64,000 nt of DNA from an uncultured virus (IMG/VR IMGVR_UViG_3300023180_000044). Its lineage: Duplodnaviria; Heunggongvirae; Uroviricota; Caudoviricetes. Positions 1 to 64,000 of this stretch are shown one piece after another. Each line of letters begins with the position of its first letter. The first letter of the stretch is position 1. Made by a program: the position numbers and the translations under genes. The notes under the pieces were generated by a model, which was not told where the DNA came from, made no database searches, and saw only the letters and a program-made list of their open reading frames with translations. The stretch is from IMG/VR virus record IMGVR_UViG_3300023180_000044; one strand, given 5' to 3'.

Positions 1-2379
1 GTCTCTTTTCTCTGCAAAGGTATCATCCACAAAATGTTTTTGAACGGACATATATTCATCACCAAACAGACCAACGAACTTATCAATCTTATAGTCGTGC
101 TCTACTTTGTTATAAATGACATTAAGCTTAATCTTGTCTTTTGGATAGGTTAGATACCTAATTTGGTCAAATACCTGATTGATATCGTGAACGTCAATAT
201 CCAACATCACATTAATTGTGAATGTCTTAGATACATCCAACTCAACAGCTTGAAGTGTACCCAACGAACCATAAGTGCTATTGTTCTCACCGAACATAAA
301 GTGAGTCATCTTATCCAAAAACTCCTTGACCTCTGAAGAACCATTTGCGTGAATTACAGTTGGACAGGTATTAGTCACATCATTGTATATCATGCCGTCC
401 TGTTGATTTAATCTCACATCTTCAGTGGCCAAATTCAATGTTTGGAAAACACGTTGGTGGTAATCCAACGCAATATCCTGATTGATACTATCTGCAGGTC
501 TTCTCCACGAATACCATCCGAAACCTTCACCTTCATTGCTCTGACTACGTTGGTCGGTCCACTTCATCAACTTCAACATTGGATATCTCTCCAACATATT
601 CAAAGGTGTTAAGTCTGGTTGGTGGTGGTGACCATATACATTCTCATACACACCATCCCAATCCTGAAGGTATTCAAAAGGAACAACAATAATAATCTCA
701 CCAACCTTATCTCGAACCTTATTCAACCATTTGGTTGCTTGCTCCTGAGTAACGTGCTCAAAGACATCACCCATCACAACCACATCATAATAGTCAAACT
801 CAAAATCTAAGAAGTCACTCAAATATACATTGGAATACAACTCCTTAAGGTTATACCTTTCAATATACGGTTCAAATATTTCAACACAATCTATCTCTCT
901 AAAATATGAACCCAATACACGAGCCCACTTACCGTCACCACCTCCGATGTCCAATACCTTAGCTGATTGTGAAAACTTATCCTTCAAATATTCAACAATA
1001 AATGGGTCAAAGTAGGGTTCACTCATCCAACCAAACCTGTTTCCATTCTCATGTCTCTCATAAGTGTTCTCAATAATTTCTGTATACGGTTCCTTCTCAG
1101 GAATAATCAAATCACCACCAAATAACTTATTGGTGTAGAATCTTTGGTCGTCCTCCTCAATCGGAATATCCTCATTGATAAGTTCAAATACCTTATCAGC
1201 ATAACCGATGATACCACCTGAGTTCAAAAACTTATAGTCAGTCGGGGCATCAGGATAGTCACCCGCACGCTCAGGGTCAGGCCAACAAGTCTTCTCAGCA
1301 CTAAAAACCACACCCTTCTTAAACGAACGGAACCTATTCAAAATATCTGAAGGTGGCGAATTAAACACCACATCATAAGAGTCAGTGAACATCACAATGG
1401 TGTCCTCCAACTTATCCCACGTTCTCATCTCATCTCTTAGGTAAATGATTTTCTGAGCACCACCTGGTTCCAATAGAACACCGTTCTCAGCCTTACCACT
1501 TTTCCAATCATCCCCCAATCCCAAAATCTTATGGGGAATTCGATAATAGTTACACGACTTTACAAAACGTTCCAACGCTTCGTTTCTCTCCGTCGCAACC
1601 GTTACAACAATAAAACTATCGAACTCATCTTTATACGGCTCGTTGTTGTAGAATACTTTTGTTTTTTCTGTTTCTGAATCCATAAAGGCATTATTTTCAG
1701 GATTAACCACGTCGTTGACCAACGCCAATGGTTTTAATTTATCATTTTTTTCATATACGTCAACAATATTCGACATTCTTGGATTTGGAGTATCCACCAT
1801 AATGGGGACAAACTCATCCGCAGGAATTAACCTCTCCTTAAAATTACTGTTAACTAATTTCTTCGCACCCTCTTTGGTAACCACATACGCCAAACACCAG
1901 TACGAAAACTTTGGTTTAACAATGTAGTCATTAACAGGGTCATCAGTGAGACCAAACATTCTCTTGCGACCCAAATAGAATAAGTCCCAGTCAATGTCTT
2001 TGGTATCACCCACAATTCTCTGACATACCTCAACGAAATCATCACTGAACACCGCATCATCTTCAATGATTAATGCACGTTCAATCTTTTCGTTTTCCAA
2101 TATTTCTTTCCACGAATAATAGTGAGATAGAGAACAACCAATCTCACCCATAGTCATTCCACGACCAGTGTTAGGGTCAAAGAACCACGGCAAGACATCG
2201 ACATTTTCTTTGTCCATCTCCTCTTTGGTTATCTTCTGACCATCAACCGCATCCAAACGAATGATATTCACAACGTCCTCAATACCCAAAAGGTCAATAC
2301 GTTGCATAAGACGACGATACTTATCAGGTCGTCTTTCCAAATTGATAATAATAATTGTATCAAAAAATAGTTTCTCCAT
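1..2379 (-). CDS. Multidomain glycosyltransferase: GT25/COLGALT-like + PLOD-type GT domain with inserted SAM methyltransferase + start of PLOD accessory domain (C-terminus runs off the window)
   Basis: Hand-translated from ATG 2379 with no stop seen down to base 1; absent from the ORF track. Motifs: INLERRPDK, DAVDG, GEIGCSLSH, IIEDDA, FYLGRK (GT25); VTVATE, FTDSYDV, FSAEKTCWPD, FLNSGG, DDQRFYT, LDYHQRVFQTLN, HANG, YPKDKI (PLOD/LH3); VLDIGGGDG, DVFEHV (class I MTase). Confidence 0.88.
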   Translation of the reverse strand, partial: MEKLFFDTIIIINLERRPDKYRRLMQRIDLLGIEDVVNIIRLDAVDGQKITKEEMDKENVDVLPWFFDPNTGRGMTMGEIGCSLSHYYSWKEILENEKIERALIIEDDAVFSDDFVEVCQRIVGDTKDIDWDLFYLGRKRMFGLTDDPVNDYIVKPKFSYWCLAYVVTKEGAKKLVNSNFKERLIPADEFVPIMVDTPNPRMSNIVDVYEKNDKLKPLALVNDVVNPENNAFMDSETEKTKVFYNNEPYKDEFDSFIVVTVATERNEALERFVKSCNYYRIPHKILGLGDDWKSGKAENGVLLEPGGAQKIIYLRDEMRTWDKLEDTIVMFTDSYDVVFNSPPSDILNRFRSFKKGVVFSAEKTCWPDPERAGDYPDAPTDYKFLNSGGIIGYADKVFELINEDIPIEEDDQRFYTNKLFGGDLIIPEKEPYTEIIENTYERHENGNRFGWMSEPYFDPFIVEYLKDKFSQSAKVLDIGGGDGKWARVLGSYFREIDCVEIFEPYIERYNLKELYSNVYLSDFLDFEFDYYDVVVMGDVFEHVTQEQATKWLNKVRDKVGEIIIVVPFEYLQDWDGVYENVYGHHHQPDLTPLNMLERYPMLKLMKWTDQRSQSNEGEGFGWYSWRRPADSINQDIALDYHQRVFQTLNLATEDVRLNQQDGMIYNDVTNTCPTVIHANGSSEVKEFLDKMTHFMFGENNSTYGSLGTLQAVELDVSKTFTINVMLDIDVHDINQVFDQIRYLTYPKDKIKLNVIYNKVEHDYKIDKFVGLFGDEYMSVQKHFVDDTFAEKRD

Positions 2380-2411
2380 AGGATGTCTTTGGAGAAATAT
2401 AAGAATAGTTT

Positions 2412-2696
2412 CTAATTAAGAAACATATTACCCCATGAAGTTTCCATGATGGGTCCCGCAACTTTTGGCTCGTCTTCTGGTAACATATGATTGATTTTCA
2501 AAACTATCTTAATAATCTGTTTGTGAGTCAGCTCAATGTCTTCCCCCTTCTCATAATTTTCATACGCAGCCTTTTTAACTTCATCAAAAAAGTCGTTAGG
2601 TGTTCCCTGACCAATGACCTTTGCCAACTCCTCAGGGTTATCTTTAAAAAACTTAATAAAGTTACTTACGTATATTTGAACATCTACATTTCCCAT
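2412..2696 (-). CDS. Hypothetical protein
   Basis: 94 aa ORF with a TATATTTG element just upstream. Confidence 0.7.
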   Translation of the reverse strand: MGNVDVQIYVSNFIKFFKDNPEELAKVIGQGTPNDFFDEVKKAAYENYEKGEDIELTHKQIIKIVLKINHMLPEDEPKVAGPIMETSWGNMFLN

Positions 2697-2700
2697 AAGA

Positions 2701-2708
2701 CAAATATA
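2701..2708 (-). promoter_or_regulatory. Bacteroidota-type -7 promoter element (TATATTTG)
   Basis: Matches TAnnTTTG, 4 nt upstream of ATG 2696. Confidence 0.55.
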
Positions 2709-2709
2709 T

Positions 2710-2738
2710 AAAAAAAATCAGGACCTAAGTCCTGATTT
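2710..2738 (-). terminator. Rho-independent terminator
   Basis: 10-bp stem aaatcaggac/gtcctgattt, 4-nt loop and U-tract on the minus strand, just after the stop at 2745. Confidence 0.75.
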
Positions 2739-2744
2739 CGTATT

Positions 2745-4046
2745 TTATTTAGAGATAATCAATCCCTCTTTGTTTTGAACTTCTTCAGGAATCTCAACAT
2801 TTGGACTTCCACTAACATTGATAACCATCAAGTTAGGTAGTTGAGCAACTGAAGATGGAATTGACTTCAAGTTTTTGTTGTTAGGAACTGATAAGAATTT
2901 CAAGTCCTTCAATTTACCAATTTCTTCAGGTAGTTCCGATACCACACCGTCCAAGTGGATAGCCTCCAAGTTTTTGAAGTCTCCAATCTCTTTTGGTAGT
3001 TTCAAGTTAATCTCACTAGGTTTGTCACCTCTGTAGTATCCACCACTACTTTGAGTGAAGTCAAACGATGTAATGTCTTTAGACAACATCTCAAAGAAAT
3101 CATCAAATCCATATAAAGCCATGTATTTAGATGCTGAATCACGTGGGTAATCAACAGATACTTGCTTTCCATCAACAGATGTTAAACCTTTAACAAATTC
3201 AGGTTTGAACAACTCCTTAAGTTCAGGATTTTGATTTAAGAAACCAATCAAATCGATTTGACGGTCATTCACGTCCATGTATTGGTTAGATGGGAAGTGG
3301 AATTGGTAACGGTGTGATGGAAGACCAGAAACATTACCTTTGTTCTCATCACTCTTATCCATTAATACATACAATGGACCTTGTTTGATATATGTGTTGA
3401 AGTAACTCAAACCAGGTGCTGAGGTACACCATCTTGTTTCTTTGTTTTGACCACCGTAGAAACATGCTGCCTCTTTACCCAAATCTCCTTTGTCTTCAAT
3501 CTTAACAACCTCCCACTTAGGACCATCGTAGATAGTCTCACCACCAGGGTGTGTTGGAGACGACTTTCTTTCAGCCTTAGACATTGTCGCCATTTCCAAT
3601 GAGAAGTCTTTAACAGCATCAAACAATCGGTCAATATCCAATTTGTTGATGTCTCTCATATTCTCAGGAAGTTGTCCTTTGAAACGGTCATACTTCTGCA
3701 AGTCTTCAGTTGTCTTATATAAATCCTCAAAGAACAACTCTTGCATTCTCGTTAACTGACTTTTATACGCTGGTGTTCCATACTCAGCTTCTTGTTCCGC
3801 AGCTCTGTTCAACCCATTGAATTGTTTCAACAACCATTGAGTGTATTTACCCGCTTTCTTAATCTCATCACCATCGCGACGAGTTGTCGGGTCGGCCAAT
3901 ACTAATTGGTCGAACTGCTCAGGCTTTAACCTTGGAGGAATTACCTTCTCACCCCTTTTCTTAGGTTCAGTAAACTTCTTCTTCAAAATCTCGTAACGAG
4001 AGTTTTCAAGAATTACCTGTTTTACGATGTTAGTGAACTTAATCAT
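2745..4046 (-). CDS. Phage protein with C-terminal leucine-rich repeats; candidate head-packaged protein
   Basis: LRRs: LPKEIGDFKNLEAIHL, LPEEIGKLKDLKFLSV, IPSSVAQLPNLMVINV. Central RWCTS...GPLYV...YQFHF domain. Start 4046 preferred over 4061 because the TATTTAT motif overlaps 4061. Confidence 0.7.
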   Translation of the reverse strand: MIKFTNIVKQVILENSRYEILKKKFTEPKKRGEKVIPPRLKPEQFDQLVLADPTTRRDGDEIKKAGKYTQWLLKQFNGLNRAAEQEAEYGTPAYKSQLTRMQELFFEDLYKTTEDLQKYDRFKGQLPENMRDINKLDIDRLFDAVKDFSLEMATMSKAERKSSPTHPGGETIYDGPKWEVVKIEDKGDLGKEAACFYGGQNKETRWCTSAPGLSYFNTYIKQGPLYVLMDKSDENKGNVSGLPSHRYQFHFPSNQYMDVNDRQIDLIGFLNQNPELKELFKPEFVKGLTSVDGKQVSVDYPRDSASKYMALYGFDDFFEMLSKDITSFDFTQSSGGYYRGDKPSEINLKLPKEIGDFKNLEAIHLDGVVSELPEEIGKLKDLKFLSVPNNKNLKSIPSSVAQLPNLMVINVSGSPNVEIPEEVQNKEGLIISK

Positions 4047-4094
4047 GTTATTGTTTTCCATATAAATATATTGGAGGATTAAAAGATTACCGTT

Positions 4095-4973
4095 TTAACC
4101 TTCCAAAGATACAACTTCTTCCTTTTTTTCCAAAGAATAATTCATAATTAAGAGCTCAGTACCCTTAGTTTGTGACTTTCCCTTCTTAGCAGCAGCAGCC
4201 TTTGCAAAGTCCTTTGAGACCCACACAAAGTCATTCTCAGGGAACCAATCGTGCAAAAGGTCAAAGTCATAGTAAGATAAAGAAAACTTACCCTGAACAC
4301 CATTTAATACGTTCGCCAACCTCTCGTGGTCTTCACGGTCAAAGTCGTGATTGGAATAATAGTTCTCCGTCTTCCAATACGGAGGGTCCAAATAGATATA
4401 TGTCGTTGGTGAGTCATATTTTTCAATAACCTCAGCAAAGTCCATATTCTCCACGTGAGTGATGGATACAAACTTCTTTACCCACTTCTCGTTCTTTAAC
4501 TTATCTCTAAAGGTCAAATACTTAGATTTGTATTTACCCTTTAGGTCAATGTAGTTAGAAGTCTCAGGCTTACTACCACTGAAGACCTGAGTCAAAATAT
4601 ACGCATACTTTGCGGCCACCTCATAGTCAGGACCGTTCACTACGAAGTCATCGGCAAACAACTCCTTTTGAAATTGACCAAACAATTCCTTATATTCTGG
4701 TGGTGTAACCTCGACACCTCTCTGTTGACATGGAATCGCCTCCACAGCTTTCAATAACTCTGATGGGTTCTGAATACACTGAAACAAATTGTAGTTTAGG
4801 GGGTTGAAGTCATTATAGACAACTCTCTTAAGATTTGGGAACTTTTCCAAATCCATATTGTAAAAACACCAAAACATTCCTCCGAATGTTTCCACGTAGG
4901 TCTCCATATCCTGTGGGTAATAATCCACAATCCATTTACCAATCCTACTTTTTCCTCCGATATAACTAAGCAT
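4095..4973 (-). CDS. Dam-like (D12 class) DNA adenine methyltransferase
   Basis: YIGGKS, YVETFGG, VYNDFN and catalytic YLDPPY motifs. Confidence 0.9.
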   Translation of the reverse strand: MLSYIGGKSRIGKWIVDYYPQDMETYVETFGGMFWCFYNMDLEKFPNLKRVVYNDFNPLNYNLFQCIQNPSELLKAVEAIPCQQRGVEVTPPEYKELFGQFQKELFADDFVVNGPDYEVAAKYAYILTQVFSGSKPETSNYIDLKGKYKSKYLTFRDKLKNEKWVKKFVSITHVENMDFAEVIEKYDSPTTYIYLDPPYWKTENYYSNHDFDREDHERLANVLNGVQGKFSLSYYDFDLLHDWFPENDFVWVSKDFAKAAAAKKGKSQTKGTELLIMNYSLEKKEEVVSLEG

Positions 4974-4989
4974 AAAAAATCCTTTTCAA

Positions 4990-4997
4990 CAAATATA
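4990..4997 (-). promoter_or_regulatory. TATATTTG promoter element
   Basis: TAnnTTTG 16 nt upstream of ATG 4973. Confidence 0.55.
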
Positions 4998-5114
4998 GTA
5001 AACAAAATCCTAAAAGGCAAATCCTAATGTTAAATTTTTCTCTAATGTTTCCTTATTGTTAATAAATTACTATTTATTATTAAGAGAATGTTAATTACCC
5101 TAAAATTTAAGATT

Positions 5115-5453
5115 ATGAAAAAAACACTTTTAATTTTATTCGTGTTGTTCGGTCTATCATCAACAGCACAAACAGTTTCCATCACAGATTTGAACAACGA
5201 CAACGTATTAGAATACGTAAAATGGTCTGAAGAAGGGTATAAATTAGAATCAGGAAGTATCCTCGATGGTAAATTCATCGGAACTTTCTTTTCTTACTAT
5301 CCAGATGGGTCAGTGAGAACCAAAGCATATTTCAGAGACGGAAAAAAACACGGTCTTTGGAAATATTTTAACGAGCACGGTGATATTACCCATGAAATTG
5401 TCTACGAAGATAACCGTAGAGTGAAAGCTTCAATAACTCGTTATTTCGAATAA
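5115..5453 (+). CDS. Secreted MORN-variant/YwqK-like repeat protein
   Basis: Signal peptide MKKTLLILFVLFGLSSTAQ; repeats YYPDGSVR...FRDGKKHGLWKYFNEHG. Start 5115 preferred over 5088. Confidence 0.75.
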   Translation: MKKTLLILFVLFGLSSTAQTVSITDLNNDNVLEYVKWSEEGYKLESGSILDGKFIGTFFSYYPDGSVRTKAYFRDGKKHGLWKYFNEHGDITHEIVYEDNRRVKASITRYFE

Positions 5454-5533
5454 CTATATATTGTATCTATCCCTCTCCGACTGTGATATATGAAGCTCCA
5501 GCAATCGAATTAGTGAAATTAACTTAGATATGG

Positions 5534-6310
5534 TTAACTAAACCGTCGATTTAGTGCTTGATAATTTTGAGTTATCTCATCACTAGTTAAAGCTCTATCG
5601 TATTTTAGAAGAACGGAAAATTTACCATCAAAATGTCCAACATATTGTGTATTCTCACCGATTCTACTAAATGGGAAATCTGCAACCAATTCAGAGACTG
5701 CCGAACCACAGTTTTGTGAACCATAGTTAGGTGTTTCACCAATAGAAACTCCGTTAACATAGTGAAAGGCATTATTTCCTGAAAACACTAAAGTGTATTG
5801 AACCCAATTACCTGTACCTGCGCTGTAGGTAGGAGAGTTAAAACTATTACAGTTTGAAGCAGTTTCACCATAAAAATTATTAGTGGTTGTGGATAAATGT
5901 CTATCGTAATTTGCACCCCATAATAAACCTCCATTCTCAGCATCTTTATTAAACAACATACATATAGTACCACCTGAACGATTCATTGTTTGTGAAGGTA
6001 ATGAGATGTAATCGTCGGTACCGTCAAAGTCTAAATAGTAGTCAGTATGGGTCGGACCATTGATAGTTCCATCATTACCGTTTTCAGTTAAGTCATACCA
6101 TATAGTACCACCAGTATAACTGTTAGTATTACCAGCATCCAAATGCATCGTTAAGCCTAAACTTACAACAACGGGTATTGAGATTGAAATCTCGATAGCC
6201 CCATCAGTGGTCATTTCAATGATATAACTTGAGTTATCACCCTCAAACTCTATAAAAGGGTTACTGTTCGATGTTGTTCCTGAAGGATATATAATTATAT
6301 TCTGTGCCAT
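5534..6310 (-). CDS. LamG/concanavalin A-like domain protein (putative virion accessory)
   Basis: HLDAGNTNSY...WYDLT, FDGTDDYI, YDRALTSDEITQNY. Confidence 0.8.
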   Translation of the reverse strand: MAQNIIIYPSGTTSNSNPFIEFEGDNSSYIIEMTTDGAIEISISIPVVVSLGLTMHLDAGNTNSYTGGTIWYDLTENGNDGTINGPTHTDYYLDFDGTDDYISLPSQTMNRSGGTICMLFNKDAENGGLLWGANYDRHLSTTTNNFYGETASNCNSFNSPTYSAGTGNWVQYTLVFSGNNAFHYVNGVSIGETPNYGSQNCGSAVSELVADFPFSRIGENTQYVGHFDGKFSVLLKYDRALTSDEITQNYQALNRRFS

Positions 6311-6318
6311 TTTACTTT

Positions 6319-7239
6319 TTACTTATAACAATTTTTATACGGTCGGCAAGACGCTTTTTGTGAGAATCCCATATCCTTACATGATGTCTTTTCACAATAC
6401 GACTTACTCATCTTTCTCGGCTTTTTGTATTCTTTCTCGGTTAACTCCTCAGAATACCCCTTTTTAATCTCATCTCTGATTTCATCCACTGTTGAATACA
6501 ACATCTTTAAAAACATATTCCAACTGTCAGGGTTTCCCTGTTTAACCAAATACAACAGTTTCAATGCGTGTGGTAACTCACCAGGTAAGTCTTCCTCAGA
6601 GTTAATACCAAACAATACCTTTCTCAATACCTTATCACCAGTACCACCCTTACCAAAGAAATTCAACGCACTGTCCAAACTATCTTCCAACTCCTGTTGA
6701 GTGTAATACCCAATAAGTTCCTTATACCCTCTGACCATACCTTCCAACACCTCGTTGAAATACGCACGTTGCTCATAAGGATGACCATAATAATTTTCAA
6801 TGGAGTCGTGAGAATAGTTACCATAGTTTTTCTGACTTCTAAATCTGGTGGTATTCGTATCAAATACGTGTTGCAACTCGTGGTATAATGTATTGTATAT
6901 GGATTTGGAGTTAGGGTTTAACATTTGGTCAGGATTTACAATAATGAATATGTTACCCAACTCCATCGGCTTTTCATTATCTCTAATTTGAACCGCAGCT
7001 TCATTCTGATATGTCGAAAGATAATAGATTGGAATGAAACCCTTATCACCGGCACCGTCTTCCATATATACCCTACCCACCAAAGGAGTCTCATCGTCTT
7101 TGTCCTTCCACTTTGAAACAATCAAATCAGTAACATATTCCAAATCAGAAACCGTGCGAGGATGAAACTTTACCCTCTTCTTTTCTGTGAGAAGGTTTTC
7201 ACTATACTCTTTTAATATTTTACTTATAATATCTTTCAT
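6319..7239 (-). CDS. Hypothetical protein with HExxH zincin motif and Cys-rich C-terminal module
   Basis: LYHELQHVFD and YYGHPYEQRAY; C-terminus YCEKTSCKDMGFSQKASCRPYKNCYK. Confidence 0.6.
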   Translation of the reverse strand: MKDIISKILKEYSENLLTEKKRVKFHPRTVSDLEYVTDLIVSKWKDKDDETPLVGRVYMEDGAGDKGFIPIYYLSTYQNEAAVQIRDNEKPMELGNIFIIVNPDQMLNPNSKSIYNTLYHELQHVFDTNTTRFRSQKNYGNYSHDSIENYYGHPYEQRAYFNEVLEGMVRGYKELIGYYTQQELEDSLDSALNFFGKGGTGDKVLRKVLFGINSEEDLPGELPHALKLLYLVKQGNPDSWNMFLKMLYSTVDEIRDEIKKGYSEELTEKEYKKPRKMSKSYCEKTSCKDMGFSQKASCRPYKNCYK

Positions 7240-7266
7240 AGAATAAATCTGTATCTATAAATACCT

Positions 7267-7407
7267 ATGACTAAGAAAGAATGTAAAAGTTGTGATAAAA
7301 ATCCTTTGTCGGACCAATGGGGGTTGATGTTATTCTCAGCTTACCTGTTTGTAACCGCAATCTACGGTAATATCAAACTATACGAATACATCAGTTCATT
7401 ATTCTGA
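7267..7407 (+). CDS. Small membrane protein with CxxC (46 aa)
   Basis: Hand-translated [46 protein letters not shown]; fills an intergenic gap. Confidence 0.55.
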
Positions 7408-8322
7408 TTTTTCCCGACGGACACCAACCTTAACGTATAAGTTACCAATCGGGTCCATCCTATACCCTTTACCTTTAACTCGTAACGGATTTTCAGTATC
7501 CATTACTTCAGGTAAAGGGATTTTGATTTTACCGTCAGGGTGAGGAACCTCCAAACTATTTAATGAAGCAAAGTCCTGAGGAGTCACCTTTGTAGACCAC
7601 ACCAAATCTGAACCTACCTTCTCCCAACCGTTGTCTCTGGTCATATTGATTTTAATAATAAGGTCACCACGACCAACACCACTGTGGTAATCACCCTGAC
7701 CTCTCACCCTTAGGAAATCACCAGAGTCCACATTAGCCGGAATCTTAACTTTTAACTGAGTAATCTTATCCGTTCTTTTCTGACCATTACATTTCACACA
7801 GGGATTGGTAATCTTATATCCTCCACCCTGACAGGTCGGACAGTTACTTTCCACAATCTGTGAGAAAGGTCCACTACCAAATTGTTGTCTTACCCTTCCG
7901 TGACCGTTACAGGTGTTACATATGTCTCTATCACCACCCGTTCCCTTACACAGGTTACACTCCTCTTTGATTTGGTAATTGATGTCCTTATCCATACCAT
8001 AGAATGAGTCCATTGGGGTGATGTTTATATTGATAATCTTATCAGGGGCTTGTGGTCGTCTTCGTTGAGTCTGACGGTCCTGATTAAACATACTAAATAA
8101 GTCCTCAAAACTTCCACCACCAAATGGATTGGGGTTATCGTATTGTTTACGTTTGTTTTCGTCACCTAACGTATCATAAGCCTCGGCGACCTCCTTAAAC
8201 ATATCAGCACCGTCAGGGTTTACATCCGGGTGATATTGTTTACTCATTTTTCTATATGCTTTCTTGATATCGTCCTGAGACGCATCTCTTGAGACACCTA
8301 AAGTTTTGTAATAATCTTTCAT
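7399..8322 (-). CDS. dnaJ: DnaJ (Hsp40) chaperone
   Basis: J domain with HPD, four CxxCxG zinc-finger repeats and DnaJ C-terminal domain. Confidence 0.95.
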
Positions 8323-8965
8323 GGACAACTATATAATTGTATTGTTTAAGAATAAGAAAAAGAAAAGAATTATCAAAGGTTATTCTACAGAAACCAACGC
8401 CCGAAAGAAATTCAACGATATTATAGACTCAAATAAAGTATTATTCCCAATGGAATATGAAAACGCCGAGTATTGTATTCACGAACTCGCACTGTTAACA
8501 ACACAGAAAGATTTTCAACTTCCACTTTTCATTACCGATGAGTTTGGTCGTAGTGAGAAAGTATTCTTAGAAGGTGACACACATTATACCTTCTTAAATA
8601 TAAAACCCTACAACATTGAGGAGAAGATTTACGACTGGCAAACTGACGATAAGATAACTTTAGAGGAACTCATTAGAAAGTATTGCCCGAAGAATAACTT
8701 TAAAAGTATATCCACACTAAATAACAAACTGGTCATTCAGATTGATGAGGACTTTAAACTATTCTCATTAAAGAACGTGGATGACTCCAACAGACTGATT
8801 AACATTATGGAAAGTCATTTTATGAATTTGGGTCGTAGGGATGCCATGTTTATTCGTGACACCTCTACGACCCAACGTAAGTGGTTATATAATGTTTTGG
8901 AGGAAAAAGGGTTTGACCGAAGAAAGTTATACCGTCAATCTACGACTTATTCGAAACGAGGGTAA
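8321..8965 (+). CDS. Hypothetical protein
   Basis: 214 aa ORF with no competing long ORF on the other strand. Confidence 0.7.
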
Positions 8966-9170
8966 ACTCCATACCCGAAATATCAATAACAATACTTTTA
9001 CTGGTAACATCTCGAGGACTTAAAAACCCAACTACTTTATCATAGCTGGGTTTTTCTAATTCAACAATGACAGAAACTTTACCGTCAGAAAAGATTGAGT
9101 CTTCTAAAATATCTGAAATCTCTGCCAGTTTTTTTAACTCATCTTTAAGGTTCGTTTGATTCTCTGCCAT
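8940..9170 (-). CDS. Hypothetical protein
   Basis: 76 aa ORF in a run of overlapping genes. Confidence 0.6.
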   Translation of the reverse strand: MAENQTNLKDELKKLAEISDILEDSIFSDGKVSVIVELEKPSYDKVVGFLSPRDVTSKSIVIDISGMEFTLVSNKS

Positions 9171-9331
9171 ATCGTATATTTTTTCTCTACTTGAGCAGTA
9201 TTGGTTATTTTAGTCTTTGGGACTTTAGTAATCTCGTTAATCAGCTCTTTTTTTGCCTTTTTAACGGTTTGCTCATCCTTCAGCTTCTCGCTCTTGAACC
9301 AAGTCATCATGTCCTTCAGTTCCTTGTCCAT
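9134..9331 (-). CDS. Hypothetical protein
   Basis: 65 aa basic ORF in a run of overlapping genes. Confidence 0.55.
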   Translation of the reverse strand: MDKELKDMMTWFKSEKLKDEQTVKKAKKELINEITKVPKTKITNTAQVEKKYTIWQRIKRTLKMS

Positions 9332-9746
9332 CTTCTTCTAAGTTTTCATCTTTTAAACCTAAACGAACTACCTCTTCTTCCATTTCAAAATGTAAGGTTT
9401 TTAGTTCGTCCACACCTTTGGATTCAAACATACTTTTCAACTCCTGAATTTTTTGTTTGAATAAACGCTCTTTCTCTTCTTTCTCTTTGTTGTATGAAAC
9501 AATGTTCTTAAATGCTTTCTCTATTGAGTCTACCATTTGTCTTTCATTCTTTACCACAAAGGAATATACTTTAGAGTCTGGTCTGTCTGAGTTTTCCTGA
9601 TTTATTACTTCAATACCATCAGTGATAAACTTCTTTGGAATAGACCAAAAACTACTTAAGTATAAGTCAAAACTTACATAATCCTTCAAAACTCTAACAG
9701 ATTTAAGGTATGGTTTTAACTCTTCTGTGAAATTTGAAAAAGTCAT
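9273..9746 (-). CDS. Hypothetical protein (coiled-coil C-terminus)
   Basis: 157 aa ORF; its start overlaps the upstream stop. Confidence 0.65.
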   Translation of the reverse strand: MTFSNFTEELKPYLKSVRVLKDYVSFDLYLSSFWSIPKKFITDGIEVINQENSDRPDSKVYSFVVKNERQMVDSIEKAFKNIVSYNKEKEEKERLFKQKIQELKSMFESKGVDELKTLHFEMEEEVVRLGLKDENLEEDGQGTEGHDDLVQEREAEG

Positions 9747-9943
9747 TATAAAAGGTAAATTATAAAAGTTATTATATAACTGAGACTGAGTCCCGTGAAT
9801 AATAACTCACGGTTACTCAACTCTAAAGGTTTAGGTGGGTCTGACAACATTGAACTTATAAACATAAACAACACTCTAACCCCATATAGAATCGAGAATA
9901 TAAAGGTAAATATTGATAGATATGTTAGTAAGGATGTCAACAT
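9746..9943 (-). CDS. Small two-TM membrane protein
   Basis: 65 aa with two hydrophobic stretches; TAATG coupling at both ends. Confidence 0.65.
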   Translation of the reverse strand: MLTSLLTYLSIFTFIFSILYGVRVLFMFISSMLSDPPKPLELSNRELLFTGLSLSYIITFIIYLL

Positions 9944-10116
9944 TATTTTTCGTTTCTAGCTTCTAAGATTTCACCTCTTAAATCCTGCAACATGCTTTTC
10001 AATTCTTGTGCAGTTTTTCTAGCTCTCACACCAGCAGATTTGTTACCCGCGTAAAATTTAGTTGTGTCCACTGAAAGTGCCTCTACTAATGTTTTGATGT
10101 TTTCTAAAGTTTCCAT
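9943..10116 (-). CDS. Histone H1-like Hc1 family protein (short Bacteroidota type)
   Basis: Hand-translated 57 aa METLENIKTLVEALSVDTTKFYAGNKSAGVRARKTAQELKSMLQDLRGEILEARNEK; GNKSAG.RARK is the family signature. Confidence 0.85.
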   Translation of the reverse strand: METLENIKTLVEALSVDTTKFYAGNKSAGVRARKTAQELKSMLQDLRGEILEARNEK

Positions 10117-10194
10117 TTAAAATATTTTTTACAGTTTTTATTTTTCTAAATCTTAAGTTTTTCTGGTCGGATGTAAACCCCATCAAGAAAAAAT

Positions 10195-10677
10195 TTAATT
10201 TTCTAATGAACGTTCCATCACTTTATATAGGTCAGTATACATTTCCAAATCGGATTTTGTATATACTCTGTCCCATGTGAATAGTTGTTCTAAAAAGGTA
10301 TCAATGGAGTCTCTTACCTCTTCATCTGGTTGGTCATAATAAACCTCAAAGAAAAACGCTTCGAAATAATCGAAGTCGTCATTGGAAAAGGTAAAGGTTA
10401 TGTTTTCCTTTGAAAAGTTTTCAATGGTCTTTGTCCAACACCATATAAAGTGTGACTTTTTATCGTCTTCAGTCATCCCGATTTTTGTTTCTCGAGCATC
10501 ACCGTGACTATCACCCAAATAGGTGTCCTTCATCAAATAAAATAATGAAAAGCAAAAGTCTCTGAACAGTTCAGAATATTCTCGTTGAATATTGTGTGCC
10601 CTGAACCATAAGTCCACATCGTTTCTGTCCATAGGTTTTGATAACCAATTAAAAAAATAGTCCATCTTATCTTTCAT
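10195..10677 (-). CDS. Hypothetical protein
   Basis: 160 aa ORF. Confidence 0.7.
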   Translation of the reverse strand: MKDKMDYFFNWLSKPMDRNDVDLWFRAHNIQREYSELFRDFCFSLFYLMKDTYLGDSHGDARETKIGMTEDDKKSHFIWCWTKTIENFSKENITFTFSNDDFDYFEAFFFEVYYDQPDEEVRDSIDTFLEQLFTWDRVYTKSDLEMYTDLYKVMERSLEN

Positions 10678-10721
10678 ATTAGAAATCTAAGATGGACCAC
10701 TTAAAAAGAAATAAAAAAGTA

Positions 10722-11927
10722 TTATTGTGTTTTGTTGTTGTAAGTAAAAATCGATTTCATCTTATTGATTTCCTCGTTGATTTTTACCTTCTTTTTGTCG
10801 TCAATATTTTCAGAAATTGCCGCCATAACTTCGTCAGGTGACATTGCCGCCTTATCTGACTTCTTACTACCCGCAAAATCTTCAACAGGTTGAACAGCTT
10901 TTTGGTAAGATTGTTTTTTCAACTTAGCCAACCAATTTTTCTTACGTCTGTCGTTAACTTTTTCGTTTGCATCAGTTGCAACCGCATTTGCATATTCTTG
11001 AGAGTTACCCGTCTTAGAGTCACCCATGATGTTCATCTCAATCCAATCTTCATTAGGTTTGATAGCATCATACTCCAAGTTTTCCATACCACCTGAACGA
11101 GCAATTTGGTCAATGTATTCTTCAACAGCGTCTGAAGCATGATACATCATCTTATCATCATCACCCATCTCACCGTTTCCTTTTGGGAAACCTTTAGGGT
11201 TTTCTTCATATCCATCGTTAGAACCAGCCTTAACGTAGTCTTTCATTTTCTTGTTAACTTCTTTCATCGCGTCGTCGTTAACCTTAGCAGATGCTTTCAA
11301 AGTTTTTTCAGTATCTTTAAGACCTTTAGCTGCCTTTTCTTCCATAACTAATCTTTGGATTAATTCAATCATCTCCTCTTCAGATAAGGTAACCACCTTT
11401 TTATTAGATTCATTCATCTTCTTACATCCACATGATTCTTTATCTTTCTCGTCAGCATCTTTAACTTCGTATTCTTTACCGTCAACCTCAAAAGAGTCAT
11501 CACCGGCACAGATAGCTTTACATCTTGCTTCAGAGAACGCATTTCCTTCTTCCAACTCGTCTTCTTCCATACGTTGTTTTTTGATGTTTGAATACACACC
11601 AACAACTTCTGAGTCACGACCATCAAATTTGTCTCTTAATTCAGGCATTTTACCCATATCTTCTTGTAATGATTTACATTTATCTTTATTCATGTTTAAA
11701 TAAAGTTGAGCCATCTTAGCTGGTTTTCCACCTTCTTTTTTGGCTACTTCGGCACACTCACAGGTTACATCACCTTCTCCATCTAACATACCTTTTCCTT
11801 TACAGTAGTCAGTGAAGGCACCTTCTTTCATGTCAACGTCCTGTATCCACTTGTCCTCCTTCTCTTGAAGGGATTCTTGCAAAACACGGTCAACAATCTC
11901 GTTAATCTTATTTTCTATGTTTTTCAT
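10722..11927 (-). CDS. Acidic E/K/M-rich protein, candidate prohead core/internal head protein
   Basis: Many (L/I/M)xE motifs, internal VVTLSEEEMIELIQRLVME, upstream TATTTAT motif. Confidence 0.5.
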   Translation of the reverse strand: MKNIENKINEIVDRVLQESLQEKEDKWIQDVDMKEGAFTDYCKGKGMLDGEGDVTCECAEVAKKEGGKPAKMAQLYLNMNKDKCKSLQEDMGKMPELRDKFDGRDSEVVGVYSNIKKQRMEEDELEEGNAFSEARCKAICAGDDSFEVDGKEYEVKDADEKDKESCGCKKMNESNKKVVTLSEEEMIELIQRLVMEEKAAKGLKDTEKTLKASAKVNDDAMKEVNKKMKDYVKAGSNDGYEENPKGFPKGNGEMGDDDKMMYHASDAVEEYIDQIARSGGMENLEYDAIKPNEDWIEMNIMGDSKTGNSQEYANAVATDANEKVNDRRKKNWLAKLKKQSYQKAVQPVEDFAGSKKSDKAAMSPDEVMAAISENIDDKKKVKINEEINKMKSIFTYNNKTQ

Positions 11928-11959
11928 ACTAATAATACTTTTACAATAAATATATTGAT

Positions 11960-14173
11960 TTACCTAAATCTCGAATACGGATTTATTCTTATGTCAGTCA
12001 AGTGTAAGTTCAAACTTTTAAATATTCTATGTGGGTATGATAGTCCCGTTGCAATTGCCTGTTCAACAGGATTTCCTCTATATGAATCTTCCTCTTCCTC
12101 AGGTGGTAAATAACGAGCAATCATATCATAGAAACCTACAGGAACTTTCTCACCTTTATATCTTAAATCTAGTAACTCAACAAACATTCCAACATATCTT
12201 GAATCTCCAAAATCATAAGAATCTGCATTACTTAAAAATCCCGCAATCTTACCTTCAGGACCAACATCATCAATTCGTATTTTACCGGATATATTACCAT
12301 TGTCAAAATCAAACTCCTTATCCTTTAATTCCTTTTGTAAAAATCTACTCTTATCATCTTTAATAGATTCCAACCATTCTTTTTCTCTCTCTTCTTTACT
12401 TGGAAAGGCACCATCCGGTAGTTCGAAAGTAACAAAACCCTCCTCTTCATCCTGTTCAGTAATATAACCTAATTCTTTGGCCACTAAGTTCTTAACCACA
12501 TAAGTTTCAACCTTAAGTTTTTTAGCAGTTCTGTCAATCGCTTCTTTAATCATATCTCTTTCAAAGAACTCCAATGCGTTGATGTCACCCTGATTACAGT
12601 AAGGAAACTTCTTACACTTAGATTTAATCTTTACAAACTTAGCACCTGGACCACCATACTTTGGAAACTTCTTATCTCTCACCGCACGGGTCTTCTTATC
12701 TACCGTCTCAGGATTGTCAATCTTTAGTGGGTCTCTTTTAGGAAAACCAAAAGGTGCGTCATAAGCCCCTGACGAAGACGCTGAAGTCACCTCAGTAGTT
12801 TCTCCACCTTCCATCTTAGCCAACTTATCATAATAGAATGGGTCTTCATATAAATGGTCCATTGCAATCTCCAATGCTACCATCATCTCGGATGTATGTT
12901 CCATTTCAACTCTTACACCTTTTTGTAATTGTTCGAACATAGTATCCATATCAACATCATGCATCATCGCAATATCTTCAATGTCTTTACCATCGGCAAT
13001 ACCACCCATCATGATTTCCTCTTCGTTTAATCTATCCTTTTGTGTTTTATAGTTGGATTTAGCAATATCATACTTTTTTTGGTCGGCCTCGTCGTAAACA
13101 ATTTGTTCAAAATATTTTTCAAACATAGGGTCAAATAACTTCTCCATCGCTTCAGGTTTACGGTCTCTACCTTTTAGATATAACATTCTCTTACCATCCA
13201 GTCTCTGAATACGTAAGTCTTCATCTTTTTTCTTAAATAACCAATAAGGGATTCTAATAAACTTAAACCCTTCCTTACCTGGAACATCACCAATAACCTC
13301 AATCTGAGATAATGGTAACATTGTTTTATGTAAAGACATTGAATAAGGTTTATGACCCGACATAAAAAAAGAATCATTATCAGGATATTGTCTAATATTG
13401 AAAACTTCCAATTGTTTTGGCGTTTCCTCACCCACCATATAAGCACCAACAATAGTTTTACTATCGGCGTCATAGTCTGACTTATAAAAGTCATATTGAC
13501 TATCATTTGTATCCACTTCCTCAGGTTCAACCTGACCATCTTCAGGTGAATCATCATTTTCCTGCTCTTCAACCTTTACTCCGTGAACATACTTAACACC
13601 ACTAGCCCTCTTATTTTCTAATTTTCTTTCAATGTCATCAATTATTCTCTTAACCGACTTCATTGGTGATGGACCACTCGCGGCTTTGATTAACTTTCTA
13701 ACCAATTCAATTTTTTCAAAATCTCTAAGTTCTGATTCATTAACAGGACCACCCTCAGGTTTTGTAGTTAACTTAGACTCCGTACCAGGTTGGAACAGAT
13801 TGTTTTTCTTTGGCTCTGTGAATAATGGTGCCGAATATGCCCCTGATGAACCCGCACCCATTGCTTCAGTTGTTTCACCCTCAACCTCTTCATCCCCCAT
13901 ATCACTTACGATACGCATTAGGATTTGATTTAAAGTATCAACGGTAAGACCTTCTGTCTCACCCTTAGGATTGTCCTTAGACTTTAAGAATGGTGAATAT
14001 CCTTTTTCTTCATCCAACTCAGATTCAACAGCATTAATCATCTGACCCATCGATACAAAATTATCAGTTGTAGCATCACCAGTGTTTGGTAAACTACCCG
14101 CATTTTTTTGAAAAGCCTTACTCAGACCTTTTCTAATCATTGCCTTTAAATCTTCCTCGTTGATATTTTTCAT
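11960..14173 (-). CDS. Large modular phage protein containing a DUF5661-like domain
   Basis: KGVRVEMEHT...ALEIAMDHLYEDPFYYDKL; ETTE...SSGAYxAP occurs twice. Confidence 0.65.
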   Translation of the reverse strand: MKNINEEDLKAMIRKGLSKAFQKNAGSLPNTGDATTDNFVSMGQMINAVESELDEEKGYSPFLKSKDNPKGETEGLTVDTLNQILMRIVSDMGDEEVEGETTEAMGAGSSGAYSAPLFTEPKKNNLFQPGTESKLTTKPEGGPVNESELRDFEKIELVRKLIKAASGPSPMKSVKRIIDDIERKLENKRASGVKYVHGVKVEEQENDDSPEDGQVEPEEVDTNDSQYDFYKSDYDADSKTIVGAYMVGEETPKQLEVFNIRQYPDNDSFFMSGHKPYSMSLHKTMLPLSQIEVIGDVPGKEGFKFIRIPYWLFKKKDEDLRIQRLDGKRMLYLKGRDRKPEAMEKLFDPMFEKYFEQIVYDEADQKKYDIAKSNYKTQKDRLNEEEIMMGGIADGKDIEDIAMMHDVDMDTMFEQLQKGVRVEMEHTSEMMVALEIAMDHLYEDPFYYDKLAKMEGGETTEVTSASSSGAYDAPFGFPKRDPLKIDNPETVDKKTRAVRDKKFPKYGGPGAKFVKIKSKCKKFPYCNQGDINALEFFERDMIKEAIDRTAKKLKVETYVVKNLVAKELGYITEQDEEEGFVTFELPDGAFPSKEEREKEWLESIKDDKSRFLQKELKDKEFDFDNGNISGKIRIDDVGPEGKIAGFLSNADSYDFGDSRYVGMFVELLDLRYKGEKVPVGFYDMIARYLPPEEEEDSYRGNPVEQAIATGLSYPHRIFKSLNLHLTDIRINPYSRFR

Positions 14174-14421
14174 TACTTAACTGACTTTAATGTTGGTTCC
14201 CAGAAACTTCTACGTGTCCACATAATCTTATAGAACTCTCTCATGATTTTCACGACAATATCATTGACATCACCACTGATTTTACCTCGTTGAATCTCCT
14301 GACGGATAAGGTCAATCATTTTATTCTCAAATTGCTTTAATGTTGACGAGTCCAAGAAATCCTTGATTTCCTTTCTCACCATTCTTTCAATTTCCTTTTT
14401 GTCTGTGTTTGATAGTGCCAT
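14173..14421 (-). CDS. Hypothetical protein
   Basis: 82 aa ORF, TATTTATA upstream, stop overlaps the next start. Confidence 0.7.
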   Translation of the reverse strand: MALSNTDKKEIERMVRKEIKDFLDSSTLKQFENKMIDLIRQEIQRGKISGDVNDIVVKIMREFYKIMWTRRSFWEPTLKSVK

Positions 14422-14434
14422 AATCCTATAAATA

Positions 14435-15328
14435 TTAGAAAAACCTATAACCGGCAGTTACTCCGATACCCCATGTTGGTTGGAACCCATTATTTGTATT
14501 GTATAAACCATAAGAAGGTCCAACCATAAGACCGAAACCTCTACGTTTTACCCTCACCTCAGGGACCTTAATCGTCTGTGGTTGAACGTCAATGTAATTC
14601 ACCCCTTCAATAAATGGAATGTTCAACTGTGACTTTGGAATTGCCACACCATCACCATTTACAGGTGTTACATATACCTTTGTTGTCCCATCAGGTAATT
14701 CTGCTTGAACGAACGATAAACTGAAGTTGAATCTATGGTTTAATAGTGATGGTTTACCTGGACCAAACTTATCTACAAAGTAAAAACCTAACTCACCATT
14801 GTCTTTTCTGAAGTTGAACCACGTTTCAGTCTCCAAAGAGAAGACTTCATTGGTATCTGCAATACCTATACCTATATTACCAGCACTGTCCACCTTCATG
14901 ATATTATGAACATCAGATGTTGAAGTGTTAGAGGTAACATCTGCAACATACACTGACTTTATCTCGGCGTCTTTGAGTTTTTCTTTTAACTCTCTCACCC
15001 TTCTCTGTTCACGAGCAACACGACCGTTCAACTTATCAATCTCATCTTGTTTGAGTTGCAACACACCTCTAACATACACACCGTCCTCTACCAAATAATC
15101 AATGGAATCTTGTAGGATTTCAAAGTTATTAGTTAATCGGTTATACTCGTTTTGTCTTTCAACCTCACCAATCTTAATCTCGTTTTTAAGGTCTTTCGTC
15201 TTCTCACATTGACGGAAAAGTAGGGTTATTAGTAAAGCAAAAATAACCCCTAAGAAAAACTTGGGGTTATTTTTAATGAATTCGATAAGGTTATTAAACA
15301 ACCTTAATATTTGACTTAGTATTGTCAT
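14435..15328 (-). CDS. Membrane-anchored coiled-coil protein, spanin-like
   Basis: N-terminal TM followed by FRQC, a coiled coil, and a C-terminal amphipathic beta-hairpin ending GIGVTAGYRFF. Confidence 0.45.
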   Translation of the reverse strand: MTILSQILRLFNNLIEFIKNNPKFFLGVIFALLITLLFRQCEKTKDLKNEIKIGEVERQNEYNRLTNNFEILQDSIDYLVEDGVYVRGVLQLKQDEIDKLNGRVAREQRRVRELKEKLKDAEIKSVYVADVTSNTSTSDVHNIMKVDSAGNIGIGIADTNEVFSLETETWFNFRKDNGELGFYFVDKFGPGKPSLLNHRFNFSLSFVQAELPDGTTKVYVTPVNGDGVAIPKSQLNIPFIEGVNYIDVQPQTIKVPEVRVKRRGFGLMVGPSYGLYNTNNGFQPTWGIGVTAGYRFF

Positions 15329-15329
15329 G

Positions 15330-15878
15330 TTAATCTTCGGTTTCTACACTACGAGTTTTCTTTCTACTTGCCAATAATTTTGCCCACTTAGACTTAAACA
15401 TCTCATAATAGTCGGTAAGTTTTTGAAGTGTTTCCATTGCTTCAGTATTCAACTTCACCATATCACCGTTGATGTATACACCATTGTTCTCACCAATAGA
15501 ATAGAAGAAGTCCAAATCGAAATCGATAATCTTTCCACTCCACTCCACATTGTTAGGGTATATGTTTAAGGTTCCAAAGTCAGACATATCAGATACCATC
15601 TCAACGAAGTCATCCATAGTCTCTTGAAAAGCAATCTTTTCCTCTGTAGAAAGTTCAATATCTTGCTTGGTTTTACCGTGCAAAGTAATGATACCACCAG
15701 AAACTCTATAGCTTTGTTTTTTATCTTCTTGAGGTTGAGTGTCAATGTCAATTTCTTCTTCACTATCAACGGCTAAATCAACAGGCTCATCAGTCAAATC
15801 AGTGACCACCTTCTCCTCTTGTTCTTTAATTAAACGAGACTTCTTTAATAAGTCTTTTATTTCATCATACTGGTTCAT
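15330..15878 (-). CDS. Hypothetical acidic protein
   Basis: ORF; ATG 15878 (MNQYDE) preferred over the track start. Confidence 0.65.
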   Translation of the reverse strand: MNQYDEIKDLLKKSRLIKEQEEKVVTDLTDEPVDLAVDSEEEIDIDTQPQEDKKQSYRVSGGIITLHGKTKQDIELSTEEKIAFQETMDDFVEMVSDMSDFGTLNIYPNNVEWSGKIIDFDLDFFYSIGENNGVYINGDMVKLNTEAMETLQKLTDYYEMFKSKWAKLLASRKKTRSVETED

Positions 15879-16470
15879 TCTCAAATACTTTAACAAACTC
15901 TTCGTAGTCAAATGCTGGACTTAAATCTGTGCAGTGTACCGTATAGTTACTTTTGGTTAACACACCTTCATATAAATCCGCAAAGTCTACCTTTACGTTA
16001 TGACCAATTACGGTCTTTGGAATCTCAAAACTCTCACACAACTCTAAACACAATTCCTGTGTAGTTTTTAATTGAGTATCTGTGTAAGGGTCCCAAAAAA
16101 AGTATCCTCTCCACTTTTTTTCATAAGGTTCCTCACTATAAATATTACCAATCCAGTTAATGTAGGATGCATTTAAGGGGTTTTTCTTTAACCAACCTAA
16201 GTTTTCAAGGGCAACAACAATAATTTTTCGCTTATTGTCGTAACCTTCAAAGTAATCTGTGGAATATTCGGGCGATAAAAACTCGAGAACCTTACCATCC
16301 TTTGTAATTAGATAGTGAGGAACTCGAGTATTATTACCATTGTACCTATACTTTAAAGACTGAAGGTATTCTTTGGCATCCCTTCCGGTATGCACCAATA
16401 CTATCTGTCTTTTATCATTATGTTCACCAACGTTATTATAACCTTGTAATTTTTGTATTTCTACGGCCAT
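15865..16470 (-). CDS. N-acetylmuramoyl-L-alanine amidase-like protein (Amidase_2 fold)
   Basis: IVLVHT, PHYLITKDGKV, VALEN, YTDTQL, TDLSPAF. The Zn-ligand set looks incomplete. Confidence 0.7.
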   Translation of the reverse strand: MAVEIQKLQGYNNVGEHNDKRQIVLVHTGRDAKEYLQSLKYRYNGNNTRVPHYLITKDGKVLEFLSPEYSTDYFEGYDNKRKIIVVALENLGWLKKNPLNASYINWIGNIYSEEPYEKKWRGYFFWDPYTDTQLKTTQELCLELCESFEIPKTVIGHNVKVDFADLYEGVLTKSNYTVHCTDLSPAFDYEEFVKVFENEPV

Positions 16471-17656
16471 CTCTTGAATCGTATACTAACCTTCTCGGTT
16501 TTTGTGTATCAGGAGTAGCATCTGGTTTCACTTCATCTAAATAAAGAACATCCTCTACATCCGTCTCTGTATCTAAAACCTCCTCTTGTTCTGTCGTATC
16601 TTCTTGTTCTTTATTAATAGGAGTTTCCTCTAATTTAGAATCATTTGACATTTTTTCAAGGTTTTGTTCTCTGAGATGTTTCTCGTATCGTAACTTTTCA
16701 AGTTTTTCCAACTCTTTTTGTAACAATTGAACGTCGGATTCCGTTGGTGGGTGTTCGTCTGTTTTTTCAAACAACTTACTCTTCTTTTCCAACTCTCTTT
16801 GTTTCTTTTCTTCCTCTAACCTCTTTCTTTCCTTACTTTCCAATGACACCTTCTCAAAGGCAAAGTTCGCAGCAATAACCAAAGCGATTGCCAATGGGTC
16901 AAAAACAAAAATGATAACCAACATTAATATGTTAATTACCTTATCCATCGGTGTACCAGTTAATTCTGAGATATACTTCAAAGGACCTAACTCAGAAGCT
17001 AAGTCTGTATTACTCTCCAAATCTAAAATCTGAACTTCCAAAGATGTGATAGAGTCTGTTACAATTTCAATCTTTTGTGATATCTCATTTCTCGATTCAA
17101 CAGCCTCGTTCAACTGTTTTTCCAACGACCTTCTCGTTGATGATGACGTTGTAGTGATGATTTGTCCCGTCTCTGAATCACGGTATTGTATCTTATTATT
17201 CGCAAGACCATCACGTAATGATGTGATACTCTCGTCCAATTCTTTCTTTTCTAATAGGTAATAGTCACGGTTTTCAACAAACCTGTTTTTCTTTAACTCA
17301 ATGACCTCAACTTCCTTATCTAAGATACCTGACTTACTCGCAGTCTCTTGGTAGGCACCTGACAAGAATCCATAGATACCTGCCGAGGTAATCAATACCA
17401 ACACCGCAGCAGCAACTGTAAGGTATACTCTCAATAATTTATTCAGTGATTTCCAATATTGATACAACAGCGATGCAATAACCAACTTTGAAACCTCCAA
17501 CGAGGTCGCCATGATTAACACCGCTGTCGCAGCACCCGCAAAAAGTTTTGACAAACCTGTTACCGAGTAAAACGCCGCAGAAGCACTTACCGATAAAGCG
17601 GATAACGCAATAATAAAAGGAAAAATTCTTTTTTGTATTTCTTTCCAAAAACTCAT
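16436..17656 (-). CDS. Multi-TM membrane protein with long coiled coil
   Basis: Three N-terminal TMs, ~140 aa coiled coil, a further TM with FVFDPLA, acidic tail. Confidence 0.7.
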   Translation of the reverse strand: MSFWKEIQKRIFPFIIALSALSVSASAAFYSVTGLSKLFAGAATAVLIMATSLEVSKLVIASLLYQYWKSLNKLLRVYLTVAAAVLVLITSAGIYGFLSGAYQETASKSGILDKEVEVIELKKNRFVENRDYYLLEKKELDESITSLRDGLANNKIQYRDSETGQIITTTSSSTRRSLEKQLNEAVESRNEISQKIEIVTDSITSLEVQILDLESNTDLASELGPLKYISELTGTPMDKVINILMLVIIFVFDPLAIALVIAANFAFEKVSLESKERKRLEEEKKQRELEKKSKLFEKTDEHPPTESDVQLLQKELEKLEKLRYEKHLREQNLEKMSNDSKLEETPINKEQEDTTEQEEVLDTETDVEDVLYLDEVKPDATPDTQKPRRLVYDSRDGRRNTKITRL

Positions 17657-17701
17657 GAAAACATCTTGTTTGTGTTTATCTGTAACAAATAAATATCTCT
17701 G

Positions 17702-18517
17702 TTATAGATAATCAAACAAATCTGAAGATTCATTACGTAGTTTACGAAGTGCCTTTTCCTTAATTTGACGGACACGTTCTTTTGTCAAACTGAAGTCGGT
17801 ACCGATGTCTTCCAACGTTCGTGGAGTCCCTGACAATCCGAAGTAATCCTCAACAATTAAACGCTCTCTCTCGTCCAACACACCCATAATCTCACGGAGT
17901 TTCATCTTTAATAAATCTTCAGTGTCAAAGACCGCATCAGGACGCTCAGAGTTATGGTTTTCTATAAGGTCAACCAACGTATCACCATCTTCATTGATGT
18001 TCATATCCAAATCAATGGTCTTTGGAAGGGACGTGAATTTCTCATCCAACTCCTTATTAGTTCGTTGTGCTTCTTTTTTCGCTCGATGCATCTCCTGAAC
18101 CACGTTAACCGGTAGACGGATGGTGCGAGAGTTTTCGTTTAGACATTGGATGATAGATTGTTTAATCCACCACACCGCATAAGAGATGAAACGCAAGTTA
18201 CGGTCCCAATCGAAATTCTTAATGGCTTTCATAAGACCCAAGTTACCCTCAGCAATGAGGTCACCCAAATCCATTCCCTGATTTTGGTATTGTTTGGCGA
18301 TGGTAATCACAAATCGTAGGTTACCCTCCAACAATTCCTGATAGATTTTATCCTTGTCAATATCGGTAATACCCTCAGCAGAAATCAACTGAGCCAATTC
18401 CTTTTCCCTTTCAGGAGTCATTACTTTAATTTTACGGATGTCTTTGAGATACATTTGAATCTCATCTTGATTAATAGGTGAACTCATAAAGTTATCGTTA
18501 TCGTTATTTGTATTCAT
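17702..18517 (-). CDS. RNA polymerase sigma70-family factor (RpoD/SigA-like, lacking region 1.1)
   Basis: YLKDI, NLRFVITIAKQY, DLIAEGNLGL, FISYAVWWIKQSI, RTIRLP, TLEDIG...TKERVRQIKEKALRKLR. Confidence 0.95.
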   Translation of the reverse strand: MNTNNDNDNFMSSPINQDEIQMYLKDIRKIKVMTPEREKELAQLISAEGITDIDKDKIYQELLEGNLRFVITIAKQYQNQGMDLGDLIAEGNLGLMKAIKNFDWDRNLRFISYAVWWIKQSIIQCLNENSRTIRLPVNVVQEMHRAKKEAQRTNKELDEKFTSLPKTIDLDMNINEDGDTLVDLIENHNSERPDAVFDTEDLLKMKLREIMGVLDERERLIVEDYFGLSGTPRTLEDIGTDFSLTKERVRQIKEKALRKLRNESSDLFDYL

Positions 18518-19082
18518 TTGAATAATGGGTTAATAATCTCTTTTCTTCGTCTGACAAAGATAACGCACCTTTGTCAATCATCTTATCTAATAGGTCGTCC
18601 AATGTTGGATTTTTTTTCTGTGGACGTAACATAGGGTCTTCATCCTCATCTTCAAAGGAGATATCCTGAAAATCGGATTCTGACATGAAGTATTGGATTA
18701 ACTTATCGAACTCTTCCACAGATTTATTGGAGTCAACCTCAAACCTGTAGTTACTAATAAACGTAACTCGGTCTCCTTCGTTCTCCAATTCCTTTAAGTT
18801 GTTTTTGATTTTACTCGGCAAGTCCACACTCAGTTCCTCACCTTTGGGAACGAGGTAATATTGAATATCATTGGACTTATAGGTCGCTTTGAGATATTCG
18901 GTGAGTTCTTCTTTTGGTAAGTCAGTATCAAACTGAACAATCATAGTGTATGATTCATATACATATTTTAAGGACTCATCTAAAGTGATAGGGATTAGGG
19001 GTTGTAACAACTCTCCTTCCGCACCTCTTCCTTTGAAGTTGCCGAAGATAAATAGGGTAAAAAACAGTTTTTCAGTTTCCAT
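18504..19082 (-). CDS. Hypothetical protein with C-terminal DUF6576-like motif
   Basis: LDDLLDKMIDKGALSLSDEEKRLL; ATG 19082 follows TACATTTG at 19098-19105. Confidence 0.6.
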   Translation of the reverse strand: METEKLFFTLFIFGNFKGRGAEGELLQPLIPITLDESLKYVYESYTMIVQFDTDLPKEELTEYLKATYKSNDIQYYLVPKGEELSVDLPSKIKNNLKELENEGDRVTFISNYRFEVDSNKSVEEFDKLIQYFMSESDFQDISFEDEDEDPMLRPQKKNPTLDDLLDKMIDKGALSLSDEEKRLLTHYSNEYK

Positions 19083-19097
19083 AGGATTATTTTTTTT

Positions 19098-19117
19098 CAA
19101 ATGTAGGACTATTTATA
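19098..19117. promoter_or_regulatory. Back-to-back promoter elements: TACATTTG (minus) and TATTTATA (plus)
   Basis: Both motifs lie in the 49-nt gap between divergent ATGs 19082 and 19132. Confidence 0.55.
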
Positions 19118-19131
19118 ATAAAAACCAAATT

Positions 19132-19770
19132 ATGAGTAAGATAACTTTAACTGAGACGGAACTAATATCTATTGTGAACCGTGTCGTTGAACAAAAATTG
19201 AGCCATATCAATGAAGACTCAGCAGATATCAATCAGGATGGTATAATTTCTCCTGAAGAGTTATATCAACACTTTGACCTCGATGGTGACGGAGTCGTTA
19301 CAATGGCCGACTATGCCGCCCATGTAGATTTTCATTGTGAAAATCCTGAACTCCTTCAAAAAGAAAGAGAATCAAAAGAATACCTTTCTAAAATGGAACA
19401 AGACCGTGAACCTTTCATCGCATTCTTCAATGTTGATGACATGCAACCAATGATGGAACAAGACGAGTTTGAAGATGAAGACGGTGAACAAATGGTAAAA
19501 TACCCAGTTGACGACATCGACTTCGACCTTGATGATTCTGACGTTCAAGAAATAATGTCATTTGATGGTCCTTTTAGACAATTTAGAGGTTCTATATATG
19601 TGGACGGTATCGTTCCTGAAACAGATGACCGTGAATACGACAGAAAATTAGCAATTAAACTAATGGACTACTACCGTGAACAAATCTCAAACTCTGAGAG
19701 TTATGTTGGTGGAGTTGGATTCAAAAATAGAGGTAATTTATTAGAACCATATGACAATATGGACTTTTAA
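19132..19770 (+). CDS. EF-hand calcium-binding protein
   Basis: Paired loops DINQDGIISPEE and DLDGDGVVTMAD. Real start is MSKITLTE at 19132; the track's N-terminal extension overlaps the divergent gene. Confidence 0.8.
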   Translation: MSKITLTETELISIVNRVVEQKLSHINEDSADINQDGIISPEELYQHFDLDGDGVVTMADYAAHVDFHCENPELLQKERESKEYLSKMEQDREPFIAFFNVDDMQPMMEQDEFEDEDGEQMVKYPVDDIDFDLDDSDVQEIMSFDGPFRQFRGSIYVDGIVPETDDREYDRKLAIKLMDYYREQISNSESYVGGVGFKNRGNLLEPYDNMDF

Positions 19771-19791
19771 TTAAACCTTAGAAAAGGAATG

Positions 19792-19818
19792 AACCCTGAC
19801 ATAACGTCAGGGTTTTTT
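19792..19818 (+). terminator. Rho-independent terminator
   Basis: Stem aaccctgac/gtcagggtt plus T-tract, between convergent genes. Confidence 0.8.
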
Positions 19819-19820
19819 GT

Positions 19821-20360
19821 TTACACCCTCTTCGAGTATCCAACAACCTGGTAGAAATCCTTATTTCCGTCACAGTAATCCTTCACCAACTCCAACAACG
19901 TTCTGAACATAAATGCTCCTGAGGTCTGCTTCTCACATCGAATGAACAACTCAATAAATGCGGTCAACGTATCCATAGGGTAGTATCCGTGACCATTGAG
20001 TTCGTCATATACTCGGTCCAACTGAGAATACAAATTAAGTTCATAACCGTCTCTCTCCTCAACAGTTTGAAACGGGTCCAACTGGTCATACTGTTCCAGC
20101 ATATTGTAAACGAAACCACGAACCAATCCTTTGTTGTATTCAGCCTTTACCAATAGGTCCACAATCCAGTGGGTGTGACTCGGCGTTCTCAATCTCTTAC
20201 CTTCCTCACGGTATTTGACGATGAAGTCAAGGTCTGGGTTCTCACCACGGAATCCCTGATAGATAGCAATTGCCGTTCCATCTTCCATAGTGTAGTGTTT
20301 GAGGGGTGGGTAATAGTTCTCCGTTCCTCGTTGTTTGTAGGTTAATTGTTCTACTGTCAT
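19821..20360 (-). CDS. Hypothetical protein
   Basis: 179 aa ORF with RTPSHTHWIVDLL. Confidence 0.7.
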   Translation of the reverse strand: MTVEQLTYKQRGTENYYPPLKHYTMEDGTAIAIYQGFRGENPDLDFIVKYREEGKRLRTPSHTHWIVDLLVKAEYNKGLVRGFVYNMLEQYDQLDPFQTVEERDGYELNLYSQLDRVYDELNGHGYYPMDTLTAFIELFIRCEKQTSGAFMFRTLLELVKDYCDGNKDFYQVVGYSKRV

Positions 20361-20364
20361 AATA

Positions 20365-20628
20365 TTAGTATCTACCTAAGTGGTTATTAAATTCTCTCAT
20401 CTCTTGCTCCTCGTATTTCTTGAATTGCTCTTCACGACGCAAGACTGTCATAAAGTCGAAGATGTATTTCTTAACCTCGTTGAGGTGATTGTTAACATCC
20501 ATTCCACGGTCCAACATCTCTTGAGTGTCAGATAGGTTGGATGCTACTCGCATCAATACATCAGTGGTTTTCAACATTTCAGCTGGTAGGTATTCTCCGT
20601 GCTTCTCGCAAAATTCAACTTTAGTCAT
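20365..20628 (-). CDS. Hypothetical protein
   Basis: 87 aa ORF. Confidence 0.65.
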   Translation of the reverse strand: MTKVEFCEKHGEYLPAEMLKTTDVLMRVASNLSDTQEMLDRGMDVNNHLNEVKKYIFDFMTVLRREEQFKKYEEQEMREFNNHLGRY

Positions 20629-20653
20629 ATCCTTATCGTTTTATTAGATTACG

Positions 20654-20686
20654 AATATACAACAAAAAAGGGACCTACACAAGTCC
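20654..20686. repeat. Imperfect 33-bp direct repeat, copy 1 (overlaps terminator hairpin 20667-20690)
   Basis: aatatacaacaaaaaagggacctacacaagtcc; 28/33 identical to 22177-22209. Confidence 0.75.
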
Positions 20687-20699
20687 CTTTCAAATTATT

Positions 20700-21533
20700 T
20701 TATATTAAGTCAATCGTTGTCTGAAGATTTTTTAACCTTTCAATTATTATATCATAATATTCCCTAACCATTTCACTACCTAAGTAATTCCGACCCTTAT
20801 TTATTGCAGCTCTAGCGGTAGTACCACTACCCATCATTGGGTCAAATATTAAATCACCTTTATTTGTCCATGTTTCAATATGGTCTTCAACCAACTTAGT
20901 AGGAAATATTGCGGGATGTTGGTAGGCTATTTCATCTTCCTGTCCATTTTTAGAGGTTTTGTAGGTCCACACATTATATCTCTGACCGTATTCAGAAATT
21001 ACTTTTTTACTATTTTCCTTCATAGAACCATCCTTTTGTCTAACAGTATTTTTACCCCAAGAACCAACTTTACCACCATAAACATTTTTACGGTCCTTAA
21101 TTGAATTAAAAGTTTTAGGTTTACCCTTCGAAAAAACAAACATATATTCAAATATTTGGTGATATCTATTAGATGAAGGGTTAGAAAAATTATTCTTTTG
21201 GTAAATCATAGTATCATGAATATTGAAACCAATCTCTTTAAAATATAACGCTTGTCTGAATGATGTTCCCGTTTCTGAACCATTATGTGTTGCATCACCA
21301 ACAACCCAAACAACCACACCACCTTCTTTTGTGACTCGATATAACTCTTTAGCAATATCTTCAAAAGGAAACGAATATCCGTTGTAATCTGTATGATTAC
21401 CTTTTATGTGGTTTTTATAAGTTCTTAAATCATCATAAGGTGGTGATGTAACTGTCAAATCAATACTACTATTTTCCATTCTTGACATGGTGTCAAGACA
21501 ATTTTCATTATATATTGTGTTAATACTTACCAT
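20700..21533 (-). CDS. Site-specific DNA methyltransferase (N4-C/N6-A, beta class)
   Basis: TSPPY precedes HPAIFP and DPMMGSGTT. Confidence 0.93.
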   Translation of the reverse strand: MVSINTIYNENCLDTMSRMENSSIDLTVTSPPYDDLRTYKNHIKGNHTDYNGYSFPFEDIAKELYRVTKEGGVVVWVVGDATHNGSETGTSFRQALYFKEIGFNIHDTMIYQKNNFSNPSSNRYHQIFEYMFVFSKGKPKTFNSIKDRKNVYGGKVGSWGKNTVRQKDGSMKENSKKVISEYGQRYNVWTYKTSKNGQEDEIAYQHPAIFPTKLVEDHIETWTNKGDLIFDPMMGSGTTARAAINKGRNYLGSEMVREYYDIIIERLKNLQTTIDLI

Positions 21534-21557
21534 AATTTAATTATAAAAATTAAAAAA

Positions 21558-22157
21558 CTATTGTACAGACTTTTCAGTTAATATTACCGAATCATGATTT
21601 TCATATAAATCTTTATAGTGACCCTGTTGGATATTACCTAATGCAGTGTATTCAAAACCATTTAAGTCAGTAACCTTAAATCTACCAGACAAAGAACCAG
21701 GTCCCAAATGTTCAAAGTGAAATAAAACATGGTACCCGTTTTTAATGTCTTTCCTATTCTTTGTAATTTCTTTTGGAGTTGAAGTATAGAAAACCCTAAA
21801 AGTCGTTAAAGCGTCTATATCTTTACTAATTTTAAGTTCAGGATATATCATTTGACCTTGATAATTAATTCTAAGGTCCGGATACCCACTACCTAACTTT
21901 TCCACAGTAACCGATTTCCCATACTTTTCTTGAATAGCCTCTAACATAACCTCTTCCAAGTGATTTCCATACTCGTTAATTCTACCAACATATGGTAACC
22001 TTTCATTCATTTCAAAAGTAATATCGACTAAATCTTTTAAAAATGGAAGTAATTCATCCTCAATAGGTAAAATCAAAGAATCGTAGTAAGCCATTACAAA
22101 ATCATTAAGTGTAATTCGTCTTTCTTTTTGTTCCTTTAAATATGTTACTGAATCCAT
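21558..22157 (-). CDS. Putative type II restriction endonuclease (PD-(D/E)xK)
   Basis: GNHLEE...GYPDLRI...YPELK; directly upstream of the methyltransferase. Confidence 0.6.
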   Translation of the reverse strand: MDSVTYLKEQKERRITLNDFVMAYYDSLILPIEDELLPFLKDLVDITFEMNERLPYVGRINEYGNHLEEVMLEAIQEKYGKSVTVEKLGSGYPDLRINYQGQMIYPELKISKDIDALTTFRVFYTSTPKEITKNRKDIKNGYHVLFHFEHLGPGSLSGRFKVTDLNGFEYTALGNIQQGHYKDLYENHDSVILTEKSVQ

Positions 22158-22176
22158 GATTTTTTTTTACATATCA

Positions 22177-22209
22177 AATATACAATAAAAAAGGGACTCT
22201 CACAAATCC
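22177..22209. repeat. Imperfect 33-bp direct repeat, copy 2 (overlaps TATATTTG at 22175-22182)
   Basis: aatatacaataaaaaagggactctcacaaatcc. Confidence 0.75.
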
Positions 22210-22652
22210 TCATCATAAAAAATCACCTCAACACCACTTTCTTCAAACATCTGTTTTGAACGTTTGGCGTGTTCGTCCCAATGTTCTCTGTTTCGTGTGG
22301 TGTCCACAGTCTTACAGTAGATACGTCTAACCCCCGAACTAATAATCCCACGAGCACAATCACTACACGGAATACCACAGGTCAGATACATTGTCGTATC
22401 TCTTAGACTGACACCGATACGTGCCGCATTATATAGAGCGTTGCGTTCAGCATGTTCAAACCAAAAATACTTCTCTGGTCTCACCTGACGTTCTTCCACA
22501 TCATCGTTGATACCACGAGGAAAGGAGTTATACCCAGTGGTGATAATCTCATGGTCTTTTCCCACGATTACAGCACCAATTTTTGTTCTACGGTCTTTTG
22601 ACTTTTCTTTGACCTGTTCGGCAATATTCAAAAAATACTTATCCCAATTCAT
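22200..22652 (-). CDS. dCMP deaminase
   Basis: GYNSFP, HAERNA, PCSDC zinc motifs. Confidence 0.93.
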   Translation of the reverse strand: MNWDKYFLNIAEQVKEKSKDRRTKIGAVIVGKDHEIITTGYNSFPRGINDDVEERQVRPEKYFWFEHAERNALYNAARIGVSLRDTTMYLTCGIPCSDCARGIISSGVRRIYCKTVDTTRNREHWDEHAKRSKQMFEESGVEVIFYDEDL

Positions 22653-23511
22653 CGTATTGTTTTTTTACTTTACGTATATAATCTTCAACTCTATGTTTTG
22701 GTTTCCAGTTCAACAATTCTTCAGTGTCATTCTCAACCACATCGGCAGTTATTCTCTCACCCCTTCTTTGTTCCACCAATGTCCAATTACCGAATGTATC
22801 GGCAATTTCAATGATGGTCTTTGGTTCACCTTTTCTGAGGTACCACTCGTGGTTGAGGTCTTTCTGTGATGCTAAGATGGTCCCTTCCACGATATCCTCA
22901 ATGTGAGTGAAGTCCCTTTGTTGTGTCCCCGGTGAGACGACTGTTAATGGTTTCCCTTCACGGTATTGTCTTTCAAAGATTCCAATTACTGTCGCATAAT
23001 CACCTGATTCAATCTGACCTGGTCCATAAACATTGTAAAAATACACAATTTCATATTTGAGACCAAACCATTCACCATAATTCTTTATTAGTTCCACCAT
23101 CTTTGCTTTCACCCAAGCATAAGGTGAGAGGTTTTCATCTTTCCCTCCGTTCCCAAACTTTGATGATGATGCTGAGTAAACGAGTTTTGCACCCCATTGT
23201 TTACACTTTTCGATAAGTAATGATGTGGAATATAAATTGGTTTCAATCAAATAATCAATATCCTCAAAAGAAGTAACTATTCGTGAGTATTCACCAAAGT
23301 GGAATACCACATCAGGAACAAAAGATGATGGCTTCTCTAAGTATTCTTTTACTGACATCTGTAGGTAAGACGCACCACTATGGTGATTTGATATCTTTCC
23401 TGTAAAGTAGTTATCCGCCGATACTATGGTCGCCTTTGGATATAACTCCAATAGTCTACCGATAAGGTTTGAACCGACAAACCCCGCTCCACCTGTTACC
23501 AATATATTCAT
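22639..23511 (-). CDS. NAD-dependent nucleotide-sugar epimerase/dehydratase
   Basis: MNILVTGGAGFVGS, YAWVK (YxxxK), YNVYGP, RDFTHIEDI. Start 23511. Confidence 0.9.
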   Translation of the reverse strand: MNILVTGGAGFVGSNLIGRLLELYPKATIVSADNYFTGKISNHHSGASYLQMSVKEYLEKPSSFVPDVVFHFGEYSRIVTSFEDIDYLIETNLYSTSLLIEKCKQWGAKLVYSASSSKFGNGGKDENLSPYAWVKAKMVELIKNYGEWFGLKYEIVYFYNVYGPGQIESGDYATVIGIFERQYREGKPLTVVSPGTQQRDFTHIEDIVEGTILASQKDLNHEWYLRKGEPKTIIEIADTFGNWTLVEQRRGERITADVVENDTEELLNWKPKHRVEDYIRKVKKQYDELG

Positions 23512-23628
23512 TTTCTTCTGTTTTTTCATACCATTTCGGGTTAGGTAGTCCCGAATAAAAATCCCATTCATCGTCAGGTAATAACCTGACCTTTTCATAT
23601 GTTTTGTCAGCTTTGTCAGGTAATGCAC

Positions 23629-26004
23629 TTACTGTTTCACCTGAGAGACATTGTTCGTCTTCTCTATCTTTACTATACTGTCTGCCCATTGGCTGACCAT
23701 AGGATTGTGGGTGATAACGAGAATCTTCTCAAAGTAGTCTTTAATCTTATGGAAAAACTCTGAAACCATCTCCAAGTTTTCGTTTGATATTTTACCAAAT
23801 GTCTCATCGAAGACCACCACATTTGGTTTCGGTAAAGAACAAACCTTACTTAATACTGAACGAAGTGCCAGTGATGCAATTGTTCTTTCATATCCTGAAC
23901 CTGAAGCCATAAGTTTCTCAATACCTGTGTTGTTGTCCACCATCCAGAACTCCACCTCATCTTTGTCAGAGATACGAACCTCCAACTTAAACTCAGCCGA
24001 GTCCATAAGTAATCGTTGCAATTCTGAGTTAATCACCGGTGTCATGTTTCTCATAATCATCTTTGAGATACCCTTCTTACCGAATAGTTCCAAATACACT
24101 TTATACACCTGAAGTTTTTCTTCTTCCTCTTTGATTTTGGCGATGAACCCTTCAGCCTCTTTAATCTTCTCCTTATAGGATTTGATGTTGTGGTTTGATG
24201 TTGAGATGTTGAGGTTTATTTGGTCCTTCTCACGGTTAAGTTCCTCCAACCTCATATCGGCTTTCAATAACGTCGCATCAATCTTATTGTTCTCCTCGAC
24301 TTTCTTTTGGTCCCTTTCAAAACGTGATAGTTTATCTTTAACTGACTCCAACTTATTCTGTTGTGACTCCAATTGAATCTCAAACTTCTCCTTAATAAGT
24401 TTGTTTCTCTCATATAAGTCAAACTCCTTTTTAAGGTCGACAAAAGATTGCTCTTCTTTGGTATACCCCTCAATTAATATTTGAGAACTGGAGATGGAGA
24501 TGTTTAAATCATCCAACTCTTTCTTTCTCTTCTCAGAATAATCTGAACTACCCAACTCGATACCACAATATTGACATTGTAGACCTCCCTCAAATCCTTT
24601 CAATTCTTCGGTAATGTCTTGGTGTTTGGATTCTGATGTACCCAATTTTACTTTCTCCTCAGAAAGTTTCTCCTTCACCTCATCATGCTTGTCCTCATGA
24701 TAATACTCTGACGGTTCTTTAACCACAACGTTTTTCAAATCCATCTCAGTCAAAGTAATCTTCCCTTCCATCTCAGCAATCTCTCGCTTTAGATTGTCAG
24801 GGTTTACTCGCAACAACTCTTCATCCAAACCTGTATGTTTTTGCTGAAGTATTGTATCACGATATTCTTGACCTTTGATGATTCTCTCATTCACATCTGC
24901 AAGCTGGTTGGTGTATTCTGCAATATTGTTTTTCTCTTCCTTAATTTTCTCATTGTAACCTTCAATGTTTCCGTTAAGGGTTTCCACGTCATACAGATTT
25001 GAAACCATTCTCTTTTGGAAGTTTGATGTCATCTCTTTGGTAACATCTTCCTTCAGTTTGAGTGAATCCAACCCTAAGAACCGTGACAATACCTGACCTC
25101 TGGCCGTAGGTTTTGCCTCAATTAATTCTTCAAGGTTTGTTGCGGTGGTAAGAATGGTCATCAAAAAGTCATCCATCGTTCCAATGGATTTTTTGATGAA
25201 TTCTTCCGTTTCCCGTCTTTGTTCTCCGGTAAAGTTTAATAGACTACCGTCCGCAAGTTTTTTGAAGAAATCCAATGACGTGCTCACAGTGTAACCGTCA
25301 CCACTTCTCTTTTTCTTACGATTAACCTCTCGGATAATAATGTAGTCCTCACCATCGATTCTTACCTCACCTTTAACACTGACCTTATCCTTGTCTCTAA
25401 ATCTGTTAAAGATTTCTTCTGCTTTATTCGTCTTTGTTGTCTGGTTGAAGAATAAGAACAGAAGGAGGTCCACAGTCAATACCGTCTTACCCCCAAAGTT
25501 TGGTGGGTTCGACTCCACAGTAGATATCCCATTGATTTTATCAAAGTCTAAAACTTGATTGTCCCCAAAAGATAAGAAGTTTGAAAACTCAATCTTCTTA
25601 ATATACCACTTCTTAAACGGTGTGATGTCAGCCTTTTGCTCAGCAACAGATGCTTCGACTTGCTTGTCCATCTCAACCACTCGGTCATAATACTTTTCCA
25701 ATCCGTTGGCCTCCAAGAATTTCTTCATCAAACTTCTTTGGAAGTTCTCATCCAAGATATTCATAGATACATCAACAGACTGAATCTCAGTTTCCTCAGT
25801 TTTCACTTTGGTAACCACATTGACATTGGTGGAGTTGTATTTCTTCGTGAAATATGCTCTTACCCTTTTGATTCTTTCTTGTGTGAAGTTATCGGGGGTG
25901 TCCTCCCACACTACTTGAATGTAAGGGTTAACCAAGTCTTCTGTCTTTAGTTTATGACTCATGTAAGTGTAATTAAGTTCTTTCGGTGGATTGAACAAAT
26001 CCAT
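23629..26004 (-). CDS. sbcC: SbcC/Rad50/gp46-like SMC ATPase
   Basis: FSNFLSFG, NFGGKT Walker A, coiled coils, CQYC zinc hook, ASGSGYE signature, VFDE Walker B, ITH. Confidence 0.92.
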   Translation of the reverse strand: MDLFNPPKELNYTYMSHKLKTEDLVNPYIQVVWEDTPDNFTQERIKRVRAYFTKKYNSTNVNVVTKVKTEETEIQSVDVSMNILDENFQRSLMKKFLEANGLEKYYDRVVEMDKQVEASVAEQKADITPFKKWYIKKIEFSNFLSFGDNQVLDFDKINGISTVESNPPNFGGKTVLTVDLLLFLFFNQTTKTNKAEEIFNRFRDKDKVSVKGEVRIDGEDYIIIREVNRKKKRSGDGYTVSTSLDFFKKLADGSLLNFTGEQRRETEEFIKKSIGTMDDFLMTILTTATNLEELIEAKPTARGQVLSRFLGLDSLKLKEDVTKEMTSNFQKRMVSNLYDVETLNGNIEGYNEKIKEEKNNIAEYTNQLADVNERIIKGQEYRDTILQQKHTGLDEELLRVNPDNLKREIAEMEGKITLTEMDLKNVVVKEPSEYYHEDKHDEVKEKLSEEKVKLGTSESKHQDITEELKGFEGGLQCQYCGIELGSSDYSEKRKKELDDLNISISSSQILIEGYTKEEQSFVDLKKEFDLYERNKLIKEKFEIQLESQQNKLESVKDKLSRFERDQKKVEENNKIDATLLKADMRLEELNREKDQINLNISTSNHNIKSYKEKIKEAEGFIAKIKEEEEKLQVYKVYLELFGKKGISKMIMRNMTPVINSELQRLLMDSAEFKLEVRISDKDEVEFWMVDNNTGIEKLMASGSGYERTIASLALRSVLSKVCSLPKPNVVVFDETFGKISNENLEMVSEFFHKIKDYFEKILVITHNPMVSQWADSIVKIEKTNNVSQVKQ

Positions 26005-26005
26005 T

Positions 26006-26239
26006 TTATAGTTTGATTTCTAACGGGGTATTTTCGTCGTCTGTAGGTAATTCAGGAGCCGTCATATCCAATTCAACAGTTTCACTTTCCTGTTGTGCTC
26101 GGAATGCCTCCATTTGTTTTTCCATCTCTTCTTGCCATAGTCGTTGCATTTGATTCTGCATACCACGAACTTTTTGATTTCTCGCTTGAACTCTCTTACG
26201 GTGAGCCTTCGCACCACCTCTTAATTTAGATTTCGCCAT
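26006..26239 (-). CDS. Hypothetical protein (basic N-terminus, acidic C-terminus)
   Basis: 77 aa ORF. Confidence 0.65.
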   Translation of the reverse strand: MAKSKLRGGAKAHRKRVQARNQKVRGMQNQMQRLWQEEMEKQMEAFRAQQESETVELDMTAPELPTDDENTPLEIKL

Positions 26240-26265
26240 AGTTATATAATAATAAGTTTACGTTT

Positions 26266-26472
26266 ATGAGAAGTATAATCACAAAATTTATGAATAACAA
26301 GTGGGTTAAACTTGTTTTTTCAATTTCAATCATCATCTCATCTATCCCTTCTATTATAGTGGATTTTCAGGGAGGAGTCAACAACGGGTGGCACCATTAT
26401 GGGATGTTATTAGTCGGTATAAACTACTTTTTAGAATCCCTATTATGGGTATTGGACCTATGGAAAAAATAG
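26266..26472 (+). CDS. Small two-TM membrane protein
   Basis: 68 aa with two hydrophobic segments. Confidence 0.6.
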   Translation: MRSIITKFMNNKWVKLVFSISIIISSIPSIIVDFQGGVNNGWHHYGMLLVGINYFLESLLWVLDLWKK

Positions 26473-26870
26473 AACTATTCAAAAAACAGATTGCCGTGTT
26501 GGAGAAAGGATTACAGTCCAACCATCCTGACTTTGACGAGATGGACCTTTACCGTATCAAAAAAGATATGTTAATGTTTAAGTTGGAAAACCCTGACAAT
26601 ACTGAGATAGATACTCTTCTTCAGTTGATGGATAATTTGGACACCGCTTTTGATAAGGACCAGCAAGAAAAAATGAACCATAAGTTAAATCTATTAACTG
26701 TATGGTCCACTATATTCTTACCTCTGTCGTTCTACACTGGTATGTGGGGAATGAACTTTGATGATGTCCCTCTACTAAATGGTGACAACGGATTCTGGAT
26801 ATTCGCAGGACTTACCGCTATAACCATCATTGTTATGTTTACTTACTTTAAGAAACATAAGTGGTTTTAA
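26460..26870 (+). CDS. Short CorA-family Mg2+/divalent cation channel-like protein
   Basis: LTVWSTIFLPLSFYTGMWGMNFDDVP (GMN motif), second TM, FKKHKWF end. Start 26460. Confidence 0.85.
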   Translation: MEKIELFKKQIAVLEKGLQSNHPDFDEMDLYRIKKDMLMFKLENPDNTEIDTLLQLMDNLDTAFDKDQQEKMNHKLNLLTVWSTIFLPLSFYTGMWGMNFDDVPLLNGDNGFWIFAGLTAITIIVMFTYFKKHKWF

Positions 26871-27196
26871 GACTCAAAGTGTTCAACAATCGTATTGATT
26901 GCCCATACACCTCCTGAGGCCAACATCCCATCAAAGAAGATTGCAGGAATTACTGGTAGTCCCAACTGCGTTCCAAAGAACGAGTAAACAAACGCACCCA
27001 TAAAGAACCCAACCCATGTTGAACCACACATCATGCAAGTGATGATGCCGTGAATGAATTTGAATAATGGTGAAATCCATGGCCATTCACCTTCGGCAAC
27101 TTTTCCAATGTTATCACGGAAACCTTTGAAGATACTTCCGTAAACAATAATTTGTGTCATACCATAAGCGGCAATCAACCACGCTAATAAAATCAT
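26867..27196 (-). CDS. DUF1360-like membrane protein
   Basis: ITCMMCGSTWVG motif among TM helices. Confidence 0.6.
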   Translation of the reverse strand: MILLAWLIAAYGMTQIIVYGSIFKGFRDNIGKVAEGEWPWISPLFKFIHGIITCMMCGSTWVGFFMGAFVYSFFGTQLGLPVIPAIFFDGMLASGGVWAINTIVEHFES

Positions 27197-27197
27197 A

Positions 27198-28091
27198 CTA
27201 CTTTCTTTTTAATTCATCGTTTAAATTTGTGGAGTTCAAAAATGTTGCTCTCTGATTTTTAAACTCGTTATCCAATTCTAACATAATCTTCTCATATTGT
27301 GAAATGGATTTTTCTTTTTCTCTTAATTCTTCTCTGAGTTTTTGAATGGTGCTTTGTAACCCTTTAAGTTTTTCAGGGTCACCGTTCCCTTTAACTTCCT
27401 TAATTACCTCAACCTCTTTCACTACCTCAACGGGTACTTCTTTAATGATTTCGACCTCTTTAATAACCTCAATTTCCTTAATAAGCTCTTTAGGTTTCTC
27501 CTCCAAAAGAACTTCCAACTCAGATAGTTGCTCCTCCAATTTTTTCTTTTCAGTATTTGCATTCTTCAGTTTCGTGCTATATGTTTTGTTTGACTTCTCC
27601 AACTTGGCAAGTTTTCCGCCGAGTTCCTTTACCTGTTCATCATCAGTGATGTAAACCTCTTTCGTTACCACCTTCTCAACTGGTTTCTCCACCTCAACAA
27701 TCTTTTCTACTTCTTTGATTACCTCCACAGGTTTTTCAACCTCCACGATAACCTCTTTCTCCACTACCTTTTCGACAATCTTCTCAACGGGAACTTCTTT
27801 GGTGATGATTCTCTCCACCTCTTTAATGACTTCTACGGGGACTTCAACCTCAACGACCTTCTCCACCACCTTTTCTACCGGAACCTCAACCCTAACCTCT
27901 TTAATCACCTCTTTCTCAACGACCTTAACACCGTCAGAGTTCAACAAACCATATTTTTCGATTTGGTACCCCTGGTCAAAGCACAACTTAACGAACTCGT
28001 CAACATCGAGCTCGTTAAGCTTGCAAAAGGCATTAAGGTCCTTTAACTCTGAAGATGAAAAATTAATAATTGGTGAGTTTTTCTGTGCCAT
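27198..28091 (-). CDS. Protein with VEK/EVPV (alveolin/articulin-like) repeats and coiled coil
   Basis: VEVPVEKVVEKVVEVEVPVEVIKEV repeats. Confidence 0.75.
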   Translation of the reverse strand: MAQKNSPIINFSSSELKDLNAFCKLNELDVDEFVKLCFDQGYQIEKYGLLNSDGVKVVEKEVIKEVRVEVPVEKVVEKVVEVEVPVEVIKEVERIITKEVPVEKIVEKVVEKEVIVEVEKPVEVIKEVEKIVEVEKPVEKVVTKEVYITDDEQVKELGGKLAKLEKSNKTYSTKLKNANTEKKKLEEQLSELEVLLEEKPKELIKEIEVIKEVEIIKEVPVEVVKEVEVIKEVKGNGDPEKLKGLQSTIQKLREELREKEKSISQYEKIMLELDNEFKNQRATFLNSTNLNDELKRK

Positions 28092-28845
28092 TTTCTAAAT
28101 CTTCAATAGATGTGATTTTAAAGGCAAGAAACGGACGAGGGTTGGTTAAGTCAACAAACTTATATTTGTCTTTCTTAACATCATAGATACCAAACCCATG
28201 TTTGGTTACCTTCTCACCAAAGTTCTGTTGAATAGTAGAACCCACCATATAGGCTTTCTTACCATCAGGAATATCAATGACCTGACGTTTGTGGATATCA
28301 CCACATAAGACCAAATCCAAACCTTTGAATTTCTCAATCTCATAAGCGTGGTCACCAAAGTCATAACCAGTGTCAGTAGTCAATCCCTGAATAGGGTCGT
28401 GGAACAATCCAATCTTATATCCTTTTGCTTCACTTATCTCAGGTGGAACATTCCCCTGAAACTGTGAATACACACACCAACTGATGTTCTCATCTTCATA
28501 CACCCCTCTATCTCTGTAATAAACAATGTCGGAATTATCCAACGAGTCAATAATCGGTGTCAATGCATCCAAACGGTTAAGGTTATTGTTAAGGAAGTCG
28601 TGATTACCCGGAATAAGGATTGTCTTTGCAATTTTGGTACACTCTGTCAATGTCCACGCCACAATCTCAATAAGTTCAGGAGTCATTTGGTTTTTACTAT
28701 GAACCAAATCACCAGTGAAGACAATACGGTCTGGACCAATCTCTTTAAACTTCTCCAACATATTGGTAATGATTTGTCGGTAAAGGTCGTGGTCCTTAAA
28801 AAGTCTTAAGTGTAAGTCTGAAAAGTGAACTAACGTATTTATCAT
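28063..28845 (-). CDS. sbcD: SbcD/Mre11/gp47-like metallophosphoesterase nuclease
   Basis: SDLH, TGDLVH, PGNHD, FH, GDIH, GSTIQQNFGE. Confidence 0.9.
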   Translation of the reverse strand: MINTLVHFSDLHLRLFKDHDLYRQIITNMLEKFKEIGPDRIVFTGDLVHSKNQMTPELIEIVAWTLTECTKIAKTILIPGNHDFLNNNLNRLDALTPIIDSLDNSDIVYYRDRGVYEDENISWCVYSQFQGNVPPEISEAKGYKIGLFHDPIQGLTTDTGYDFGDHAYEIEKFKGLDLVLCGDIHKRQVIDIPDGKKAYMVGSTIQQNFGEKVTKHGFGIYDVKKDKYKFVDLTNPRPFLAFKITSIEDLENGTEKLTNY

Positions 28846-29186
28846 CGGATTGATTTGAATTTACCGTGAATGTAATAGTTGAATTGTTCCCATTTTGTGA
28901 GTTTAGCACCCCACAACACTCGGTCACTCATATCGATACACCAACTATCCCATTTCTCAAAGAGGTAGAGGATGTCAATAGTAAGTTCACCAGCGTGAGT
29001 TACTGTTGGGAATACCCATGTGATTTCAAATAGTGAACCTTCCCAAAATATACCATTATGAACATTCAAGATTTGGAAACCAAACTTGTTGTGGTCACCA
29101 CCCAAATACACATTGAATAATCCTATCTTAAGAGTCCATCGGTGGGTCTTCCACGCTATCTTCTGAAGTAGTTTTCTTATTTTCAT
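28842..29186 (-). CDS. Hypothetical protein
   Basis: Likely ATG 29186 (MKIRKLL); stop overlaps the sbcD-like start. Confidence 0.6.
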   Translation of the reverse strand: MKIRKLLQKIAWKTHRWTLKIGLFNVYLGGDHNKFGFQILNVHNGIFWEGSLFEITWVFPTVTHAGELTIDILYLFEKWDSWCIDMSDRVLWGAKLTKWEQFNYYIHGKFKSIR

Positions 29187-29259
29187 TGTTTTCTGTTTTT
29201 TCATTCCACATTTCGTCCCAAAAGTAAAAGTTCTCTTTTGGCTTTTCGAATTCACTCAT
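29128..29259 (-). CDS. Small acidic hypothetical protein (43 aa)
   Basis: Hand-translated MSEFEKPKENFYFWDEMWNEKTENNENKKTTSEDSVEDPPMDS; TGATG coupling to the upstream gene. Confidence 0.45.
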   Translation of the reverse strand: MSEFEKPKENFYFWDEMWNEKTENNENKKTTSEDSVEDPPMDS

Positions 29260-29501
29260 CACATATAGATTTTATTAGGTTTACCAGGAAACTCATCATC
29301 GTCTCCATAAGGCGGTTCCCCAATCCTAATCGGGTTTGTGGGTCGTTCTACCCTTTCAATAATAATATTTTTTTCTTTATCAGTCAAATCCACTTCTGCG
29401 ATTTTATTGATAAGGTCTCTAACTTGCATGGTGGTAAAACCATTGTCACCATTTCCTTGAAGGTATCCCTCAAACCAAATTACAAATTCTTTTGGTGTCA
29501 T
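29259..29501 (-). CDS. Hypothetical protein
   Basis: 80 aa, MTPKEFVIWFEGY start, ATGA-coupled. Confidence 0.65.
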   Translation of the reverse strand: MTPKEFVIWFEGYLQGNGDNGFTTMQVRDLINKIAEVDLTDKEKNIIIERVERPTNPIRIGEPPYGDDDEFPGKPNKIYM

Positions 29502-29713
29502 AATATGTCAAAATCATCATTTATATGTCCACATTGTTTACATGCGTAGGTTTCCATCGGCACCAATTGGTCATCAGGAGCACCGATAAGCAATTTACTA
29601 ATTTTTTTGATAACCGTCACCTTTTCGAAGAAAATATTTTTACATTCTTCGCATTCCACATTAGGTTGCTGACTTACATCAACCTGAATCTTTTTTCCGT
29701 TACTCATATCCAT
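29498..29713 (-). CDS. Zinc-ribbon protein
   Basis: CEEC...CKQCGH. Confidence 0.7.
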   Translation of the reverse strand: MDMSNGKKIQVDVSQQPNVECEECKNIFFEKVTVIKKISKLLIGAPDDQLVPMETYACKQCGHINDDFDIL

Positions 29714-29715
29714 AA

Positions 29716-30357
29716 TTAATCCGTATTTACTTGACAGAATGAAACAATGATATACCTCTGACCACTCAACACTGGTTTACCAGCATGACGGTGGGTAATC
29801 TGACCAGGGTGGATGGATATCTCACCTTTGGTACCTTTAAGACTTTCTTTTTGGTTTGAGAAATATGTTCCCCCACCTGTAAAGTCTTCAGTATTCAACG
29901 TCACCACCGCAGTGATTTGACTCATATCGTGGTGTAACGCCAAATGGTATTGTGCATAAGGTTGGTATCTTGCCAAGAAATTCTCGGCATACATATCCAA
30001 CCATTGAGGTTCCTCCAAACCGTAGAAATGAACAGCCATCGGCCAAACATACTCTCTCAACACCTCTCTATAGGTGTCGTGGAGACCCAATGTTTGAAGA
30101 ATCATATCCGTAGTCGGATAATGCTCATGACGGTCAATGGTCCAACAATTACACGACTCAGCCTCGTCAATAATATAATCACAAAACTCCTCAGTAAAAC
30201 AAGGAATAGTGTAAATATTATCCAACTCCTCAGTTGCATATAAGTCCCAATCCTTCTTCATAATCTCGGGACGTAAAAACTTTGCCTTCCACCCTTCTTT
30301 ATCATTGAAGTAGGTGTATAGCTCAGGGTGAACAGGATTTCTTTTAACTTGCTCCAT
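29716..30357 (-). CDS. 2OG-Fe(II) dioxygenase, PLOD lysyl-hydroxylase-domain-like
   Basis: PCFTEEFCD, RHEHYPTTD, NFLARY, LHHDMS (HxD), GGGTYF, HPGQITHRH, RYIIVSF. Confidence 0.88.
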   Translation of the reverse strand: MEQVKRNPVHPELYTYFNDKEGWKAKFLRPEIMKKDWDLYATEELDNIYTIPCFTEEFCDYIIDEAESCNCWTIDRHEHYPTTDMILQTLGLHDTYREVLREYVWPMAVHFYGLEEPQWLDMYAENFLARYQPYAQYHLALHHDMSQITAVVTLNTEDFTGGGTYFSNQKESLKGTKGEISIHPGQITHRHAGKPVLSGQRYIIVSFCQVNTD

Positions 30358-30496
30358 TTTCTTCTCCGCTTTCTCTCGCTAGTTTAAGACCAAAACCGAC
30401 CAACATGCCCCCAATAAAGGAAGACCAAATCCATGGATATCCATACATCCATAAACCTAATATCGCTATCGTTATTGCATGTCCGTATTTTGTCAT
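30344..30496 (-). CDS. Small membrane protein (50 aa)
   Basis: Hand-translated MTKYGHAITIAILGLWMYGYPWIWSSFIGGMLVGFGLKLARESGEENGAS; fills the gap between the two oxygenases. Confidence 0.55.
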   Translation of the reverse strand: MTKYGHAITIAILGLWMYGYPWIWSSFIGGMLVGFGLKLARESGEENGAS

Positions 30497-30507
30497 TCTT
30501 ATTTTCA

Positions 30508-31101
30508 TTATAAACAATAATTCACCAATGCGGTTCTTACACCTTCTTTGATAAGACGAATACCGTATTTGTGAGTTACTCTACCAGGGTAGATATACAT
30601 ATGACCCTGTTTTGGTTCAAAGACCGTTTTATATTTTGGGAACACCAACTCACCACCGACACTATCAGAATCCAGTTTCATATATGTGGTAAACATCACA
30701 AAGTCGTGGTGTATCCTTACATCTTGATTGTGTCTCATCTTAAAGATGATACTCTTAATATCCATCTTATCCCATTTGTTACCATACGACTGCCATTTGT
30801 GGTGAGTAATCTCATCCAAATATTCATTTAATAACTGACGGAACACTTCATTGAAACCGATGTCATTAAGATAAAACGCATCCAAAGATGTTCCCCATTG
30901 GTCCATCTTATCCGTCTTTTGGTCTTTGGTATTCTCCACCAACTTATCACAAAACTCCTCAGTGAAGAAAGGAATCTCCATTACATCTTTACCAATCTCA
31001 TTTAACATAAGGTCCCACTCTTTGGATTGCAACTCTTTTCTTAGATACTTGCGTTTCCACTCATCCATGTTTGAGAAATCAAATATTTCAGGATATTTCA
31101 T
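30508..31101 (-). CDS. Second, diverged PLOD-like 2OG-Fe(II) dioxygenase
   Basis: PFFTEEFCD, IHHDF, GGELVF, YPGRVTHKY, R-x-A in place of R-x-x-x-x-S. Confidence 0.8.
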   Translation of the reverse strand: MKYPEIFDFSNMDEWKRKYLRKELQSKEWDLMLNEIGKDVMEIPFFTEEFCDKLVENTKDQKTDKMDQWGTSLDAFYLNDIGFNEVFRQLLNEYLDEITHHKWQSYGNKWDKMDIKSIIFKMRHNQDVRIHHDFVMFTTYMKLDSDSVGGELVFPKYKTVFEPKQGHMYIYPGRVTHKYGIRLIKEGVRTALVNYCL

Positions 31102-31147
31102 ATAAACATAATTTTACAACATAATAGTAATACCAACCCTACGAATG

Positions 31148-32002
31148 TCAACGCAAATATTCAGTCATATCCATTTCCATCACTCGGTCGATTACCGACT
31201 TTGGAACCCTGAATTCTTCAAAGTCTGAATTGTCTTTCACCAACACAACAACACAACCCAAAAGTTTTAGGTCTTCATACTTAGTTCCCTCCAACATCTT
31301 CAACAATAACTTCGCATAGAAGGGTAGTTGAAGGTAATAGTGACCCAACGCATTGTCAGGAATATCTTTGAAGGGGTGTTTCATCGGAACTGTCCAATTG
31401 TTGGTTTCAAAGTTTTTGGGTTTGTTGGTTTTCCAATCCGTAATCACCAATCCAAAACCTGTCTTTTCCTTATTCAATATCAACCAACACTTATCAGGTT
31501 GACCTGTGTATCCCAACTCAGGGTGACCCAATACCATCTCCGTATCCAATAAGACCGCACCCCTTTCTTCCATAATCTTCAAAAACTTCTCGCCAGCTTT
31601 AATCATGGAGTTGGACTTAATCTCTTGAGCCATGTCCACCTCAAAGATGGGTTCACGGACATCTTTATAACCCCCATTGTCGTCAATGAGTTTTTTCTCC
31701 AATATGTAGTGAACACGAGACCCCATGTTGGTGGCGTATGAGCCAGCTGCGGACCATTCGTCCAATAGACGTTGCATCTCCACTCGGTCACCTTTGGCTT
31801 TCTTATACGCAATCTCCTCAGCAGGAAATGGTTCGTAAAATAACTTTAATAACTTTGATACCGAAGGCCAGTTGGAACGGGTCTCACCCGTGTCGTCCTT
31901 CATAAAATAAGTGTGAGTCTCCTCAATGAAACTCAAATTTAATTCTTTCTTTTTCTCCTCAACAACGTCTCTTATCTCTTGAGCAACATTCTTTAAATCC
32001 AT
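31148..32002 (-). CDS. PD-(D/E)xK exonuclease (Cas4/lambda-exo-like)
   Basis: PSVS, GSRVH, GQPDK, ITDWKT, YYLQLPFY. Confidence 0.8.
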   Translation of the reverse strand: MDLKNVAQEIRDVVEEKKKELNLSFIEETHTYFMKDDTGETRSNWPSVSKLLKLFYEPFPAEEIAYKKAKGDRVEMQRLLDEWSAAGSYATNMGSRVHYILEKKLIDDNGGYKDVREPIFEVDMAQEIKSNSMIKAGEKFLKIMEERGAVLLDTEMVLGHPELGYTGQPDKCWLILNKEKTGFGLVITDWKTNKPKNFETNNWTVPMKHPFKDIPDNALGHYYLQLPFYAKLLLKMLEGTKYEDLKLLGCVVVLVKDNSDFEEFRVPKSVIDRVMEMDMTEYLR

Positions 32003-32003
32003 A

Positions 32004-32930
32004 CTATTTCTCTAATACTACATAACTCTCTTCAGGTATTTGACCTCTCAAATCACCCAAATCTTTATCATCTGGTAACCTTACAATATCTATACGACCT
32101 TTTAGTTTACCACCACTTAACTTAAAATATATCTTCTTCGCATCTTCCCATGCATCACCATCCAAACAAATGATGATACGTCCTTTCGCCTTATCATACA
32201 ACGTCTCCCATAACATATCAGATAAGAACTTACCCAATAATGGAATGGAGTTTGGAACAAAGAACCCGTCAAAGACCCCCTCAACCAAATAAATGTCCTC
32301 ATCCCAATTGATACGACTCTCGTTAAAGATAAGCAATTCTTTTGGAGCAACAGGGTTTTTATATTTAAACTTTGAATACTTATCCCAACTACGACTGACA
32401 AAGTAATTTAAGAACCCTTCATGGTCATAGGAAGGAACAATGATACGACCCGCATATTCACCACTCAACGCAAAACCGATGTCGTATTTTTCAATCATCT
32501 CATCAGTAATCCCCCTTCTTTTAAGGTAGTTATACGCTTGAGCTCTCGGTGGATACTTTGGATTAACATCCTCAAACTTTTGGTATTCTTTGGGAAGTCG
32601 AAGGACCTCATACTCCTTTTGTTTTCTCTCAAAATCATCAGGACGGACCAACGTGTAAAACTGTTTGTCCTTCTTATTCCCATATTGGTCGATAAGACGA
32701 CCCAAGTGACCGTGAGTTCCATGTGTCTCAGCACAGGCCCAACATTTATAAACATGTTGATTGTAGTTGATTTCAAGGTTCCCTTTACCGTCACCTTCAT
32801 CCAACCCTTTGATGTCGTGAGAACACACAGGACAGTCAAAAGAGATTTGCCCCGTAACATCATTGTGTTTACGGGGTTCACCCAATAGTCCTTCCAATAA
32901 ATCGATTACTAATGATTCGTCTCTCTCCAT
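32004..32930 (-). CDS. DNA primase (Zn finger + Toprim)
   Basis: CPVC...CWAC, YLKRRGI, RIIVP, KYKNP, LVEGVFD, LDGD, KDLGD. Confidence 0.9.
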   Translation of the reverse strand: MERDESLVIDLLEGLLGEPRKHNDVTGQISFDCPVCSHDIKGLDEGDGKGNLEINYNQHVYKCWACAETHGTHGHLGRLIDQYGNKKDKQFYTLVRPDDFERKQKEYEVLRLPKEYQKFEDVNPKYPPRAQAYNYLKRRGITDEMIEKYDIGFALSGEYAGRIIVPSYDHEGFLNYFVSRSWDKYSKFKYKNPVAPKELLIFNESRINWDEDIYLVEGVFDGFFVPNSIPLLGKFLSDMLWETLYDKAKGRIIICLDGDAWEDAKKIYFKLSGGKLKGRIDIVRLPDDKDLGDLRGQIPEESYVVLEK

Positions 32931-32966
32931 AGGTCAATAATAGAAAATTATTGGAGAGTTGTCAAA

Positions 32967-33566
32967 TTACCACAAACCCTGTTGTCTCATATAACCCTGA
33001 ACACAAGTATACGCATCCGCTTGGTCGAAACATTCTTTCTTTAATGTATTGTTTCTGGTATATAACCACGTGATTTGAGGTTCGGCCTCTGAGACCTTTT
33101 TCCAAATAAGTTCTTTCTTATCAATCGTCTTTGGAAGACCACCAAATAATACTCTCTTACCCTTACCGTTGTCCTGAACCAAATCAGGCCATGCAAACTT
33201 TCTTGAATTGTATGTTGAAATGTAATTTGGAATAACCCCCAAAATATCATAAATAGACTTACTAATCATTGAGTTATACCTCAACAATGTTCCGACAGTC
33301 CATACATTATTTGAATTCAATAATGGTTCTTCAATAATGACTTTGGTAATACCCAAGTCTTTGTATCCTTGCAATTTTTCTTCAAAGGCATCCACCTTCT
33401 TTAATAACTCCTCAATTTTGTCTTCAGGTTTTGGTTTAATGACAGGTGAGAAATGAGTCAATTCCAATAGTTTTTGCGTTTGAATATCAAACAATGACCA
33501 CCCAATAGTTTTGGTAGAAATATCCAACCCCAATACCTTTGGGGCATTTTTTAAATCTTTTGACAT
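32967..33566 (-). CDS. RuvC-like Holliday junction resolvase
   Basis: LGLDISTKTIGW, IIEEP, DQADA. Confidence 0.8.
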   Translation of the reverse strand: MSKDLKNAPKVLGLDISTKTIGWSLFDIQTQKLLELTHFSPVIKPKPEDKIEELLKKVDAFEEKLQGYKDLGITKVIIEEPLLNSNNVWTVGTLLRYNSMISKSIYDILGVIPNYISTYNSRKFAWPDLVQDNGKGKRVLFGGLPKTIDKKELIWKKVSEAEPQITWLYTRNNTLKKECFDQADAYTCVQGYMRQQGLW

Positions 33567-33575
33567 ATAAATGGA

Positions 33576-35777
33576 TTAAAAGTCTAATTTTATAGTATAT
33601 TGTTGAACCCCCTGTCTTAATTGCGGAGATTGAACTTTAGATATAATCATAAGGTCTTTGTTAGAATCGTAAAGACCAACTTCTGTCACATATGGAGCAT
33701 TACCCAACCACGTTGGATTTGAACTGTCCATAAATTGAACCTGACCTAAGTTGACCTGATAATTCATCACGTAGATTGTCGCTTGAATATCTGTCTTTAT
33801 ATTACCATAAAATAAGTATTCACCACCGAAGTTCAGTTGGGTATCCCCTGACTGTGGTAAATCAATGTAGTTTTCTAAGATGTAAGGTGAACCACCATCA
33901 TAACCCGCTTTGGTTATTTGTAATGTGGTCCCTGTCAACCCTGAAACAGTCATATAACCGTTTACTGTTGTGGCTGAGATTTGTTCAGTGATACCTGTAA
34001 CCTCCACCCATTGAGATGGACTAGGTAAAGTATCTCCCGTTGTTTTTTGTGCCAATATCACCAAATCATTCGCACTGAACCCTGAAGGAACACCTGTTGG
34101 ATTGTCATTTAAGAACGGGAACTCATTACCAAACTTAAATACAACATCCGCAGTATCAGGTGGACAGTCTGGGTCCGTTCCACAAATCTTACTGTAGTAG
34201 TTACAGTGTAGTGAGTTGGTAAAGTTATCGTTATTAAACCTGTAAGTTACCCATAGACATTCGTTAGAACCTGATAGAACACCTGTTAGACCCCCCACAT
34301 TATTATTAAATGTGTTTGGAGCCATAAGTGATAACTTAGGTGCTGGTAATGTCCAGTTTCTGTTAGATTTATAAGACAGGGCTGCCACCAATTCATCGTC
34401 ATCAATGGTAACTATCTTTAAATCAGGCCAAACTTTCCCTACTCGGTTTGGTAATCCATTAGAGTTTAGATTTGTATCCCACAAATGATAATACCTGATA
34501 CCTGGCTCATTCATATTATCATTTGGTGTTGACTCTATATAATTTGGTTGGAAAAGGTTTAAACTACTGAACCCTGGTGGGTCTACATAGAAAGTTTCAC
34601 CCATAGTGACTCCTGTTGATTTGTGCCACATCAACCACGGAATATCAACGTTGAATCGTCTAGCAGCCCCTGTCTGTGCGGATAAAGGAATTGAACTATC
34701 GAAATCTTCCATAGCGAATTTCTCACCATAGAAGTTGTCAAATGCGTTATTCGTATAGTGAATAACGGCAATGGCTTTTTGTTGTGAAGGTGGAACCATT
34801 ATTTGCTCACTGTAAGAGTTAAAGTAATATGTTCCATCAGTATCTAACTGACCTTCGTCTGAGTTGTAACCCAAATATTCTTTGGTACCTGTATACCCTG
34901 AAGATTTGAAGTATTGGTAACCGATGTCGTTTGCCGTGTAACCAGCAGGAGATTGAGTCCACGGAATATTCATATTCCAAACTTTTACGTCAGGACCTAA
35001 GTAACAATTTGTTTCAAAAGCCAACTCTTGAATCTGTAAGTAAGTAAGTGGAGACTCAGTGTCATATAACTCGGTCATCCCTGAAGGGAAGAAGTGAACT
35101 CGTGCATCACCAGCCAAACCTAAAGAAGAAAAATCAGGTAAGTCACGGTCTAATAGTAAGTTAATAGATGTTGTACCTGTCGTATCACCTGTGATACCTT
35201 CAATTTGATACATCATTACAGGGAAGTTACCTGTCCATGAACTACAATCACCAGTACCATCCATATAGATAGCAACAAAACCACCAACTGTAGTGTTTGC
35301 ACTATATGGTGTTGAACATGGGTTGTGATTTACTGTTAATGTTCTTCCTGAACTCATTAAACCGATATTTGCAATAAAGTTAGAAGACATTGTATAGGCT
35401 GAAGATGTAAATGCTGAGAACGAACCTGTTGAACCTGTGAAAAACCCTCTCGGAGCAGCAGTATTGAAGATATCATCAATCTGTGGATTTGCAAAAGGAA
35501 TACCCCACGTGCTTCCTGAAGTGGAATCCACAAACAATGGGTATTTTACATGCATCTTATTTTTTTGTGGAATAGGTGAACTATTCTGTGCGTTCTGTTG
35601 AGCTTGTAGGACGTGGAATGAACTTAAATTACCGTTTGGAATGCAATCATAACACACCTCACTATCACCCACTTGGAAATAAGAGATGTTGAACGACCCT
35701 TGCGAGATTGCTTGTCTCCCCGCATCGGTAAGTGTCGTGTTTAGTAACGCAGTTGTATCTTTTTTAATGTAACCCAT
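33576..35777 (-). CDS. Putative baseplate/tail-fibre attachment structural protein
   Basis: N-terminal LTDAGRQAI and C-terminal YVTEVGLYD...IKLDF, recalling tail-collar/fibre-attachment domains. Confidence 0.55.
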   Translation of the reverse strand: MGYIKKDTTALLNTTLTDAGRQAISQGSFNISYFQVGDSEVCYDCIPNGNLSSFHVLQAQQNAQNSSPIPQKNKMHVKYPLFVDSTSGSTWGIPFANPQIDDIFNTAAPRGFFTGSTGSFSAFTSSAYTMSSNFIANIGLMSSGRTLTVNHNPCSTPYSANTTVGGFVAIYMDGTGDCSSWTGNFPVMMYQIEGITGDTTGTTSINLLLDRDLPDFSSLGLAGDARVHFFPSGMTELYDTESPLTYLQIQELAFETNCYLGPDVKVWNMNIPWTQSPAGYTANDIGYQYFKSSGYTGTKEYLGYNSDEGQLDTDGTYYFNSYSEQIMVPPSQQKAIAVIHYTNNAFDNFYGEKFAMEDFDSSIPLSAQTGAARRFNVDIPWLMWHKSTGVTMGETFYVDPPGFSSLNLFQPNYIESTPNDNMNEPGIRYYHLWDTNLNSNGLPNRVGKVWPDLKIVTIDDDELVAALSYKSNRNWTLPAPKLSLMAPNTFNNNVGGLTGVLSGSNECLWVTYRFNNDNFTNSLHCNYYSKICGTDPDCPPDTADVVFKFGNEFPFLNDNPTGVPSGFSANDLVILAQKTTGDTLPSPSQWVEVTGITEQISATTVNGYMTVSGLTGTTLQITKAGYDGGSPYILENYIDLPQSGDTQLNFGGEYLFYGNIKTDIQATIYVMNYQVNLGQVQFMDSSNPTWLGNAPYVTEVGLYDSNKDLMIISKVQSPQLRQGVQQYTIKLDF

Positions 35778-35804
35778 ATTCTAATAAATATTCACCTCTT
35801 AATT

Positions 35805-37397
35805 TTAACTAATCTGATTTATACCAACAATTATATCTTCATTGATAATTTGATTTTCTTGTAACATAACACTACATGGAACACCTGATATTGATGGACT
35901 AACAATTGAAATAGTAGTCTGTGCTTGTCCAAATACCGGACACGAGGCATTTAATGGTGCTGGGACTGAAATACTGTTTTGGACATAACCATTCACAGTT
36001 GTATTACCATCAATCGTTAAATTCAATGATAATGTGTCCGTCTGTCCTGAGAATAAACCATTCGCATCACAAATAGAACCAGGACTACTATAGTAATTTG
36101 TATTTGTCGTTGTAGAATTGATTGTTCCTGAAGAACTAACACTAACCTGTGGTATACCCGCATAAGTGGCCACTTGAGATGGTCCGGATACAGTTGCAGT
36201 TTGTTGATAATAATTTCTCGAAATTAACAAATCAAAGGTTAATGACCCCCCTGAAGGCAATTGAGGACTAACATTTAATGTCCAATTAAGTGTCTGATTT
36301 TTACTATTCTGTGTTTGAGGACCGTTATTCGTTATATTATAAGTAAATGTAATCTGATAGGTCGTTGAATTATTACCAGTACCAACGGTAAAGTTTTGTG
36401 TTGATGATTGACTACCTGAATCACTAACAACTAATGTGTTATTACCACTATTCAACCCTGTAAATGTATATGACGTTGATGAAGTAGTTACAGGTGGTAA
36501 ATTATTTAATTCTAATGTAAATGGCACAATTCCACCATTCATAGTAACAGTCACCGTTCCATCTGCAGAATGTAAACATGATTCATCAGTTACCACATAT
36601 GACACATTTAATGGTTGTACTGGACAGTCTCCACTTGTTAATGTCCATGTATTACTTGTTCCAAGTTCTTCCCAAGAACCTAAAGGAATAAATACTTGAG
36701 ATGAATTAACAATTGATGTGTTACCCACACTCGGATAGTTAGATATCTCCCAACGGAAGTCGGTAATTAAATCATATGACATCACAATTGATGAATCCGT
36801 CGTTGCCGTCCATTGAGGGAATCCATTATAGTTACCGTCATAACTGAACTCCAATGTAGTATACGGTGATTGGTCCAATTGTAGACACATAGTCTGCGGT
36901 ATTGAAGGCATAGTTGGTGACGGTGTCGGTGTTGGAGTTTGAGTATGTGTTAGTGTTGGAGTATTACTATATGTTGGCGTTGGAGTTTGACTTACACCTG
37001 GCGTATTTGATACAGAAACAGTAACAGTAGGTGTTGGAGTGTGACTATATGTTGGTGTTGGCGTATTAGTTGCCATATTACTTGGTGTAATTGACGGTGT
37101 CGGTGTTGGAGAAGCAGGCATTCCACCCACCACACAGGCAGCAGTTTCAACATAATCACCATAATAATCAGTAACAGTCGCAAAATAAGTTCCAGGTGGT
37201 AAGTTATTTATTGTAAACACACCATTCATTCCGTTGGACCATTGAATAGTATATGGAGCGGTTCCACCTGTAACAAATACACTCATTGAACCATCACTTG
37301 CAGATGGCGACGATGCATTTTCAGTCACACATACAACACCCATTGGGTATATTGTGGTAATATCACAACTGTTAGTATATCCTGTCGTATTACTCAT
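35805..37397 (-). CDS. SprB-like repeat protein with Thr/Pro-rich linker (putative virion appendage)
   Basis: TGGTAPYTIQWSNG...GTYFATVTD and a TPTP tract. Confidence 0.7.
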   Translation of the reverse strand: MSNTTGYTNSCDITTIYPMGVVCVTENASSPSASDGSMSVFVTGGTAPYTIQWSNGMNGVFTINNLPPGTYFATVTDYYGDYVETAACVVGGMPASPTPTPSITPSNMATNTPTPTYSHTPTPTVTVSVSNTPGVSQTPTPTYSNTPTLTHTQTPTPTPSPTMPSIPQTMCLQLDQSPYTTLEFSYDGNYNGFPQWTATTDSSIVMSYDLITDFRWEISNYPSVGNTSIVNSSQVFIPLGSWEELGTSNTWTLTSGDCPVQPLNVSYVVTDESCLHSADGTVTVTMNGGIVPFTLELNNLPPVTTSSTSYTFTGLNSGNNTLVVSDSGSQSSTQNFTVGTGNNSTTYQITFTYNITNNGPQTQNSKNQTLNWTLNVSPQLPSGGSLTFDLLISRNYYQQTATVSGPSQVATYAGIPQVSVSSSGTINSTTTNTNYYSSPGSICDANGLFSGQTDTLSLNLTIDGNTTVNGYVQNSISVPAPLNASCPVFGQAQTTISIVSPSISGVPCSVMLQENQIINEDIIVGINQIS

Positions 37398-40300
37398 TAG
37401 TTACATGATGTGTTTAATGGTGTTACCACACCGTTTGATGATACGTTAGGATATGTCGATGAACATATCGTAACATCTGAATCTGGCATTACGGAACCAC
37501 TTTGTGCAATTCCATCACAGTCATAGTAGTTGAAGTCCACACTTGAACCATACCCAAACTGACTATAGTTAGAAATCTGATAATATAAACAAGTTATAGC
37601 GGGAGACGGTGTCGGTGTTGAAGCCGGTGTCGAAGTCGCTATTGGAGTTTGAGGTATAGTATTTCCACCACATGCGACACCTAAAGTAATGTTAACACCA
37701 AAATCCGCATGAGGTGCAGGTGATGAACATGCACATTTGTAAACCGTAGCGTTAGGTCCAATATTCTCAACTACAATACCTCCTGTTATACAATTTCTAT
37801 ACGTCCACTCCTTATATGTCGATGTAGTGTTCACCACCTGATATTCATTACAGGTACATATACTAACAATACCTCCAGATACTGATGGTGTAGGTGATGG
37901 TGACAGTGGTGGTGTTAAACATGTATTACAGTTATCATATATAGTAATTGAACTACCAAAGTAGTTGTAGTTGTAAGTAACTGGTTGGTATATAGACGGT
38001 GGTGTCCATGGCTGAGCAAATATTCCATATAATTTCCAACATACATTATTAAACATAAATGCGTTTGATGTAGTTGTTCCTGGAACAATAACAGGTTGAA
38101 TAATCATCTTATTATCACCATTACATTTCACATATGCATAAACATAAGTAATCTCACGTGAAGGACTCGGTGTAGGAGTCGAACCAACAGAGTTTGAAGG
38201 TGTTACGGTCAACGTAGGTGTCAATGTCGGAGTTTGAGTCATAGAAGGCGTCATCGTTGGTGTCACAGGAACCTCACAAGTGTTACAATCACTTTCAATA
38301 GAGTAAATCTGAGTGACATAGCTATTTGAAGAACCATCAACATCAGAATCATAGTATAAACATAATTTTCCTGAACCTTCAACACTCACAATATCAGCAA
38401 TAAATGTCATACCTGTTGTAATAGGTGTTCCATCATATTCTAAGTAATCTGAGACATAATAAGTGGTACCACCATCACAACCAACCAACTTCCTAACTGT
38501 ATTACAATCAAAGACCTCATCAAATAGTCTGAAAGTTACTGAGCCACCGATAGGTACATCAGGGGTAGGAGATGGTGTCGGTGTTGGAGTGTGGGACGCA
38601 GCTATCGATGGTGTCGGCGAATTGGATGCTGTAACCGTTGGAGTAACCGTTGGTGTTGGAGTTATTGACTCTGTTGGCGTATGTGTAGGTGTAGGTGTTA
38701 CAGATTCAGTTGGCGTTTGTGTCTGACTCACACCTGGTGTGTCCGATTGTGAAATAGTAACCGTAGGTGTGGGACTCAAAGTTGGTGTGATTGTTGGAGT
38801 TGCAGTAACAGACTGAGTAGGAGTAATAGACGGAGTCTGACTTACCGATTGTGTAACCGTTGGTGTATTTGTTGGTCCTGGCGTCTCAGTAGGTGTCAAT
38901 GTCGGAGTCACAGGTGGGGTTCCTCCTGGTGTTCTACTCGGAGTAATTGTCGGTGTAAAACTTGCACTTACCGTTGGCGTATTTGTCGGTGCCGCAGTAT
39001 CGGTTGGAGTATGTGTCGGTGTAATACTCGGTGTAGGCGTAAAACTTGCACTCACTGTTGGTGTGTGTGTCTGTGTTATACTCGGTGTAGGTGTAATACT
39101 TGCACTTACCGTTGGCGTATTTGTCGGTGCCGCAGTATCGGTTGGAGTATGTGTCGGTGTGATACTCGGTGTAGGTGTTGGTGTCTCACTCGAACCAGGC
39201 GTCGGCGTATTTGACATAGTTGGAGTCGGTGTTGGTGTATTTGTAAATGTCGGAGTATTTGTTGCCGTTGGTGAATATGTAGGTGTTGGTGTATTTGTAA
39301 ATGTCGGAGTATTTGTTGCCGTTGGTGAATATGTAGGTGTCGGACTACCCGTATTAGTCGGAGTATTTGTTGCCGTTGGTGAATATGTAGGTGTCGGACT
39401 ACCCGTATTAGTCGGAGTATTTGTAAATGTCGGAGTATTTGTTGCCGTTGGTGAATATGTAGGTGTTGGAGTATTTGTTGCCGTTGGTGAATATGTAGGT
39501 GTTGGTGTATTCGTTTTTGTTGGTGTATTTGTTGGTGTATATGAAGGTGTCGGTGTCGGAGTACCAGTATTTGACGCTGTTGGTGTAGGTGTTACCTCCT
39601 CACAAATACATGGTCCATTTGGAACAATAGAAACATTACCTCCTGTTCTATTAGCTGGAATACTACATGAACAAACCGTAACAATCTCATCAGGTGCTAA
39701 TGTTATTTGAATTATTGTATTTGCATGATTATTTCCAAAGAAACACTCCGTATATTCAATAGTTTGTTGTAAATCATCATTGTTAGTAATAGTATATGAA
39801 TTACAACTATCAGTAGGACAATCAGGGGTACATGTACCAACAGGTTCAAAAACTACTAATCCTCGACCACTAACGGTAATATCACTACCGTCACAAATAC
39901 AAACATACACCGTAGATTGAATAGGGATATTAATAGTAACAGTATTACCATAACAGTCATCAAAGGTTGCCGTTTCAACGTTGTCACTACTACTTACAAA
40001 CCTATATTCAGTACAACTGTAACAACAGGCTGAAGGTTGCGGTGCAGGAACAGAAGATGATGGAGTTACCGGTGGAGTATTTGAGGCTGTTACTGATGGT
40101 GTTGGAGTCGCAGTCGGACATGGATAAACATCAATACACTCTGAACAATTTCCTGAACCAGCACCTACAAACTTATTAACCAACGGCCCACCAGGTCCAC
40201 CTGTTGCAGTAAATTGGTAACACTGATTATTATATACAACGGTTTGTCCCGGACCTACACTATCAAAAGTTGTAAAATATGCAGTTGTCCCGTCACAACA

Positions 40301-40699
40301 GCTCGTAGTGATAAGGAATGTTGGTACAGGAGTACTCGTAGGAGATGGAATTGGTGTATATGTCTGTGTCGGTGTATTGGTTGGTGTTGGGTCTGGTATG
40401 GCATCCAAAACATCGGTACAAGGGTCTATCGGTGAAACTGCCAAATTACAGTTATTACAGTTCGTAAATGGACCTGTTAGTAGTGCATTTGTTTTAACAC
40501 TATACCCATAAGTACCTGGATTTGAACATGTCACCTGAACATTAACAACAGTAAAACATTGTTCTTTACCTGCAACTGAAATCCCATAAACCTCACCGAT
40601 AGTAGGATTAGGCCAAGATATATGTGTCGAATACATAATCGCCCTTACAGTTCCCCCACTGGTATCACAACATTCAAAAATTGCACACCCTATATTCAT
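37397..40699 (-). CDS. Cys-rich modular protein with ~350 aa mucin-like Thr/Pro/Ser tract
   Basis: Repeated Cys modules (YTEC/YRNC/YYDC...VC) flanking TPTP repeats. Confidence 0.75.
39252..39502. repeat. Coding repeat: five exact copies of a 35-bp core
   Basis: ggagtatttgttgccgttggtgaatatgtaggtgt at 39252, 39306, 39360, 39432 and 39468; encodes [12 protein letters not shown]. Confidence 0.85.
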
Positions 40700-40803
40700 A
40701 CTACCTACTGTTCCTGTTTATTTTTTTATAATTCAGTTTTTAAGACCTTTTCAATAAATATCTTAGATACCATTTCCTTTATAATAATATATGAGAGTGA
40801 TAA

Positions 40804-42030
40804 TTATTGAATACCTACTTGCCAATATGTGTTACCACCTGATGATAAATTCTCCCTATTATCCAAACCTGACACTGATGTTGTCACGGTATTTCCTGTG
40901 TCTGAATAATTAACAGAACTACCAGTCCAAGCACTAATATTCATTTGAGCCACCACATTATCAATCCTATTTGCAGCACCAAGTGTTTCGTTACCAGCAA
41001 AAACTAATCCAACGATTTTTCTAGTCCCATTAAAATCAGCAACCAACGCCGAACCAGAATCACCTTTAAAAATTGGCCAATCACAATACTGACCCGCAGG
41101 TGTTGTAGCAGCACTTGCCTTAAAGACAATGTTTTCTCCGAAAGGAATAAATGTATCAACACCTTGTTTTTTATACGCAATATTATATGTGTTCGATAAA
41201 GAGTAAGGAATAAGTTTCGTTGCCCCCTCACCTTTTGGACCTGTTGTTCTACCAGTACTAAATAAAGCATTCTTATTTTCTATTAATCCATCAATCTCTT
41301 CTGTGGTTGCAAACTCCAATGGTTGAGTCCATTCATTCATACCATATTGAAGGTAGGATGTCGTATTACTAATAACTGATTGATTAACTGTGGTTACTGC
41401 ACAATCAACAGTATTAATCTTAGACCCACTTATAGGAACATATTTCTTAACAATACCAATAGCGTATTGCATTCCTGAAGTCCCTAATGAAGGTTCATTT
41501 GGTTGAGTTGTAAAATTATTCACAACATTAGTCCTTACTCCATTTGGGTTTCTATCTGTCGCAATAAATGCATCGTTAATAAGAACATGATTATTACTTA
41601 CACCCACCAACGAATTTGTATCATTATCCACCGCAATAAACCCCATGGTTCCCACATAGTTACTCATAGAAGTGTAGTTTGTAACCGATATACCACCCTG
41701 TAGTGGTCTTATCTCATACCTATTACCTGGTGTTGTTGCAGTCCAACTATAAAATTCCTCTGGACAATCGGGAGGAAGCGCCAATGCACTAATCTTCATT
41801 TCTATAACATCGGTGGGTAATGAGACACCTTTCTCTATAACTTTTGAAGGTAGTAACTCATCTTCAGGAATATCCTCAATTGGTTTCTTTTCTTCTACTA
41901 TAAAAATTAAACTTTCCTCATCGGTAAATTTACCACCAACACTCTTTTTACCAAACATCACACCTGTAACATTATCAGGTGTCTCCTTGAAGTATTTTTT
42001 GGTTATTTCATTTTGTTCTTTAATTGTCAT
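40804..42030 (-). CDS. Trypsin-like (S1) serine protease with N-terminal prodomain
   Basis: Catalytic triad motifs SNNHV, VDCA and GDSGS; also TGRTTG. Confidence 0.85.
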   Translation of the reverse strand: MTIKEQNEITKKYFKETPDNVTGVMFGKKSVGGKFTDEESLIFIVEEKKPIEDIPEDELLPSKVIEKGVSLPTDVIEMKISALALPPDCPEEFYSWTATTPGNRYEIRPLQGGISVTNYTSMSNYVGTMGFIAVDNDTNSLVGVSNNHVLINDAFIATDRNPNGVRTNVVNNFTTQPNEPSLGTSGMQYAIGIVKKYVPISGSKINTVDCAVTTVNQSVISNTTSYLQYGMNEWTQPLEFATTEEIDGLIENKNALFSTGRTTGPKGEGATKLIPYSLSNTYNIAYKKQGVDTFIPFGENIVFKASAATTPAGQYCDWPIFKGDSGSALVADFNGTRKIVGLVFAGNETLGAANRIDNVVAQMNISAWTGSSVNYSDTGNTVTTSVSGLDNRENLSSGGNTYWQVGIQ

Positions 42031-42122
42031 TTTCTAGAATTTTTTGTGTTTCATCCACTTACACAATATATTGATGGGATTATTTATTCTATTTTATAAA
42101 TAACCAAAGAACCACTTTTATA

Positions 42123-43799
42123 TTAGGATTCCTTCCTCAATTTACCGTCATAATGGTCAAATCTGTCGTGCTCTGTCGGAGTTAACAATAATAACCCCGG
42201 ATTTAGGTTACCCTTAATAGTTTCTTGGAACATATATGACATCCAAGTTTGTTCATAAGGACGAGCCCATTTCTCGGTTAAGAACATCTTTTTATTACCA
42301 TACTTTGAGATGACCTGAGGCCAGTTACAATAATAAATCTCACCACTTGCATAAGGAACACCACCGAAACTTTCAATCTTATTGAACCTCGTCTTTGGAG
42401 CATTTGGGTCCAACCCTTGAACGGGAAGGTTTGGTTTCTCTGGCCAATGTTTTGACCTGAAGTCCTGAGGGACATTATACCACGCCCACTGTGTTTGGTT
42501 GTCACCATAGAATTCAGTGAAGGATAACTTTAAGAAGTCAAAATCGTTTTTCTTTGCAATTTGTAATGACTTTCTGTATAGACCTTTAACATATCTATTG
42601 AAACCATTCTTACAAACCTCACCTTCGTGTGGATAAAAGAACATATCATCCTCAAAGAAGAAGTAATAATCAAACCCTCTTTCTTCAGCATCTTCAGCAA
42701 TCCATTGACGACCACCGCATATACCTAAGTTGTCCTTCTTAACGTGGACGAAACCATATTCCTCACACAACGCTTCATATTCAGGTGTTGTCGACTCATC
42801 AGTGGAGTTATTAAGGACCACCCATTGAGGTTGAGTTACAAAGTTCTCATCATATTCCTTCATAGATTTGATGAGAGTTTTAATTTGATTTGGACTGTTA
42901 AATGTAATCACATAAAGACCAACATTTGAAATACTCAAATCACTACCCTTCTTAATCTCAAAAGGTAATTCAGTCTTTGGCTTGTGAGCGTCGTTTTTAA
43001 CATCTTCAAAAAACTTACTGATAAGACCGTTACCTTCAATATCAAAGTATTGGTATGCTTCAGGGTATCTATACAATAGGATTGAGAATAACGACTCCTC
43101 AGTACCCATATACCCCTCAGTCAATGTTGATTTCATCAAACCATAGTATTGGTTATTGAATGCACCAATTTCTTCAACAGGACCACCAAAGAATCCACCA
43201 CGACATACTTTGTTTACCTTACCACGAGCAATCTCACATAGTTTCTTATATTCAAAACCGTGAATCTCACTTTCAGTTTCATAAGGGAATGCAATAAATG
43301 AAATCTTATCAACGTTACTTAACTTATCCAACACTTTATCGTGAGTGAAGTATCCTGTGTGAACGGTGTTTGCAATACCCGCATCCAACCAGAACATATG
43401 TGTTGAATCAAACTTATCTAAAATCTTAGCGTCGTGTAATAGATAAGGTTTTGACATCACCAATGGATTATATAGGTCCAAACTCGCTTGAGTAGAGTCC
43501 TTCAACCAACCAACCTGATTGAACCACTTTTCATCTGTTCTAATCTTTTGAATTGGGTCATAAAACTCCCCCTTAAACCATTCTTGGTCACGAGTGATAA
43601 ACATCGTGTTTTCTTCCGTTCTTTTTTCAAATACAAAATCTCTTAATTCTTCATCCCCAAAAATTATCATATTATAAGGAATGTCTAAAAGAGCAGAAAA
43701 CTTATTTAAGTAATGGTCAAAACTTCTCGACCAACCTTCTTTTAGGTCACCACGTTTGATGTCCCATAAACCCGTTACGATTGTGATGTTAGATTGCAT
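42123..43799 (-). CDS. HtrL/YibB (WlaTC)-like glycosyltransferase fused to a second GT-A-like domain
   Basis: TIVTGLWDI, SKPYLL, FWLDAG, GGFFGG, GTEE; C-terminal VITFN...NLGICGGR...FFEDD. Confidence 0.7.
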   Translation of the reverse strand: MQSNITIVTGLWDIKRGDLKEGWSRSFDHYLNKFSALLDIPYNMIIFGDEELRDFVFEKRTEENTMFITRDQEWFKGEFYDPIQKIRTDEKWFNQVGWLKDSTQASLDLYNPLVMSKPYLLHDAKILDKFDSTHMFWLDAGIANTVHTGYFTHDKVLDKLSNVDKISFIAFPYETESEIHGFEYKKLCEIARGKVNKVCRGGFFGGPVEEIGAFNNQYYGLMKSTLTEGYMGTEESLFSILLYRYPEAYQYFDIEGNGLISKFFEDVKNDAHKPKTELPFEIKKGSDLSISNVGLYVITFNSPNQIKTLIKSMKEYDENFVTQPQWVVLNNSTDESTTPEYEALCEEYGFVHVKKDNLGICGGRQWIAEDAEERGFDYYFFFEDDMFFYPHEGEVCKNGFNRYVKGLYRKSLQIAKKNDFDFLKLSFTEFYGDNQTQWAWYNVPQDFRSKHWPEKPNLPVQGLDPNAPKTRFNKIESFGGVPYASGEIYYCNWPQVISKYGNKKMFLTEKWARPYEQTWMSYMFQETIKGNLNPGLLLLTPTEHDRFDHYDGKLRKES

Positions 43800-43813
43800 A
43801 TATTGATTACAAC

Positions 43814-44704
43814 TTAATTATTTTTTATCTCTTCGAAGAATTCATAAAAGCTGGTCTTATCAGCCAAAAATACTTCAGTTATTGACCTATCAGTCAGGTG
43901 TGTATCGTCGTGATACCACGTATTAAATTTAAACGACCTGTAGTTTTCTGGTTTGTCGTAAACCATAGTCGACATCATCGCTTCATGATTTAATAAAAAC
44001 TCTTTCTTCAAACATACTTGAGCATACTCTTCAAATCTTTCATAAAAATCAGGTAATTTACTTACATGACCACCAATGATACCACCAACACTTAATGAGT
44101 TATAGGGGTGTTGTTTTTCCAATATATCATTGAGAACTCTATGATTATGAAAGAATAAGGTGTTTCTTAAATCAATAAGTTTATCACCAACCCAATTATT
44201 AATGTTCTTAAACATATCTTCATTGAAGATACCATCGAAAGTATATCGAGAAACATTATTAGAAAGACCAGTAATCTCTGATGCTCTACTGTTATATCTA
44301 CGTGGGAAAAGACCCATATGTGATAGGCCAACATCAATCCAATAAAGGTAGTCCAAATCGTCTTCCATTTCTTCTTCCATCAGAGCAATTTTTGCCCAAC
44401 CAACTTCCAAATAAAACTTAAACTTCTCAGGATTCTTTTCCTTAATCTTAATCATCGCCTGACTATGACGAATATCTCCCAACTCTTTAACTTTTAGTTC
44501 AACATTTGTTACGTTATTTTCCTCTAATAACTCTTTTAAAGCAGGATAGATGTTACTACCACAATAACAAACGATAGGTAACCCCATCTTTGATAGTTGA
44601 ACCAACGAATTCTTATATCGGTCCCATCTCGCCACGACCTTATGACCGTAGAATGGAAACTCAGCAATTCCAAAATATAAAAATGTTACTAACTTAGTTT
44701 TCAT
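43814..44704 (-). CDS. HtrL/YibB (WlaTC)-like glycosyltransferase
   Basis: KLVT, AKIAL, YWIDVG, GGIIGG, HE; parallels the N-terminal domain of 42123-43799. Confidence 0.6.
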   Translation of the reverse strand: MKTKLVTFLYFGIAEFPFYGHKVVARWDRYKNSLVQLSKMGLPIVCYCGSNIYPALKELLEENNVTNVELKVKELGDIRHSQAMIKIKEKNPEKFKFYLEVGWAKIALMEEEMEDDLDYLYWIDVGLSHMGLFPRRYNSRASEITGLSNNVSRYTFDGIFNEDMFKNINNWVGDKLIDLRNTLFFHNHRVLNDILEKQHPYNSLSVGGIIGGHVSKLPDFYERFEEYAQVCLKKEFLLNHEAMMSTMVYDKPENYRSFKFNTWYHDDTHLTDRSITEVFLADKTSFYEFFEEIKNN

Positions 44705-46272
44705 TTTCTAAAGTAATAATCTCCTAATACCAAACAATCCATTTTGGTGTTATCGTATACTTTTAATGCATCTGTATATCTACTTAATATCGGTTTTCCG
44801 TTAATATTGAATGATGTATTCAATAGGACACCAATTCCTGAATATTTTTCAAACTCACCCAACAAATCATACAACCATGGGTTTTGTTCTCTCGTTACTG
44901 TTTGAACTCTCGCAGTTCCATCAATGTGAGTGATTGAAACCAATTTTTCTCTCCATTCTTCTTTTACCGTTGGACAGAAACTCATCCATCTACTCTCACC
45001 CTCAAAATCAAAATACTTCTCAACATCTTCCAAACGACAAACAGGTGCGAAAGGACGGTACCACTCACGGTTTTTAACCTTCGCATTCAAAATGTCCTTC
45101 ATATCAGGGTATGCTGGATTACATAAGATACTTCTATTACCCAATGCTCTCGGTCCGTGTTCTGAAGTGCCACGAACAACACCCACAATCAACCCATTCG
45201 CCAAATCCATTGACAATCGGTCAGTTTGTAATTCAAACCCACGTCTTTCCTCAACGTGAGACATCAATGTGTGTTTGTCCAATACAGGAACACCCGCATA
45301 TGTCACGTCAATAGCCGTTTCAGGTTTCATATGATTCAAAATCATACCTGTCGCAATACCACAATCGTTAGGATTTGGTGGAACGAACACTGGTCGGTCC
45401 AAAATCTGTTGTAATTTTGTATTCAATAGGATATTCAACGCACATCCACCAACAGTAATCAATGGAAGACCAGGATATTGGTCCAAGAATGGTTGAGCCA
45501 TCTCCATAAAGACGTTTTCAAACGCAATTTGTGATGTTTTTGCCACATCCCAAGCCGTTTGACCTGTCATTCTATTGTTGATGTCAAACACCAATCCTGT
45601 TTGCTCTCCCAATTCACCCAAAAACCCAATATAGTTCAAACCGTCAGGTTTTCTTCTATAATATGCCTCGAAATGAGGTAACCACTCTTCATTGACATTA
45701 CCATAAGAGCATAATCCCATGATTTTACCTGAATAGACGAGGTTTCCGATGTTTAAAGCCGGTTCCTTACGGATATCACCCAAATAGTCACCAAACGACA
45801 TATAAGGGAACCCTAAGTCCAAATTGTATTTATCCAATAATTCAATATCATTGCGGTCTTTAGCCAAATACACATTGAAGAACCCATCATTACCACCACC
45901 ATCAAAAGAAATGATTAAAGCATCTCTATAATCCGATTGGTATAGACCACAAGCCGCATGACTGAGGTGATGCAATTGATTTTTATATTCTTTGGCAGGA
46001 ATAAGTTTTTCATAATGAACCTTTGTTCCACCTTCCAAAGTATCTGAATTGAGGTAATAACACGTATCATATTCACTGATACCATATTCGTCCTCAATGA
46101 ACTTCAAAATGTGTTTTAAAAGATATGGTCTCGTATATGAAACCAAATACTGGGAATACCCAGCATTCTTTTCAGATAAAAATCTCTCTACCTCAATAAC
46201 GGTAATTAGTTTTCCGTTCTCCTCAACGGCAACCGCAGCGTTGTGAGAACCATAAAATGCAATATTTGCCAT
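44701..46272 (-). CDS. O-carbamoyltransferase (NodU/CmcH/TobZ family)
   Basis: HNAA, HHLSHA, DGGG, GKIMGL, GGCALN, NDCG, GPRALGNRS, KNREWYRPFAP, HIDGTARVQTV, LNTSFN. Confidence 0.95.
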   Translation of the reverse strand: MANIAFYGSHNAAVAVEENGKLITVIEVERFLSEKNAGYSQYLVSYTRPYLLKHILKFIEDEYGISEYDTCYYLNSDTLEGGTKVHYEKLIPAKEYKNQLHHLSHAACGLYQSDYRDALIISFDGGGNDGFFNVYLAKDRNDIELLDKYNLDLGFPYMSFGDYLGDIRKEPALNIGNLVYSGKIMGLCSYGNVNEEWLPHFEAYYRRKPDGLNYIGFLGELGEQTGLVFDINNRMTGQTAWDVAKTSQIAFENVFMEMAQPFLDQYPGLPLITVGGCALNILLNTKLQQILDRPVFVPPNPNDCGIATGMILNHMKPETAIDVTYAGVPVLDKHTLMSHVEERRGFELQTDRLSMDLANGLIVGVVRGTSEHGPRALGNRSILCNPAYPDMKDILNAKVKNREWYRPFAPVCRLEDVEKYFDFEGESRWMSFCPTVKEEWREKLVSITHIDGTARVQTVTREQNPWLYDLLGEFEKYSGIGVLLNTSFNINGKPILSRYTDALKVYDNTKMDCLVLGDYYFRK

Positions 46273-46273
46273 A

Positions 46274-47542
46274 TTATAAGTTTCCTGTTAATCTATTACA
46301 CCAACCTTTGGATGTTGAATAAGGCCAAACTACCCAATAAGTAGGTTTTTCAGTTATGTTGAACTCTCTCCAAACCTTACAGTAACCGTCAGGGTCTTTC
46401 ATCATTCGGTCAATCTCAGCTTTGTCAGCGTCCTTTCTGTAAATAGTGTTGTCATCCTTATCGTGGAAGGCAACAACCCAAAATTCGTAATCTTTCTCAG
46501 GAACACTGTCGTAACCCACATCAATACAATGCTTATAAATGGTTGCAAAACTCTTCTCCCATTCTTCGTAACTATCGAAACTGTCAATCGATGGGTTTGG
46601 TGGATAGTTTTTATCCAATGTATATTGTTGAACACCACGTGAACGGAATCTCAATCCTGAATATTCCTCGTATTGTTCCAACGTTCTGTTTGGTCCGAAA
46701 CCATACTTACCTTCGTGACCCTCTTGAGTCTCACCATCCATACCGAACAATTTTCTGTTTGTTAAGTGTGATGTGTTATTTTTATTTACCCAATCTTTAT
46801 CATCATCCCACTGCTTCGTTCTACCTTTACGTGTATATTCGTGCCATATTAACACTTTATGTGGGTGGAATAAATCATAACCCCATGTGAATGCTCTTGC
46901 AGCAATTGAAATCTCTTCACCGTGGAAGTAATACTCAGGATTGTGTTGAACCTCCTCAGAGAACTGACCCAATGTGAAACAGAAGTGTGCAGAATAGAAT
47001 CTCGCAGGAACAGGAGTATCCAACTCCTTCCAACCTGGAATAGTCTCAGGTAAGAAGAACACCGCACCCTCAGGAATAAATCGGTCAAACGCCATTCTCC
47101 ACGGCTCTTGAACTCGACCTGCAGGGTCATTATCAGGGTCGAAAGATGATACGTAACCTGTTAATAATGGTTTTGGAATACCCATATCTTGAAGTTGCTT
47201 AACCATCGCAATCATCTCAACGTCCCAATCTTTGGCAAATCTCATGTGGGAATCAATCTGTAAGGTATAAGTCTCACCCTCATACATCTGTTGAATAGAG
47301 TGACGAGCCCAACACGCACCTTTTGATTCTTCATAAGGAACATCATTAACTCTGAATCGGTCATCATCCGCATATTTATCCAAATTATCAAACCCATCTT
47401 CAGGGTGATATTGTCTACAAATTCCAAATCTTAAGTTTTGGGGTCTCTTTGCATTTTTAATCATATCCTCTATTGTCTTGACCAACTCGGGGTCACGGTA
47501 TGACGCAATCTGAACGAAAATTGTTTGTGCTTTTCTGGCCAT
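46274..47542 (-). CDS. GT60-family UDP-GlcNAc:polypeptide (Hyp/Thr) GlcNAc-transferase (Gnt1/OGNT-like)
   Basis: IFVQIASYRDPEL, GACWAR, LQIDSHMRF (DSH), YFHGEE, RAFTWGYD, WHEY, FGPNRTLEQYE. Confidence 0.88.
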   Translation of the reverse strand: MARKAQTIFVQIASYRDPELVKTIEDMIKNAKRPQNLRFGICRQYHPEDGFDNLDKYADDDRFRVNDVPYEESKGACWARHSIQQMYEGETYTLQIDSHMRFAKDWDVEMIAMVKQLQDMGIPKPLLTGYVSSFDPDNDPAGRVQEPWRMAFDRFIPEGAVFFLPETIPGWKELDTPVPARFYSAHFCFTLGQFSEEVQHNPEYYFHGEEISIAARAFTWGYDLFHPHKVLIWHEYTRKGRTKQWDDDKDWVNKNNTSHLTNRKLFGMDGETQEGHEGKYGFGPNRTLEQYEEYSGLRFRSRGVQQYTLDKNYPPNPSIDSFDSYEEWEKSFATIYKHCIDVGYDSVPEKDYEFWVVAFHDKDDNTIYRKDADKAEIDRMMKDPDGYCKVWREFNITEKPTYWVVWPYSTSKGWCNRLTGNL

Positions 47543-47604
47543 ATTTTTTTTGTTTATCTAAACAATAATCAAAGATATTTCATAATAAAGTCATATTTAT
47601 GGAT

Positions 47605-47778
47605 ATGAAACTATTAAAAACAATAAAAAAACTTGTAAAAGAAGCCGAAGATAATTTGGAGGTGGCAATACAATCGTCTAAAAATCCTAAGGAGATAACT
47701 GACTTAGAAAAAAAATTAGACGATAGTTTGAAACTGCTATCCCTATATGAATCTATTGAAAATAAAAAAGAGGACTAA
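47605..47778 (+). CDS. Small helical hypothetical protein (57 aa)
   Basis: Hand-translated MKLLKTIKKLVKEAEDNLE...ENKKED; TATTTAT at 47594-47600; followed by a terminator. Confidence 0.6.
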   Translation: MKLLKTIKKLVKEAEDNLEVAIQSSKNPKEITDLEKKLDDSLKLLSLYESIENKKED

Positions 47779-47792
47779 TTGTCCTCTTTTTT
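47764..47792. terminator. Bidirectional rho-independent terminator
   Basis: aaaaaagaggac-taatt-gtcctctttttt between convergent genes. Confidence 0.85.
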
Positions 47793-47816
47793 TATATCTT
47801 ATCTTTTGGTTATTTC

Positions 47817-50747
47817 TTAATATTCCACTGTAATTTTATTAACATCCTTACGTTCAGCCTGAACGAAGTAGAAACAGTTAATTGGTGTGTTAGTCAATAC
47901 ACTTCCGTTTCCAACAATAACCTTATTGTCTCTAATGTCTTTTACATATAATGGTTGTGATGAACCTACAGGTGTCAATTGAACAGTAATTGAGCTTTCA
48001 TCAACCAACGCTAACCAGTAGTCAGGAAGTTCAATTGTATCAGTACCATTCAATCTACCTCTTACGTAAACACCATGTTCAGGACCCTCCAAAGAACCGT
48101 AACGTAATCTCTTACCTTCTTTCGTTGGGTGAGCAATGTCGAACGACTTAGATTGTGCTCTTAGGTTACCTTCACCATCAACATCAAATAATACATCACC
48201 TGCGGTGTTTCTAGCTCTTATGAAGTAAGTTGCCTCTTCTGGAGATTCTAATTCTAATACTGTCCCATATGCGTTATCAGCTTCGATAAACATTCTTGGG
48301 TTATTTCCAGGAACCGCCGATGAATCTTTAACTACTCTAAATTGTTCAGTCGAAGATGAGTCAAATATTAAGGCATTACCTCCTTGAGATAATGTTCTAC
48401 TTCCACTTAAGGTTCCGTTTGCGTTGTAAATGTTAGTATTAACACCTGAACCTACTTTGATATCTATAGTGTCCGTCGTTGAGTTACCTGAGATAACTAC
48501 CGAACTATCTGATGATACAAAGTTTAATGTGTCGTTGTATGCATCAGCAACAGGGTCAGTTCCCGTTGGAACATTGATTGTTCTGAATGATAGGAATCTG
48601 GCGTCTGCCTCAGTCTCAGTATAGTATCTACTATCTAAGTTGACAGTACCCACTGTAGTTCCCGTAACGTGACCGTAAGTATCTAATGCTACAGTAACAT
48701 CTTGAATAACAACCCCATTTGAGTTGTTAGAGTCAAATCCTGAATCTGAACTTGTATCAGCGTGACTTACTGTTACTGAACCACCTAATGAAGGTGTTCC
48801 TCCACCTGTTAGACCATCACCTGCAGTAACAGTAATTGAACTATTTTGTAACGAACTATTTGGAACATTAGACAATCCTAACGTAATAGTTCCACTCGTA
48901 GTAATTGGTGAACCACTATCTACGTCAATACCGTCAGTTCCTGTAATTGCTACTGAAGTAACAGTACCAGTATTTGTAGTAAATCCTGCGTCATTGTTGA
49001 AACCACTTAGGTTAATATTACCTTTCGTTAGTTTTCTTTGAACATTTGAACTATCTACTACAACGAAGAAGTCTCCGTCTGCATCACTCGTAGATGTTGT
49101 TAACTCTGATAGGTCCAAAGTAATGTTTGGAGTTGTTGTTCCGTTTGTTACATCCAAACCTGCTCCCACAGTTACTGAAGTTACAGTACCCGCGTTTGAT
49201 GTCCATCCTTGGTCGTTATTAAACAATGACAACGCCACATTAGATGGGGCTATTTTAAATTGTTGGTTAGACGAATTGATTGCTGGTAAGAAATCAAGGT
49301 TATCGTCATCAGTTGTTGTTGACAATTCAGAAAGGTCAACATTAACTGTAATACTACCACTTCCCGTTACAGGACCACCTGTAACATCTACTAAGTTACC
49401 CGCAGTAATTCCAACTGAAGTAACTGTACCAAATCCTGTGATATCACTCGCCGACGAACCGTCATTCAATCCCAAAGATAATGTCCCTGAAGTGAATGTA
49501 CCACCAGTCACAAAAGTATCAACTCCAGAACCTACGGTAATGTCAATCGTATCTGTAGTTGAATTACCACTAATAACTACAGAACCATCAGAAGAGATGA
49601 AGTTTAACGTGTCGTTATATGCATCCGCCACAGGGTCTGTTCCTGTTGGGACATTGATAGTTCTAAATGATAGATAACGAGTATCTAAATTGGCTGTTCC
49701 AACCGTTGCTCCTGTTACATGACCGTAAGTGTCAAAACTCATTGTAAGGTCCTGAATAACAGTTCCGTTTGAGTTGTTTGAGTTAAGGTTAGATGGTGCT
49801 GCACCTGCATTATAGTGAGAAACAACAATCTTATCAGTTCCAGCAGATGTCTCAATACCACCACCACCTTCAATAGTGAATGTTTCACCTAAAGACATGA
49901 TTTGATTTGAACCACTATCACCCGCAAATGTAATTGATGAATTTGCTAATGATGAGTTTGGAACATTAGATAAACCTAATGTGATTGTTCCTGAAGATGT
50001 GATTGGTGAACCACTATCTACGTCAATACCGTCAGTTCCCGTGATAGCAACTGAAGTTACGGTACCTACATTTGATGTCCAACCGGCATCATTATTAAAT
50101 AATGATAATGCCACATTAGACGGTGCGATTTTAAATTGTTGGTTAGAAGAATTAATAATTGGTAAGAAGTCGAGGTTTGCATCATCAGAAGTTGTTACCA
50201 ATTCTGATAAGTCAACCGCAACTGTAATATTACCTGAAGTTGTGATTGGTGAGTTCGAAACATCAATCAAAGCACCAGCCGTGATTCCAACCGATGTAAC
50301 CGTTCCGACATTGTTTGTAAAAGGTAAGTCTGAAACATTATGATAGTTGACGTTGTTAGACGCGTCACTAACCATAATTTTAGAACCTGTGGTAACTTGT
50401 GTAGATGTTTGATTTGTAGCCGCTAAAATCACGTTATCCGCACCTGAATAGTCCACAGCTAAGGTCACTGAACCTCCTAAGGTTAATGTTCCTCCACTCG
50501 TTAAACCATCACCTGCCGTGATAGTTGAACTTGAATTCTGAAGGGCACTGTTCTGAACTAATCCAAATGATAATGCTCCATTACCATTTGTTTGTAATAC
50601 GTGGGTATTCGTTCCGTCTGAAGTAGGGAAAGAATAAGCTGAGTTGAATGTAACCGTACCTCCTGTCGATATATTGACACGGTTAGTTTCACCTGTGCTT
50701 AAAAGAAGTCCCTGATTAAGACTGTAATAAACTCCGTTTGCGGCCAT
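47817..50747 (-). CDS. Long tail fibre-like protein with internal duplications
   Basis: GTVTSV repeats, duplicated blocks, C-terminal KSFDIAHP...LRYGSLEGPE domain common at phage fibre ends. Confidence 0.75.
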   Translation of the reverse strand: MAANGVYYSLNQGLLLSTGETNRVNISTGGTVTFNSAYSFPTSDGTNTHVLQTNGNGALSFGLVQNSALQNSSSTITAGDGLTSGGTLTLGGSVTLAVDYSGADNVILAATNQTSTQVTTGSKIMVSDASNNVNYHNVSDLPFTNNVGTVTSVGITAGALIDVSNSPITTSGNITVAVDLSELVTTSDDANLDFLPIINSSNQQFKIAPSNVALSLFNNDAGWTSNVGTVTSVAITGTDGIDVDSGSPITSSGTITLGLSNVPNSSLANSSITFAGDSGSNQIMSLGETFTIEGGGGIETSAGTDKIVVSHYNAGAAPSNLNSNNSNGTVIQDLTMSFDTYGHVTGATVGTANLDTRYLSFRTINVPTGTDPVADAYNDTLNFISSDGSVVISGNSTTDTIDITVGSGVDTFVTGGTFTSGTLSLGLNDGSSASDITGFGTVTSVGITAGNLVDVTGGPVTGSGSITVNVDLSELSTTTDDDNLDFLPAINSSNQQFKIAPSNVALSLFNNDQGWTSNAGTVTSVTVGAGLDVTNGTTTPNITLDLSELTTSTSDADGDFFVVVDSSNVQRKLTKGNINLSGFNNDAGFTTNTGTVTSVAITGTDGIDVDSGSPITTSGTITLGLSNVPNSSLQNSSITVTAGDGLTGGGTPSLGGSVTVSHADTSSDSGFDSNNSNGVVIQDVTVALDTYGHVTGTTVGTVNLDSRYYTETEADARFLSFRTINVPTGTDPVADAYNDTLNFVSSDSSVVISGNSTTDTIDIKVGSGVNTNIYNANGTLSGSRTLSQGGNALIFDSSSTEQFRVVKDSSAVPGNNPRMFIEADNAYGTVLELESPEEATYFIRARNTAGDVLFDVDGEGNLRAQSKSFDIAHPTKEGKRLRYGSLEGPEHGVYVRGRLNGTDTIELPDYWLALVDESSITVQLTPVGSSQPLYVKDIRDNKVIVGNGSVLTNTPINCFYFVQAERKDVNKITVEY

Positions 50748-50859
50748 CTTTATATTTTTATATTCTTCTTTTTTATTGTTTGGCTAAGGGAGAGGAAAAC
50801 TCCTCTCCCATTTTATCATAAATACATATGATACATATTATAGGTTAAATCCAAATAAA

Positions 50860-53616
50860 TTAAATTACTTGAACCCATCCAATTGAATTACCCTTGAAGA
50901 TGTAGATACCTTCGTCTCCATCAGTCTGGTACACCATAAGACCTTGAACACCTGTTAAACTACCTCTCTGAGTTTCCGTCATTCTTGGGAATAAGAAACC
51001 TTTCTCTGTTGACGCAATCTCTAAGACCGCACTTGAGTTAGGTGTAGCTACCCCAATACCAACAGAATTATTAGTATTATTAACATTAAATGTATCACCG
51101 TCAACAGAGAAGTCACCACCCGTAAATGATAATGAGTTAGTATTCTGTGTAACAGTTCTAGCACCTGTTAATGTACCGTCAGTCGTGTAGATGTTGTCAA
51201 CGTTAGTATTATCAATAGTGATGTCTAACGTTCCTGAACCACCTGAAACTACAACTGAGTTATCAGAAGATATAATGTCTAATGTTCCGTTCAACGCGAT
51301 TGCTGGGTCAGAACCTGTAGTACCATTGAATGTAATAGTGTTATTATCAATAGCAGAACCATCAATGTTCACACTTGACGCTGCAGTCAAACGACCTTGA
51401 GCATCTACAGTAAACGTACCAACAGCACTTGCAGAACCGTATGAACTAGCAGTTACAGTAGTATTAGTCAATGATGCACTTACACTCGCACCTGCAGTAA
51501 CAGTAAAGTCAATTCCTGTTCCATCCACAAAGTTTCCTGATTGGAAGATTGCTGTTTCAGCAGAAGTTGCGAAGTCAGATACTTGAGAAGCTACGATATC
51601 AATAGTTGTACTACCAGCCGCAGTCAAACGACCTTGTTGGTCAACTGTGAATGTAGCAACTGAGTCAGCAGCACCGTAAGAACCCGGAGTCACCGCAGTG
51701 TCATCTAAATCTACTGTGTAAGTACCTGAAGTAACACTAACCGTGATACCATCCGCACCATTAACTGTTAATGTATCACCTAAACCAACAGAACCAGAAC
51801 CTGAATCCGCAGCTAATGTAATAGAATCATTATCCAAATCGATTGAGATTGAACCATCACCATTATCAGTTGTACTAATACCTGTACCACCGTTAAGTGT
51901 TAGTGTATCTCCCAAGTAAAGAGTATTTGTACCTGAATCACCAGCAGTGTCTAATGAGAAACCAGTAATATCAACATTTTGACCGTCATTACGTGATAAT
52001 CTTAATGTACCATCTACAGGTGAATTGATAGTACCACTAGTAACAAATGTATCATCACCATCAGTCAAGCTGAAGTCAAACTCACCTGAACCGTTATCAG
52101 AAATAACTACAGAACTATCAGATGAAATAAGTTTCAAGTCACCACCTAAAGAGATAGAACCTGTACCTGTAGTTCCTGATGTATTAATTGATGAGAACTC
52201 TAATTTAGCATTAGTTACATCACCATCAGCAATTTTTGCAGTGGTAACAGCTCCGTCAACCAACTCAGCAGTGTCTACTGTGTTAGCCTCTAAAGAAGCA
52301 TTTAATGTAACATTTGCAGAACCATCAAAAGTAATATTACCCGATAAGTCAGTTCCCAATGCTAATTCAATACCACTTTCCCATGCACTTGAAGTATCAG
52401 CATTACCTACTAAATCACCTGTGAATGTAGTAGCAGTAATTCCAACCATTCCATTAATAGAAGTAATTGCAGTAGCACCTAATACAACTTCAGTAGAACC
52501 TAAAGTTACACTATCATTTACTAACTTATCATTAGCAATGCTTCCTGCTAACATATCGTTAGTAATAGAAGAATTTTTGATTCCCGCTGTTACACTTGCA
52601 CCTGCAGTAACTGTAAAATCAATCTCACTTGAATCTACGAAGTTAGCATCTTCAAATACTGAAGATAATACTGAAGAATCGAAGTCAGAAACTTGAGAAG
52701 CAGTAATATCAATTGTAACATCAGAAGCCGCAACTAAACGACCTTGAGAGTCAACTGTGAATGTAGCAACTGTATCAGCCGCACCATACGCACCTTGAGT
52801 TACTGCAGTGTTGTCAAGAATTACTGTTACTGAACCTGGATTTGCTCCGTCAGTATTAACTGTCATACCTGTACCACCAACGAATGTTAAAGTATCACCC
52901 ATTTCGATAGTACCACCACCTGTGTTATCACCATCAATATCAAAAGAGAATCCTGTAACAACTACATCGTTATTGTCATTTCTTACTAAAGTAAGTGTTT
53001 CACCAACAACAGTACCACCAGTTACGTAAGTATCAGAACCTTCAAAACCTGAAATTACGATATTGCTTTCAGCACCACCGTTAATTACTAATGTTAATTC
53101 GTCACTACCAGCATTGTAAGAACCACCAGTAATGAAAGGTAATTCGAAGTTACCAGATACTGAACCAGTACCAGAAGCATTAATTCCCCAATCGTTGTAA
53201 GATAAACTTGTTAAAGCATCTACTGTGATGTCAGCTCCGAATGTACCTGAACCTTCGTAAGAAATTACGTTTGAACCAATTGTCAAACCTGTTATCGCAT
53301 CAACCGTTAAGTTGGTTGTGCTCCCGTCACTATCTGTTAATGTGATTACGTTATCCGTAATCGAACCAGCAACTACTACATCTCCTCTTGTACCTACGAC
53401 ACCACTGCCGTCGATTGTCATGATGTTTGCATCAGAACCAGATTGTAATCCCGTAATCGTTAACGGGTCAGTTGCACCCGAGATGTGAACAATAGAACTT
53501 GGCGATAGTGTACCAAAACCCCAATTTCCTGAATTGTCTACAAGACCTCTTTCAATACTATTGGTAGTAAAAATGAGTTTGTTCGCACTCGTGTAATTTA
53601 AACCATTTACAGCCAT
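50860..53616 (-). CDS. Tail fibre-like beta-repeat protein
   Basis: Three YG...TFTVDxQGRL repeats; C-terminal GFLFPRMT...GLMVYQTD domain. Confidence 0.75.
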   Translation of the reverse strand: MAVNGLNYTSANKLIFTTNSIERGLVDNSGNWGFGTLSPSSIVHISGATDPLTITGLQSGSDANIMTIDGSGVVGTRGDVVVAGSITDNVITLTDSDGSTTNLTVDAITGLTIGSNVISYEGSGTFGADITVDALTSLSYNDWGINASGTGSVSGNFELPFITGGSYNAGSDELTLVINGGAESNIVISGFEGSDTYVTGGTVVGETLTLVRNDNNDVVVTGFSFDIDGDNTGGGTIEMGDTLTFVGGTGMTVNTDGANPGSVTVILDNTAVTQGAYGAADTVATFTVDSQGRLVAASDVTIDITASQVSDFDSSVLSSVFEDANFVDSSEIDFTVTAGASVTAGIKNSSITNDMLAGSIANDKLVNDSVTLGSTEVVLGATAITSINGMVGITATTFTGDLVGNADTSSAWESGIELALGTDLSGNITFDGSANVTLNASLEANTVDTAELVDGAVTTAKIADGDVTNAKLEFSSINTSGTTGTGSISLGGDLKLISSDSSVVISDNGSGEFDFSLTDGDDTFVTSGTINSPVDGTLRLSRNDGQNVDITGFSLDTAGDSGTNTLYLGDTLTLNGGTGISTTDNGDGSISIDLDNDSITLAADSGSGSVGLGDTLTVNGADGITVSVTSGTYTVDLDDTAVTPGSYGAADSVATFTVDQQGRLTAAGSTTIDIVASQVSDFATSAETAIFQSGNFVDGTGIDFTVTAGASVSASLTNTTVTASSYGSASAVGTFTVDAQGRLTAASSVNIDGSAIDNNTITFNGTTGSDPAIALNGTLDIISSDNSVVVSGGSGTLDITIDNTNVDNIYTTDGTLTGARTVTQNTNSLSFTGGDFSVDGDTFNVNNTNNSVGIGVATPNSSAVLEIASTEKGFLFPRMTETQRGSLTGVQGLMVYQTDGDEGIYIFKGNSIGWVQVI

Positions 53617-53660
53617 TTTAATTTTTTTTAGCTAGTTTATTTATTCCTTATAAAAAAGGC

Positions 53661-55652
53661 TTATAGAACGTTCACCCATCCGTTGGACTTATACATGAAC
53701 ATACCTTCCTGACCACTAGCGTCAGTATTAGTACAATAAACAAGAAGTCCTGGAAGTGGAGTATCAATAGCGAGTCTCTGTTCTTGAGTCATTCTTGGAA
53801 TAAGAAGACCTTGAGATTCACTTGCAAGTTCTAATAGTGCACATGTTGGAGAAGTAGTATTTCTACCCATTGAAACTGACCCACCACTAAAGACTAAGTC
53901 ATTTCCTGATTGGTCCACAACTCTACGACCTGTTAATTCACCGTCAGAGTTGTAGATACTGATATCCGCTTGAGAAATACCTGTGATGTTAACTTGACCA
54001 CCTGTATTATCTAATAATGAGATGGTACCAGCACTATATGTACCACCTGTAATTTCAGGTGCAAATCCTGTAACGTTAAACTCTGTATCGTCACTCATAC
54101 CTAAAGTAAGAGTTGTCGGAGTGTAAGTTGCACCTGTTAAGTATGTGTCATCAGAGTCAAAACCTGAAATGGTAATATCCGATTCTGAAGACCCGTTTAA
54201 GTTAAGAGTTAATGTTCCGTTGTTGTATGTACCCGCAGTTACGAATGGTAATTCAATCGAACTAAATGGAACACCCGTTGAAGAACCTGAAAGACCCCAA
54301 TCACCGTCGTATCCTAATGCTGTGATAGCATCAACTGATAATAATGATTGACTTCCGTCGTTTAATGTAACTGTGAAGTTATTACCTGATTCGGTAATTG
54401 TTTTAACGTAAGACCATCCACCGGCACCAACTGTATTTCCATCATTTCTTAATAATGTTAAAATACCTGTAGCTTCTGTGAATGTGGCTCCTGTAACGTA
54501 AATATCTGAAGTTTCAGGAAGTGTAATAGTAACAGTCCCTAAACCATCAGCCATGTTAAGGTTTAACTCACCCGCAACAGAAGTACCGCCTGTAATAAAT
54601 GGAAGTGTTGTTGTTCCTGAAGTTCCGTTTGTATTGTTTGTAGTTAGTCCCCACTCACCGTTGTAAGAAATACCTGAGATTGCAACATCACTTGAGAAGT
54701 TGTTGTAAGAAACATTACCATTTACATCAATTACCAATGCTCTGTTGTCAGAACTTTGACTTATACCTTGGAATTGAATACTACCTCCTGTTGCAGCACT
54801 TAACACCAACTCACTTGAACGTAGAGATAATCTTTCTCCACCTCCACCGATAATATCAAAATCATTACCATTTAATGATAATGTTCTTGTGCTATCGATT
54901 ACTAAGTTTGTGTTGGCTATGTTCTGACCTGTTACCCCCGTGATGTTTACTGTAGACCCAGTATTGTTTGTTAACTCTAAGGTTGCAGTATTTGTCGTGT
55001 AGGTACCTCCTGTAATATATGTATCAGAACCGCCACCTGTTGTGAAACCTGTTACGTCAAAGGTTCCACCTGTAGTGTTTGTAAATGTTGCAGTACCATT
55101 TGAGTAGGTACCACCCGTTACCGTGATATCGGTCCCGTAGAAAACTTTCCATCTTGCATTCTCTCTTGTAACACCACTAACACCTTCAATTGATGAGTCT
55201 AACCAAGCATCAATGAAGTCAGCACCACCAGCACTTTGTGTCGTTACACTGTAACCGTATGTCGTTTCACTTGTTGAACCACTTGCAGCGTCCCATAATT
55301 CTTCAAAATTAGGTATAGTATATTGGTAAGTAAGTTGTGTTTCGTGAACGAAAACTAACATACCTAATCTTCTACGTCCTGAAGATATACCGTCTGAATT
55401 AAGAGAAATGGTATCAGGTAAGAAAGCAAGGTTTCTAACTGAATAATTTATCGGAATGGAATTACCAGAATATTGAATAAGACCTGTTGTTCCCGCAGGA
55501 ATCGTATAGATGAGGTCATTAACGGTATACACCTCCATGTAACCACCGGTCTGTAGAACGCTAAAATTAGTCCCAAAAACCTTGTTTCTAGCAACCGATT
55601 CTTGGTTTGTTAACTGTGTGGATGTAAGAGGATTTTTGTATATGAAACTCAT
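53661..55652 (-). CDS. Tail fibre-like protein with TGGTY repeats
   Basis: Repeated (I/V)TG(G/A)T(Y/F); RRLGMLVFV; C-terminal GLLIPRMT...GLLVY domain paralogous to that of 50860-53616. Confidence 0.7.
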   Translation of the reverse strand: MSFIYKNPLTSTQLTNQESVARNKVFGTNFSVLQTGGYMEVYTVNDLIYTIPAGTTGLIQYSGNSIPINYSVRNLAFLPDTISLNSDGISSGRRRLGMLVFVHETQLTYQYTIPNFEELWDAASGSTSETTYGYSVTTQSAGGADFIDAWLDSSIEGVSGVTRENARWKVFYGTDITVTGGTYSNGTATFTNTTGGTFDVTGFTTGGGSDTYITGGTYTTNTATLELTNNTGSTVNITGVTGQNIANTNLVIDSTRTLSLNGNDFDIIGGGGERLSLRSSELVLSAATGGSIQFQGISQSSDNRALVIDVNGNVSYNNFSSDVAISGISYNGEWGLTTNNTNGTSGTTTLPFITGGTSVAGELNLNMADGLGTVTITLPETSDIYVTGATFTEATGILTLLRNDGNTVGAGGWSYVKTITESGNNFTVTLNDGSQSLLSVDAITALGYDGDWGLSGSSTGVPFSSIELPFVTAGTYNNGTLTLNLNGSSESDITISGFDSDDTYLTGATYTPTTLTLGMSDDTEFNVTGFAPEITGGTYSAGTISLLDNTGGQVNITGISQADISIYNSDGELTGRRVVDQSGNDLVFSGGSVSMGRNTTSPTCALLELASESQGLLIPRMTQEQRLAIDTPLPGLLVYCTNTDASGQEGMFMYKSNGWVNVL

Positions 55653-55709
55653 CTTATTTTTCTTTAACTATAAATACTTTATTAATTCTCAAGAGTATAT
55701 TTTTTTTCA

Positions 55710-58700
55710 TTACGCAACTGTATTTCCTTTGAAGTAAATCGTTTCACTCGAGTTGTCAAAGAAGAACCCTGAACCCGTAACATTTGTTGTATATACTCTA
55801 TACGAACCTGGCAAGAAGTGTCCACCTGGATTGACTACTGGTCCAAGTGCGAATAGACCTGGGTCCATAACCTCTTGTGCGAACGTATTAGGTCCTTGTC
55901 CAAATGAGAAATCTACAATTGTTTGTCTATTTCCTGAACTTGTTCCACCAATAGAATCATCAGGAATTAATAATGTGTAATATCCATCTCCAGGTGCCGT
56001 ACCAGGACTAACCTCCATAGTTTCAAAATTCCATCTTATAATGGAGTTACCGAATGAGTCAACACCTCCGCTTGATTGTGGTATTGGTGAAGATATAATT
56101 GCAGGAACATTTCCTACACCAGCATTTAAGTTATAGAAGCTCAAGTAATCAATAATATCTTGAGTTTGTGTAATTACAGAAGCATTTGAGTATCCGTAGA
56201 AGTTAAAGTTACCTCTAGTGTTAAACATGTAGTTACCAATTTCAGCACCTATTGAACTCGGTTCAATAATCAAATATGCCGGAGGTAAGGACGCTTGCGA
56301 CGGACTAACTGATGGAGTCACTGTCGGTGTCGGTGTCAACGATGTTGACGGTGTCACCGATGGAGTTGGCGTATGTGTCGGAGTAGCCGATATTGACGGT
56401 GTCACCGATGGTGTTGGTGATGGTGTTGGTGTTGACGTTCCACCAGGTGTAGTTGGTGTCGGTGTCACCTCAGCCGTTTGTGTAGGTGTTTGTGTTGGAG
56501 TTGGAGTTACAGGTGTCGGACAATCTGCAATATCTCTAATTAAACCACTATTATCAATTTGGAATTTAACAACACCTATAAAACCTGCGTTGTCTTCAGC
56601 ATCATACCATAGGTCTGCACCTTGGAATGGTGTTGTCAATCCTGGGTCAACAAATACAAAGTCCCCGATTTGAGCCGCCGTCACAGTGTTGAAATCATTG
56701 CTATAAACTGCATCGTTTACAGGTTGACATTCTAAGTTCGAATCAGGTGCACCACCGCTAGGACCCGCGTTAAAGAAGAACTCAATAGTCTCAGCAGGTG
56801 TTGGTGATGGAGTATTTGTCGGTGTCGGCTCTGGAGTTGAAGACGGAGTCTTAGTTGGGCCAGGAGTTTGAGTAACTGTAGAAGTTGGTGTAACCGCCGG
56901 TGTTGCCGTTGGAGTTGGAGTTACAGGTGTCGGACAATCCGCAATATCTCTAATTCTACCTGTATTCTCAATTTGGAACTTAACTGTTCCAATGAAACCT
57001 GCAGTATTTTCAGCATCATACCATAAGTTAGCTCCCGCGAATGGAGTTGTTAATCCTGGGTCAAGGAATACGAAGTCACCGATTTGTGCGTTTCCTACAG
57101 GTCCGAAGTCATTAGTATAAACTAAGGCATCTACAGGTTGACATTCCTGACTTGAATCAGGGAAACCTGCACCTTGAGTAGCATTTAAGTAGAACTCAAT
57201 AGTCGCAGCTGGACTTGGTGTCGGAGTGCTCGTTTGTGTTGGTTCTGGCGTTGAAGACGGAGTCTTAGTTGGACCAGGAGTCTGAGTAACTGTCGAAGTT
57301 GGTGTAACCGCCGGTGTTGCCGTTGGAGTTGGAGTAACAGGTGTTGGACATTCTGCGATGTCTCTAATTCTACCTGTATCTTCAATTTGGAACTTAACTG
57401 TTCCAACAAATCCTGCAGTGTTCTCAGCGTCATACCATAAGTTAGCCCCTGCAAATGGAGTTGTCAATCCTGGGTCAACAAATACGAAGTCTCCAATTTG
57501 TGCATTACCCACAGGACCAAAGTCATTAGTGTAAACTAAAGCATCTACAGGTTGACAATCTAAGTTCGAATCAGGTGAACCTGCACCTGCCGCTTCATTT
57601 AAGTAGAACTCAGTAGTCTCAGCCGGTGTTGATGACGGAGTATTTGTCGGTGTTGGCTCTGGAGTTGAAGACGGAGTCTTAGTTGGACCAGGAGTCTGAG
57701 TAACTGTCGAAGTTGGTGTCACATCAGGAGTTGAAGTTACCGTAGGAGTAACCGTAACCTGAGGAGTTCCTGATGGAGTTGAAGTCAACGTTGGAGTTGG
57801 TGACAACTCAACAGTTGTAGATGGTGTAGGTGAATTAGTAACTGTCTGTGTTAATGTTGGAGTTTGTGTTGGAGTTTCAAACGGTGTTGCGGTAAAGTCA
57901 GGCGTCGGAGCCGGAGTTGTCGACGGAGTAACTGTCTGTGTTAATGTTGGAGTTTGTGTTGGGGTTGATGTTGCAGTTGCAGTTGGAGTTACCTCAGCCG
58001 TTTGTGTTGGTGTACTAGTACTTGTCGGTGTTACCGCAGGAGTCTCAGACGGAGTCGCTGAAGGTGTCACTGTTGGAGTTGATGTAGATGCCGGCGTTGA
58101 TGTCGGAGTATTTGAAGCTGTCGGAGTTACCGTAGCTTGAGGAGTACTAGTTGGCGTCGCAGTTGGACTTACAGTCGCAGTAATAGTAGGAGTAAGAGTT
58201 GGACTAACACTTATTGATGGTGTTACCGATGGTGTTGGACTATGTGTTGGTGTTGGTGTTTGACTAACATCTGCAGTGTTAGACGGAGTAGGTGTTACTG
58301 TAGATTGTGGTGTGCTAGATGGTGACTGAGTTACTGTTGGTGTAACTGTTGCCGTCGGAGTAGACGTAGAAACAGGTGTTTGTGTAGGTGTCGGGGTATT
58401 TGAAGCAGTTACTGTTGGTGTGTTAGTTGAAGTTGCAACAGGAGTTCCTGTCGGTGTTGAACTAACCGTCACAGTTGGCGTTGCAGTTGCTTGTGGCGTA
58501 TTTGTTGGAGTGTTAGATGGCGTTACTGTTACAGTTGCTTGTGGAGTAGATGTCGGTGTAGAAGTAGCGGTTGGACTCACACTTACTGATGGAGTAACTG
58601 AAGGAGTCGCACTATGAGTTGGCGTTGGTGTTTGACTTACACCCGCAGTATTAGATGGTGTAGGTGTCGGAGTATTAGTGGCAGTGTTGGATGGTGTAAC

Positions 58701-59774
58701 CGCAGGTGTCGAACTTGGAGTTGCAGTCGGAGTAGTCGTTACACCAGTAATTGTCTGTGTCGGAGTTTGTGTCAATGTTGGTGTCGGAGTTTGTGTTACA
58801 CCAGTAATTGTCTGTGTTGGTGTAACAGTAATTCCTGTAAATGTACTAGAAGGCGTTATTGTCGGAGTCGTAGTTAAAGTTGGTGTTGCAGTGGCAAATG
58901 GTGTAGCGGTAATATCAGGAGTGACTGCAGGTGTTGAACTTGGAGTTGCAGTTGGAGTTGTAGTTACACCTGTAATTGTCTGTGTTGGTGTAACAGTAAT
59001 TCCTGTAAATGTACTAGAAGGCGTTATCGTCGGTGTTGAAGTAATTCCTGTAAATGTACTAGAAGGCGTTATCGTCGGTGTTGAAGTAATTCCTGTAAAT
59101 GTAGATGATGGTGTTGGAGTAGGCGTAATACCAGCAAAAGTAGATGTCGGAGTCATCGTTGGCGTAATCGTTGGTGTTGCAGACGGTGCAAATGTTGGTG
59201 TTGGTGTAGGAGTTGGGAATACATAGTTGAAATTAGCACTGAAAACATACTCAGAAGCACCTGTAGTTGTAAAGGTAACGCCCGAGAATGTTGAACTGTA
59301 ATCTAATAAGTTGAAGTCAGCACCCGAATCAGAAACAACAGTAGAACCTGTAGTTCCACCTTCAGGAATAAAAATACTTGCATTCAATACAACAGGGTCA
59401 CCTGAAGTAACACCTAAGACGTTAACAAAATCAAATTCTACTCTCTTATCGACGGCATATCTTGCACGTGCAAAGTAAGTGGCAACAACCGAACCTGGTT
59501 CATAGGTCGCAGTCAAATCGATAATATCTGAATTACCTGTAAGTGTGAATCTCTTAGTGATAGTTTGGTCCTCACAACCTGGTTGAAGATTTTCAAAAAT
59601 CAACGTATAGCTTGTACCATTTGGCTCTGCAGGGAAATCATAGGGAATACCCGCAACTAATTGGTCCCTTGTCTTATTGGACAGAATCGGGGAAGTGGCT
59701 GTGGAGCCTGTATATATGTTAAATGGACCAACCGCATTAGTATCAAGGGTTAATCGTAATATTACTTGAGCCAT
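55710..59774 (-). CDS. Mucin-like Thr/Pro-rich protein with three tandem ~85 aa domains
   Basis: >500 aa continuous T/P/S/A/V tract; three copies of CQPV...[23 protein letters not shown]...IRDIA.CP. Confidence 0.8.
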
Positions 59775-59953
59775 CTATTCTTTTTTCTTTTATAATAAAT
59801 ACCTTAACTTTATTAAAGTTTTGGTTAATACCTTTACTTTTTAAAAATTTGTTTACTTTTAAAAAATTTTGGTACTGTCTTTATAAATAGTTTATCTTAA
59901 TTAAATCTTCTTCTGAAATTTTATAATTTATCTCAGAAAAAGAAATACATCCC

Positions 59954-62900
59954 TTATGGAAGGTTTGGCACGAACATAAATACCGTTTCAGCATCACCAG
60001 GTGTTTCATTACAAATAGGGATGTTATACCCCAAATTGTTAAGTGCTGTTATAATTAGGTTTGTGTAGTATTGTGCGGTATCACCATTCACAACATCATA
60101 TGTATTATGTATTTGTGTCTTACCCGAAAGACCATATTCACCAACATATTGACCCTCTCCATTCTCAACGGATTGTAATAATGTTTTAAAAGCTAGACCC
60201 AGAGGATTATCAGGATTATCATTGGGTCTATTCACTTGGAAATATTCCCCACGTATATAATTTGAATTATTATTTTCTATAACCGACCTAAGAGTTGTAA
60301 TATCCTCATTAAAAGACTCAGTCCTTTCTGTTTCATTAGTCCATGTCTTGGCGCTGAAAATATATGGCGGAGATGCTTCATCTTGGAATACCAAATTAAT
60401 AACCTTAGTAATAGCAGGCGAGCTACCCTCAGTTGCTAACAGTTTATACCCTCTTTCATAACTGTTCGATATATCTGAAAAGTTTCTAACCCTAACCCTT
60501 TGGTCATATAATCTTGAATCATTACCATAGAAAGGTAATAAACAAGGTTTAAGTATTGTAGACGCCATAATATTTAATGGTGTCTCTGTGCTTGTCATAG
60601 AACCTGAATTGTCAAAGAATATATTAATTTCAGTTTCCTCATCAACCTCCATCGGAGGTAAACCACAATCAATCACATAATCAATCTTTAAATCAATGGT
60701 TAACCTTTCATTTGATGAACATTCACCTGTAATCGATATTGTATTCTCGAACACATCAACCTCAACGTGTCCAATACCTGTAATTCCACTTAATACTCCC
60801 TCAATGGTTTCACCCCACAAACTATCTGACGGGTAATCATTTAACGTATATCCTGTATAGAATGGACCTTCATAGGTATTTCCACTAAATTCAATCACAT
60901 AATTGAATATAGCACTTACTAACACACAATTTGTTGAACCACTTGAAATATCTAAGAATCCTTCGTTTAACATACTGTGAATCGACCTCTTAGTGTATGT
61001 TGTAGTAAATTGGTCCTCACAAACCTGAACCAATTGGTAGTCACCAATATTTTGGTTGGTACACAATACCGTTGATGATGTCGTTCCTGAACATCCGTTC
61101 GCATCGGTCACAGTAACTGAATATGTACCAGCTCCTAATCCGGTAATTGATTGTGTCGTATTACCGTTTGACCATAAGTAGGTAAATGGTGCAACACCAC
61201 TAACAGGCTGAGCCGTTAGTGTGGCAGCACTTTGTGGGGTACACTCTTCTTTTGCAATTGATACAGTTACACCTGGCGTTCCTGAGATTACAAAGTTCTC
61301 TTCGATACTACAGTTGTCACCATCAACAACTCTTATCGTATATGTTCCCTGTGGTAAATTGTTAAATGTGTAAGAACTAAATCCAACATCCAATAAAACC
61401 TGTCCGTTACTCAAAATATAATCTAACGGTGAAGTGTAACCTGCACCAACAGTAATTGTTGCCGAACCATTAAGATTACCACAAGACTCATCAACCGTTG
61501 TTGCTGAAACAGTAAACTTAGGAGTTACTGATACAACAATATCCTCTGAGTAAACACATCCACGTGCACTTTCAATAGTTAAGGTGTAGGTATCGTCAGT
61601 TAAGTTAGGGAATTGCTGATTTAAATTGCTACTTGTAATTGTTGATTGGTAACCATTGGTCTGACCTGACAATTTATAGGTAAATGGATTACCATCACCT
61701 TGTAGATAAACTGTTAATGTTGCCTCACTACCACAATTTATATACGCTAAGTTCCAATTTACAGATTCAATACCTCCTAACGATGGTATTGCACTTTGTA
61801 TTAACAATTGACAACCGTAGTCATCAGTAACTAAAACGTCATAACCTCCAGTTGATAAACCTGTAAAGGTAAACGTTGTATTTGATGAGGTTCCTGATTG
61901 ACCATCCGAACCTTGGTATAGGTAAGGTGCGGTTCCACCTGAGATATTAACCTCAATCTCTCCATCTGCACTTAAACAATTAGCCGCAACCACATTAACC
62001 GACAACTCACCTAAGGCATTGTCTGAATTAATAGCAATTGACTTCGTTAATTGACAATCATTGGCGTCGGTTACTGTAACTGAGTAACTTCCAACACTTA
62101 ATCCTGTGATGGTATCACCTGTTGCCCCGTTTGACCATAGGTAAGTGTAAGGTGGTTGACCTGTAAGTCCTGTAATACCAGCTTCACCCGTGTTAAATCC
62201 ACATTGTGACGTTGATTGACCTGATAAACCAAAGTCTAAGGTAGATGTTCCACTGATAGTCACCGTTTGAGTCTGTGCGGTTGCGCCACCGAAGTCAGTA
62301 ACAATCGCATAATAGTCACCATTTGGTAAATTATTAAATGAATATGGGTTATTCACCAAATTAACGGTAGTATAACTAACAGAATCTTTAAATAACTCAA
62401 TATTTTGAGGAATTGATAACGAATCACCACTCACACTCAAATATCCATTATCCTGAGAACATGTGGTACCTGAATAGTCGTCAATGATTGCATCCAAACA
62501 TCCATCAACCCAAACTGAGATTAACGCCGTCTGATTTGGAGAAGCACTATCAGTCAACGTGAACACATAATTACCTTCTGTAAGACCTGTAAACTCAAAC
62601 GGGTAATATGATGTTGAGTTAGGTAATGTACCGGGAACACTATTCACTATTGAGAATGGTGGGACACCTTGAGTTGGTGTAATAATTATCTCACCACCAC
62701 TTGGATTATCACACGTTCCTGAAACTATTAAGTCATATTGAATTGGACCATAGTTACAGTCTTGTGTTGTTGGCGTAAAGTTTACAGTAATACCACTGTA
62801 ATTGAAACTTGTATCAATAGTTACCGCATCACCAATAGAATTACCAGATTGATAGAAACCACAACAGTCAATATAGAAATAACTACCGTTGGTGCTGCCT

Positions 62901-64000
62901 TCATAACAATCATTTGCAGGTGGAGTTGCACTCGGTGTTTGTGTCGGTGTTGGTGTTTGAGTATGACTAGGTGTCGGGGTCGGACTCGGCGTTATAAAAT
63001 CTTGCGGACACACCACATCAATGGCATCCAAGAAATTACCTCCCGCCTCTGATGAAGTTGCTGAAAACACTAGACTATAATCTGTCTCAGTCGCGGTGAA
63101 ATTAACTGCATTTAGAGTCCATGAACCTGTTAAACCTGTATATTCATTAGGGAAGAAATTCAAACCACTTGTTGCACCACTAAGACCTACTCTTAACGTA
63201 TTATCAAAACCTGTCCTACCTCTATGGGCAAACTGAACTTGATAATCGGTCCCGTTAACCGCTGTAAATGTTTGATATAATGATTGAGGGTCAGATGACT
63301 GAGCATTAATCTCTGCGAAATGTGTTCCTTCATATGCCGGAACCCCAAGAAATCCTGAAGCCCATATTTCAATAACATTTGACGAATCTGTCGTATTCCA
63401 ACCAGGTATACAATCTTCAGGGTAGAAGTGGGAGTTTGTAGTTCCAATACAATCAGCACCAACACAACCCGGAGGACACGGTCCCAAATCTGACATAAAG
63501 ATATCAAATGAAGGGTTAATTAACCTACTACATGGTGTGGTAGGTGTTGGCGTTTGTGCCGGTGTTCCCGCAGGTGTTGAACTTGGTGTATATGTTGGTG
63601 TTTGAGTAGGAGTTTCAGTGTATGTCGGACTCGGAGTATATGTCGGCGTTGGCGTTTGCGTTCCTCCACCTGTTGAACTCGGAGTATGTGTCGGTGTTTG
63701 TGTTGGCGTCTCCGTAGGAGTTTCAGTATATGTTGGACTCGGAGTATATGTCGGTGTTGGCGTTTGTGTCCACGTTTGTGAAGGGGTATGTGTCGGTGTT
63801 GGTCTAGGTGTATCAGTATTTGAAGGTGTCGGCGTTGGTGTAGTTTCTTCACAAACACATGAACCATTTCGAGTCACAGTAACGAGAGCACTACCTATAA
63901 CACGAGGAGTAGAACACGAACAAACTCTGATTGTCTGAGCAGCAGATAATGTTATTTGAATTGTAGTATTGGTGTGATTATTACCTGAAAAACACTCACT
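59954..64000 (-). CDS. Large adhesin-like protein: Cys module, T/P tracts, jelly-roll-like domain, SprB-like repeats, C-terminal vWA-like domain (N-terminus outside the window)
   Basis: The frame stays open from the track start 63877 to 64000 ([18 protein letters not shown]...). YTYLWSNG...[11 protein letters not shown] repeats; FDNSGSM MIDAS-like motif. Confidence 0.8.

What the first reader, a model, noticed from the sequence alone, without database searches (positions are those of the whole stretch)
35805..64000. Phage 'mucin' system: GT60/carbamoyltransferase/HtrL operon embedded among Thr/Pro mucin-like virion genes
Seen: a tightly coupled four-gene unit (47542->42123: GT60, carbamoyltransferase, HtrL-like GT, HtrL+GT fusion) interrupts the tail/fibre region. 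Four genes around it (35805, 37397, 55710, 59954) carry T/P/S tracts of ~70 to >500 aa. Known: GT60 enzymes add alpha-GlcNAc directly to protein (Dictyostelium/Toxoplasma Gnt1 on Skp1 hydroxyproline; trypanosome OGNT on mucin Thr), and NodU/TobZ enzymes O-carbamoylate amino sugars. Inference: the phage makes its own O-linked, extended and carbamoylated glycan on the TP tracts. This would give stiff, protease-resistant stalks or a glycan shield that displays adhesin domains. A complete mucin-type pathway with adjacent substrates would be very unusual in a bacteriophage.
Basis: partly seen in the sequence, partly recalled or inferred. Interest (0 to 1): 0.92.

Follow-up and report, generated by a model that had tools for sequence, protein, structure and literature searches.

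The report
Phage sugar-coating genes beside Thr/Pro proteins
An uncultured large phage carries a four-gene set of soluble sugar-adding enzymes, led by a relative of the enzymes that start mucin-type sugar chains, among fibre-like proteins with long threonine/proline stretches, so it most likely sugar-coats its own proteins, though no sugar has been measured.

Summary
A tightly packed minus-strand operon (47542→42123) encodes a GT60/PF11397 glycosyltransferase, a NodU/TobZ-type carbamoyltransferase, an HtrL-like protein and an HtrL+GT-A fusion. Only four ORFs in the 64-kb window carry Thr/Pro/Ser tracts (76, 474, 695 and 142 residues), and all four flank the operon.

The interpretation, that the phage O-glycosylates its own TP tracts, gains strong comparative support but no biochemical proof.
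- The GT60 model's best structural matches are the mucin-type polypeptide GalNAc-transferases.
- All four enzymes are soluble.
- 74 of 80 related viral loci have TP-tract ORFs within 10 kb of GT60.
- All 4 GT60-positive cultured jumbo phages carry TP-coding tracts; none of 5 GT60-negative relatives does.
- In bacterial genomes, TP-tract ORFs are about 35-fold denser within 1 kb of GT60 than 5–10 kb away.
- XacN1, which has the same cassette, has Schiff-positive virion proteins in print.

- The carbamoyltransferase is an accessory (6 of 80 relatives). It sits in a hypervariable glycan-tailoring island between GT60 and the HtrL fusion.
- A hydroxyproline route is not supported. The window's 2OG oxygenase is of the collagen lysyl-hydroxylase type.

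This scan has flagged the same system before on other DNA.

The parts
46274..47542 (-). GT60-family (PF11397) soluble GT-A glycosyltransferase with an invariant D97-x-H99 motif and an extra beta-rich C-terminal domain (~300-422). Proposed initiating polypeptide HexNAc-transferase.
   Evidence: Pfam E 5.6e-69. phrog_24687 E 6.4e-167. Alignment invariants. AF2 model pLDDT 81. The top 29 PDB entries by VIA-align are all ppGalNAc-transferases, Z 17.4-19.5. No TM segment.
44701..46272 (-). NodU/CmcH/TobZ-type carbamoyltransferase. An accessory glycan-tailoring enzyme.
   Evidence: Carbam_trans_C E 2.4e-62 and Carbam_trans_N E 1.1e-18. phrog_1601 E 1e-115. The NodU equivalog cut-off is not reached (160.5 vs 1000 bits). 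Present in 6 of 80 related loci. 46-47% identical to the XacN1-group orthologues.
43814..44704 (-). HtrL-like single-domain protein (H1), a probable GT-A-like glycosyltransferase.
   Evidence: No Pfam, PHROG or NCBIfam hit. BLASTP to H2, E 2e-5. hhalign against the H2 alignment: probability 97.5%, E 8.2e-12, aligned to H2 residues 6-255. Found in 44 of 80 related loci.
42123..43799 (-). HtrL_YibB domain plus a second GT-A domain (H2), a dual glycosyltransferase. It is the conserved far end of the glycan island.
   Evidence: PF09612 E 2e-18 at residues 4-251; TAGT only 18.5 bits, below its 27.5 cut-off. AF2 pLDDT 82.5. Foldseek's best matches are dual-GT-A enzymes: LH3, K4CP, mimivirus R699, COLGALT1, LARGE1, PmHS2. 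Linked to GT60 in 75 of 80 loci.
47764..47792 (-). Terminator-like hairpin between the upstream fibre-like gene and GT60.
   Evidence: 12-bp stem, 5-nt loop, T-run. This is a consensus match only.
55710..59774 (-). 1354-aa modular protein with 695 residues of TP tract. A ~138-aa globular module occurs three times (414-bp DNA repeat). Proposed acceptor.
   Evidence: Translation, tract scan, tandem repeat 56494-57719 with period 414 x 3.0, phrog_15511.
59954..64000 (-). Protein of at least 1348 aa, open at the window end, with 142 residues of TP tract. Also has a DUF642 domain, four SprB repeats and a vWA-like C-terminal part. Proposed acceptor.
   Evidence: The vWA-like MIDAS motif is my reading of the sequence and was not tested.
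37397..40699 (-). 1100-aa protein with 474 residues of TP tract linking Cys-rich modules (7% Cys outside the tracts). Proposed acceptor.
   Evidence: Tandem repeats at 38949-39538.
35805..37397 (-). 530-aa protein with SprB repeats and 76 residues of TP tract. Proposed acceptor.
47817..55652 (-). Three fibre-like repeat proteins (976, 918 and 663 aa) without TP tracts. They are context and not claimed as acceptors.
   Evidence: The C-terminus of the 976-aa protein is 51% identical to Flavobacterium phage 'putative tail fiber-like protein'.

Best explanation
This is a phage-encoded, cytoplasmic, mucin-like protein O-glycosylation system. After the large modular adhesin- or fibre-type proteins are translated in the infected cell, the soluble GT60 enzyme (46274-47542) transfers a first HexNAc to Thr/Ser hydroxyls in their Thr/Pro-rich linkers. 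By family analogy this sugar is alpha-GlcNAc from UDP-GlcNAc. The HtrL-like protein and the HtrL+GT-A dual transferase extend the chain, and in this phage the carbamoyltransferase O-carbamoylates a sugar.

GT60 and the HtrL fusion bracket a hypervariable island. In related phages this island swaps in fucosyl-, galactosyl-, methyl-, sulfo- and acetyl-transferases, so the glycan differs between close relatives. The likely pay-off is stiff, protease-resistant, antigenically variable stalks that display the globular binding modules.

Shown here: the family and fold assignments, solubility, operon structure, and genomic coupling of GT60 with TP-tract genes in phages and bacteria.

Inferred: the acceptor (TP tracts, Thr/Ser), the donor sugar, the order of steps, virion location of the acceptors, and the benefit.
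For: 1. Enzyme identity.
- PF11397 at 233.7 bits.
- Invariant DxH motif in 16 aligned homologues of 29-89% identity.
- By VIA-align the best 29 PDB entries are all polypeptide GalNAc-transferases (Z 17.4-19.5, 264-283 residues aligned). Generic GT-A enzymes follow at Z <= 16.5.

2. Solubility.
- No TM segment in any of the four cassette proteins, and in only 1 of 80 island cluster representatives.
- Among the 35 of 80 island clusters that have Pfam hits there is no flippase, polymerase or lipid-carrier family.

3. Coupling in relatives.
- 74 of 80 viral loci with a 72-89% identical GT60 have TP-tract ORFs within 10 kb, commonly as the gene immediately upstream.
- Most of the 6 misses have little or no upstream flank.

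4. Reverse test.
- 80 loci (72 contigs) were chosen only for (TP)5-coding DNA.
- 7 loci from 6 contigs have a GT60 homologue within 10 kb, at 27-71% identity.
- 2 of 6 further whole contigs that could be searched have GT60 elsewhere.

5. Presence/absence in cultured jumbo phages.
- XacN1, Xoo-sp13, RAS14 and CM1 (PF11397 in 4 of 4) give 109, 72, 59 and 59 TP-pattern matches. The reversed-pattern control gives 1, 1, 4 and 4.
- Five relatives found through the DNA polymerase lack PF11397 (0 of 5) and give 0 matches in 1.97 Mb.

6. Bacterial genomes.
- In 65 loci with 38-58% identical GT60, ORFs with >= 60 TP-tract residues occur at 7.13, 4.17, 2.71 and 0.20 per 100 kb in the 0-1, 1-3, 3-5 and 5-10 kb zones.
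- 16 of 65 loci have such an ORF within 3 kb, by record titles from at least 7 phyla.

7. Fusions.
- Of 20 long GT60 representatives that I picked for their length, 5 are fused to HtrL and 4 to P4H-type 2OG oxygenase domains. The second type of fusion ties the family to protein modification.

8. Experiment in print.
- XacN1 has the colinear cassette (GT60 46%, CT 46%, H1 27%, H2 42% identity).
- Its virions show at least two Schiff-stained bands, and the authors name ORF334 (the GT60) as a candidate enzyme (PMC5852040: passages, legend of Fig. S4).

9. XacN1 genomic DNA was cut with BssHII, NaeI and SpeI.
Against: - No glycan, acceptor or donor has been measured for any member of this system.
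- The XacN1 paper does not say which proteins stain. Its figures are not held, and ORF328 (GT9-like) is an equally named candidate.
- The 80 viral loci are close relatives, and the four cultured GT60-positive phages form one clade (DNA polymerase 68-79% identical). Many of the counts are therefore not independent events.
- Only 16 of 65 bacterial GT60 loci have a TP-tract ORF within 3 kb.
- One 93%-complete TP-bearing viral contig lacks GT60. The pairing is therefore frequent but not obligatory in either direction.
- In bacteria, HtrL is known only from LPS/LOS core loci (search listing).
- Whether the TP proteins are in the virion was not shown here.
- The margin between the ppGalNAc-transferases and generic GT-A folds is small (Z 17.4 vs 16.5).
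- The window is a fragment, so a DNA-hydroxymethylase or a P4H elsewhere in this genome cannot be excluded.
Confidence: 0.62

Rival explanations
1. The cassette remodels a host envelope glycan (LPS/LOS core, O-antigen or capsule intermediates built in the cytoplasm) during infection, for example to block superinfection. On this reading the adjacency to TP-tract genes reflects gene order in a structural or host-interaction module and not an enzyme-substrate relation.
For: - HtrL/YibB is known from LPS/LOS core loci (search listing only).
- Iyer et al. 2021 (PMC7824862, passage seen) read polymorphic GT clusters of jumbo cyanophages as producing diversified outer polysaccharides that pre-empt attachment of other phages.
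- The island between GT60 and H2 is hypervariable like an O-antigen locus.
- GT25, GT10 and GT11 families also act on bacterial LPS (recalled).
Against: - All characterised GT60 enzymes act on polypeptides (recalled from CAZy and the literature).
- No membrane protein, flippase, polymerase or lipid-carrier transferase family was found in the cassette or among the 80 island clusters.
- This reading does not explain why TP tracts are present in 4 of 4 GT60-positive and 0 of 5 GT60-negative jumbo phages.
- It also does not explain the distance decay of TP-tract ORFs around GT60 in bacterial genomes.
- The cassette is shared by phages of Xanthomonadales and by this low-GC phage, whose hosts would have different envelopes.
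Confidence: 0.14
2. The cassette glycosylates phage proteins other than the TP tracts, for example capsid, sheath or tube subunits as in mycobacteriophages. The TP tracts would then be plain flexible linkers.
For: - The published precedent concerns C-termini of capsid and tail-tube subunits (passage citing Freeman et al. 2023, seen).
- The XacN1 paper does not identify the stained bands.
- TP linkers occur without GT60 in at least one nearly complete viral contig.
Against: - The specific and repeated adjacency of GT60 to TP-tract ORFs across identities from 27% to 89% and in bacteria.
- The structural kinship with enzymes that act on Thr/Pro-rich mucin repeats.
Confidence: 0.12
3. The enzymes hypermodify phage DNA by adding sugar and carbamoyl groups to hydroxymethylated bases.
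For: - Weak hits of the second H2 domain to TET-associated glycosyltransferase (E 0.002, 18.5 bits) and to phrog_842, a beta-glucosyl-HMC alpha-glucosyltransferase (E 2.8e-5).
- In XacN1 the cassette lies next to the DNA polymerase and RNase H genes.
- The window holds a dCMP deaminase and two DNA methyltransferases.
Against: - The TAGT hit is below its Pfam cut-off and covers only 64 residues of a generic GT-A core.
- Among the window ORFs scanned there is no base hydroxymethylase, TET/JBP or kinase family.
- XacN1 DNA was digested with BssHII, NaeI and SpeI for mapping.
- Fucosyl-, sulfo- and methyl-transferase variety is not what is known of DNA sugars (recalled).
Confidence: 0.04
4. The cassette makes a soluble carbamoylated glycoside or other secondary metabolite.
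For: Carbamoyltransferases of this family act on antibiotics and Nod factors (recalled). Iyer et al. 2021 propose such a cluster in cyanophage S-SSM6a (passage).
Against: - There are no scaffold-forming enzymes in the cassette.
- The carbamoyltransferase is absent from 74 of 80 related loci, whereas GT60 and H2 persist.
- The coupling to TP tracts would be unexplained.
Confidence: 0.03

Closest known systems
CAZy GT60 polypeptide alpha-GlcNAc-transferases of protists (Trypanosoma cruzi mucin OGNT on Thr; Dictyostelium/Toxoplasma Gnt1 on Skp1 hydroxyproline). Names and activities are recalled, not taken from a call.
   Same: Same Pfam family (PF11397), a GT-A fold with a DxH motif, and soluble like cytoplasmic Gnt1. 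As in T. cruzi, the presumed acceptor is a Thr/Pro-rich mucin-like sequence.
   Different: - The host is a prokaryotic virus.
- There is an extra conserved C-terminal beta-rich domain (~300-422) that the Pfam model does not cover.
- No P4H partner was found.
- No solved GT60 structure was found by sequence.
- Activity is untested.
Animal GT27 polypeptide GalNAc-transferases (initiation of mucin-type O-glycosylation)
   Same: Nearest solved folds (Z 17.4-19.5), the DxH metal motif, a catalytic domain followed by a second C-terminal domain, and Thr/Pro-rich tandem-repeat acceptors.
   Different: - Only 11-14% identity, and a different CAZy family.
- Whether the C-terminal domain resembles the ricin-type lectin domain was not resolved. 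The rows mostly span model residues 3-333.
- The phage enzyme is cytoplasmic, not Golgi.
Xanthomonas jumbo phage XacN1 ORF334-ORF330 (and Xoo-sp13, RAS14, CM1)
   Same: A colinear orthologous cassette of GT60, carbamoyltransferase, HtrL-like and HtrL+GT (45-47%, 46-47%, 24-27% and 40-42% identity). There are many TP tracts in large ORFs of the structural modules, and Schiff-positive virion proteins.
   Different: In XacN1 and Xoo-sp13 the carbamoyltransferase is longer (765 aa) and there is one extra ORF. The cassette sits between replication genes and a 3313-aa ORF. The authors mention glycosylation in two sentences, and the passages seen do not mention GT60, TP tracts or the cassette.
Mycobacteriophage virion glycosylation (Che8, Corndog, Myrna; Freeman et al. 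2023). Seen only as a citation and a one-sentence summary and in search listings.
   Same: Phage-encoded glycosyltransferases that O-glycosylate the phage's own structural proteins in the cytoplasm.
   Different: The acceptors there are short C-terminal extensions of capsid and tail-tube subunits. Here they would be linkers of hundreds of residues in fibre- or adhesin-type proteins. The enzyme families were not compared here.
Giant-virus protein glycosylation (mimivirus L230/R699 collagen-type; chlorovirus capsid glycans)
   Same: Virus-encoded soluble glycosylation machinery. The same window also holds LH3/L230-like and COLGALT1/LH3-GT-like genes.
   Different: That chemistry is Hyl-Gal-Glc on collagen-like repeats. 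The TP tracts contain only 0.3% Lys, and no GXY repeats occur in the window.

Membership tests
GT60 / PF11397 (46274-47542) | Scores above the curated family threshold | tested here: met
   233.7 bits against a 21-bit gathering cut-off, E 5.6e-69.
GT60 / PF11397 (46274-47542) | GT-A fold with a DxH metal-binding motif shared with GT27 | tested here: met
   D97 and H99 are invariant and S98 is >= 90% conserved in 16 homologues. AF2 model pLDDT 81. GT27 enzymes are the best structural matches. That DxH defines these families is recalled.
GT60 / PF11397 (46274-47542) | Transfers alpha-GlcNAc from UDP-GlcNAc to a polypeptide Thr or Hyp | not testable with these tools
   Needs an enzyme assay. Only genomic coupling to TP-tract ORFs was shown.
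Skp1-type pathway (P4H1 then Gnt1) | A prolyl 4-hydroxylase partner that creates the Hyp acceptor | tested here: not met
   - PF13640 is found in 0 of 4 complete GT60-positive phage genomes, and the tool's control rang in 2 named genomes.
- No 2OG oxygenase appears among the 80 island clusters.
- The window's oxygenase at 29716-30357 matches lysyl hydroxylases LH3 and L230 (E 1e-24).
- The window is a fragment, so a P4H elsewhere in this genome is not excluded.
- Some distant multi-GT60 proteins are fused to PF13640 domains (4 of 20 scanned).
NodU/CmcH/TobZ carbamoyltransferases (44701-46272) | Both the N- and C-terminal carbamoyltransferase domains are present | tested here: met
   PF02543 at 68.2 bits (cut-off 24) and PF16861 at 209.9 bits (cut-off 27).
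NodU/CmcH/TobZ carbamoyltransferases (44701-46272) | Orthology to NodU proper | tested here: not met
   NF041651 scores 160.5 bits against a 1000-bit equivalog cut-off. It is a family member, not NodU.
HtrL_YibB (42123-43799, N-terminal half) | Scores above the Pfam threshold | tested here: met
   PF09612 at 67.4 bits against 24.1. The TIGR02192 equivalog cut-off is not reached (87.1 vs 264.9), so it is not an orthologue of E. coli YibB.
HtrL_YibB (43814-44704) | Homology to the HtrL domain | tested here: met
   No direct Pfam hit, but hhalign to the H2 alignment gives probability 97.5%, E 8.2e-12 over H2 residues 6-255.
TET-associated / HMC DNA glycosyltransferases | Scores above the family threshold and is accompanied by a base hydroxymethylase or TET | tested here: not met
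   TAGT scores 18.5 bits against a 27.5 cut-off, over 64 residues only. No such partner family is among the window ORFs scanned. The rest of the genome was not seen.
Lipid-linked polysaccharide (O-antigen/capsule) loci | An initiating polyprenyl-phosphate transferase, flippase or polymerase, i.e. membrane proteins | tested here: not met
   No predicted TM segment in the cassette, and in only 1 of 80 island cluster representatives. No such Pfam family among the 35 of 80 clusters with hits. 45 clusters have no hit at all.
Mycobacteriophage-type virion glycosylation | Phage-encoded GT plus glycan shown on virion proteins | not testable with these tools
   The only experimental datum is Schiff staining of unidentified XacN1 virion bands.

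The most novel reading that the evidence does not exclude
GT60 plus Thr/Pro-tract proteins form a widespread prokaryotic mucin-type O-glycosylation module, used by bacteria of many phyla and by an abundant group of aquatic and soil jumbo phages. In the phages it builds a 'glycocalyx' on fibre or adhesin stalks. The glycan (fucosylated, sulfated, methylated, acetylated or carbamoylated) is diversified by a hypervariable tailoring island bracketed by the initiator and an HtrL dual transferase. This would be a protein-borne counterpart of O-antigen variation, evolving in an arms race with hosts, proteases or grazers, and a possible evolutionary source or sister of the protist mucin GlcNAc-transferases.
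Probability: 0.42. Interest if true: 0.85.

Novelty: new variant of a known kind. Interest (0 to 1): 0.78.

Why it matters
If the reading is right, three things follow.
1. Mucin-type initiation on Thr/Pro repeats, thought of as a eukaryotic speciality, has a soluble prokaryotic and viral counterpart that can be assayed in E. coli.
2. Very abundant uncultured jumbo phages carry a variable sugar coat on their host-recognition apparatus. That bears on host range, on virion stability, and on how phage proteomics misses heavily glycosylated proteins.
3. HtrL/YibB, a long-unassigned family, gets a testable role as a glycan-extending transferase.

The cassette also offers a compact toolbox for making defined O-glycans on TP linkers. 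Cultured systems exist for direct tests: XacN1, Xoo-sp13, RAS14 and CM1 among phages, and the isolate Jiulongibacter sediminis JN14-9 among bacteria, which has a TP-tract ORF beside its GT60.

Tried and rejected
- Hydroxyproline route: rejected as the leading mechanism. A search of the four GT60-positive phages with the window's LH-like protein found nothing, but that call had no positive control.
- DNA hypermodification: considered because of weak TAGT and phrog_842 hits, and rejected as unlikely.
- Sequence search of the GT60 against PDB chains: no hit at E <= 1.
- Protein atlas for the GT60 C-terminal domain (residues 300-422): no usable hit. For the 733-aa neighbour it returned only unnamed viral clusters.
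- tblastn of the 733-aa neighbour against phages: no match.
- Exact (TP)4-coding pattern in the window: 0 matches, because the tracts are imperfect, e.g. [12 protein letters not shown].
- Whole genome of the window: not held.
- Collagen-like GXY repeats (5 or more) as a substrate for the LH/GT25 genes: none in the window.
- Promoter scan of 41800-48000: 14 sites against 22.2 expected, so uninformative.
- TP tracts inside GT60 proteins themselves: 1 of the 150 best representatives, so fusion of enzyme and acceptor is not the rule.
- A first count of TP tracts near bacterial GT60 genes (52 of 78 loci) was discarded. It was inflated by 20-30-residue tracts in spurious frames of GC-rich DNA. It was replaced by a 60-residue threshold with distance bins. 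In that analysis, 13 loci with more than 58% identity were set apart as probable phage contigs in MAG bins.
- No complex prediction of GT60 with a TP tract was run. An enzyme with a disordered substrate is a poor case for that tool.
- Literature searches for 'GT60' + 'phage', 'PF11397', mucin-like/jumbo/glycosyltransferase and glycosylated/tail fiber/threonine/proline-rich returned no title or abstract describing this system. Most hits were seen only as listings.

Full report
WHAT IS THERE

The window is a fragment of a large tailed phage. All long ORFs are on the minus strand. They include a sigma-70-type factor, DnaJ, SbcCD, primase, a RuvC-like resolvase, dCMP deaminase and two DNA methyltransferases. 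Close relatives of its genes lie on IMG/VR viral contigs of up to about 300 kb. No whole genome is held for the window.

- 46274-47542 is a strong PF11397/GT60 member (E 5.6e-69).
- 44701-46272 has both carbamoyltransferase domains.
- 42123-43799 has an HtrL_YibB domain (E 2e-18) followed by a second domain.
- 43814-44704 has no library hit, but it aligns profile-to-profile with the HtrL domain of its neighbour (probability 97.5%, E 8.2e-12).

The genes are separated by a 1-bp gap, a 4-bp overlap and a 14-bp gap. A strong terminator-like hairpin at 47792-47764 separates the unit from the fibre-like gene upstream.

An amino-acid scan finds Thr/Pro/Ser tracts in exactly four ORFs of the 64-kb window. 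The composition is T 36%, P 23%, S 12% and K 0.3%. The tracts link globular modules: SprB repeats, DUF642, a thrice-repeated ~138-aa module and Cys-rich modules.

THE ENZYMES

An alignment of 16 GT60 homologues (29-89% identity to the window protein) keeps D97 and H99 invariant, giving the motif 'DSH'.

The AlphaFold model (pLDDT 81) is a GT-A fold. Its best PDB matches are the mucin-type polypeptide GalNAc-transferases. All of the top 29 entries by VIA-align belong to this group (Z 17.4-19.5, 264-283 residues aligned, rmsd 3.5-4.2). Generic GT-A enzymes such as B4GALNT1 and SpsA follow at Z <= 16.5. The margin is small but consistent.

A conserved beta-rich C-terminal domain (~300-422) is not covered by the Pfam model. 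Its fold was not resolved.

The H2 model (pLDDT 82.5) is two tandem GT-A domains. Its best matches are other dual-GT-A enzymes: LH3, chondroitin polymerase K4CP, mimivirus R699, COLGALT1, LARGE1 and heparosan synthase 2.

None of the four proteins has a predicted membrane segment.

DOES GT60 GO WITH TP TRACTS?

1. Close viral relatives.
- 381 IMG/VR stretches encode a relative, and I analysed the best 80 (72-89% identity).
- GT60 is linked to H2 in 75 of 80, to H1 in 44 of 80, and to the carbamoyltransferase in only 6 of 80.
- 74 of 80 loci have TP-tract ORFs within 10 kb, usually as the gene ending just before GT60.
- Most of the six misses have little or no upstream flank.
- These loci are related, so this shows conserved linkage and not independent events.

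2. Reverse direction.
- 80 viral loci (72 contigs) were chosen only for encoding (TP)5.
- 7 loci from 6 contigs have a GT60 homologue within 10 kb, at 27, 38, 41, 57, 66 and 71% identity. These are diverse lineages.
- Of 10 further large TP contigs, 6 could be searched whole. Two have GT60 elsewhere on the contig and four do not, including one that is 93% complete.

3. Cultured phages.
- Only 4 of 50,697 phage records have a GT60: XacN1, Xoo-sp13, CM1 and RAS14 (confirmed with the HMM).
- They give 109, 72, 59 and 59 matches to a TP-coding pattern. The reversed-pattern control gives 1, 1, 4 and 4.
- Five jumbo phages found through the DNA polymerase (RsoM2USA, SCTP-2, XbC2, Phosso and RaK2; 1.97 Mb) lack PF11397 and have no match at all.
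- The four positives form one clade.
- In XacN1 the tracts lie in large ORFs next to the baseplate-wedge and tail-sheath genes.

4. Bacteria.
- 372 stretches in species-representative genomes encode relatives.
- In the 65 loci at 38-58% identity, ORFs with at least 60 TP-tract residues occur at 7.13, 4.17, 2.71 and 0.20 per 100 kb in the 0-1, 1-3, 3-5 and 5-10 kb zones around GT60.
- 16 of 65 loci have such an ORF within 3 kb. By their record titles they come from Gemmatimonadota, Acidobacteriota, Verrucomicrobiota, Bacteroidota, Planctomycetota, Actinobacteriota and Proteobacteria.
- The far zones of the same loci serve as a composition-matched control.

5. Fusions.
- I picked 20 long representatives out of the 150 best for their length.
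- 5 fuse GT60 to HtrL, and 4 fuse several GT60 domains to P4H-type 2OG oxygenases.
- The first kind of fusion ties HtrL to the GT60 pathway. The second ties the family to protein modification.

THE VARIABLE ISLAND

In 74 loci the distance from GT60 to H2 ranges from 49 bp to 9.3 kb. The space holds 80 protein clusters, of which 35 have Pfam hits:
- glycosyltransferases of families GT25, GT10, GT11, GT7 and GT2, plus PLOD-GT and HtrL;
- FkbM- and CmcI-type methyltransferases;
- two kinds of sulfotransferase;
- the carbamoyltransferase;
- GNAT and hexapeptide acetyltransferases;
- DegT aminotransferases and a nucleotidyltransferase.

No flippase, polymerase, lipid-carrier enzyme or 2OG oxygenase appears. 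Only 1 of 80 representatives has a hydrophobic segment. The carbamoyltransferase of this window is therefore one interchangeable decoration, not a core part.

WHICH ACCEPTOR RESIDUE?

The window has two 2OG-oxygenase-like genes. The one at 29716-30357 is a homologue of collagen lysyl hydroxylase (LH3, E 1.3e-24; mimivirus L230, E 1.9e-23). ORF 1-2379 combines COLGALT1-like and LH3-GT-like domains with a methyltransferase. This looks like a separate, collagen-type Hyl-Gal-Glc toolkit. Its substrate is not in the window: there are no GXY repeats, and the TP tracts have almost no Lys.

None of the four complete GT60-positive phage genomes has a P4H-type domain. Direct transfer to Thr/Ser is therefore more likely than a hydroxyproline route, although some distant GT60 proteins are fused to P4H-type domains.

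WHAT IS IN PRINT

- The XacN1 paper (PMC5852040; I saw passages and the legend of Fig. S4, not the figures) reports at least two Schiff-stained virion proteins. It suggests that ORF328 or ORF334 makes them, and ORF334 is the GT60 homologue. It also maps the genome with BssHII, NaeI and SpeI, which argues against bulky DNA sugars.
- Iyer et al. 2021 (PMC7824862, passages) read polymorphic GT clusters of jumbo cyanophages as host outer-polysaccharide systems. That is the main rival.
- A 2025 paper on aquatic 'moraphages' (PMC12619734, one passage) lists unassigned glycosyltransferases. It cites the mycobacteriophage precedent for glycans on capsid and tail-tube C-termini.
- Four searches returned no title or abstract describing GT60 in phages or its pairing with TP tracts.
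- Supplements of bioRxiv items were not consulted.

VERDICT

The most likely reading (0.62) is a phage-encoded, cytoplasmic, mucin-like O-glycosylation system. GT60 primes Thr/Ser in the TP linkers of large modular fibre- or adhesin-type proteins. HtrL-type transferases extend the chain, and a hypervariable island tailors it.

Shown: enzyme families and folds, solubility, operon structure, and the repeated genomic pairing.

Inferred: donor, acceptor residue, order of steps, virion location and benefit.

Rivals:
- host envelope remodelling (0.14);
- glycosylation of other phage proteins (0.12);
- DNA modification (0.04);
- a small molecule (0.03).

This is a new variant of a known kind. Virus-encoded protein glycosylation is known in mycobacteriophages and giant viruses, and GT60 is known in protists, but this enzyme family, this type of acceptor and the variable island are not described for phages in what I could search.

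The same system has been flagged by this scan in at least eight other genomes. Those are unchecked notes and not independent evidence. My analysis up to one search was made before I saw them.

Noticed in passing
window 1-2379 (-), 29716-30357 (-), 30508-31101 (-): A second, collagen-type protein-modification toolkit.
- ORF 1-2379, open at the window end, combines a COLGALT1-like GT25 domain (PDB 9u7h, E 5e-37), an LH3-type GT domain (6wfv, E 2e-37) and a methyltransferase domain.
- 29716-30357 is a lysyl-hydroxylase homologue (LH3, E 1.3e-24; mimivirus L230, E 1.9e-23).
- 30508-31101 is a weaker paralogue (OGFOD2-like).
- No collagen-like GXY repeat is present in the window, so the substrate is unknown.
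   Followed up: partly
loci L012-L091 (IMG/VR), between the GT60 and H2 homologues: The glycan-tailoring island is hypervariable: 49 bp to 9.3 kb, with 80 protein clusters in 74 loci. 45 of the clusters have no Pfam hit. Sulfotransferases and GT10/GT11 fucosyltransferase-family genes are among the hits.
   Followed up: partly
loci L230-L238 (genome contigs): The closest GT60 relatives in 'bacterial' assemblies (61-73% identity) lie on contigs binned as Saprospiraceae, Bacteroidia or Lewinellaceae MAGs, including a 230-kb contig. Most are probably phage contigs binned with their host. Together with the SprB repeats in two TP proteins and the Flavobacterium-phage-like fibre tip, this hints at a Bacteroidota host.
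   Followed up: no
window 40804-42030 (-): A 408-aa protein directly downstream of the cassette matches phrog_20754 'protease' (E 2e-24) and carries a GDSGS motif of the trypsin-like serine-protease type (the motif is my reading). Homologues lie about 5 kb upstream of GT60 in two related loci (L066, L078). Its relation to the glycosylation system is unknown.
   Followed up: no
window 37397-40699 (-): Outside its TP tracts the 1100-aa protein is 7% cysteine (44 Cys in 626 residues), in repeated short modules. That is unusual for a protein made in a bacterial cytoplasm.
   Followed up: no
window 56494-57719: A 414-bp unit is repeated 3.0 times at 82% identity inside the 1354-aa TP protein. Each unit encodes one globular module plus a TP linker, which suggests recent expansion by duplication.
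   Followed up: no
proteins P0004, P0005, P0006, P0019 (representative library): Giant proteins of unknown origin (1641-2461 aa) contain three or four GT60 domains fused to P4H-type 2OG oxygenase domains, and in two cases also to an AhpC/TSA domain.
   Followed up: no
window 17702-18517 (-), 7399-8328 (-): The phage encodes a full sigma-70-type factor (regions 1.2, 2 and 4) and a complete DnaJ (J domain, zinc-finger domain and C-terminal domain).
   Followed up: no
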